From positions 1-50,000 of the forward strand of contig NW_025214726.1 in assembly GCF_004010195.1 (NCBI RefSeq): 50,000 nt of DNA, in the 5' to 3' direction. Below are positions 1 to 50,000 of the stretch, one piece after another. The notes beneath the pieces are model-generated. The model saw only the letters and a list, made by a program, of their open reading frames with translations. It searched no databases and had not been told where the DNA came from. Position 1 is the stretch's first letter. The number at the start of each line of letters is the position of its first letter. The stretch is from Chiloscyllium plagiosum (lineage: Eukaryota). Made by a program: the position numbers and the translations under genes.

Positions 1-60
1 AGAAGTGGCTGAACTAACATCCTATACAGCTACAACATGATCTCGCAACTCCTATACTCA
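1..60 (-). mobile_element. CR1 LINE ORF2 fragment, cut by the window edge
   Basis: Resembles 1125-1190 of the neighbouring CR1 (tggcctaaccaatg...caacatgacctcccaactcct). Confidence 0.7.
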
Positions 61-73
61 ATACTCTGATCAT

Positions 74-281
74 AGCTGAAAATGTGTTGCTGGAACAACG
101 CAGCAGGTCAGGCAGCATCCAGGGGACAGGAGAATCGACGTTTCGGGCATAAGCCCTTCTTCAGGCTTATGCCCGAAACGTCGATTCTCCTGTCCCTTGG
201 ATGCTGCCTGACCTGCTGCGCTGTTCCAGCAACACATTTTCAGCTCTGATCTCCAGCATCTGCAGACCTCACTTTCTCCTC
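74..281. mobile_element. PLE family A short inverted (hairpin) insert
   Basis: Arms 74-155 and 164-245 are near-perfect reverse complements, followed by a ~35-nt tail (ctgatctccagcatctgcagacctcactttctcct). 13-bp TSD atactctgatcat at 61-73 and 282-294. Same sequence as the 3' end of the GIY-YIG-coding copy at 34431-35540. Confidence 0.9.
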
Positions 282-671
282 ATACTCTGATCATACACAG
301 TCTCACTTCTTGGCTTGAATAAGAATCAATACCTCTCTGTTTCTTTTGGACTTCAGCTGCCCTGACAATACATATGCATTCTTTTGGTCTGGTCCTTTAA
401 GGATTGTCGCCTCTGCTTGTTTTTCTCTTATCTGTCCTAAGTGTCAAACACCAGTGCTTTTTTCTTGTGTTTTGGGCTCACCACTTCTGCTTTTTGAATT
501 TGAGGTCTGCATTATCCACATTATGTATAAAATCATAGTACAGAATCTTTGCTGGCCCCACATAAATATTGGCTTATTTTGTTGACTTTCATCCTTGATT
601 TTTTAGATCTTTTTCTTTTTCAAGTGGCTTCCCTTTGTCAGAAATTTTCCCTTTGTGGAGTTTCTTCTGTT

Positions 672-2245
672 TAGAGTCATAGAGTCATAGAAATGTACAG
701 CATGGAAACAGACCCTACGGTCCAACCTGTCCATGCCAACCAGTTATCCGAACCCAATCTAGACCCACTTGCCAGCACCCGGCCTATATCCCCCCAAACC
801 CTTCCTATTCATATACCCATCCAAATGCCTTTTAAATGTTGCAATTGTACCAGCCTCCACCACTTCCTCTGGCAGCTCATTCCATGGGAAAAGACTTTGT
901 CTATTTATCCTATCCATGTCCCTCATGATTTTATAAACTTCTATAAGGTCAGCCCTCAGCCTTCGACGCAGCAGGAAAAAAAACCCCAGCCTGTTCAGCC
1001 TGTCCCTATAACTCAAATCCTCCAGCCCTGGCAACATCCTTGTAAATCTTTTCTGAACCCTTTCAAGTTTCACAACTTCTTTCTGATAGGAAGGAGACCA
1101 GAATTGCACGCAATATTCCTACAATGGCCTAACCAATGCTCTGTAGAACTGCAACATGACCTCCCAACTCCTGTAATCAATACTCTGACCAATAAAGGAA
1201 AGCATACCAAAAGCCTTCTTCACTATCCTATCTACCTGCAACTCCACTTTCAAGGAGCTATGAACCTGCACTCCAAGGTCTCAGTTCAGCAACACACCCT
1301 AGGACCCTACCATTAAGTGTATAAGTCCTTCTAAGATTTGCTTTCCCAAAATACAGCACCTCACATTTATTTGAATTAAACTCCATCTGCCACTTCTCAG
1401 CCCACTGGTCCATCTGATCAAGATCCCGTTGTAATCTGAAGTAACCCTCTTTGCTGTCCACTACACCTCCAATTTTGCTGTCATCTGAAAATTTACTAAT
1501 CATACCTCTTATGCTCACATCCAAATCATTTATATAAATGATGAAAAGGAGTGGACCCAGCACCAATCCTTGTGGCACTCCACTGGTCACAGGCCTCCAG
1601 TCTGAAAAACAACCCTCCACCACCACCCTCTGTCTTCTACCTTTGAGCCAGTTCTGTATCCAAATGGCTAGTTCTCCCTGTATTCCATGAGATTTAACCT
1701 TGCTAATCAGTCTCCCATGGGGAACCTTGTTGAATGCCTTACTGAAGTCCATATAGATCACGTCCACTGCTCTGCCCTCATCAATCCTCTTTGTTACTTC
1801 TTCAAAAAACTCAATCAAGTTTGTGAGACATGATTTCCCACGCACAAAGCCATGTTGACTATCCCTAATCAGTCCTTGCCTTTCCAAATACATGTACATC
1901 CTATCCCTCAGGATTTCCTCCAACATCTTGCCCACGACCGATGTCAGGCTCACTGGTCTATAGTTCCCTCTCTTGTCCTTACCACCTTTCTTAAACAGTG
2001 GCACCATGTTAGCAAACCTCCAGTTTTCCGGCACCTCACCTGTGACTATCAATGATACAAATATTTCTGTAAGAGGCCCAGCAATCACTTCCCTAGCCTT
2101 CCACAGAGTTCTAGGATATACCTGATCAGGTCCTGGGGATTTATCCACTTTCATGCATTTCAAGACATACAGCACTTCCTCCTCTGTAATACGGAAATAT
2201 TTCAAGATATCGCCATCTATTTCCCTACATTCTATATCTTCCATC
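672..2245 (-). mobile_element. CR1 LINE, 5'-truncated; ORF2 RT domain plus 3' end
   Basis: ORF 1258-2442 has RT motifs KSPGPD, NYRPVSLTS, QHGF, DVIYMDFSKAF, GVPQGLVLGPLLF, SKFSDD. The C-terminus (QFWSPSY..KLERVQKRFTRMLPG) is frameshifted. Tail repeat agagtcat x2 at 673-688. Internal deletion near 884 relative to the copy at 41814-42358. Confidence 0.95.
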
Positions 2246-2454
2246 AACCTATTACACATCTTTAGAGCAGGTAGGATTTGAATCGCAGTCTCCAAGTTCA
2301 GAGACAGAAACGCTATCACTGCACGACATGACCCCTTCAGTTTCTGAGTCAATACACTGTGCTGATTTGTAGCATTTTCTGAAATGCTCTTCATTTTCAG
2401 GTCTACCTGCTGGACACTCATTGAGTTTGTGTGTTGACTCAACAGGTTTAGATA

Positions 2455-2675
2455 AAGTCACCATTGTCCTAGAGGGCTGTTCTCCCATTAGACAAAGAGA
2501 GAGAGAGAGATGATTTGTGGTGCTTTAGTCTGAGGGTCATCACACCTCAGGCAAGGGACAAAGTCAAGAAGGTGGAACCTTCATGGTGACCACAACCAGT
2601 GCAGAAATTGAACCCACACTGTTGGCATTGCTCTGCATTGAAAATCAGCAATCCAATCAACTGAATTAAACCAAA
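2455..2675 (-). mobile_element. Degenerate tRNA-derived SINE
   Basis: Minus strand has an A-box-like aattcagttg and a B-box-like gggttcaatttc at tRNA-like spacing, plus a (GA)n/(TC)n tract at 2496-2509. Confidence 0.5.
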
Positions 2676-2884
2676 CCTCTTGTTGGCTTATACCAGAGGT
2701 TAAATATGATAATCTAGTCCATAATATTACTTCCTGCTCTTTTGGCATTTTGGCAGACTTTCAGGAAAGTGACAATGCCACCTTGAGGCTGATCCATCCA
2801 ATTGAATTTCTTCTAAAAATAAACTGATTCCAGGCTCTGACCTCAGCATCAATAGCATATTGAATATTGCATGAGCTTCTCCTT

Positions 2885-3240
2885 TAGAATCTTAGAATTT
2901 TACGGTACAGAAGAAGGCCAATCGAACCATCGTGTCTGTAATGACTACTAAAAGAGCTACCCAGCTAGTTTCATTCTCCAGCTCTATCTCTAAGTTAATC
3001 ACTTTCAGATATATACATCCAGCTCTCTTTTGAAATCTCCGATGGAATCCGATCCCACCACTTTCTCAAGCAGCACATTAACAGAGAGTTGTTATTAGGA
3101 ATTAGAAATAAGTTTCTCCTCATCTCACTCCTAGCTCTCTTGCTGACAATCTTGAAGTTGTGAGCCCTAGTTACTGATGTATCAACAAATGGAAACAAAA
3201 TATCTTTTTGACTGAAGAAAATCACAAAAACTTTCATCCC
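2885..3240 (-). mobile_element. Old CR1 3'-end fragment
   Basis: TRAHNFKIVSKRARSEMRRNLF resembles the CR1 C-terminal TRGH..K....RR.FF motif; ttagaatcttagaat tail. Confidence 0.7.
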
Positions 3241-4057
3241 TGATATTTAGTATTATGCAATGTCTTACTAACTCATCTTTTACATGCCATATCTGTAGCA
3301 TCCAGCTACTGTGTATAAATCTGTGAAAAACACTTCAGTTGATTTCTTTTGGTGCTGGGAGTGTTGATTAAATCTCATTCTCTTTATGGCCACATTCAAC
3401 TTTATACTGAAGTATGTGTCAAATGTTTCAAAATTAAGCTTCTTCTACATCCTGCCCCATAAGGACATCATCAGGTGAGGTGCCAACTGCATACAGAACA
3501 TATGAGCCTGATGCATTTGTTACATTGCCCGCAATCCTGAGGTAGTCCTGTTTCGCTGAAACTGCCACTTCCAGAGCTCCCACTTCTGCCTTCATTGTGG
3601 GTCCTCAGCATTTCAAATTGCTGTACCTCACTGAACTGGGTAATTACTGCAAATGTTTCCCTTCCTTGTTTGAAATCTTCCAATTAATTCTGATTGGCCT
3701 TTGGTATGTTTCCATGATGCTGTTTTGTCTTCAAAGTCTACCAAGGATCTGTTCTTTGGAGATATCTCTCTTTTCTCCATGTGCCTCTTGGGCTGTGATC
3801 TGACTTCACTTCAATGATTTTGAAGTCTCCCTCATTGTCACTTACTCTAACATGGTTCTTGTTCTCAATAGACTTTATGAGCACATTACACCATCTCTTG
3901 TTTCTCTGGCTGTTGGGTGTTCACACTCATTGAGGCTGCTTTATTTTACTAGGCTGTCACTCTTCTTGGTTTCTAAGGCTTTTGCACTCTTTACATTAAT
4001 GTAACACTCTTAATGCACAGATCTATGTTACTAAATACAGCTCTCTAGTGCTGTAAG

Positions 4058-4390
4058 TTAGAACATAGGAGCAGGAGCAGGGCATTCAACCAACAAACTT
4101 ACTCCACCCTTCAATATGAGTAATAGCTGATCATCCAAGAATTACTTTTTTTCCGTGACTTTCCCTATAACCCCTTACTCATATTCTGGAATAAAGAACA
4201 TTCAAGGTTCACAACCTCTGAGTAAATTGCGTCTCCTTGCTTTAGATTTCCAAACCCAGGGAAGCATCTTATCTCCCACCCAGTCTATCCTTTAAAATAT
4301 TTTGTAGGTTTCTTTGGAATCAACTCTCATTCTTTGAAAGTCAAGAGAATACAGACCCTGTTTACCCAAACTCTGTTCATTAGACAAATG
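4058..4390 (-). mobile_element. Old CR1 3'-end fragment
   Basis: agaacataggagcaggagcagggcattcaacc... 3' UTR signature shared with 13075, 15310 and 47301. Confidence 0.6.
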
Positions 4391-5189
4391 TCTCGTGGTT
4401 ATGTCTCAGTCTATATGCAGTGTACTGTAAAAGATGTGTTCATAATATCACTATTCATTCTTAGCATGTGACTTCAGGGTATCAGTGTCTCCTATATATT
4501 ACACTTAATTGGGGCCACAAAATGCAACACATTGGTAAAAGCATAAATATGTGTGAACCTTTCAATACCACTATTCCCATGTCTTGTTCGTTACTGGAGC
4601 TAACATAATCATTGCCACATCAGATACAAATAACCTGCTGAAGACAAAGCCTGCACTGCAGTAGCAGTTCATGTTTAGCAGTGATGGCCAAAAGCCCTGG
4701 ACATCAAAGCAGTCAGAAAATTAAAAGAATAAATTTATGTGAGTGGAGATCTGTAAATTGAACAGCCAGAAGGCACTTCTACTTTCTTTCTGCTTAAATC
4801 TAAGTTATTCTGAAGTTATTTCACTTTTAAAAGAAGACTGTCAGCTTGCTAACCAATTTAAAATAAAAAAGCCAGCCAAAGACTACTCCCACAATTAATT
4901 CAAAGCTCTCCTGAATTGAACACACTACATTTAAAACATTAAAAGCAGTTTTATACAATAACAAGGATTACCTGTGTGAAAACATCAGTTGGTTACACCA
5001 TTTTCTCTCCAAATCAGTGTGAGGTTTCCAGGAAACAACTTTCAGAGAGACTTAGTGAATTAGTAATCACCTCTCGTCCAGGAAAAGCGTTTGTGAAAGA
5101 TCCTCATGACAGGAGAAAGTGTCTTATCATTTTACCTTACTTAAAGATGACCGTAAGCATTAAGCCATAGTGGCAGACCAACAACAATT

Positions 5190-5290
5190 AGAATGAAAGA
5201 AAATGCTGGAGAAACTCAGCAGATCTGGCAGCATCTGTGGACAGAAAAACAGAGGCAATGTTTTGAGTCCAGTGATTCTTCATCAGAACA
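5190..5290 (-). mobile_element. PLE family B 3'-end fragment
   Basis: aatgctggagaaactcagcagatctggcagcatctgtgg...ttcatcagaac matches 14848-15204 and 36208-36463; ends at the hammerhead CTGATGA. Confidence 0.75.
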
Positions 5291-5779
5291 ATTACAATGT
5301 GTTAGGTACAGACAATGCTATTGCTGCAGTCAAGAAGTGCACTTAGCCAACAACAGATGTGGTTTGATGCCACTGTGCAACAGCTGTCCAGAATTTCTTC
5401 TCATCTGAGAAGAACATTGGCATAGATGACAGGACATCTAGTTCCAACAGCTAATCCATACCCTAGAACTAAAGATAGATGACCAATGAGATGCTACAAT
5501 ACTACAATGCTGTCAGCTAGGGAGCTGTGAAGAACTTAAACAAATGCAGAATATTGATGCAGCGCACAAACAACTAAGCAAAAGGCAGTTTTCAGGAGAT
5601 GACCAAGCTTTTCATTTCCTTAACATCAAATACTATATCAATGTATAAGGCAATGCAATGTTTTTAGAACCATTGGCATTATATACTGAAAAGGGAAGAT
5701 AACATTCCGAAAAGCTAAGATAGACAAAGGACATAGTGCCACAACATTACCACTATTCATACTGAAAGACAGGTACTCA

Positions 5780-6570
5780 GCAATAACATTCCACTGTATA
5801 ATGTATGAGAAACCATCTCTCAGCACATATGGACCAACAATTCTGTGTATTGATGGAATTACACTGCAACAGCAATATGTAAGCTCATTGGGACTTTCTG
5901 ATATCTTCTTCATGGCAGATGCCAATGGGCAGGATAACCAGCATACTGTCATAACTCATGAGATTCAAACTGCACCCACTACAGTGGAACAGATTACACA
6001 TGGTGCAATCATATCGGTTGAAGATATTCTCAAAGTTGTTCAGATACATTTTGAGGCGAGTGAGAGTGAACAGTTGCAATTGACAAAGCTAAAATAAGCA
6101 AATACAGAGTTGCAAAAGAACATTTTCCAGGGATGGCCTAATATTAATGAAGTTCCTGAGGACATTTGTTCATTCGACCATGTAGAGAGAAACCTGATAT
6201 TTAGAAGTGCATCATTTTCAAGAGGAAATAGGTCTTAATTTTAAAAAGCAGGTTTTTTTTTAAAGAAAAGCATTCTTTCCTGATGTACTTTGAAGAAAGT
6301 GGTTAAAAAGTGTGGTGCTGGAAAAGTACAGCTGGTCAGGCTGGTCAGGCGGCATCTGAGGAGCAGGATCATATTCCTGATGAAGCTCTTGTGCTCAAAA
6401 TGTTGACTCTTCTGCTCCTTGGATGCAGCCTGACTGGCTGTGTCTTTCCAGCACCACAGTTTTCAACTCTGATCCCCAGCATTTGCAGTCCTCACTTTCT
6501 CCTCGTACTTTGAAGAAAGGCTATCAAATTGCAAAACATTCAAATGTGACACCAGGCAAAGTAGAGTTGA
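5780..6570 (+). mobile_element. Highly decayed Ty3/Gypsy pol relic (RNase H-integrase junction), split by a PLE
   Basis: Colinear frameshifted motifs: EKPSLST, LQQQY..FMADA, PTTVEQI..ILKVVQ, GWPNINEVPEDICSF, IIFKRK*VLI, P..L*RK..QNIQM*HQ. These resemble Gypsy KPL..AP/LQ.Y..ADALSR/GWP...VP/IFKG.RV.IP/IH.GHQG. Confidence 0.6.
6300..6504. mobile_element. PLE family A inverted short insert
   Basis: 15-bp TSD gtactttgaagaaag at 6285-6299 and 6505-6519; inverted arms, decayed CTGATGA core and 3' tail. Confidence 0.88.
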
Positions 6571-7324
6571 AGACCAATATTCTCCCATAGAAGCAGAAAA
6601 AACTGGATGTTTGCACACAGATGGGAAACAGGAGCTGGGTGGGCTTTAGGGTCAGAAACTTGTCTCTGGTAGGAACTTCAGGTTTTCACAAGTGTCAACC
6701 CTTAATTGGGATGGAGACACGTTTCCCACCCACTTAGAGCAAAATGAATGAGGTGGAGCAGGTGGCATTCAGTTCCTTGCAACCATCACAGAGGCTGTCA
6801 GTTGTCAAACAGGAAAGTCTGCTGCGTGTGCCAAAGCCTTCCACGGCATCAGAGAGAAATGAGGTTTCTCAGAAAAGAGCTGAGACAGGAACCTTTCATT
6901 TCATTGATGCCGGCCTGGAATCGATGAGTGGATGTTTAACAGATCGATAGCCATATGTTAAATTAGGCATCAAAACATTTTCTAAAGATTTACATGGGCC
7001 TTATAGTAAATTTGTAGTTTAGCACAAACCCGAGTTTCCACGTTTTCCCCTTCATGACCCTTCTGTCGAGAAGTCAGTATCCAACTGGGGAAGGACCCAG
7101 TACTTTATTTTAGTTTAAACCCATGATCAAATCACCCATTCCATCATATAAACAACAAATTACAACAAACCGCTCTTGTTTGTTTCAAACAGACCTCCAC
7201 CAAATCATTTGTTTCACCAATTAAAAGAGCAATTAATGAGCACTGTCTGTCGGGAAGAATTAAATTAAAATAGAGTGGAAAGGGAGAATGCTGCTCTTTT
7301 TTCAAAATCAAAACTGTTTAACGT

Positions 7325-7408
7325 GCTGTGACACACCTCTGGAGCAGGTAAGATCTGAGCCTAGGCCTCCTGGCTCTGAGGCACTATCAATACACCACAA
7401 AAGCCCCT
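7325..7408 (-). mobile_element. tRNA-derived SINE head fragment
   Basis: Reverse complement gggcttttgtggtgtattgatagt...ggctcagatcttacctgctccagaggtgtgtcac; decayed A/B boxes. Confidence 0.45.
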
Positions 7409-7869
7409 CCCATCCCCTCTTTCTTTTACTTTTGTTTTAGTAAACCCCTCAAAGTCCATGTCACTGAGTAAACATTTACCAAGTTACAAGCACTACCCAC
7501 CCATCAGTGATGTGATTAAACAGCTCTGAATTTTAGCACTACCAAAACAGCAGTGTTACTATTTCTTTACTTTATTCCCCAGCACCAAATCACCTCCGTC
7601 TCCAATTAAGTGATCAATATACATGCACAGCCTCTCAGGGATATTGCAATGACAACAAAAGCAAGAGAAAGGTAGGGAGACAAGAGAGGAACTAAACTGA
7701 AATGGATTTGGAGGGGAAAACACATCTGTAAAACATGAGGTCCAAAATCACACTATGCTTTCAATTAACTCTGGAGCAGTTCTATTTCACCCTTCAATGG
7801 ACCTATATTTTTAACATTGACAGTGGAGGCTGAAGGAGGGAAAATTATCTACACAGTCACTAGCATCGT

Positions 7870-8510
7870 AGATCCAACGCCAAGATCATGGCGTACAGAG
7901 TTGTAGTGGTTTCCACCTTTCTAAACGGCTCTGAGATAGGGACTGTCTACAGCAGATACCTCACCCCATTGGAAACTTACCAGCAATGCTGCCTGCGCAA
8001 GATCCTGCAAATCCCCTAGGAAGAAAGACACGTCAACACCAGCATCCTCGACCAGGCCAACATCCCCAGCATCGAGGCACTGACCACATTTGATCAGCTA
8101 TGGAAGGCTGGGCACATCGTCCACATGACTGACATGAGACTCCCCAAGCAAGTACTGTACTCCCATCTTCAAAATGGCAGAAGAAACCCAGATGGATACC
8201 CTCAAGGCCTCACTGGCCAAGTGTGGCATTCCCACAGACACCTGGGAATCATTGGCCCAAGACTGCCCAAAGTGGAGGTGTAGCATCTGGGAAGGCGTTG
8301 AGCACATTGAGACTTGTCGTCGGAAAACAGCGGAAGCCAGGCGAAAACAGCGAAAGTGGCGCGCTGCCACACCAATGCACCACCACCCCTTCCTGTGACC
8401 CAAGTGTAACAGAGTTTGAAGTAGCCACATTGGTCTGTACAACTATCTACAGTCTCACCCTGAGTGCGAAAGAGAGTCATCTTCGTTTGCGAGGGACCAC
8501 CAGTGATGAC
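7870..8510 (+). mobile_element. RTE (BovB-like) LINE 3' fragment
   Basis: Translates with frameshifts to KIMAYRVVVVSTFLNGSE..YQQCCLRKILQI..QANIPSIEAL..AGHIVHM.DMRLPKQVLYS..DTLKASLAKCGIPTDTWESLAQDCPKWR, a typical RTE C-terminus. Confidence 0.88.
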
Positions 8511-9839
8511 GTTTGCAGTATGGGACCTGCTAATTTTGAAGTTACTGCAGCAAGAGTAGATTTCAGTAATGAGTTCAGTCCTTTATTAATCAAAGAGAAA
8601 GAAAAGAAAGTAGATCTGCAAGCAAAAATTGACTTGATTAAATATGAAATAATTGCAGTTGTTAATATAGTTTAACCAGTAGGTGGCATTTGCAGGTTTC
8701 TTGCCAATTTAAGCAAACGTTGACAAGAAATATTCATAAAACTTCCGTTAATACAGGAAACACCCAATCCCCAGTGAAGAGTGATAGATTGTTTCAGACT
8801 CAAGTCACTGGATGTTGAATACGATAAATTCCGTGCTTACTAAATCAAATTTGTGTTTATTTTGAAGCTAAAAGCATTCAAAGGTGAGTCGCAATAAATT
8901 TTCAATAGTACTTTTAATACTTTTAGTATATTTTTAAAAATAATCTTGGAATCTATGGATCTAGTGGCATAGAGTAGCATAAAGCTAGTGGCAAGTGCAT
9001 AAGTCAGATTTAACTCCAATTCCAGGAACAGAAATAGTTGTTGGGAGCTTCATCATATTTATAATGCAATAAGTCATATAATAAAGTATAGCTGGAAAAT
9101 AAGCGACATGTATTATCTTTGAGATTTATGTTCCAAGTTGCATTGTATTGTCAGCAATTTAAATCTTGCAAGTAGATTGCAATGATAGGACATGAAATGT
9201 TTCTTACTTCCTACATTGGTTTACTATAAGTTGCATTGAATTTTATAATTGTTGCAAAATTGTGTGAAAGAATTTCAAGACAACTTTTTTGATGCAGTGG
9301 AAATTGATTGGTAACCAGGAAAACATTCATTATAGAGTAACTTGGCCATGTTGAAGACCAAATGATAAAGGATTTAGATGTCAAATTCACATTTTCATTT
9401 GATGTGTTGTCAACTTTGCTGTAGTTAAAAATAGCAATAGCAGAAGCAAAATTGGACTTCGATATATCTCAAACTGTTAATTGTTCTTGCAACCATGCAG
9501 TCAGAACCTCCTCATTCCTTGTGATTAGACTAATTTGATTCTTTTGTTGTTTCTGGAAACCCAATTTAGAAAGTGTTCTGTGAATACTTTTTGAGTACTT
9601 ATATTGAAACATATATTTAGCCAAACTTCCATTTTATTTTAAGAATAATATGCAAATTACATTTTAGGAAACTACTATACACATTTTATGGCCCCTAAAG
9701 GGGGTTGAGTACACAAACACACTGGTGTTTACGAATTAAAGTAATTTGCAGCAATTCTTGGGGTTCAGCATGAAGCACACTGGGAGACCTGCTGAGGTAG
9801 AATGTTACAGGATTAAGCTGTTTTGTTCATTTGTTCTCC

Positions 9840-10010
9840 ACTTAGAATTACTGGAGATAGGAGTGGCAGTAGGCCCCTCAAAACTGCTTGCTATCCAATA
9901 CAATCATGGCTAATCATTGAGTTTAATACCCCAATCCCACCCTTGATCTTTTTAAGAGCTATATCTACCTACTCCTTGAAAGCACATAATGTTTTGACCT
10001 CAGTCTCTTT
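9840..10010 (-). mobile_element. CR1 3' UTR fragment
   Basis: ataggagtggcagtaggcccctcaaaactgct..caatcatggct signature. Confidence 0.55.
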
Positions 10011-10079
10011 TCTACATTGCTACATCTTTCTCTATTTGGAATGTTGTGTCACAACTGTTTCCAGAATCTCATGAAATTG

Positions 10080-10427
10080 ACACTGTGGCTCAGTGGTTAG
10101 CACTGCTGCCTCACGGTGCCAGGGATCCGGGTTAGATTCCAGTCTCAGACAACTATTTGAGTGCAGCTTGCACATTCTCCCTGTGTCTGCTTGGGTTTCC
10201 TCCGGGTGCTCCAATTTCCTCCCACAATCCAAAGATGTGCAGTTTAGCTGAATTAGCCATTCTAAATTGCCCATGGTGTTCAGGGATGTGTAGGTTAAGT
10301 GCATTAGTCAGGGGTAAATGTAGGGTAATAGGGTAGGGGAGTAGGTCTGGGTGGGTTACTCTTCAGAGGGTTAGAGTGGATTTGTTGGGCCAAAATGGTG
10401 TGTTTCGACACTGTGGATTCTATGATG
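10080..10427 (+). mobile_element. HE1-like V-SINE
   Basis: A box tggctcagtgg, B box ggttagattcc, V-domain cacattctccctgtgtctgcttgggtttcctccgggtgctcc, CR1-like 3' tail gattctatgat. Confidence 0.92.
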
Positions 10428-11459
10428 ATTCTGTGAAAAAGGCTAATGCAACACAAGCAAGACCTAAATCTAATTTTTGTGATAGTGCAGAGAATGTAGG
10501 TAAAAAACCTATCAACCAATACAAGAGAATCAACAACGATTGAACTATCAGAGAGGAAAATAAATAGTATTGACAATCAGCAAATGGAGGTTTAGCAAGT
10601 GCAGTATACTCTCTGCCCTCGGTTTTAGTGAGTATTTTAACTATTGCACCAAATTTGAATACCACCAGAATTGTTGGAAGTGGGCACAGGGCACCTGCTA
10701 GCTGGAAAGGTTGGTTAGCATTTGCTACTCACAGGTTTGCAGTTAAGGGGTGTGGAGGGCCTCATGGGATGGTGTATACTATGGAGGGCCTCATTGTCCT
10801 TTTCACAAAATATCCATTAGCTTGAGTCTGATAGGAAAGCTGAAGATAGCAGTTTTCCCACCCAGACTCAGTTAAAATGTCAGCAGAATCCTATTGGAAT
10901 CTTAAGTATGTGAGGTTCCTACCTGATTTAGGCCCACACTTGTCTGCATATAAGCACCTAAATTTACAATTTGAAAATGAAGGAGAACATCACATTTAAC
11001 AGATCATAATTAACTGGGCCCTGTTTCTGCAGAGAGTGAGGTTAGGTTTTAAATTGATCCATTTGTACTTGTTCTTATCTGACATAAGACCTAAAGTTAT
11101 GTAAGCAACCTTGCAGATTGTTTTGACAACTGCAGAAAATTGATGAAACTGAAACTTGCTCTTTAAATTCATTCCTGTGAAATTTTAGCCTGCAAAATTA
11201 CTTGAGAAGTATAATTTATACAATGTCTGCAGCCAAAGTGAGGAGGAACGCTATACTTGTTTCCAGGCTGATTCAGATAAATGATGATTTCAAAGTTGCC
11301 AGATCAATACATAGACATCAGACACTTGAACTAATTGCTTCAATATTACAATGTGAATATTTAACATCTTAAGGGAGACATTAATGTATTAAAGAGACTG
11401 GTGCCTACTTAAGTAACAGACAGAGAAAAGTCACATAAACATACTAAGTGCTCATATGG

Positions 11460-11950
11460 TAGTGTATTGCAGATAACATTAAACTTGGAAGAATTGTAAT
11501 CTGAGGATGACAGTGTGCAACTCAAAAACAACAATGACAAGTTGGAGGAGTGGGTGGATAGATAGCAAATGAGGTTCAATGCAGAAAAGTTTGAGGTGGT
11601 ATAGTTTGTTCAGAAGAAAACTGAAAGAAAGAATAAAATAGGGATGCAATTCTAAAGGAGGTTCTAAAACAAAAAAGGAACGAGACAGCATAGATTTAAA
11701 CTGGTGTGTAAAGGAAGCAAGAGTGATGTGAGAAAAAATTGCTTTACACACCAGGTAGTAAGGATATAGAATGCACTGCCTGGAAATACAGTATAGGCAG
11801 GTTCAACTGAGGAATTCAAGAGGGCATTGGATAGAAATGGAGTGCAGGGATATGGGGAAATGACATGAGATTGGCAATTGGCAATAGAACTGGTGCGGGC
11901 CTGATGGGCTGAATGGCTTCCTTCTACATCTTAACAATTTGATGATTTTG
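11460..11950 (+). mobile_element. Old CR1 ORF2 3' fragment
   Basis: ttgcagataacattaaacttgga (ADD.K.G-like), ttcaatgcagaaaagttt, and 3' UTR tgggctgaatggcttcctt. Confidence 0.7.
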
Positions 11951-13074
11951 TGATAATACAAGCGTAAATATCAAAATCTTGATTAGATGTTAGCAATGCT
12001 TTACAGGAGGAACTGCCGTATCTTGTTGCAACCTACTTTTTGTGTTTAAGGTCTCAGTGAACATTGATGTTGTAGGAGTTTGATTCGGCTAAACAGTTGG
12101 GTCAAGCCTCTTATAGTTCTAAACTATCCATTCATCTTCTGAAACATTGGAGATGATCTTTCCTTTTTGCAACCTTGTGAAATACAGTCAGTAGCCTACT
12201 TCAATGGTAATAAAAATGAAGACAGATGTTAAACAGGCTTTAGGCCTATTACATGAAGTTAAGATCTATTCCATTCTGTTTTCCATTGCAATGATTATTA
12301 GAGATCCTTTTGACTGGAAAAAGTTTACATTAGAGGATTCAATGTTACATTCTATTCAGTTGACCTGCTCACACAGATTTTGATGCAACACTATTGCAAT
12401 CCAGGCTTCCTCTGTAGAAGGCCTTCTCATCTGCTGCTCTTCTTCTAGAAAGTCTGACCAAAATGCTGCTGTCACACAATTTGAGGCAAATGAGTCCATC
12501 GAACATTTCTCCACCCACGGCTGAGAGTTTGATCAAAACTTTTGTGATACATATTTGCTTAAGGATTGTCTTAACCCAATTATCTCTTGGACCTGGTTAT
12601 TGTAACTTTAGAATTAGCATCAGTGCCATTGGACTGGAAAGAGAATAGATCACACCTTGATTACTGAAGGCTCTGGCTGGAAATTGGGTGGAAGTAGGAT
12701 CAAGTTGTGTGATGATTCTTATCTGGTGGAATAGTTAAGGAGCAAGGATCCAGCATAAGTAATATCTATTGAGTTAGTTAATTGCAAGATTCAGCACTTT
12801 TTCATGATACAGACCAACTTCCTCCATGGTTTCCTCCTGCCCTACCCCTGAACTCATCCATTTATCGAGTTTTTTTTTCTCTTATTCCCTCAAAATGTCC
12901 CCTCTAAACCCATCCTATCAGACCCACATCCTGCTCTTACAACCCTATTTCTACTCATCTAATGGCTAGCCATCTTCAAATCCATGTAAAAACTTTGCAA
13001 ATGTCAGACCTTAGTGAGACACTTGACACTCCTCAGTAATTGAAGTGAGGAAACTCCATGGAAATAATTACTAA

Positions 13075-13750
13075 AGATAGAAACGTGGAAAATAGGAACA
13101 GAGTCGGTCATTTGTCCCTCTGAACCTACTCCACTGTTCAATATGGTCATGACTGATCATTCAACTCATCATTCTGTTCCCTTTCTCACCATACCCTTTC
13201 TATAGACAGAACATACTTCCTCAGTTAAGAAGATCAAAATTTCACAATTCCAGACAAAAACAGAAATTGTTGGAAAAGTTCAGCAGGACTGGCAGCGTAC
13301 GAGGAAGGGTCACTCATCCCAAAACGGTAACTCTGATTTCTATTCACAGATGCTGCCCGACCTGCTGAGTTTTTCCAGCAATTTCAGTTTTTGACTGACA
13401 CTACAGCATCTGTAGTTCTTGCACAATTCCAAGTCTGGTCTCACTAAGGCTCTACATAACTGCAGCAAGTCACTCCTGTTCCTGTACTTACATTCGCCAC
13501 TTGCTGCAACTGCATGCTTACTTTCAGCACTGGTGTAAAAGGGCACTCAGGTCTCATTGCACCTTCCCCTTTCGCAATCTGTTGCCATTCAGACTAAGTG
13601 GATAACCTTACATTTACCCACATTATACTCCATCTGCCATGCATTTGCCCACTCTCACTGAACTTGTCTAAATCACACTGAAGAATCTTTGCATTCTTCT
13701 CACTGTTCACTCTCCCATCCAGCTTTGTTGTCTGCAAACCTGGAGATAAT
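13075..13750 (-). mobile_element. CR1 3' fragment interrupted by a PLE
   Basis: YRNRSDLLQLCRALVRPDLE motif; 3' UTR at 13075-13200. Confidence 0.75.
13253..13421. mobile_element. PLE family B inverted short insert
   Basis: 10-bp TSD cacaattcca at 13243-13252 and 13422-13431; inverted arms; decayed hammerhead at the junction; tail tacagcatctgtagttctt. Confidence 0.82.
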
Positions 13751-14013
13751 AAACAATACAATTTTGTTCTTGGACATTCCTGGACACTTCATTAATTGAC
13801 AAATCCTCCACATTAAAATTACTGTCCTATGCTAGATTCCGTTCCTTTTTTCACTTACCGCAGCTCTACAGCTTCCAACAAGCCTTCATGTAGGTCCAAA
13901 GAAGGATAAGGGTAATTAGAGGAGAAAGTGAGGTCTGCAGATGCTGGATCACAAAGTTGAAACTTTATTGCTGGAACAGCACAGCAGGTCAGGCAGCATC
14001 CAGGGAACAGGAG

Positions 14014-14049
14014 ATTCGACGTTTCGGGCACAGGCCCTTCTTCAGGAAT
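14014..14049 (-). ncRNA. Minimal hammerhead ribozyme motif (mirror copy)
   Basis: Reverse complement attc CTGAAGA A GGGC-ctgt-GCCC GAAA CGTC gaat. Confidence 0.75.
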
Positions 14050-14085
14050 GTTCCTGAAGAAGGGCCTGTGCCCGAAACGTCGAAT
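14050..14085 (+). ncRNA. Minimal type-I hammerhead ribozyme motif (PLE-type)
   Basis: gttc CTGAAGA A GGGC-ctgt-GCCC GAAA CGTC gaat. Stem I gttc/gaat, stem II 4 bp, palindromic ACGT stem III; predicted cut after C14081. Activity is inferred. Confidence 0.75.
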
Positions 14086-14847
14086 CTCCTGTTCCCTGGA
14101 TGCTGCCTGACCTGCTGTGCTGTTCCAGCAATAAAGTTTCAACTAAGGGTAATTAGATGATAGTGTCACTCTAGGTTCTCCATTTGAACATGAAGCCAAT
14201 GATGCTCAAATTTAATTTGCATGTACTTTTACGATGATGCAAAATTGTGACATGATATAGATTTTCATCTAAATATGTCAAGCTAGCAATTGTCAAAAGC
14301 TACATGACATTTTGAACTAGCCAAAAAACACTGACAAGGCGGAAACATTAAGTATAGACACACAAATTGTAGTTATACTCAAAGTGCAATTGACACATGA
14401 GCCTGACATAATGTAGGCTGCAGGTGTAACATTCTATTGTATCTATAATGTAAATACAAACCTATAAATTATGAGGAGGTTGCCTCATTTCTTGTAGAGA
14501 AAGTTTAGGTTGCTGAATTGGTACATTCATTTGCTAGTGCTGATAATATTACCTCATAAATAGCATTTTTAAAATTTGTACTTTATTGATGAAACAAATC
14601 CATGGTTTGCTCATTAATGGTTTTACCACCAGCATTGTAGACGAGATTTGTGAATTTTAATTAGATTTATGACAGATTCCCCACCAATTGGTGCAAAAGA
14701 TGACATTTGTTTTCATTTGTCTTTTTCTCTGAAAACCTTAATTTTAAAATGAGCGGTTTAATTTAAAATTACACATTTTTAAAATGAATATGCACTTAGG
14801 GATTTTGTTCTTGATTTTGGCTCCCAAAATGTCATGTGTTACTTCAT

Positions 14848-15204
14848 AAACAAAAACAGAAATTGCTGGGAAAACGCAGCAGGTCTGGCAGCATCTGTAG
14901 AGAGAAAGCAGAGTTAACATTTCGAGTTCAATTACCCTTCTTCAGAATTGATTGTAGGTGGAAAAGGATGGTACATACACTGTATACTGAAATTGGGTTG
15001 GGAGAGTGGGGCGGAGTAAACAATAGGTGGAGATGAAGCCCACAAAGAGAGAACAGCAGTTGGACAGACAGAGGAAACAGTAAAAGTCAGCCTGAGAGAA
15101 TGAATAGATGCTAATGAGGACCACTAGTAGCCGAAAATAGGATGATTGTGGTAGCAGCCCATGTGATGACAAGGCCTTGTGTGTGGAGTTAAGGTGAGGA
15201 CTGG
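14848..15204 (-). mobile_element. PLE family B 3' portion
   Basis: 13-bp TSD tgtgttacttcat/tgtattacttcat at 14835-14847 and 15205-15217; colinear with 29011-29307 plus 31110 onward. Confidence 0.85.
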
Positions 15205-15309
15205 TGTATTACTTCATGTTGACTTTGATCTAGAATTAGTCTAATTGCTGTCAACGAATTGCAGAGATTTCAGTAAGTTCCCCTGCACATCTTCTTGAAC
15301 ATTTTTGGA

Positions 15310-15520
15310 CCATAAAATACGGGAGCAAAATTAGGCCATTTGGCCCATTGGCTCTGTTCCGCCATTCAATCATGGCTGATATGTTCCTCAACCCCATTCT
15401 CCTGCCCTTTCCCTGTAATTTTTGATCCCCTTGCCAATTAAGAATCTATCTCTGCTTAAATGCACTCAATGATTTGGCCTCCAGAGCCTTCTGTGGCAGT
15501 GAGCTCCACAGATTCACAGC
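15310..15520 (-). mobile_element. CR1 3' UTR fragment
   Basis: Closely matches 47301-47500. Confidence 0.75.
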
Positions 15521-15789
15521 AAAGAGCGTGCTACATTTTATAAATAAAATTTGCCCCATTCCCCTCTGAATTTGATTTCCTTTAAGGTAACCACATACAC
15601 TGCAACAGATGGTGAGTCTATATTTTACACCGTGTTTCCGGAAACTATTTGTGCCCTGCAGTCTTCAGATCTTTAGATTAAAAATTGCAGCATACTGCAG
15701 CAGAAAACAAAACAATTGAACATGTTGGGCTGAATTTTCAACAGTTCGTGGAGGTAGGTCTGGGCTAGGGTGAGCCAAAAATGGATGGA

Positions 15790-16310
15790 AAGAACCATTG
15801 GGCTGGTCCATCTTGTGCACAAGATTAAATGTTCCAGCCAGCTGTGACAGGGAACCAATTAACCAATTGGTCCAGATCAGATTTCAGTCAATGGTAGCCC
15901 TCAGGAAATTGACAGTGTGGGATTCAGCAATAGAATGGCAAGCGGAGATAATTACTGCTTCACTCATTGGAAGCCCTGCCTGGCACTTGTGTGGCACGAT
16001 TTTTACATGCCAATTATCAACACAAGCCTGAATGTTACCCAGGCCTTGTTTCATATGGACACTAGATTAGAGTGGTGCTGGAAAAGCACAGCAGGTCAGG
16101 CAGCATCCAAAGAGCAGGAAAATCGACGTTTCGAGCAAAAGCCCTTCTGATGAAGGAGTTTTTCCCGAAACGTCGATTTTCCTGCTCCTCGGGTGCTGCC
16201 CTACCAGCTGTGCTTTTCCAGCACCACTCTAATCTAAACTCTGGTTTCTAGCATCTGCAGTCCTCACTTTTGCCTTCACATGGACACTGGCTATTTCCAT
16301 ATCTGAGGAG
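15790..16310 (-). mobile_element. Decayed CR1/L2-group LINE (second family) fragment, split by a PLE
   Basis: Reverse complement resembles 34190-34428 (ctcagatactgaagcagtccatg..caggcttgg..accattg). Confidence 0.55.
16064..16274. mobile_element. PLE family A inverted short insert
   Basis: 14-bp TSD ttcatatggacact/ttcacatggacact at 16050-16063 and 16275-16288; arms meet at cccttCTGATGA; 3' tail present. Confidence 0.9.
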
Positions 16311-16639
16311 CTAGTTAATTAAGGACATGCATAAAATGCCCTGAACATTCCAGACAGAGTACCAGGAAGCCACCTGTGAAATCATGACAGAATGCCAGTG
16401 TCAGTCCAACCAGAATTCAGAGCCAAAGTCTCCACTCAATGCAAAGGTGCCATGATAGTGAAAACCTCCATCCATGGGCAGCATCCATTCCTGTGGTGGA
16501 GTCTGTCTTTTCCAATCCATGACCTTGACATTTTTGATCTTTCTCATATTCCCTATTTGTAACCAATGACAGGGAATAGAGATAAGAATTGAAAAATAAA
16601 AGCAGGCACAATATTAAATAGTTCTCAAGTATCCAAAAG

Positions 16640-17075
16640 AATGTTGCCAAGCCCATGCATTTATTGGCCCGTCCTAATAGTCCTTGTGAAAGTGCTGGTA
16701 ACCTTGAACTGCTGCAGTCATCTGTTACTGTTACACCCATTGCGTTGTTAGGCAGGAATTTCAGAATTTTGATCCAGTGGCCATGAGAAATAGTAATAAA
16801 ATTCCAAGTCAGATGTTTTGTGGATTGCAGGTGCTTATATATGATGGTGTTCCCATGTATCTGCTGCCCTTATCCCGTAAGATTTAGAGGTCATAGGTTT
16901 GGAAGGTGCTATCCAAGTTGTTGCAGTGCATCTCTTATATGGGACATGCAATTATGTATCAGTGGTGATAGGAGTGAATGTTTAAGATGGTGAAATTGAT
17001 GTCAATCAAGCATGTTGATCTGTCTTGGATGGTATCAAGCTCCTTGAATGTTGTTGGAGCTGTACATATCCCATT
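16640..17075 (-). mobile_element. CR1/L2-group LINE (second family) 3' end
   Basis: Reverse complement encodes APTTFKELDTIQD-like sequence and matches 23800-24260. Confidence 0.7.
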
Positions 17076-17619
17076 GGATTCCTCAAGATTTCACCAGATC
17101 CAATGAAATCTCTTGATTTCAGATCAAGCATTAGCAAGGAAATCTTCCGATGATTACCAACTAACATGCACCCACTAACACCTCACCCACCTCAGCTCTT
17201 GATTCAGTAGTCCTCCATGTTTAGTATCAATTGAAAGAGGTAGAGAGGATTGGAAAGAGCATAGCATGCACTCTGGATGTGGGACTTAAATGCCCATCAC
17301 CAACATTGGTTTGACATCAATGTTACTAATTTCTAAAAGGGCATATTTGCTGGATTGGATCTGTGGCAGGCAGTGAGGAAACCAACGAGGTGGAAGAACC
17401 TGTTTGGCTTTGATCTCCCTACCCTGCTTGAATCAGATACAGCTATCCAAGACAGTAACAACTATAGTGCTTGTGGGGATGAATTTCCACCATCACATTA
17501 AAAATATCTTCCACCATGTTAAGTATAACCAACTCTATAGCATAGTTCAGGGGATCATTATGCAAGATGCGTTGTGCCTGGGAGGAGAGTGTGCAACTAA
17601 GAATGGTATTCCCCTACCT

Positions 17620-20340
17620 CTGTTGCCATTAAACTTCTCGGTGGTAAATGTCAGAAAGTAAATACTCATGGGGTAGCATACTGGCAATGCTAGAAGTTTA
17701 ACTGTCTAACAGGAAATAGAGAGTAGGTGTAAATGGGTCTTTTGTAGGTTGGGAAGATATGACCCTAGACTTGTTGCTGGGACCTCAACAGTTTTGAATA
17801 ATTTATTCAGATGCTCTCCAAATTTCCTGAAGAAACAAGTGGGTATGAATATAAGATTATGGAGAGGACTCAAGGAGATTGCAAAAGATTATAGACAGAT
17901 TATCGGATTCAAGATGCTGTCAACAAATGGTGACTCTTTGTGTACTCTCTGCAGCAGATCTTATTCTCACAAATTAAAGGCGCAGTGATCTGGCAAAGAT
18001 GTCAAACGAAGGATAGTGTGGGAAAATTGTCCGTTCTGACAAGATTACAAAAGAAGCATATCATCAAAATGGAGTGAAAGGCATCTGTATGCAATGAATT
18101 GCAAAAGATTTGTATACAGGTGTAGCAAATAAAATATTATCAATTATTACCAGTGGAACTAAACGCAAAAGTAGGAAGGTTATACTTCAGTTATACAGGA
18201 CACTGGTGAAACTGCATTTGGAACACTGTGGGCAGTATTGGTCATCTTATTTAAGGAAGGATATGAGGTTTTGGAGGCAATTCAGAAAAAAGATGAATAG
18301 TCTTTAACTGAAATGGGCAGATTGTTTAGTTAGTGAGGAAATGTTGGACAACCTCGGCTTAAATTCACTGGGGTTAGATTACTTACAGTGTGGAAATAGG
18401 CCCAACAAGTCCACACCCGCCAAAGCGCAACCCACCCATTCCCCTACATTTACCCCTTTTACCTAACACTACGGGCAATTTAGCATGGCCAATTCACCTG
18501 ACCTGCACATCTTTGGACTGTGGGAGGAAACCGGAGCACCCGGAGGAAACCCACGCAGACATGGGGAGAATGTGCAAACTCCACACAGTCAGTCGCCTGA
18601 GTCGGGAATTGAACCCGGGTCTCTGGCGTTGTGAGGCAGCAGTGCTAACCACTGTGCCACCATGCCGCCTATGGGAGTAAGAGATGACTTGACATTATAA
18701 CAAGGTAGTCGGATAAGTTCAAAGTAATCTGGAAAAGCCAACGTGATTTTGTCAAAGGGAAAACAGCTTTAGCCAATTTATTGGAGTTCTTTGAAGAAGT
18801 AACTTACGCTATAGATAAAGGAGAACCAATGTTTGTACTGTATTTAGTTGTCAAAAGGCATTGAGTAAGTGACATTTCAAAGGTTATTGTGGAAGATAAA
18901 AGCTCATGGCGTTGGACGTAATATATTGACATAGATAGAAGATTAGCAGACTTAAAGGAAGCAGAGAATAGGAATATGTGGGTGTTCTTCAGACTGGCAA
19001 GCTGTCACGAGTAGTGTGCCATGGGGGTCAGTAACAGGGTCCAACTCTTTACAATTTTTGTAAATTATTTGGATGAAGGGATGATAGCTAAATTAGCTGG
19101 TGACACAAAGGAAAATGAGTTGTGAGAGGACACAAGACAATAAGACAGAGGAGCAGAATGAGACCATTCAGCCCATCATGTCTGGTTCACCATTCAATCA
19201 TGGCCGGTATGTTTATCAACCCCATTCTCCTGCCTTCTCCCTGTAATCCTTGATCCCTTTACTGATCAAGAACCTGTCAATCTTTGACTTAAATATTTAG
19301 TGCACATTGAGGCTTCAACGATTTGGCCTTACAGCCTTCTGCAGCCGTGAGTTCCATAGGTCTCACTAACCTCTGGCTTATAAAAAAACTCCTCATCTCA
19401 GTTCTCTGAGGCTGTACCCTTGGGTCCTAATATGACCTACTAACGAAGCCATCTTCTCCACATTCGCTCTATCCAGACATCTCAATATCCTATAAGTTTC
19501 AATGAGACCCCTTCCTCATTCCTCTAAACTCCATGATGTGCAGGAGCCTACAAAGGAATATCGATAGGTTAAATGAATGGACAAAGGTCAGACAAAAAGG
19601 TCGGAAAGTGGGAAATTATCCATTTTGGCAGAAAGAATAAAAAAGAAGCATAAATTGCAAGAGGTTGCAGATCTCTGAGTTGCAGAGAGATCTGGGTGTC
19701 CTAATGCATGATTAGTTTTCAGGCACTTCCAGTAATCAGGTAAACTAGATGTTTTATTGTGAGAGGTATTGAATGCAACAGTGGGGAGGTTATGCTTCAG
19801 TTATACAGTAAGACTACATTTGGAATACCTAGTACAGTACTGGTCACCATATTGACTAGACTACCTGGATCGAAAGGATTTCCTTATGAGGGAAGGCTAG
19901 GTAGGTTGAACTTCAATCCTCTGCAGTTTTTAGAAGACTATGAGGTAACTTAATTTAAATATATAAGATCCTGAGGAATCTTGACCAGATGGATATTGAA
20001 TGTATGTTTCCTCTCGTGGGAAAATCTAGAACTAGGGATCATAATTTAAAAATAAGGGGGTGCCTATTTAAAACAGAAATGAGAAGACAGTTTTTTTTTT
20101 CTCTCACAGGGTCATGAGTCTTTGGGCTTCCCTTCCTCAAAAGACAGTGGATGCAGAATGTTTAAATATTTTTAAAGTAGAGGTATATAGATTCTTGATT
20201 ACCAAGAGAATGAAAGATTATCGAGGGTATGTAGAAATGTAGAGTTCAGGTTGAAAGCAGATCGGCCATGGTCTTAATGAATGACAGAACAGGATCAAAG
20301 AGCTGATTGGCCTTCTGTATGATCCTTTTTTGTATGTATG
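17620..20340 (+). mobile_element. Cluster of decayed CR1 ORF2 fragments, interrupted by a SINE and an antisense CR1 3' end (19140-19535)
   Basis: KSRKVILQLYRTLVKLHLEHCGQYWSSYLRKD (18110), LLEFFEEVT (18780), RGIECNSGEVMLQLY (19759), 3' UTR near 20260-20340. Confidence 0.8.
18373..18669 (-). mobile_element. HE1-like V-SINE
   Basis: Reverse complement ggcggcatggtggcacagtggttagcactgctgcctcac..gggttcaattcc, V-domain, (tctaa) tail. Confidence 0.93.
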
Positions 20341-21199
20341 ATTTTTTGGTAAGTGAAGTTGTTTGATAATGGGAGGGGAAGAGTTAGTGCAAAGTCAGAA
20401 ACACCAAAGGAATCCTCCCGCAACCATCTTACCTCGGCCTGCACTCTTCTAGCCTAGCCATCTGAATTGCTGGAGATGGTGGAGGTGTTGTGTTATTCAA
20501 ATCTATCCCACTATTTCTGGTCTACAATGCTGTGGTCACTGTGGTAAGGTATAACAGGGAACATTTATAGTTCTATTTATAAAGAAATCGTTAACACATC
20601 TACATAGACCACCCTTACAAAGAGTGTAATATGATTTTGCCGTAAATTTCACTCAGAGGAAATCTATCTGCTCACCACAGAGAAACAAACATAATTGAAA
20701 ATCTTGTTACAGTAATAACTTAATAATCAAAAGGCCAATTCCAAGTAGAAGCCAAACAAAAGAAGGGAACAGTGATGTGGCCTTAGTGAATGGAGTTTGA
20801 GGAACTAACATTAATTGAAGTAATTGGTTCCTCTTTTTGAGGTCAACTGCAAATTGTGTGTAGTTTTTAAGCAAATGTCAATTTATAAGCTACACTGCAC
20901 TTTTTAAAAATGCATTCCTTTCTACCTTGCCGTGTAACTGCTGAGGAAAATGTTGGTGTCAATACAATAAGAGATGCGATGGCCTACTTCCATTCTGGAA
21001 CTGTCCCTGAGCCTATTTGAAGGCCACGGGGAGAGATTTATTAAAGGAGTGTAGCCATCTAGGATTATTTTAAAAATACCCCAATTTTGATCAGTTTAGT
21101 TCTCTTATTATTATCATCTTGTACTTTGCCATGTGTTTGCACAATGAAACCATTTTACATGAAAAGATGGGTTGGAGAGAGGGCAACAACTTCCTAGGA

Positions 21200-21680
21200 T
21201 AAAACTCATAGAATCACACAACAGAGAAGGAGTGCATTCAGATCAATAGGCCAATGCTCTCTCTTTGAAGAGCTTTCCAATTAACCCTATTCTCTTATAC
21301 TTTTCCACATGGTCCTGCAATTTATTTTTATTTTTATGTATATATCCAACCCCCCTTTGAAAATTGCTGCTTCCAGCACAATATATTCCAGATTTATAAC
21401 AATTTGCTGCATAAAACAAAATTCTCAGCTTCACTTTTGACAATTTTGTCAATTATCTTCTATCTGTATCAAATGGAAAAATAATTCCCCTGTCTATGTT
21501 ACCAAAGTACCACTTCAGTTGAACATCTCTGTTCAAACATACCCCATTACCCACTAACACCCCATCAAAGTTCTGTGTTCTTAGTAGTACATTTCAAACT
21601 TTTCTAGCCCCTACCCATAATTGAAATCCCTTATCCCTGAATTAATTCTGGTAAATCTCCACTCCACCCTCACCAAGACT
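21200..21680 (-). mobile_element. Old CR1 3' end
   Basis: catagaatcacaacagagaaggag..cattcag tail plus decayed C-terminal coding similarity. Confidence 0.55.
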
Positions 21681-22439
21681 CAGTTTTCCCATGTTTCTTC
21701 TTTATTCATGTGCTGATGAAATGCACCTTTATGTGTTTTCAATATTTTCTCTAATTGTTTTTTCACTTAAACTGACAAAGCAAGTGCTGTCAATCTCGGC
21801 TTTCCTACAATGCAATACAGAGAAATACTAAGGAAATCTTTTGGACATGTATTTCAGTGAGGTTGGCAAAGTGGAACTGCGCACTTAAATGATAATATGA
21901 TGAAATATGTGGTTAAATGAGAGTAAATGGATAAGCTTCCAACACATCATTATGGCTCTTTTCCAACTGGATTTCAAGAATCTCAATGACTTGAATCATC
22001 TTTTAATGCTGCTGATTCAGACTTCAGCTCATTATTGTGGCTAATGTTGATACAAGAGCTAGTAAGGCCATCAATATAATCACTACACATTTGAGATACA
22101 AAAACTGATTGTTTTCTTAATTTACTCAATGGTTAAATAAGTCATGTACCCAGTAATCCACTGGGGTCTCACCATGCATAAAAAACTGGTAATATAAAAA
22201 TAAAAGATTATTCTGAATGTTTTCTTCTCATTGCATGGTTTGGTTCAAGCACACCCAATCGGTTAAAGTTGATATAATTTACAAAACTAAAAGAAATAAA
22301 TAAGCAAATATAAACTCACAACCCTTAACTGTCACCAACGATGCACATTATGGATTTAGCTAAAATCAACAGGGCTAAATTTCTTCTTGCCGTTAGAAGC
22401 CAAAACATAAGATGCAGTGATGTGTATTGTTTGTATGCA

Positions 22440-22610
22440 TAATATATCACCATTCCTTCACTGCTGTTGAGTCAAAATCCTTACTCCCTTGTAAGTCCAT
22501 CTACACCAAATGGACTGCAGTGGTTCAAGAAGGCGGCTCACTCAAACCTTATAAAGGGTATCTGGGGACAAATAAGAAATGTTGGACTGGCCAGCATGAG
22601 TGAAATAAAG
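22440..22610 (+). mobile_element. CR1/L2-group LINE (second family) 3' end fragment
   Basis: ggactgcagtggttcaagaaggcggctcac..gggacaaataagaaatgttgg matches 24140-24240. Confidence 0.6.
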
Positions 22611-23026
22611 CTGTTAACTCCTGCAGGTACCATTAATAATACTTCTGAGAGTAAACAACTCTAGGACACATTAAGCCACTGCTCTTTTTCTGTTTTGAGT
22701 ATTAAGCTGTAATTAAAGCTGGCTTCCTAAGTTCTTAAGACCTGAGATTGCTTTCACCCCCAACCCACTTCCATTCTATCTTCTAAAGCATATTGCCAGT
22801 TACACAAAGGAAACAGAGTTGTGTTTATGGAAAAGAAATATTATTGTTGGCATGGTAAGCCAGTGGTTAGAGAAATGTTTTTAGTCCACATGACTCCTCT
22901 TTGAAGTCTCATTGGATTGCTGACATGAAATTATAATCAATAAATAAGATAAAGTTTAAGTTGGCACCAGAAAAATTATCAGGAAAGCTACTACATTATT
23001 ATAAAAAGTCCCATTGCTTCACTAAT

Positions 23027-23221
23027 CATGATTTGGAGATGCCAGTGTTGGACTGGGGTGTACAAAGTTAACAATCATACAACAAGTCTATTTGGAAGCA
23101 CTGGCTTTTGGAGCGCTGCTCCTTCACCGTCACAACCACCTGATGAAGGAGCAGTGCTCCGAAAGCTAGTGCTTCCAAATAAACCTGTTGCACTATAACC
23201 TGGTGTTATGTGATTTTTAAC
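23027..23221. mobile_element. PLE family C inverted short insert
   Basis: 13-bp TSD ttgcttcactaat at 23014-23026 and 23222-23234; tail plus inverted arms; homologous to 45917-46119. PLE assignment is inferred from architecture and the hammerhead. Confidence 0.8.
23137..23171 (+). ncRNA. Minimal hammerhead ribozyme motif (family C)
   Basis: cac CTGATGA A GGAGC-agt-GCTCC GAAA GCTA gtg. Stem I cac/gtg, 5-bp stem II, palindromic AGCT stem III, CUA cleavage triplet. Confidence 0.72.
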
Positions 23222-23799
23222 TTGCTTCACTAATGGCCTTCAAAGAAGAGAACTCATCACCTTTACCTTGTCTTGCCTGTATATGATCCCAGTCCTACCT
23301 TACGTAGATGACTCAACGCCCTTAGAAAACCATTGTCAATGAATATTGGCTTGTCAATACCAATACCATTCAAAACAATAATACAACTGGATTAAGTCAA
23401 GACATACTGAAGTCCTGTGACTAACCTACATTTATCTATGAGTCATGAGATGCTGTTTTAGATCTCCTAGTGTCTAGATTCCAACTTTAAGACTAATATC
23501 CTGGGAACATGTTTCATTAGTGTCAAAGCAATCAGTAATATTCCTCTCATGCAACTTACCTGGACAAGAAAAGGTAACAAGTCATACCCCAGGATTCTGT
23601 CAAAATGTTCATTTTGCAATGTGTGTTAATGGTAGACCAACAGATTCTAAAAAGATGTGCGGATCTATGAGACATGCTTGTAGTAAATGGGCAGCTAGAA
23701 TGATATTACTTAATTTTACTTTTCCCTTCAATATTACATGCGTGAACCAAATATGATTCCCAACCTTAGCAGGACATATTCTAGAAGGTATCAATAAAT

Positions 23800-24260
23800 A
23801 AATGACGACTTGCTTCCAATCACTGTCCCCACACTCCCCACATGTCTGGATGCAGTTTCAACAACATTTAAGAAGCTTGACACCATCCAGGACAAAGTAG
23901 TTGTTTAATTGACCCTTCATCCAAAAACATTCACTCCCTTCACTTCTGATGCTTGGTAGCAACAGTCTGTACAATCTTCAGGATGCACTGCAGAAATTCA
24001 CCAAGGTTGCTTAGACAGTACCTTCCAAATCTATGACTATAATGAACTAGAAGAACCATGGTATTCAATACATGGAAATATCACCACATGCAAGTTCCCC
24101 TCCAAGCTGCTCACCATCCTGACTGAGAAATATTTTGCTTTTCCTTCAGCGTTTCTGGGTCAAATAGCATTCTGGATCTACCGATAGCGACTGGAGTTCA
24201 AAAAGGCAGTTTGCCACTACCTTCTCAAGAACAATTAAAGATAAACAATTAGAGATGTGA
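23800..24260 (+). mobile_element. CR1/L2-group LINE (second family) 3' end
   Basis: STTFKKLDTIQDK (23858-23896), ..RMHCRNSPRLLRQYLPN.., followed by 3' UTR. Confidence 0.75.
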
Positions 24261-24859
24261 AAGATTAAAAATTGAAGAGCAGAAAGAGTGGAAGGATTGT
24301 TGACACCATTAGGTGAAGCAGATTGCATGGATGGAAACTCATATGGAGCAATAATACTGATGTGCCAAATGGTGTGTTTCTGTGCTGTAAGTACTCTGTA
24401 ATTGTGTAATGCAATTTCAGAGACTCTATTGAGCTGGTTAAATTTGTGGAAGTGTCATAGTAGTTCCTGTCAGTGAGGTTCATTTCTCCTTTAAATTGCA
24501 AGCTACAGCAGTTTATTGCAGAAACCATGTACCATTTTGGACTCAGACAATCTAAATTCTTGTCCCTTTAGTTCTTTCCTGATCTCTCTATAAGATGGTA
24601 TGAAAAACAAAATATACTCTGTTCATGAAGCTAATTCAACCCAGTCTGCCTTTACAATCATAATAGCATAAAAATGTTCACAAGGAGCAACAAAAGAAAT
24701 CTCTTAATACCAATTACTTGAAATAAGAAACTAATTTAGTGAGTGTTTCAAGCTAGGATACTGTAATGAATATTGATATGGGTGTGGATATAGTGAGCAG
24801 TTTAGGTTACAAGTTTTAGCTCATAGAGATGGATAATAGATATGGGCCAGGTCAGAATA

Positions 24860-24950
24860 TAAAACAAAAACAGAAAGGGCAGGAGAAAGGCAACAGGACT
24901 GGCATCATCTATGGAGAGAGAAACAAATAACTTTTCAAGTCCAGAATACA
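24860..24950 (-). mobile_element. Decayed PLE family B end
   Basis: aaaacagaaagggcaggagaaaggcaacaggactggcatcatctatggagagagaaac. Confidence 0.55.
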
Positions 24951-26589
24951 GGTTGGAAACATAGGTGTGATCTTTGAATTTGGCATTATTGTGAAGCTAT
25001 TATAGGCCTAGATCTGGGTCTTTTTATTTCAATATTATTTGCCAACTGAAGTCACATTCTCTGTTTCAGTATTGATACTTTATATGAATCCATGAATAGT
25101 GAGATATTAATTGAAAGAGTCAAGTGTTTAAACTACTCCAGTGTTCCTTTACCTTTAGAAGAAGTGTTTCTTTCACAAATATTGATGCTTCTGTTTCATC
25201 AAAAATGGAATACTATAAACACAATCTGCCCCCTGTACCACTGAAATCTGACTGCTTGAAGAGAAATTAAACATCCTGCTTTCCACTGAACACAGGCTCA
25301 CTTTAGCTAGATCATGTTTATAATCAGAACACTTCACTGGATTTTTGTAAAGTGTCAAATGCAGCTGTGTAGTTTCCCTTCCAAAATGGGTTTAGTTATG
25401 CTTCAAAAGCTTGAAACAGTTGGCTGATTGTTGCATTGTAACTCACCAACCTCAGTGGGGTGGTTTCCTGTACTGAATGGGAAGGGCATACTGATCAACA
25501 GTTTAAAGCCATGTAGTGAATAATTGCAGACTTATGCACTATCATCAACTTTTAATAACAGAATGTTGGACACAGTTCACTTCCAAATCATAACTTTCTC
25601 TTGGTTTCCTTCACTATTTCCCAAATCATTCTAGATATGTTCTCCGAAGAATTTCATTGTTACTGCTTTTTATGGATGAGTTTAATGAAAATGACATAAA
25701 AGGACAGGATGTTGTCATGATCAAAGTTGCCCGACAGCTGAGCTAAAAGAGAGATCTAATTCCATGCTAGCAGGTCTCATTGATGACATTTTGCGAGTGA
25801 CAATCAAACTGCTGGAACTGGCATCAAATTGAAGATGGCGAGATGCATCTCAGAGCTGCCAACTCAATCAGAGAACTAGCAGCAGGGCAGCCTGGGCAGT
25901 GGTGGCCATTGCTGAGGTAGCAGGCTGAAGGGGAGACCATCTCCATATAGAGTTACTATGGAAGAGGAAATGGGGTTCTTTCGGTTTACTGCTATGAGGC
26001 TGTAAAAATTTGGCCAAAGTTTCTCATTGCAATGTTCAGTCATAACACAAGAATTTTAGCTGCTACAATGCCATTTCAAGTTAAAATGGCATCGCTGCCA
26101 TGCATTTCTGATGTTACATGTGACAGCTGTCCATGGTAAGAATGTCAGTGCAGGGCAGAATGGGTGCGTAGAAGAGTATGCAGAGTTGGCACAACATGAC
26201 ATCAGTCAACATATAACACTGATTTGATGCCAATTGTCCTTTTATTGATCTGACCCTTTAGCTAATGCCCTCTCTTAACCTAGCATAATTGAACAAACTG
26301 GCAGTTATAGGATGGGCCAGTTATTCCCATCACCACCACAGCCCTACCTGTGCCTCCCCCTACAAACCAGCACTATTTCAATGCATCTGTTTCAATGAGT
26401 TATTAATAAAATGGATAAGGAACATTGATGCAGCACATGCTCAGGAGCTTAGTTCTTTCATCACAAGCCCACTAAGATCACTTGGTTGCAGATATAGTTG
26501 TTATAGTTCTGTGCCCCTTGACCTACAATATGACCGGGGAATGGCCAGATGGTGATAGAGAGAAGGACTAGCTGCTTTAAGAGGGATGA

Positions 26590-27460
26590 AGGAGAGAAGT
26601 ATTCTCAGTAGAAAGCCATTTCTGCCCAGGGTGTTCAGGCAGCAATTCTCTATCTCATTTGGGTGAGGAACATCCGTGTCTGATGCTTCTATGTCACTAA
26701 GGAGATGCTGACTGAAATCTGCAATCTGTTCCAGCCCAAACTGTAGAGTTCAAGCAGGATGTGCACAGCACTCAAACTGAATGTGACCATGGCAACAGAC
26801 ATTTATCCATCAGACTCTTTCCAGGCTGAAGCACATGCTACATCTAATCTTTCGCAGTTTGCCATCCACTGATGTGTCGGGGAGGATATGGACTCAGTCT
26901 GTAATAAAAACAGATGAATGCATTTCACCATCCAGGGAAAGAAGGTGGATTTACCACAGGCTTCTGCCCAAGGTACAGAATGTATTTACACTCATCCGTT
27001 TTTTGGCACAACATGACCTTTCTATGATGCCTGACAAATAGAAGAGATGCTATTCCGTCAACATTCAACTGGTGGAGGCAAATACGTAGTTTGCCATTCA
27101 AGTCAATGATAAGTGTCCTGACAGCAACCATGTGGCAGTTCACTGTACTGTCTCCATTTCAGCCATTTTAACAAAATAAAACCAGCATGGGTAACAGGCA
27201 CATAGTCAAAGCAGTGCTGCTACACAAAATGGCATTGAGCAGGTGATTGAAGTGTTCGGCTGCCTGATTTTTCTGAAAGAGCTGTGCAGTAACTACCAGA
27301 AGTGGATGCAGGAATTTGCCATGCACTACTGCACTGTTGCACCAGTGTGAGAATACAGCCTTTGTGCTGCAGCATATATACAATGAGCAACTGAGGAGGG
27401 GAAGAGCAGAAGAACAAATGGAGGGGATAATTTCTGAATATGCAGTCTGTGATCAGCTCA
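26590..27460 (+). pseudogene. PIF/Harbinger transposase relic (DDE_Tnp_4-like)
   Basis: Colinear decayed motifs: PRVFRQQFS, TKEMLTEICNLFQP, YPSDSFQAE..SNLSQFAIH, LPKVQNVF, KRCYSVNIQLV..QVNDKCPDSNHVA, HSQSSAATQNGIEQVI..FGCL. Many stops and frameshifts. Confidence 0.85.
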
Positions 27461-27599
27461 CCAACTGTAGTACAATAGACTGCAATTCCAATTCCACTCC
27501 AAACATTCCAAACCAACAATGTAAATCAAATATCAAAAACAATCCCATGTAAAAGTCACTTATCATCTTTGCCTGTCGCACCTTTCAAACAGTACCTCC

Positions 27600-29000
27600 C
27601 AGTCGCTGCAGCTTGGCTGGTGCAAGGTTACTGACTTTTAACATGGGAGACTGCAGATGGAGGGTGACCTCGAGTGGCTGTGGCTCTTGTTTGGCTCTGG
27701 AGAGCCTACCTCAGTCCAGGCTGCCCAACAAACAGACCACAGAAAGGGTACGGTCGGAGTGACAGCATGAATGCTTTCATCCTGAAATGAGTTTGTGTTC
27801 TGTACAGCACTGTCATTCTCCCAGAGCAATGCCTCAGCAATCCTAGCAGTGTATTTGAGAAAGCAATCACTGGCCTGCTGTGAGACCCTGCAATCCCTTT
27901 CTAACACTGGTAGCCGTGGTGACAGCATGCTCAGTTTCACGACACAAGCTTAGTTTGCATGACTTTCATCTGAGCTTCCAAGCCAGCAACCAGATATCAA
28001 GTGACTAATGGTTGTGCTGCAATGGAAATTGATGCATCAGCTATCAAATACGGCATCATGGTTGTGTTCATAGATAAGTTAATGGAGTTACCCATCAGTT
28101 CTATCCTGTGTTCTCATCATTGTGCCCAGACTTGTGCCTAATTGCTTCTGGGCACATCCATGTTTCATATTCATCATCCTTTATCTTTCTTTAACTTCTG
28201 ACTGAGCACTTTATCAGAGACTTTTGCAATAGACCTTGATCAACAGTCAGCGAGTACCTGTACCACTCATGCCCGGTGTCATATAGTTATACAGCATGGA
28301 AAAACATCCTTTGGTCCAATTCATCCATGCAACCAATTTTCCCAAACTAAACCAGTCCCATTTGCCTGCATTTGGCCCATATCCCTATAAACCTCTAGAA
28401 CCAACAAACAGTTTCAGCAGCTGAATTGTTAGCTGTAAGTGTCAGAATGAGAAATGGTGTCCCTTCTTTATTATAACGCTTTCTTGGTTGGTTCCACTAC
28501 TGTCGGTCATGTTATTCTTCTTGGATATCTGAACGGAGAAATGTACAATTATGGTGAGAGGAGAGAAGTAAAGCAAGAAATGGATGCTTAAACCACCAGC
28601 AGCTTTTGAATCATTGTGGGATGAGAGAGAAATGGTATGAACACACTGTCTTCTTCAATGAGTTCAGTAGAGCAATTGGTCTGTAGTCATGGTCATTCCA
28701 ATAATGGCAAGCATTGTTTTGTCATCAGGAATAGGATCTGTGAGCTTGCCTTTCCCTGACTGCTATTCACTAATCTTGACCACTTGTGTGAATTTATTGA
28801 ATGTTTTGCAGCATTAGATCCAGGCCCTTGATGCTAAATTCCTAACATTGACCACCCTAGCTACCTGCTCCCAGTTCCCACAGCCTTCTGAGAGTTTGTT
28901 TGGAAGGTTTCCTTCCACACTCTGGATTTATGTAATCTCTTCTCCTAGACCAAGACCTCCAGTGCAGCATCATAATATCTTAGGTACACTGTCTGCCCAT
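27600..29000 (-). pseudogene. Harbinger second gene relic (Myb/SANT-like trihelix DNA-binding protein), convergent with the transposase
   Basis: 28775-28990 on the minus strand reads DAALEVLV*E..RKPSKQTLRRLW/WEQVARVVNVRNLASRAWI*CCKTFNKFTQVVK. The extent downstream of 28775 is inferred. Confidence 0.72.
28280..28395 (-). mobile_element. CR1 3' end fragment
   Basis: gtcatatagttatacagcatggaaaaacatcctttggtccaa matches 675-800. Confidence 0.75.
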
Positions 29001-29384
29001 TTAAGAAAATCATAGAACTGCAGAAACTGAAAATCTGAACCAAAAACAGAAACTCAGCAGATCTCGCAGCATCTGCAGAGTGAAAGCAGAGATAGCGTTT
29101 CAGGTCTAGTGATCCTTCTTCAGAACTGGTTGTAGCTAGGAAAAGGTTGCCATATATATGAAAAACAAGGAGTGATGGGGCAATGCAGGAGGAGTATGGG
29201 ATAGGTAGAGATAGAGTCCAGAGAGAAAGACCACCAGTAGGCAGTCATAGACAAAGGAATGGGTAATGGTGAGCCAGGAAGAAGAGAAAAAAGCTGATAA
29301 AAGGAATCATAAGTCATATAGCCACAGAGATATACAACACCAAAACAGATCCTTTGGTCCAACTTGTCCATGCCAACCAGATAA

Positions 29385-29559
29385 GAGCTGAAAATGTGTT
29401 GCTGGAAAAGCGCAGCAGGTGAGGCAGCATCCAAGGAACAGGAGAATCGACGTTTCGGGCATAAGCCCTTCTTCAGGAATGAGGAAAGTGTGTCCAGCAG
29501 GCTAAGATAAAAGGTAGGGAGGAGGGACTTGGGGGAGGGGCGTTCGAAATGCGATAGGT
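29385..29559 (-). mobile_element. PLE family A 3' end nested in the CR1 3' UTR; hammerhead core intact at 29445-29481
   Basis: CR1 ccagata|tcctaac is interrupted; reverse complement cattc CTGAAGA A GGGC-ttat-GCCC GAAA CGTC gatt. Confidence 0.88.
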
Positions 29560-29732
29560 ATCCTAACTTAATCTAGTCCCATTTTGCCAACACTTTGCCC
29601 ATATCCCTCCAAACTCTTCATATGCATACACCCATCCAGATGCCTTTTAAATGCTGTAATTGTACCAGCCTCCACTACATCCTCTGGCAGCTCATTCCAT
29701 ACATACACCACCCTCTGCCTGAAAAAGTTGCC

Positions 29733-29797
29733 AGGGTAAAAACAATGACTGCAGATGCTGGAAACCAGATTTTGGATTGGTGGTGCTGGAAGAGCTT
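29733..29797 (-). mobile_element. 65-bp PLE tail insert nested in CR1
   Basis: 15-bp TSD cctgaaaaagttgcc/cctgaaaaatttgcc at 29718-29732 and 29798-29812; matches the tail of 16064-16274. Confidence 0.85.
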
Positions 29798-29870
29798 CCT
29801 GAAAAATTTGCCCCTTATTTCTCTTTTATATCTTTCCCCTCTCACCCTAAACTATGCCCTCTAGTTCTGG

Positions 29871-29996
29871 ACTCCCCCACCCAGGAATATACCTTGTCTA
29901 TTTATCCTATCCATGCCCCTCATGATTTTATAAACTCCCCCACCCAGGAAAAGACCTTGTCTATTTATCCTATCCATGCCCCTCATGATTTTGTAA
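29871..29996. repeat. ~62-bp tandem duplication inside CR1
   Basis: actcccc(c)acccagga..ccttgtctatttatcctatccatgcccctcatgatttt occurs twice. Confidence 0.9.
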
Positions 29997-32192
29997 ACCT
30001 CTATAATGTCACCCCTCAGCCTCTGATGCTCCAGGGAAAACAGCCCCAGCCTATTCAGCCTCTCCCTATACCTCAAACTCTCCAAACCTGGCAACATCCT
30101 TGTAAATTTTTTCTGAATCCTTTCAAGTTTCACAACATCCTCCCAATAGGAGGGAGACCAGAATTGCACACAATATTCCAAAAATGGTCTAACGAATGTC
30201 CTGTACAGCTGCAAAACTCCTGTACTCAGTGCTCTGACCAATAAAGGAAAACATACCAAATGCTTTTTCACTATCCTATCTACCTGTGACTCCACTTTCA
30301 AGGAGCTATGAACCTGCACTCCAAGATCTCTTTGTTCAGCAACACTCACTAGGACCTTACCATTAAGTGTATAAGTCCTGCCCTGATTTGCCTTTCCAAA
30401 ATGCAGCACCGCACATTTATCTAAATTAAACTCCACCTGCCCCTCCTCAGCTCATTGGCCCATCTGATCAAGGTCCCATTGTACTCTGAAATAACCTTCT
30501 TCATTGTCCACTACACTTCCAATGTTTGTGTAATCTGCAAATTTGCTATCTATGCCTCTTATGTTCACATCCAAATCATTTAAATAAATGGCAAAAAGCA
30601 GTCCACCCAGCACTGATCCTTGAGGCACACCACTGGTGACAGGCCTATAATCTGAAAAACAATTATCCTCCACCTTCCATCTTCGAGCCAGTTCTGTATC
30701 CAAATGGCAAGTTTTCCCTGTATTCCATGAGATCTAACCTTACTAACCAGTCTATCATGAGGAACCTTGTCGAATGCCTTACTTAAGTCCATATAGATCA
30801 TATCCACACTCTGTCCTCATCAATCCTCTTCGTTACTTCTTCAAAAAACTCAATCAAGTTCATGAGACATGATTTCCCATGCACAGAGCCATGTTGACTC
30901 TCCCTAATCAGTCCTTGCCTTTCCAAATGCATGTAAATCCTGACCCTCAGGATTCCCTCCAAAAGCTTGCCCACCACTAATGTCAAGCTCATTGAACTAT
31001 AGTTCTCTTGCTTTTCCTAACCACCTTTCTTAAATAGTAGCAACACGTTAGCCAATCTCCAGTCTTCCGGCACCTCACCTGTGACTATTGATGATACAAA
31101 TATCTCAGCAAGTGGCCCATATCATGACAGGGCCAGGCATGTGAGGATGGATAAAGGACATGAAAGAAAGTATCCTAGCCCTAAAATTATTGAACTCAAT
31201 ACTGAGTCCTAAAGGATGTGTGGTCCCCAAGTGGAAAATAAGATGTTGTTCTTCCATATTGCACTGAGCCTTGCTGCAGCGCTGCAGTCTGAGACAGCGT
31301 TGTTGGTCAGGGAACATGATGGTGCATTGAAGTAGCAGAGAACTGGAAGCTCAGGGTAATTTTTGTGGACAGAACATAGGTGTTCGACAAACGTCTTGGG
31401 CACACATTCATATGAAACTCTAGCACCTGCTACAGTCAAAATGCATCTGCCATTTTAGAAATGCAGACTAGCTTTAAGCAGTGCAGGCTAGCACAAATGT
31501 TAGTTATCCTTTCATAATTTTTCAAAAGCAATGGCTAAGTATTTCAATCATTTAAAAAAGCAAGAAACACAAAGATTGCCTTTTACCTGTAGGTCATGGG
31601 GTTCATGATCCATGATTATTCTATGTGTGTTTTCAGGCTTCATCAAATTTAGACACTAACTTTATAGTTTGTTTTACGAGAGTGATAGAAGCAACACTTT
31701 TCCAGGCACATTAAAATCAGGTTATGTATGTTTGAAAATGAAATTGTTTCAGTACTTAAAGTCTAATGTAGATCTTTACATTGTCTGAACATGTTCTTCA
31801 TTACATTTCTAACAATGGTCTTTCAGCACGCTCTCACTGCATGTAACTAATTGTATATTTTGGTAAACTGGGGGCTAGGAACAGTTCTTTCCATTAACAT
31901 AAGTTATCAATACCAAATTAGGAGGGTAAACTGATTATTTTCCTTGGCCCACTCCTCCATTGGTTGCTACAAAGTTTGTATTTAAGAAGGGAGGTGCAAT
32001 AATCAGTCATATCGAAAAGAAGGCAACCAAGATTTTTATGCAACAAACAAAGATCCAGTTTTATTTTTAACAGACAAAACTTATGCAAGCAATGATAATA
32101 AAAGGCTTCGACTTATACGCTCATGCGCTCATAAACGCGCACACATTACAACACTGCAAAAATAAAAATAATTCAACAGAAATTTACCTTAA

Positions 32193-32341
32193 TCAAAAAG
32201 TGTGGTGCTAGAAAAGCACAGCCAGTCAGGCAGCGTCTGAGGAGCAGGAGAATTGACGATGCTGCCTGACCGGTTGTACTTTTCCAGCACCACACTTTTT
32301 GACTCTGATTTCCAGCATCTGCAGTCCTCACTTTCTCCTCA
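32193..32341. mobile_element. PLE family A inverted insert with the centre (hammerhead) deleted
   Basis: Inverted arms plus tail; imperfect TSD aaatttaccttaa/aaatttctcttaa at 32180-32192 and 32342-32354. Confidence 0.82.
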
Positions 32342-34129
32342 AAATTTCTCTTAAATCACTTTGTCTAAGTTACAATTGACTTCAGAAAGAAAAATATTCA
32401 GATTGTTCTGATGGTAATTTGGAGCCAAATTCACTTTGCGCACAAACTATTGGCACTGATGAATCTTCCAGGATCAGTTCTGACTGGCTGACATTCCTTT
32501 TCTGAAGACAGTGGTATCAATTTTGAAATGTCCTTTAGAAACCCTCCACTTATGGAACCGAGGTCTTTCAATGAGATTCTGACATTGCAAACTTTAATGG
32601 AAAGGAATCCAGAGTAAGAGAAAACAAATTCTACTGCTCCTGAGACAAGTTATTTGAGACTCTATGTGTTCAAATCTCATATATATTTTGTTTACCAACA
32701 AACATTGGTCTTGTCACCTCCGTCTGAAAGTGTTCCAGTCTCAGCAGCTCCTTTCAAGCAGCTTCAACTTTATGAAAACAACAGCATTGCTGCTATAGCC
32801 AAGGCCTTTTGCTGAGTGAAGTGCTCTTTCCAAATGTTTCAAGACATATATAAATATGTCCAATCAATTATAAGTTAATATTTTGGATATCAGATATTCA
32901 GAATAATGTGAGAAGTTTAAATGAAGATCTTTACTTGTTTGGTGGTGTGGCATTTAATCCGATACCGTCTCCCTCTTCTAAATTGTATATTCCAATCCAT
33001 CAGAAATTGGTTGGGATTACAAAGCAACATGAAACATAGTCTGGTGTTCTATTTGCAACGTCCTGTTTCACTATAAGAACAACAATAATTTATAGTCATA
33101 AAGTGCCTGTAAGACAGTTGAATGTTAAACATAGGAAGCAAAGTTTTTGGTAGGTGCTCGGAATGGAAACCATCCAAAATGGAAGAAAAAGATGGAATAT
33201 ACTAAAGACCAAAGGAATTACAAAAACATACAAAAGATAAGAAATACTTTAGGATTTAAAAGCAAACATTGTTTTTGACACAGTCTGCCTGAGAGGGAGG
33301 GTTGCAGATGTTAATCTTGGTTCTTTATGCCATGTGACAGTATTTCCTGTCAACACTGCAGCATTGTATTATCGCTCACTGAAGGCATATGGGTCTTTTG
33401 TGGTATCCCACTTCCTACCTTAGCTAATTGCAAAAAGAGCACATTGAACCAAGGCATGTGTGGCAACATCCCTTCATCTTAACGTACCAGATATTGTAAC
33501 GCTCCACTAGATATTGTATTTATTCCAACTGCATAAGTCAGTGACAAAGCAGTTAAGAAAAACGAAGGCTGCATTCCTTTTTTTCACTGTCAGAGACTCA
33601 ACTGAAGAAATATGTTTATGTATTTCAGGAGGGGGTTGAGTTCAACTTCATCCAATCATGCACTTTAGGCTATCTACTCACAATCACTTATGGGCACTCC
33701 CTTAATAACCGCAGACTTACAGAGCAAATATGCAATTGTATAAAAAACAGCAAAGTGCTAGTTTTCATTTTCATAAAATTTGACTTATAAACCTTCCATC
33801 CACTGTACAATATTTTCTTCGCAAATCGTATAACCGTATCACAGCATCGTGTGAGCAAATAATATTTTTCAATTTCTTGAGGCACGCAGTCTGGTCAAGA
33901 TTCTACCGCATTGTAAGCAGGGATTGTGAAAACTACCCTACAGCAGGTTCAAGTGTTCGGAGTGCTCTCAATATACCACACAAATTTGTCACCCTCCCCC
34001 ACCTTTATTCTTCACTCTTGTTCCCCTATTTAGATATTTTGCCACAGATTGCATTATCCCACTCAGTTAAAGTTGAAAACAAAATAAACTGAGGATTTTT
34101 TTCAACACTAATGCTTAAAGAGATCAACC

Positions 34130-34428
34130 AATCCAATTGACATTGTTATAACTGTTCAGATATATGTGCTACAACAGATGATTACACAATGTTCAGCAGC
34201 ATTCATGACTCCTCAGATACTGAAGCAGTCCATGTTCAGTAAAACTCTGATAACATCCAGGCTTGGAATAATAACATTTGTAACATTTGTACCATGCATC
34301 TGCCTGTCAATGACCATCTCAAGAAAGAAAGAATCCATCATCTCCTGACATTCAATGGTTTTACCATTGCTGAATTCTCATTAAAATCCTGGGGACTACC
34401 ATTCAATAGAAACTAAAATGGACCAAAG
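34130..34428 (+). mobile_element. CR1/L2-group LINE (second family) fragment; its 3' end resumes at 35555-35610
   Basis: Decayed ADD-like motif (acagatgattacacaatgttcagc), ILGTTI.RN-like motif; 3' end gggcaataag..ccacatgccatgaatgaataaaa. Confidence 0.6.
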
Positions 34429-34430
34429 TT

Positions 34431-35540
34431 TAGACCAGAGTGATGCTGGAAAGGCACAGCAGGTCAGGCAGCATCCAAGGAGCAGGAAATCAATGTTTCA
34501 GGCAAAAGCCCTTCATCAGGAATGGAGGAAGGGAGCCTCCAGGGTGGGGAGATAATGGGTGTGTGTGTGTGTGTGTGTATGTGTGGGTATGTGTGTGTGT
34601 ATGTGTGTGTGTGTGTGTGCGCGTGTGCTGGGGAGAAGGTAGCAAAGAGTACAATAGGTGAATGGGGGTGGGGATGAAGGTGATAGGTCAGAGAGGAGGA
34701 TGGAGTGGATAGGTGGGAAGGGAGATTGGCCGGTAGGACGAGTCATGAGGACAGTGCTGAGCTGGAAGGTTGGAAATGGGGTAAAGTGGGGGGAGGGGAA
34801 ATGAGGAAACTGGTGAAGTTCACATTGATACCCTGGCGTTGAAGTGTTCTGAGGCGGAAGATGAGGCGTTCTTCCTCCAGGTTTTGGTGGTAAGGAGCGG
34901 CGGTGGAGGAGGCCCAGGACCTGTATGTCCTTGGCACAATGGGAAGAGGAGTTGAAATGTTGTGCCATGGGGCGGTGGGGTTGTTTAGTGTGGGTATCCC
35001 GGAGATGTTCCCTGAAGTGCTCTGCAAGGAGGCGTCCAGTCTCCCCAATGTAGAGGAGACCGCATCGGGAGGAACAGATACAACAAATGACATTGGTGGA
35101 TAAGTAGGTGAAACTTTGATGGATTTGGAAGCCTCCTTTTAGGGCCTTGGATGGAGGTGAGGGAGGAGGTGTGGGCGCAGGTTTTGCAATTCATGTGGTG
35201 GCAGAGGAGGGTTCCAGGACAGGGGTGTGTGTTGTTGGGGGGAGTGGACCTGACCAGGTAGTCACGGAGGGAACAGTCTTTGCGGAAGGCAGAAAGGGGT
35301 GGGGAGGGAAATAGATCCCTGGTAGTGGGGTCTGTTTGGAGGTGGCGAAAGTGTCGGCGGATGATGCGGTTAATGCGAAGGTTGGTAGGGTGGAAGGTGA
35401 GGACCAGGGGGGTTCTGTCCTTGTTACGGTTGGAGGGTGGGGTTTGAGGGCGGAGGTGCAGGATGTGGATGAAATGCGTTGGAGGGCATCTTCAACCACG
35501 TGGGAAGGGAAATTGCGATCTCTAAAGAAGGAGGCCATCT
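34431..35540 (-). mobile_element. Penelope-like retroelement family A, 5'-truncated: linker, GIY-YIG endonuclease and 3' end
   Basis: MASFFRDRNFPSHVVEDALQRIS, NCKTCAH, STNVICCICSSRCGLLYIGETGR (35032-35100), AQHFNSSSH, LEEERLIFRLRTLQRQGINVNF; frameshifted. CpG-decayed hammerhead at 34487-34524. Confidence 0.93.
34558..34627. repeat. (GT)n microsatellite inside the PLE 3' UTR
   Basis: About 35 imperfect GT units. Confidence 0.95.
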
Positions 35541-35984
35541 TGTCAAACGGAACTAAATATGGGCAATAAGTGACCAGTGACGTCCACATGCCATGAATGA
35601 ATAAAAGATCTTGTAGCCACTTGCCCTGAAATGGTCCCCCACTGGCACATCTACTTACCTGACTTTATTCATTAAAATTACATCCAGCAGTTCCCCCTCT
35701 CTTGTAGGACCTCCTACATGCTGCCTTAAAATACCATCCCAGAAATATTTTAAGAAATCCAATCACTCTAAACCTTTCACACTTTGTCTGCCCAGTTAAT
35801 ATTGGGGAAATTGAAATCTTCATCTGCGTGCCTGTGTTTTTCATCTTTCATGAGGCTTCTGGTTTACTTTGATGTAAGTAGACCTCTACTGGTCAGCTGT
35901 CCATTCTGGTCCCACCAGCTGAAAAGAATATCCGATGGGATCAACCTCCTGCAGTTTTTGTGGTCTGAAATTATGCTCTATGGA

Positions 35985-36715
35985 CTTCAGAGGTTAAGTT
36001 AGGAGGAGAGCTTATACAAATTCTGCCAGTTAAATCTAGAACGTAGAAGGTCAAGAGAAGATCTGGTTGAAGTCTTCAAGGTATTAACAGGAAAAGTCAG
36101 GGTAGATATAAATAATATAATAATATTTCCACTGATTGGGGATTCAAGAACTAGGGGCATAGTCTGAGAATTAGGACTAGTCTGTTCAGGAAAGATGTGA
36201 GGAAGCAAAAACAGAAGTCGCTGGAAAAGCTCAGCACTTCTGGCAGTATCTGTAAAGAGAAATCAAACTTAACATTTCGGGTCCGGTGACCCTTCCTCAG
36301 AACTGATGGTAGCTTGGAAAATGTCATTTTGCATGCAGAAGATAGGGTGGGGGCAGGGGTTGAGGAGTAATCAATAGGTATGAATAAAGCCCAAAGAGAG
36401 AAAAAAAGGGTTGGACAGACAAAGGAGTCAACAAGGATCTGCATGGGAGGGTGGAGACTGTTCATGTTAGGAAGCACTTCTACACGCAAAGGATAGTAAA
36501 TGTTTGGAACTCTTCTACAGACAACTTTGGATGCTGAATCAGTTGTTTTTTTATTGTTGTAGACAGATTCTTTTTGTTGTTAAGCAAAAGGTTTCAGTTT
36601 TTGTTTAGGGAAATGGGTCAAAGGCAGGTGTATGGAGTTAAGCCAGAGATCAGCCATGATCTCATTGAATGGCACAATAAGCTCAAAAAGCTGAATAGCT
36701 TTCTCTCCTATCTTG
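35985..36715 (+). mobile_element. CR1 3' end interrupted by a PLE
   Basis: gatctggttgaagtcttcaag, agaactaggggcatagtctgaga (TRGH), and 3' UTR gatcagccatgatctcattgaatgg. Confidence 0.85.
36208..36463 (-). mobile_element. PLE family B 3' portion
   Basis: 13-bp TSD atgtgaggaagca/atgttaggaagca at 36195-36207 and 36464-36476; hammerhead gtt CTGAGGA A GGGTC-accg-GACCC GAAA at about 36270-36305. Confidence 0.88.
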
Positions 36716-36768
36716 CTATCATAATATACCACTGGAACATTCATGCAGACCCCAGAAATCTTCAGGAT

Positions 36769-37089
36769 TTTAGATTAGATTAGATTAGATTACAGTGTGG
36801 AAACAGGCCCTTTGGCCCAACAAGTTCACACCGACCCGCCGAAGCAAAACCCACCCATACCCCTATATTTACCCCTTACCTAACACTACAGGCAATTTAG
36901 TATGGCCAATTCACCTGATCCTGCACATCTTTGGATGGTGGGAGGAAACCGGAGCACCCGGAGGAAACCCACGCAGACACGGGGAGAACGTGCAAACTCC
37001 ACTCAGTCAGTCGCCTGTGGCGGGAATTGAACTCGGGTCTCTGGTGCTGTGAGGCAGCAGTGCTAACCACTGTGCCACCGTGCCGCCCC
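36769..37089 (-). mobile_element. HE1-like V-SINE with (TCTAA)n tail
   Basis: Head gggcggcacggtggcacagtggttagc, V-domain, (tagat)x4 at 36771-36790. Confidence 0.94.
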
Positions 37090-38099
37090 TAAGCTTCCAA
37101 GCTTCTTACACTTCTTGTCTAATTTGTGCACTTTTCTTGCATTTTATAAATACCTGTGAGTGTAAATTCTTAAACTCACTAAACTTGCTTCTAACCCCCT
37201 CCCAAATTGACAGTTTTATCAATCCAAACCTGGTGTCACCCTGGTTTGGTCAATCAGGTTGTTATTCTGCACCATAGGTCTTAGGTCCTTACCTAAATTT
37301 GTCGTCAAAAAGCAAATGATGGGAAAGAGAGAAATTTGAGATTATAAACACGTTAAAACACTGGGACAAATATACTGTATTTGTTCTGAGTGGAAAATTG
37401 ACCACGCTGCATTCATTTGAGGTCCGACAGGTCTGTTTTCTTGTTAATCTAGTGAAAGGGCTCAATGGTTCCAGGTCATGGGAAACAGACTCCAATAGAT
37501 GTAATGTGATCCCTTCAGTTGAAACTGTCTAAACATCTAAAAGATTCAATTGAAATCATTTCCCAACAGATTTGACACCCATTAATTAACACCACTTCTG
37601 CCAACAATAATCCCAGACCTACTCTCACTGAAGCATTCATTTTAGTTTGAAGCCCTGCATCTGGTCAAAATTCAGCACTCTGACTGCTGCTTCTCAAACG
37701 GCTGTAAAGTGGCAATGAGAAAATGTCATTCCCAGAATATGCAAAATGACAGCCACTGCACAGAAAGCCAACCTTGCTGATGCTATGACTTGTTTCATTT
37801 TGTTTCATTTAGGGAACCAGTTTGAAAAATTTAAAGATATGCTAAAGCCGCAATTTTCAGTTGGATGGTGGTTGAGATGGGTGGACATTCACACTCCATC
37901 TGCCATACCAGTGTGAATCCAGTCATTTTAACCTATTTAAATAACGCCCAACTCCTGCACACTCCCAATCCCTATCAATGAAAGGCAGACCAGGGAAACA
38001 GGGTGTTGCCAGAAAGAATAGGTCCTGTCAATAAGAAGTCTGAGTATGTGAGGGGAGCCTCTGAGGTGATTGTTGAGCCCCAGAAGGAATTTTGAAAAA

Positions 38100-38830
38100 T
38101 TGTATTAAACTAGCTTGCCAATCAAAAGTTGACAATGATATTTAACACATTAGAAGATGAAGTGGAACGTATTGGAAGAAAAAATAAGAGAGGCAATATT
38201 AACAAAATCCTGCAATTTTACAGGAGGCTGAGGAACAGAGAGACCTGTGGGTTTACACTAACCTCAGAAGGTTAGTGTAAACCCACTTGTTAATGAAAAT
38301 GGATGCCAAGCCTGGCTTTATAAATCATAGAATTATATATTGTTATATAATTAGAAGTAGAATACAAAAGCAAAATGTTACATTAAACATTAATTATTAA
38401 TGGTAAGCTCTATTATTGTGCTTAATTCCAGGCACCACACTTTAGGATGAATACTAAAACATGTGAGAGGGTACAGAGGATTTTTATGAGAATATTACCA
38501 GGGATGAGGAACCTTGGTTATGTTGAGTGACTAAGGAAGCTAGGATTGTTCTGCTTAGAGCAGTAAATAATACGAGGATAAGAACTAAAGAACTGCTTAC
38601 AGTAAATGGAAGGAACTACTTCAATTGTCAGGAAGATCAGAAGCCAGAAGATGAGATTGAAGTTACTTGGCAAAAACTCTTCATGAAGGCTAAGAGAATC
38701 TTTTGGGCAGCTGAGTTATTTTGGTGCAGAATGCATTGCCCAAGATTGGATGAAGGCATATTTACCATTTGAAAAAAGAAAACATTTTCAATGCTATGGG
38801 GACAAAGCGGAGAAGAGGAACTAAATTAGA
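38100..38830 (+). mobile_element. Old CR1 ORF2 3' fragment
   Basis: gaacagagagacctg, tagaatacaaaagca, gagagggtacagaggatttttatgagaatattaccagggatg (ERVQR.F.R..PG). Confidence 0.65.
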
Positions 38831-39129
38831 TCTAACGCAAATGTGACCCTGTTCAACGCAGTGTCATTGCAGCATGAATGCATGCACATAACAGAGGCAA
38901 ACGCAGCGAACAATCTAGCCTCAGAACAAACATAGCAGCTTCTGAATGTGAAAAAAATGCTTATATGCATAGTCACCCTTTAGTGCATTCCACTGGCAAC
39001 AGCAAAAACTTTCACTAAAGGCAGGTGCTGAAATAGTTCATTTTAAAAGCTTGCTTTATGCATTGCAAATTCGATTAAATGTTATAACTTTAAACAGATA
39101 TTTTTGGTGATTTGGTGACTTTGGTGATG

Positions 39130-41255
39130 TGCAATGAGGCAGACTTGAATAGAGAGCTTAAGGTGAAGAAACCCCTAGATGGTAGTGAATGCAAAAGGAT
39201 GGAATTCACCCTACAGTTTGACAGGGAGAAGTTGGAATCAGATGTAAGCTAATTACAATTGATAAAGGTGACTACAAAGATATGAGAGAGGATTGGCCAG
39301 AGTTGATTAGGAGGGGAGCCTAGCGGGAACTGCAATGGCAGGAGTTTTTGGCGATAATTTGGGAAACACAGCAGAAGTTCATTCTGAGGTAGAAGAAACA
39401 TACCAAATGGAGGAGGAGGCAACCATGGCTGACATAAGAAGTCAGGGACAGCATAAAAACAAAAGAAAAAGCATGTAATGCTGTGAGGAGTAGCGGGAAG
39501 CTAGGGGATTGGGAAGACTTTTAAAAACCAGGAGAGGATAATGCAATAGGGGAGAGAAGATTAAATGTGAGCATAAACTAGCTCTTAGTATGAAACAAGA
39601 TTGTAAGAGATTTTTAGATATCTAAAAGGTAAGAGAAAGGCAAAAGTGGACATTGGACTGCTGGAAAATGGGACTGAAGAAATAGTAATGGGGAACAAAG
39701 AAATGGTGGAGGAACTGAATAGGTACTTTGCATCAGTTTTCGCAGTGGAAGACATCAGCAGCATAGCAGAAGCTCTAGAGAGGCATGGGCAGAGGTGAGT
39801 GCAGTGATCATTAATAAGAAGAAGGTGTTGGGGAAGCTGAAAGATCTGAAGGTAGACAAATGACCTGAACCAGATGGACTACATCTAAAAGTTCTGAAGG
39901 AGAGAGCTGAAGAGATTGTAGAAGCATTGGTGGTGATGTTTCCAGAATCATTGGCATCAGGGAGGATCCCAGAGGACTTGAAAATGCTACCCATGTTTAA
40001 GAAGGAAGGGAGGCAGAAGACAGGAAGTTATAGACCAATTAACCTGACCTCGGTTGTAGGGGAGATTTTAGAGTCCATTATTGAGGATGCGATTGCGGAG
40101 CACATGGAATTACCTGATAAAATAGGGCTGAGTCAGCATGACTTCACCAAGGGGAGGTCAAGCCTGACCAAATGTATTAGAATTTTTTGAGGAGGTAGCG
40201 AACAACTTGGCCAAAGGAGCCAATGGTCTTTTTCAGAATGGCAGCCTGTAACTAGTAGAGTTCCACAGGGGCAGGGGCTTGTATTGGGACTACAACTGTT
40301 CATATTGCATAATACCAATGTGGACAAAGGTATTGAGGGCATTGATGCTAAGTTTGGTGATGGGACAAAGGTAAACAAAGCGATACAGGTAATATTGAAG
40401 GAAGAGAAAAGCTGTAGAAGGACTTGGATAGGCTAGGACAGTAGGCAGAAAATTGTCAAATAGAATATAGTGTGGGAAAGCATGAGGTTATGCACTTTGG
40501 TTGAAAGAAGAGGGGCATAAACTATTTTCTAAATGGGGAAAACCAACAGAAATCTGAAGTACAAAGGGAGTCCCAGCTCAGGATTTTCTTAATGTTAACA
40601 TATAGGGTCAGTTAGCAGTTAGGAAGGCAAATGCAATGTTAACATTCATTTTGAGAGGGCTATAATACAAAAGCAGAAATGTACTGCTGAGGCTGAATAA
40701 GGCTCTAGTCAGACTGCATTTGGAATATTGTGAGCAATTTTGCACCCCATTTCTAAGGAAAACCGTGCTGGTATTGGAGGAAGTCCAGAGGACATTTATA
40801 AAAGTGATCCCAGGATGAAGGACATGTCGTATGAGGAGCAATTGAGGACTGTACTCGATGGAGTTTAGAAGCATGAGGGGAATCTGATTGAAACTCTGAG
40901 AATACTGAGAGGCTTGTTTAGATTGGGTGTGAAGAAGATTTTCCACACGTAGAAAAGACTAGGACCTGAAAGCACAGCCTCGGAGGGAAGGGACAACACT
41001 TCAGGACTGAGATGAGGAGGAACTTCTTCAGCCAGAGGATGGTTAATCTGTGGAACTCATTTCTACAGAGGGTTGTGGAGGCCAAGTCATTGTGTGTATT
41101 TACGACAGAGATAGATAGGTTCTTGATTAGAAAGGGAATAAAGGGTAACAGGAAGAAGGCAAGAGTGAGTGAAGAAACATATCAGCCATGATCAAATAGT
41201 GGAACAGACTTGATAACCGCATGGCTTAATTTTTCTCTTATATCTTATGATCTCC
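39130..41255 (+). mobile_element. CR1 LINE, ~2.1 kb, decayed ORF2 with internal deletions
   Basis: EELNRYFASVF, FKKEGRQKTGSYRPINLTSVVG, QHDFTKGRS, AKFGDGTK, RLHLEYCEQF; tail tcttatatcttatg. Confidence 0.92.
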
Positions 41256-41813
41256 TGGTCATTATTGACTGAGCATTACAACTTCATTTAAATTACAGAG
41301 CTTATGAAAAGCTGAACTGTATATAACCCAACCATATTGATTATAAAATATAATTTTTGCTTTGTTCTGAATCATCCAATGCCTGCAAAATAATTAACCT
41401 CCGCATTAAATAAGAAAATTGGCCTGAGAGGCTAGCTGAGCTTCTCCCAATCGTATGTTTCTGACTGTGCATTGTATTTTTCCAACTCAGATCTTATTTA
41501 GATTTTCCAGTTTTATATTAGGTAGATTAAAAAATCGCATTAGCGTTATCTTTCTTTTTGTTCATCTGTTTTCTATCCCTTGCTATTTAACATCAGCATT
41601 TTGATTTAACCAGATGGTCGGTAGTCAACCATGAATTAACATTCTCTTTAGAGTATGTATTTCAAGTTAATGTAACTCTTTGGGAACCTTATCCTATACA
41701 GTATCCAAATGGGTTATGTTGCCTATATGTATATTTCTATTTCATTTTCAACCCCTTTTGAAGCTATATTCCAAGCCTTCATTGTCTCCAGAATTTCTTT
41801 CTTAAAACTCCTG

Positions 41814-42358
41814 TCATAGTCATAGAGATGTACAGCATGGAAACAGATCCTTCGGTCCAACCTGTCCATGCCGATCAGATGTCCCAACCCAATCTAGTCC
41901 CACCTGCCAGCACCCAGCCCATATCCCTCCAAACCTTTCCTATTCATATACCCATCTAAATGCCTTTTAAATGTTGCAATTGTACCAGCCTCCACCACTT
42001 CCTCTGGCAGCTCATTCCATTCATGTACCATCCTCTGCGTGAAAAAGTTGCCTCTTAGGTCTCTTTTATATCTTTCCCCTCTCACCCTAAACCTATGGCC
42101 TCTAGTTCTGGACTCTCCAACCCAGGGAAAAGACTTTGCCTATTCACCCTATCCATGCCCCTCATAATTTTGTAAACCTCTATAAGGTCACCCTCAGCCT
42201 CCAATGCTCCGGGGAAAACAGCCCCAGCCTGTTCAGCCTTTCCCTATAGCTCAGATCCTCCAACCCTGGCAACATCCTTGTAAATCTTTTCTGAACCCTT
42301 TCATGTTTCACAACATCTTTCTGATAGGAAGGAGACCAGAATTGCACGCAATATTCCC
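41814..42358 (-). mobile_element. CR1 3' end, young family
   Basis: RGERYKRDLRGNFFTQRMVHEWNELPEEVVEAG; gtcatagtcatagag tail. Confidence 0.94.
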
Positions 42359-42699
42359 TATTTGTGGGTTTTTTTTCAATTCACAGAATCTTAAGGGTAT
42401 CCAAAATTCCTCCCACCTGTCCCCAATCCCATTTCTTTATATCCTGCTCTTCTTGATCATCACCATTAGACGTTCAGCATGTTTCTAAGATATCAAATCT
42501 ATGACTTTGAGATGAGCAATAAGCTGGTTCGGCAGTTTGTCTTCACTAATAATGAAAAACAATCGTAAATTATAAAATGCAATGACCTGAGATGACAAAT
42601 ACAGTGAAAAAGTTCATAAATGTCCACATTTTAAAAATCATTTATGAGATTGTTGTTTTTTATGGTGCACATGCAGAGCTGGTGAGAAGCGAGCACATC

Positions 42700-43000
42700 A
42701 TTGTAGCAAAGTCAAGAGAGATGATAATGTTCCCGCAACTTTGTAGCGCTTGCCAAGAATGTGTAATGCTGTTTTGGAAACATTGAACATTATATTCAGT
42801 TTTGGTCAATAAATATCAAGATAGCTATTCAAGCAGTCAATGCAATGTTGGTGTCAAGGTCTGAGTTATGAAAAAAAAAGATGAAATTTGGGTTCCTCAG
42901 TCTGAAAAGGAGGTAGCTGTGAGAAATATATAAAATTGTTAATAAAATATAAACGAACCTGGAACATTAAAGTAAACAGCAGGAAGGCAAGAAGTAGGAA
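42700..43000 (+). mobile_element. Very old CR1-like fragment
   Basis: KSREMI..QLCSA..H*TLYSVLV-like decay of KSREVMLQLY..HLEYCVQFWS. Confidence 0.45.
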
Positions 43001-43294
43001 ACTTATTATCTGAAATAACTTTCTAGATAAACTAAGGGAATAATAAGAATCATTTTAAAAGCAATTGGATGGTAAAGAAAGAGGCAATACATAAAGAAAT
43101 TAAAGTGGCTTGAAAGGCCTTCCTTAACAGACATTATCTTGGGAACCTCATTGCATGATGTATGGCCATATCTTGACATTAATAATGAGCTGTACCCTTG
43201 ACATTTATCTGTGGACATGTTAAAGAAATGGTTCAGGTCTACACCTATGCTTGTACTGTTGAAAGAAAACTAGTGGGTGGAAATAAGATGAAAA

Positions 43295-44080
43295 AACCAT
43301 AGGTGCAGAAGTAGGCTGTTCAGCCTATCAAATCCACTCCACTATTCAATGAGTTCATGGGGAATCTGATAATCCTAAACTCCATTTTCATTCCATATCT
43401 GCATAGCTCTTGATTACTATAATGATTAGAAATACCTCTATCTCAGCCATGGATATTCTTTACAAAACAGCCTGATTAGCCATCTGCAGCAAAGAATTCA
43501 CTATCCTCTAAGAGAAAAGAGTCCTCCTCATCTTTGTCTTAAATGAACAATTCTGTATTCTGAGATTATGCCTACTTGTGGGCTATGTCCTAGACTCTCC
43601 CACAAATGGAAGCAACCTCTCGGTATCTACCCTGTCAAGTCCCATAAAAATCTGACATGTTTTGATAAGGTCTCCTCTCATTCGTCTAAACACCAGCAAG
43701 ACAAGTCCAACCTATTCAACTTCTCCTCATAAGAAAGTTCCTGCAGACCCAGGATCAATCTCGACAACCTTCTCTGGACTGCCTCCAATATCAGAATGTT
43801 GCTCCTTAGATAAGAGGTGCAAAACTGTTCATAGTATTCCAGCTGTGGTCTGATTAGTGTCTTAATTAGCCTCCCTATTTTATATTCCATTCCCTTTGAA
43901 ACATTCAATTTGACTTCTCAATTACTGGCTGAATTTTTGTGCTAGCTTTCTGTAATTTATGCACAAGCACCCCAAAGCCCTCTTCACTTCGGCTTTCTGA
44001 GTCTTTGTTCATTTAAATAATATTCAACTCCTCTATTCTTCCTGTTAAACTGCAAAATCTCATATTTGTTCACATCCTCC
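43295..44080 (-). mobile_element. CR1 3' fragment
   Basis: KTLIRPQLEYYEQFCTSYLRSNILILEAVQRRLSRLILG. Confidence 0.85.
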
Positions 44081-44878
44081 ATATAACACAACTTAATGAG
44101 GAGACATGTTTGCTACTGCTGTATGATTGTTTCCAGTTACAATATACTATGGACAGCAATACTAGAGAAAACACCCACAATCCCACACTCCTCCAGGTAA
44201 CTCCACTGAACCTGAGAATCAATGTTACAATTTCATAGCCCTAAACTAATTTGTCCTCCCTGAGAAAATGCCTTCCGAGAGATCAATCAATTAAAGAATA
44301 TTATCTTTGGTACTTAACAGTTGTGCATCCCAAGGAATATGAAAAATGGAATGTGCAATGTGAAATGTTAATCAGCTTTTCCCACCCTGAATAAAAGGAA
44401 AGTTCAAATTAAAGGGACATCTATAGAGCTAAACTGTGTGTTCAAATGAAAATTAGTCTCAAGAAGTTCATAAAAATAATTTTTAATATCCCATATCACT
44501 TACTGAGACTGGATTTGTGACTTAAAGGAGAATTGCAAGTCCACTGCCCACAACTTTATGCCTCTGAAAATTTAGACTAATGCACTGTCTCAATTAGAAA
44601 AGAATACAAGAAAATTAATGACCATTTGAATATTTGAGGACATTGACAAGGTGGGGTATATACAGAAACAAGGCATTGGATGAAATGCTAAGAAGTCTTT
44701 AAACCTTCAGCAAGTAATTGTTCCCTAGGATGAATAATTGATACAAATGTTGGATAAGGATTATTACAATTCTGTACAAACATTTACCATGTTTCTGAAA
44801 GGTAGGGACATTTACACTTTCAAATTGCATAAGAAATGCTATATTGTAATAAGCCAGGGTCACAAAGGTTGCTTAATA

Positions 44879-45056
44879 AAAACTGAAAGAACTACTGATG
44901 CTGTAAGTCAGAAACTAAAACAGAAGTTGCTGGCAAAGTTCAGCAGGTCTGGCAGCATCTGTGAAGAGAAATCAGAGTTAACTTTTATGGGTCCAGTGAC
45001 TCTTCATCAGTGCTGCCAGACCTGCTGACTTTCTCAGCGAGTTCTGTTTTTGTTCA
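44879..45056. mobile_element. PLE family B inverted short insert
   Basis: Tail plus an arm ending at cttcatcag (hammerhead CTGATGA), then the inverted arm tgctgccagacctgctga..ttctgtttt. TSD degenerate. Confidence 0.8.
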
Positions 45057-45319
45057 TAAAGATCACTTGATTGCCTTTAGGGGCTAGAAAGGAATTTCCC
45101 AGAACTTACTTGACCTGGCTACAGATGATGACCTGGATTTTTATCCTGAGGCAGAAGTGGTTTTGGAGGATCAGGTGTTACTGTTGCTGCTGGTCAATGT
45201 GGTTGTCTGCCAACACATTCCCGCCTCCAGTCTATTTCTAGGGAGGTAGCTTCTGCAGATGACACCTTCCCGCCCACCAGCAACAGAAAGCCAATTAAAG
45301 TGCCATTAAAGTGCCATTA

Positions 45320-46339
45320 TTCACATATTGTATTTTCCATTTATCCCCAAAAGACCTCTAGTAATAATGACATAAATGATGTGACAAAAAAAATCTAGCA
45401 ACAATTCCTTGTGACAGACAGTGTTGTTTTCCTTGACATTTCATTGAGATCACCTCAGGGATATTTCTGAGATAAATAATTGTAGCCATTGTTTTTCTGT
45501 ATTTGTCAGTTTTCCAGTTAATATGACTAAATTATTATAAAAGTATTTATTGGCAAGATGTGGAATGTCTCAAACAATTAAAGGCACAGTGTTCATCACT
45601 TTCTGGTGGAGCAGGCAGAGAAATGTGGTCTTGTTTGCATGACACTGTGATGTCCTAATTTGGTCACTGGTGATGGCAATCTATTTTTGGTAACCACCAA
45701 ATTATCTGAGAAATATCAAAAATATCACATATTCCTTTTGTGTTTAGACAATAGGTCTTTACATATGAAAAGGTGATAGAAACCTTTAATGTGGTAAACA
45801 TGGATTTCCAGAAGATATTTGATAGAGTGTCACAAAACAGACTTGTGAGGAAAGTTACAGGTTTTGGAACAGTAGCAACATGGATACAAAATTGGCTGAG
45901 TGACAGGAAGTAGACATGATTCGGAAATGCCAGTGTTGGACTGGGGTGTACAAAGTTATAAATCACACAACACCAGGTTATAGTCCAACAGGTTTAATTG
46001 GAAACACACTAGTTTTCGGAGCGACGCTCACAATCACCTGATGAAGGAGTGTCGCTCTGAATGCTAGCGTGTTTCCAATTAAACCTGTTGGACTATAACC
46101 TGGTGTTGTGTGATTTTTAAGGAAGTAGACAGTAATGGTCAATGAATATTTTTTGTGCTGTTGGATGGTTTTAGTAAGTTCCCCAGGGCTCAGTATTGGC
46201 CTGAAGTGATCTCAATGAAATGTCAAGGAAAACAACACTGTCTGTCACAAGGAATTGGTTGCTGGATTTTTTTGTCACATCATTTATGTCTTTATTACTA
46301 GAGATCTTTTGGGGATAAATGGAAAATACAATATGTGAA
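45320..46339. repeat. 140-bp inverted duplication (45320-45459 vs 46200-46339)
   Basis: The two segments are reverse complements with about 5-6 differences; the right copy interrupts a CR1. Confidence 0.92.
45917..46119. mobile_element. PLE family C inverted short insert
   Basis: 12-bp TSD aggaagtagaca at 45905-45916 and 46120-46131; inverted arms; mutated hammerhead cac CTGATGA A GGAGTGTCGCTCT GAAT GCTA. Confidence 0.82.
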
Positions 46340-46455
46340 AAATGTATCTTCTCCTGATTTATGTTAATGATAGATTAATGATCTGGATCTTGGAATGCAA
46401 GAAATAATTTAAAAGTTTGCTAATGACATTAAACTTGGAAGAATTGTGAACTGTG

Positions 46456-46811
46456 GGGTAGCACGGTGGCTCAATGATTAGCAATGCTCTCTCACAGGGC
46501 CAGGGACCCAGATTCAATTCAACCTCAGGCGACTGTCTGTGTGGAGTTTGCACATTCTCCCCTTGTCCGCATGGGTTTCCTCCAGGTGTTCCGGTTTCCT
46601 CCCACAGTCCAAAGATGTGCAGGTTGGGTGGACTGGCCATGCTAAATTGCTCATAGTATCCAGGGTGTGGAGGCTAGGTAGATTAGCCACAGGAAATGCA
46701 GGATTGTAAGGTATGCAACAGGTCTGGGTGGGATGCTCTTTGGAGGGTTAGTGTGAACTAGATGGGCTGAATAGCTTGTTTCCACACTGTAAGGATACTA
46801 TGATTCTATGA
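46456..46811 (+). mobile_element. HE1-like V-SINE
   Basis: gcacggtggctcaatgattagc head, V-domain, atgattctatg tail. Confidence 0.92.
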
Positions 46812-47300
46812 GAGTTTAAAACTCCAACAGGAACATAGATAAGTTGGTGTAGGTAGTAAATGAGCATCAATACAGAGAAGTCTGAGATGGTGCACCTTGG
46901 TCAGAAGAACACTGAAAGATAATTTAAATGTTTGATACAATTCTAAAAGGGGTGCAGGAGCACAGGCAGCCCAGGGGTATATGTGCAAAAGTCATTGAAG
47001 ATGACAGAACAGATGGAGAGAGCAGTAAATAAAGCATACAGTTTTCTTAGCGCTATGAATAGGGACATAGCATAGACCAATTCTAGGTGCCACATTATGG
47101 GAAAGGTTTGAATTAGAGAGAATGCAGAGGCGATTTGTAAGAATGGTTCCAGAAATGAAAACCTTCAGTTATGAGGATAGACTGAAGAAATTGGGACTAA
47201 TCTCCACAGAGAGGAGAAGACTAAAAGCAGGTTTGATAAAAGCTTTCAAAATCATGAGCTGACTGGATAGAGTAGATAGGGAGAAGCTGTTCTTCGTAAT

Positions 47301-48280
47301 AAGACCATAAGACATAAGAGCATGGCCATTCATCCATCAAGTCTGCTCCACCATTCAATCATGGCTGATCATTTTCTCATCCCCATTCTCCTGCTTTTTG
47401 TCCTTGATACTCAAAAACCTATCTCTCTCAGTCTTAAATATACTCAATGACCTGGCCTCCACAGCCTTCTGTGGCAAAGAATTCCATAGATTCACCACTC
47501 TCTAGCTGAAGAATTTTCTCCTTTCCTCCATTCTAAAAGATCTTCCCTTTACTCCAAGGTTATGCCCTCAGGTCCTAGTCTCTCCTACCAACAGAAACAT
47601 CCTCCCAACATCCACTCTGTCAAGGCTATTCAGTATTCTGTATGTTTCAATTGGATCCCCCATCATACTTCTAAACTTTATTGACTAGAAACCCAGAGTC
47701 CTCAAATGTTCCTCATATGTTAAGTTTTTCATTCCTGAAACCACTCCACTAAACATGCTCCAAGGCCAATATATACTTCTTTAGATATGGGACCCAAAAC
47801 CGCATAAAATATTCAAACTGTTGTCTTACCAGAGACTTATAGAATCTCAGAAGTACATCCCTGCTTTTATATTCAAGTCCTCTCAAAATAAATGCCATCA
47901 TTACATTTGCCTTCCTAACTACTGACTCAACTTGCAAGTTTACTTGAGAGAATCCTGGACTAGAACTCTTAAGTCTCTTTGCACTTCAGACTTTTGAATT
48001 TTCTCCCCATTTAGAAAATAGTCAATGCCTCTATTCTTCCTACAAAAGTGCATGACCTCACACTTTCCCACATTGTATTCCATCTGCCACTTCTTTGCCC
48101 ACTCTTCTAACCTGTCCATATCCTTCTGCAGCCTCCTCGCCTCCTCAATGCTACCTGTCCCTCTAGCTATCTGCAAACATAGCCAGAATACCCTCAGTTC
48201 CTTTGTTAATCGTTTATGCATGAAGTTAAAAGTTGTGATCCCAATACTGAGACTTGCGGAACACCACTTGTCACCAGCTG
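47301..48280 (-). mobile_element. CR1 3' portion
   Basis: RRLQKDMDRLEEWAKKWQMEYNVGKCEVMHF, RGLEYKSRDVLLRFYKSLVR; aagaccataagacataag tail. Confidence 0.92.
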
Positions 48281-48478
48281 CATTCTCAGCTACCTTCCCC
48301 CAGCCCCACCCTCCCTCCCATTTATCTCTCAGACCCCCGGCCCACAAGCCTCATTCCTGATGAAGGGCTTATGCCCGGAATGTGATTCCCCTGTTCCTCG
48401 GAAGCTGCCTGACCTGCTGTGCTTTTCCAGCACCACACTCTCGACACTGATCTCCAGTATCTGCAGTCTTCACTTTTT
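48281..48478 (+). mobile_element. PLE family A 3' end with tail
   Basis: cattc CTGATGA A GGGC-ttat-GCCC ggaa (mutated core), followed by the common arm and the tail ctgatctccagtatctgcagtcttcactt. Confidence 0.85.
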
Positions 48479-49610
48479 ACTTTTTACATTTTTAACTGTT
48501 TTTGTATCCCTGTTTATGCAAATTGTAACCAACAAGTTAACAAGATTCAATTTAACATTGATTTAAATTTAGCAGACCGCTTAGTAGCCAATCAAATCAC
48601 AGCCCTCCTGTGACATCACTATTCAGTCTCCCCTCAGATTCCGAATCTCCTACCTTCCCAGGCTGCTTTCCGTTCTAACTCACTCAGCTCCAGTCCTGAA
48701 CTACTGACTCCACTACCAACAAATTTTGCATTAGCACGTCTCTCTACCACTTTTCCCTCACCCCTCTTTATTTTGGCTAGAGGAGAAGGAAAGGAAGGAA
48801 ACACTACCAGGATGTAATGTTTGGGCCTTAAGCACTGTGTGATGCTCTCCAGGCTGTAATGTATGCGCCAAACTGATGCCTCTCCCTCTCGGTCACCGTC
48901 TGTTGGAGGGTGCTCACTCATAGAAGGAGCAAGACAGTGGGGCATAGATTTAAAGCAATGTGCAAAAGAAGCAAGGATGATCTGACAAAAATCTGATTGT
49001 ATTTGAAAATGTGATGGGGGCAGGCTAAATCAAGGCATTCAAGAGGGCATTGAATGGTTATTATAAAATAATTAATGTGCAAGGGGCTAAGGAAATGCAG
49101 CAAATCATGATATGAGGTAATGATACTTGTTCGTATAGTTGAAGCAGACATGATGGGCCAAATGGCCTCCTTCTGTGCCATAACAATTCTAATTGTATGA
49201 TGTGAATCTATGTCATCATCTGAATTATCCTGAAACATGGGCAGCCTATAGTTCCTGTTACTTTCTCCATGGAAATGCCTTGGCCAATTAGAGTCAACAC
49301 CCCCTTTTTCCTAAAGTATATGTCTTATGTTTAATCTGACAAGATGTTTTCTCCTCTCTCCCTTTTCAGCAATGTTCAAACATTGTAACTGTCAATATGT
49401 ACAAACTTTGTTAAGATAACATATGCTGCACTGATAACAGAGTCATGATGACTCATTTTATAAAAAAAAAGTCTTCAATTACAAGAGTATAAGTTCCCAG
49501 TTCTTATCAAAGACTCAAGGACACTTGAATACTTTTTTGTCTGTTTGGACCTACTGGCTTTAATGTGTGGTAATTTTACTGAATGTTAAAGTTTCATAAG
49601 GGAATTAATT

Positions 49611-49764
49611 AGAATCATAAAACACAGAATCCCTACAGTGTGAATAAGAGGTCATTCAGCCTATCAAGTCTGCACTGACCCTCTGAAGAGCATTCCACCC
49701 AGACCAAGCCCTATATCCTATCCCTATAACCCTGCATTTATCATAGCTAATCTACCTAACCTAC
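49611..49764 (-). mobile_element. HE1-like SINE 3' half
   Basis: Reverse complement matches 46670-46811 and 10290-10427. Confidence 0.8.
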
Positions 49765-50000
49765 GCCAGCCATCAGGATGGATTCTTTTGCACAGTGCTT
49801 TCCACTGTGTCCATGGAAAAGGGGTCAAGGTGAAAGACAATTTTAATTATAGAAGCCTTGGAGAAGTTTAAGATCCTAGGCCTCATTTATATGTGTCAGG
49901 TCAAACTCCTGCCTGAATCTTGTGGGAGTCACTGTTTAATCAATAAGCAAAAGAGAGCTTAAGGGGCAGGAAGCCTCTACCAAGGACCTGTGTCAATGTA

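Follow-up and report, generated by a model that had tools for sequence, protein, structure and literature searches.

The hammerhead motifs scattered through this 50,000-nucleotide stretch of the Chiloscyllium plagiosum genome (the window) are, judged by their sequence, minimal type-I hammerheads in the end pieces of Penelope-like elements (PLEs). The overall explanation, to which we assign a probability of roughly 0.85, is that these hammerheads belong to the end modules of endonuclease-bearing (EN+) PLEs and are selected in the source elements, while the scattered copies are dead on arrival. The basis for this explanation in the present analysis is the motif itself, the linkage of family A to a PLE, the TSDs, the single tail of each fold-back, the pile-up of copy ends and the pattern of decay.

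Insertions in the window

Eighteen insertions bearing an end module were counted in the window, plus one ORF-only remnant (31180-31448), which bears out an earlier estimate, made from the sequence alone, of about 18 PLE copies in 50 kb. Arm starts are given relative to C3 = 0.

75..281: family A fold-back; 14-bp TSD 61-74/282-295; the tailless minus-strand left arm begins at -1 and the tailed plus-strand right arm at +9; motif at 133-165, minus, lacking the stem I 5' strand
5196..5289, minus: lone family B arm that begins near -3 and overlaps its own 13-bp TSD by microhomology; core decayed, C3 at 5286
6300..6504: family A fold-back; 15-bp TSD; right arm starts at -4 (decayed core, C3 at 6377, tail), left at about +33
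13253..13421: family B fold-back; 10-bp TSD; right arm starts at +2 (damaged core, tail), left at +53
13921..14143: young family A fold-back with a 14-bp TSD; 190 bp are 99% self-complementary, and one arm begins at -5, the other at -3
14014..14049, minus: intact family A minimal hammerhead; stem I 4 bp, stem II 4 bp, ACGU, predicted cut after GUC
14050..14085, plus: intact family A minimal hammerhead, antisense partner of 14014..14049
14845..15100, minus: family B long copy; core decayed at CpG, C3 at 14945; reaches about 155 nt upstream
16064..16274: fold-back of family A with a 14-bp TSD; one arm begins at +5, the other at 0; in the core at 16147 stem II is broken
23027..23221: fold-back of family C with a 13-bp TSD; the tailed arm begins at +4, the other between about -8 and -10
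23137..23171, plus: intact family C minimal hammerhead; stem I 3 bp, stem II 5 bp, AGCU, predicted cut after CUA
24858..24943, minus: old family B remnant; starts at about +15; no convincing TSD
29040..29283, minus: family B long copy; decayed core, C3 at 29123
29379..29552, minus: family A long copy, the reference for read mapping; C3 = 29476, A(-4) = 29480; its motif 29445-29480 (minus) is the only intact one outside a fold-back, predicted cut between 29449 and 29448
29733..29797, minus: family A tail-only insertion; starts at about +62 to +65; no ribozyme; 15-bp TSD
31180..31448, minus: decayed GIY-YIG-domain PLE remnant; no end module seen
32193..32341: fold-back of family A that lacks a core; one arm begins at +24, the other near +45; 13-bp TSD with 2 mismatches
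34420..34523, minus: end module belonging to the family A copy with the ORF; its core is at 34519 and its palindrome has decayed to ACAT
34694..35541, minus: 3' part of a Neptune-type PLE ORF, frameshifted; RT thumb, CxxxxCxxC linker, GIY-YIG; hammerhead about 175 nt downstream
36202..36426, minus: family B long copy; best-kept B core, C3 at 36300; palindrome decayed (ATGT)
44884..45054: fold-back of family B with a weak TSD (7/8); the tailed arm begins at 0, the other at +52
45917..46119: fold-back of family C with a 12-bp TSD; the tailed arm begins at +9, the other between about -8 and -10; motif at 46035-46069, plus, damaged (GAAT for GAAA, stem I broken)
48293..48476, plus: family A long copy with tail; decayed core, C3 at 48357

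The TSD is clear in eight of nine fold-backs, two of three short singles and none of six long copies, and a tail is present on one arm only in all nine fold-backs. The fold-back arms are plain PLE 3' ends that run on into long copies and an ORF. The junctions differ among all nine fold-backs, none being common to two window copies, and were therefore made anew at each insertion; several window copies have junction microhomologies of 1-4 nt.

Motif and fold

A descriptor scan for the full minimal hammerhead recovered four sites in the window and none in 200 shuffles, while the core with a stem II of at least 3 bp was found at nine sites against a shuffle mean of 0.37 (maximum 3 in 200). A recognisable CUGANGA-A-stem II-GAAA core is kept in 16 arms, with 12 cores damaged and four arms fully intact. 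The majority sequences of families A, B and C all fit the core CUGANGA ... GAAA ... UH with stem II closed by G10.1-C11.1, and their stems differ in sequence yet still pair, as had been claimed. The extra A between positions 9 and 10.1, previously described as following A9 throughout, occurs in all 16 core-bearing arms and in two metagenome contigs (L001 and L002, below). Every motif cited by the sequence-only reading lies where it was placed, most of them on the minus strand (14014-14049, 29445-29480, 133-165, 36267-36304, 29090-29127, 14912-14949 and 44976-45010) and the others on the plus strand (14050-14085, 13301-13332, 23137-23171 and 46035-46069).

The motifs are less uniform than they were described. 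The family A motif is present, but its stem I is usually GAUU and not GAAU: the 3' strand reads GATT in four of eight arms (164, 16147, 29476 and 34519), giving a U.U mismatch, with GAAT confined to the arm pair 14014/14050 of a single insertion, and is decayed in two of eight. The family A motif placed at 133-165 is there without its stem I 5' strand. Family B stands as an inferred consensus but is intact in none of its six arms; for family C, 23137-23171 is intact but the second example at 46035 is not. Stem I has 4 bp in the 14014/14050 pair and 3 bp in family C, consists of 2 bp, a U.U and 1 bp in most family A arms and is complete in none of the six family B arms; its pairing probability was at most 0.14 in four folded units. 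Helix III, said to be always a loopless palindrome, is so in the family consensuses but complete (ACGT or AGCT) in only 6 of 16 arms. The remaining palindromes are mostly off by CpG-type or single changes; none of six family B arms has a complete one, the family B majority still being ACGT.

A covariance-model search of Rfam gave 17 matches with E no higher than 10; none was to a hammerhead family, and the only ones seen were to miRNA-like hairpins below the gathering score. The Rfam hammerhead models need a helix III. Three of the four intact motifs lie inside head-to-head fold-backs and pair with their own antisense. No head-to-tail pair that could form a cis dimer occurs in the window, all paired motifs being inverted, and a cis dimer between the two arms of one fold-back is ruled out because the arms are on opposite strands. 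Nearest-neighbour energies do not favour a double-hammerhead fold (-13.1 vs 2 x -7.1, -9.3 vs 2 x -5.2 and -16.3 vs 2 x -8.1); other dimers are more stable.

Linkage to Penelope-like elements

The ORF piece at 34694-35541 is 81% identical to a Chiloscyllium RT/GIY-YIG protein (P0001; tblastn E 5e-51). Among the compared proteins, GIY-YIG was matched in P0001-P0003 and P0005 and RVT_1 in P0001, P0002 and P0004; the window ORF piece itself matches the GIY-YIG domain weakly (E 0.037). A Zn-finger-like linker, CHHMNCKTC, lies in 34988-35491 and reads CHRRNCKTC in P0001; a linker of this kind (CX2-5CxxC) between RT and EN is a defining trait of the Neptune clade. By these sequence features family A is classed as a Neptune-type EN+ PLE with the RT/GIY-YIG ORF upstream of the pLTR and a CX2-5CxxC linker. 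Together with the four full motifs, this upstream ORF upholds the earlier assignment of the motifs to PLE minimal hammerheads.

Families B and C have no linked RT/GIY-YIG ORF within the window. The family B downstream module is common to family A (75%, E 3e-5). The family C motif (23137-23171) is identical at 33 of 35 nt in two marine-metagenome contigs carrying PLE ORF pieces, L001 and L002, the latter with a GIY-YIG-type ORF (E 2e-18 to P0002). Four bases past the search pattern agree too, completing UH and stem I; the agreement is limited to the 35-nt motif, and the flanks do not align. The family A pattern has no match in viral contigs.

Copy ends at the ribozyme 5' edge

Of 21 ended arms, 14 stop in -11..+9 and none in -60..-12, a rate ratio of 12.6 for an interval picked after the data were seen and for arms that are not independent within one insertion. 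Reads were compared on the family A copy 29379..29552, using the best 40 of 121 differences and the best 18 of 624 loose ends. Read depth drops 4-7-fold over the ribozyme 5' edge in one RNA and two DNA runs. Among those best 18 loose ends, the top one on the 5' side is 29480 (-4) in both DNA runs, which come from two species, and all seven opposite-strand joints listed have one side at 29475-29484. The A of a YYANWYY motif stands at -4 in six of six long A and B copies, against nine other matches in 705 nt upstream, and is conserved although the A and B stems differ and the A stem I is usually mismatched. The pile-up on an Initiator-like motif suggests run-off at a transcription start.

Some further features of the reads were noted. 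The depth step arises partly from subfamilies with different upstream sequence (loose ends 29481 and 29484). At 29480, each DNA run gives a loose-end consensus with C as its first base and the RNA run one with A, and three of four listed joint rows from 29480 begin with C; an extra G derived from a cap is only hinted at. The X21 RNA run has no pile of read starts or ends, nor would its library be expected to show one.

Selection and decay

Among the best 40 differences, non-CpG variants in the DNA runs hit four of six free positions and none of 24 core or stem positions; those listed fall on N7 and loop II. Each of the four core CpG bases is changed in 8-13% of DNA depth. Selection thus seems to act on the ribozyme in source elements, while the core CpGs of copies decay. 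Constraint is not peculiar to the ribozyme, since the module on its 3' side shows about as much of it, and nothing points to selection for the host. The view that covariation reflects selection on the ribozyme is supported for source elements, with the family C motif nearly unchanged in another host's PLE. A large load of working ribozymes is not supported in view of the 12 damaged cores, the CpG changes and the three intact motifs held in fold-backs.

In poly(A) RNA, 2346 of 12.96 million records match the module, in both orientations, 97% of them continuing into unlike sequence; summed contig depth gives no copy number. T>C changes at 29420, 29503 and 29508 reach 14-22% in one RNA orientation versus 0.1-2.7% in DNA; two non-editing changes (29475 A>T and 29449 G>A) are equally strand-biased, so an A-to-I editing signal is not distinctive.

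Proposed mechanism and alternatives

In the proposed mechanism, the hammerheads would sit in a module of about 130 nt (pLTR plus tail) at the end of endonuclease-bearing PLEs in a carpet-shark-type genome. Active source elements would keep the ribozyme by selection; it would trim the element RNA, most likely needing, for its cut after GUC, GUU or CUA, either a dimer formed by the 5' and 3' pLTR of a single transcript or help from the PLE protein. The PLE protein would start reverse transcription at two internal sites, the tail end and about 35 nt inside, with each strand of a staggered target cut (10-15-bp TSD) serving as a primer, and the resulting pair of cDNAs would be joined head to head. 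Most cDNAs would stop at the ribozyme 5' edge, most simply since the uncut template RNA begins there. The scattered copies would be dead-on-arrival insertions whose motifs then decay by CpG mutation or become sequestered by an antisense arm. Dimer or protein dependence, both-strand priming and two internal starts are taken by analogy from papers that show them for other PLEs; the transcription start at -4 and in vivo cleavage in sharks are what we infer.

The pile-up at -4 could instead come from pausing of the reverse transcriptase or microhomology where the ribozyme is folded, or from master copies that are short and have one fixed 5' end, a serious competitor that we nevertheless consider the less probable side of the question. 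Joints recur at 29468-29469, the 5' base of stem II, in both species; the junction microhomologies would fit as well, and pairing alone could preserve the Initiator-like motif, a short one that overlaps stem I. On the other side, a polymerase arriving from the 3' side would meet the fold at +31 and not at -4, the junctions of all nine fold-backs were made anew, and the long A and B copies all have the A at -4. It is improbable that the ribozyme makes the 5' ends of short copies, with the 3' cleavage product as template. Three of the seven listed opposite-strand joints have their second side at 29444-29446 and five of 12 listed joints, of a kind not given, are at 29446-29449, all no more than 4 nt from the predicted cut; in the window, two arms begin nearby, at +24 and about +33. 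Such cleavage would explain a minority of ends at most, and stalling at the fold's 3' edge would give the same picture. None of the window arms or listed joints begins at 29448 itself, and sequence 5' of the cut is retained in 14 of 21 arms. Cleavage is rejected as the principal origin of 5' ends, the main pile being about 30 nt upstream of the cut.

Amplification of the palindromic units as whole hairpins, as a separate MITE- or retrozyme-like non-autonomous family, is very unlikely. The units of 150-225 bp are flanked by TSDs and a few joints recur in both species (29468/29480), but the arms continue as PLE 3' ends into long copies and the ORF, retrozymes are defined as tandem and not inverted repeats (10.64898/2026.07.22.740005), and MITE-like amplification is ruled out by the differing junctions. 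We give slightly less credence still to the scattered motifs being working ribozymes that matter to the host, cutting introns or read-through RNAs and selected after insertion. The abundance of the module in poly(A) RNA and the intact motif at 29445-29480 outside a fold-back would suit this idea; the damage to most cores, the changed CpG bases, the antisense pairing of the other intact motifs and the lack of a head-to-tail pair in the window oppose it, and single minimal motifs are described as inactive in vitro (PMC4209133) or protein-dependent (PMC11167929).

Within the preferred explanation, the 130-nt module may be a self-contained template, an idea that we hold tentatively, at a little under even odds. 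Transcription would start with the first base of stem I, the 5' strand of this stem serving also as the Initiator, and a tail helix would recruit the reverse transcriptase, which would run off the capped 5' end. In the modelled helix, the tail would pair with +43 to +58, in sequence unrelated between A/B and C; none of its 16 pairs is changed on both sides within A and B, and the helix has no advantage over shuffled sequence in L002 (185/500) or in several decayed arms.

Significance

The finding extends the 2014 result on minimal hammerheads (PMC4209133) to sharks. For judging what PLE hammerheads do, given that mutants of the ribozyme still insert normally in vitro and that Naiads have no such motif, the shark copies are useful material: many TSD-flanked copies are a natural record of where template RNAs start and of prior cutting. 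If the start coincides with stem I, promoter, ribozyme and reverse transcription start signal are tied in one 130-nt module, and the role of the ribozyme can be tested directly. A self-contained template, if true, would explain a genome flooded with copies exactly one ribozyme long and would let short copies spread non-autonomously; the hammerhead would be a decapping switch that removes the first 32 nt, and the small joint cluster at the cut site a record of germ-line cleavage.

Comparison with known systems

Covarying families, the extra nucleotide, the palindrome and huge numbers are already described for the minimal hammerheads that metazoan PLEs carry in the pLTR (Cervera and De la Pena 2014, PMC4209133). 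As here, these are type I, lack loop 3, have palindromic 15.2-16.2, one extra nucleotide between 9 and 10.1, G10.1-C11.1 and a short stem I, fall into several covarying consensus families per genome and are mostly single motifs of truncated PLEs, with some opposite-strand pairs. In that paper single minimal motifs are inactive in vitro, coelacanth and Xenopus carry thousands per genome, and the text passages and supplement file 2 name no shark among the hosts. Stem II has 4-5 bp here versus 7-8 bp in Schistosoma; the density of 16 cores per 50 kb, if the window is typical, is far above the 4,000-9,000 per genome given there; and the end clustering seen here is not reported in the passages on those motifs.

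EN+ PLE insertions (Arkhipova et al. 2013, PMC3846280; Craig et al. 2021, PMC8557442) share the head-to-head inverted 5'-truncated copy, the tail at one end and Inr-like motifs in the pLTR. Their TSDs are about 8-10 bp, versus 10-15 bp in the window, and unlike them the window fold-backs usually have both arms cut to 45-130 nt. The non-LTR retrozymes (Li et al. 2026, 10.64898/2026.07.22.740005), reported in one chondrichthyan, are likewise PLE-derived, hammerhead-bearing and non-coding; they are head-to-tail tandem units with a hammerhead in each, of which the window has none.

In the Poseidon element of Anolis, PAc (Frangieh et al. 2024, PMC11167929), the hammerhead is also followed by two internal reverse transcription start sites defining a 30-40-nt tail, and both target strands are cut and extended. 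Its ribozyme is not needed for insertion, mutants inserting normally; uncut RNA is the main template, and RNA-seq ends are absent at the cut site (PMC11167929). PAc belongs to the Poseidon clade with an ORF starting in stem II, whereas family A is Neptune-type, and its protein-assisted cleavage was shown by assay, whereas the shark motifs are known from sequence. In Drosophila virilis, Penelope (Schostak et al. 2008, PMC2377424) likewise has a TATA-less internal promoter with an Inr in the pLTR. Its 75-bp intron begins 46 bp after the start and ends at helix I, which places the start about 120 nt upstream of the ribozyme; the start proposed here, in contrast, is the first base of stem I.

Hammerhead motifs and their carrier elements

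The hammerhead motifs of the window are real. A scan of both strands located the motifs cited in the sequence-only reading. CUGANGA and GAAA together with a stem II of 3 bp or more occur at nine sites, whereas 200 dinucleotide shuffles gave 0.37 on average. The full-motif descriptor, in which core sites additionally carry a palindromic 15.2-16.2 pair, UH and a stem I of at least 2 bp, matches four sites (14054 and 23140, forward strand; 14045 and 29476, reverse strand) and none in 200 dinucleotide shuffles. An Rfam search of the window at E up to 10 did not match hammerhead families.

A position-by-position reading covered all 16 arms (copies of the end module of Penelope-like elements, PLEs, with pLTR and tail) that have a recognisable core. 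The extra A after A9 is present in 16/16 as claimed, the palindrome described as always ACGT or AGCT is complete in 6/16 and incomplete in the rest, and the motif is intact in 4/16. The GAAT assigned to the 3' strand of stem I in family A occurs only in the 14014/14050 pair, a single insertion; four of the eight family A arms have GATT, hence a U.U mismatch in stem I. The family B motif, as it had been cited, is intact in none of six arms. The estimate of about 18 PLE copies agrees with self-comparison and a TSD search, by which 18 insertions have an end module: nine fold-backs (two arms joined head to head), three short singles and six long copies. A further remnant lies outside these 18.

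31180-31448, PLE remnant consisting of ORF only

The family A copy at 34420-35541 contains a frameshifted ORF (tblastn E 5e-51) ~175 nt upstream of its hammerhead. Its closest relatives are carpet-shark proteins of Chiloscyllium (81-84%), Rhincodon and Stegostoma (6 hits among 133 candidates), which bear RT and GIY-YIG domains; the CxxxxCxxC linker between these domains points to family A as a putative Neptune element. Judged by eye, the C-terminus of the Stegostoma protein P0003, LMKGLRPKRQ (compare LMKGFCLKH), is a read-through of the family A hammerhead motif. Families A and B have a downstream module in common, and no ORF of family B or C was found within the window. The family C pattern matches two contigs in a marine metagenome collection, L001 and L002, each identical at 33/35 nt and with no other match to the window; the four bases past the search pattern agree as well, and UH and stem I are thereby complete. 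An ORF of GIY-YIG type is present in L002 (E 2e-18 to the PLE protein P0002; no Pfam match by itself) and an RT piece in inverted orientation in L001; PLEs of another host therefore also carry the AGCU type. The hammerheads lie at L001 967-1001 and L002 1331-1365 with flanks unrelated to shark family C, and AATAAA is a short way downstream in both contigs.

Covariation and selection

Stem sequences differ between the family majorities and still pair, with U.U or U-A at pair 2.3-1.3 of family A. Stem II is one pair longer in families B and C.

Family majorities, in the order A, B, C
Pair 2.1-1.1: C-G, U-A, C-G
Pair 2.2-1.2: U-A, U-A, A-U
Pair 2.3-1.3: U.U or U-A, G-C, C-G
15.2-16.2: CG, CG, GC

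This between-family covariation amounts to a few changes spread over three lineages; variation among reads is the better evidence of selection. Four runs were aligned to 29360-29570 at 80% likeness. Two DNA runs, each from a different species, gave 66,764 and 57,895 contigs, RNA run X21 gave 2346 reads and run X22 none. The variant analysis took the best-supported 40 of 121 differences, a non-CpG difference being counted if one or both DNA runs showed it above 4% of depth. Among these 40, the non-CpG differences in the motif occupy N7 and three loop II positions, i.e. 4/6 free positions, compared with none of the 24 positions in core and stems (Fisher p 5e-4). Two changes were left out of this count: 29446 (3.3% and 0.2%), a change restoring pair 2.3-1.3, and 29475 (0.1-0.2% in DNA versus 24% in one RNA orientation). 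The contrast of core and stem with the 3' flank, where 9/57 positions varied, is marginal (p 0.05). Each base of the two CpGs (C11.1, G12, C15.2, G16.2) is changed in 8-13% of DNA depth. We take this pattern, non-CpG changes on N7 and loop II and CpG changes in the core, to mean that source elements are under purifying selection while their copies decay neutrally.

In the aligned region, T>C at 29420, 29503 and 29508 is far commoner in RNA than in DNA, with a non-diagnostic strand bias. These changes are possibly A-to-I editing of fold-back dsRNA; a lizard Penelope is reported to be heavily edited (PMC5625713).

Where copies begin

A clear TSD of 10-15 bp flanks 8/9 fold-backs, the tail is on one arm only in 9/9, and the junction differs in every copy. 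The one-sided tail and TSD would both follow if RT started at two internal sites and both target strands served as primers, as described for an Anolis PLE (PMC11167929). A 65-bp tail-only PLE insertion without ribozyme, with a 15-bp TSD, occupies 29733-29797.

Positions of arm ends, counted from C3 of the hammerhead core, were entered by hand (one was off by 5 nt, its class unaffected). The 5' end was located for 21/27 arms, with 14 in -11 to +9, seven further 3' and none in -60 to -12; the other six continue upstream past the hammerhead. The pile-up has a rate ratio of 12.6 (p 4e-8), for an interval picked post hoc and arms that are non-independent.

Reads place the ends in the same region of the long family A copy 29379-29552 (reverse strand), in which C3 is 29476 and the predicted cut is 29449/29448. 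Depth drops 6.6-fold in RNA and 3.8-6.0-fold in DNA between the motif and 29488-29495. Both DNA runs have 29480 (-4) as the top upstream-side end among the best 18 of 624 loose ends, with 381 and 369 contigs and a mixed, AT-rich consensus; 29479, 29481 and 29484 follow, of which 29481 and 29484 partly reflect subfamilies with different upstream sequence. In all seven opposite-strand joints listed, one side is within 29475-29484, the other being 29468-29469 (3), 29444-29446 (3) or 29435 (1). The main end thus does not lie at the predicted cut. A minor cluster of inversion joints occurs at 29444-29449, no more than 4 nt from that cut and never exactly there, and a joint of 29468 with 29480 (stem II base to -4) recurs, being present in each of the two species and among the RNA reads.

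The Initiator-like consensus is YYANWYY. In 6/6 long A and B copies stem I opens, at -4, with the A of this consensus; nine other matches occur in 705 nt upstream.

29480, 34523, 48353, 36304, 14949, 29127: A of the Initiator-like motif at -4 in long copies, where most short copies begin

Family C arms start near -8 to -10, and the window holds no long C copy. The simplest reading of the pile-up is run-off at an inferred transcription start. The RNA run X21 shows no place where many RNA molecules begin or end.

The tail helix

The tail pairs with +43 to +58 in family A (GGAUGCUG with CAGCAUCU), family B (ACAGAUGCUG with CAGCAUCUGU) and family C (UGUUGGACU with AGUCCAACA). The helix has 7-10 bp in all three and is of unrelated sequence in C. 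In A and B it surrounds the conserved hairpin UGCUG/CAGCA.

196-281, tail-bearing arm with tail helix
13344-13421, tail-bearing arm with tail helix
45917-45990, tail-bearing arm with tail helix

The helix is in the minimum-energy fold of 5/10 tail-bearing arms and is matched in at most 26 of 500 shuffles for 5/10. RNAalifold predicts it with nine pairs on seven A and B arms, in which six pairs have one-sided and none two-sided changes. The helix shows that constraint extends beyond the ribozyme, and it is a candidate RT-recruiting element. To the start site and tail helix taken jointly we assign a probability of about 0.4, which leaves the combined model tentative.

Activity of the copies

The large genome-wide ribozyme load that had been suggested appears to consist mainly of dead motifs. 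Besides the few intact arms, 3/4 intact motifs are in fold-backs, whose read-through RNA folds into one long hairpin (five folded; -93 to -206 kcal/mol); the two motifs of one fold-back are on opposite strands, making a cis dimer impossible. When four units were folded starting at the 5' edge, stem II had a probability of 0.81-1.0 and stem I at most 0.14, and the double-hammerhead fold is predicted to be no more stable than two monomers. A lone minimal motif showed no activity and dimers showed low activity in published work (Cervera and De la Pena 2014, PMC4209133), and the Anolis hammerhead requires the protein of its element (Frangieh et al. 2024, PMC11167929).

Other repeats in the window

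1258-2457, reverse strand, LINE-type repeat, 399-aa open frame (RVT_1 E 1e-32), 84% identical to 29947-31119
10081-10426, 18374-18669, 36780-37089, 46455-46811, 49611-49764, dispersed repeat family, 200-350 bp
45315-45459 and 46200-46344, inverted pair, 146 bp, 95% identity, flanking the family C fold-back 45917-46119
38247-38286, near-perfect 40-bp palindrome, unrelated to PLE modules

Several further pieces of the LINE-type repeat are present in the window.

Comparison with known systems

The features flagged by the sequence-only reading are exactly those published in 2014 for minimal PLE hammerheads. That paper (Cervera and De la Pena 2014, PMC4209133) describes families whose consensus sequences covary, one nucleotide inserted between positions 9 and 10.1, the pair G10.1-C11.1, a palindrome at 15.2-16.2, copies in the thousands and motif pairs on opposite strands; file 2 of its supplement contains no sharks. 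Retrozymes are reported in one chondrichthyan in a preprint (Li et al. 2026, 10.64898/2026.07.22.740005). Inverted copies, tails and TSDs of PLEs are described in Craig 2021 (PMC8557442) and Arkhipova 2013 (PMC3846280). In the parts of the literature that our search covered, no paper reports that 5' ends cluster at stem I, though such a report may be contained in Fig. S2 of Frangieh or in Lunse et al. Penelope of D. virilis has an internal Inr promoter within the pLTR (Schostak et al. 2008, PMC2377424), and the Anolis template, compared by eye, has a similar helix around an AC-rich stem-loop.
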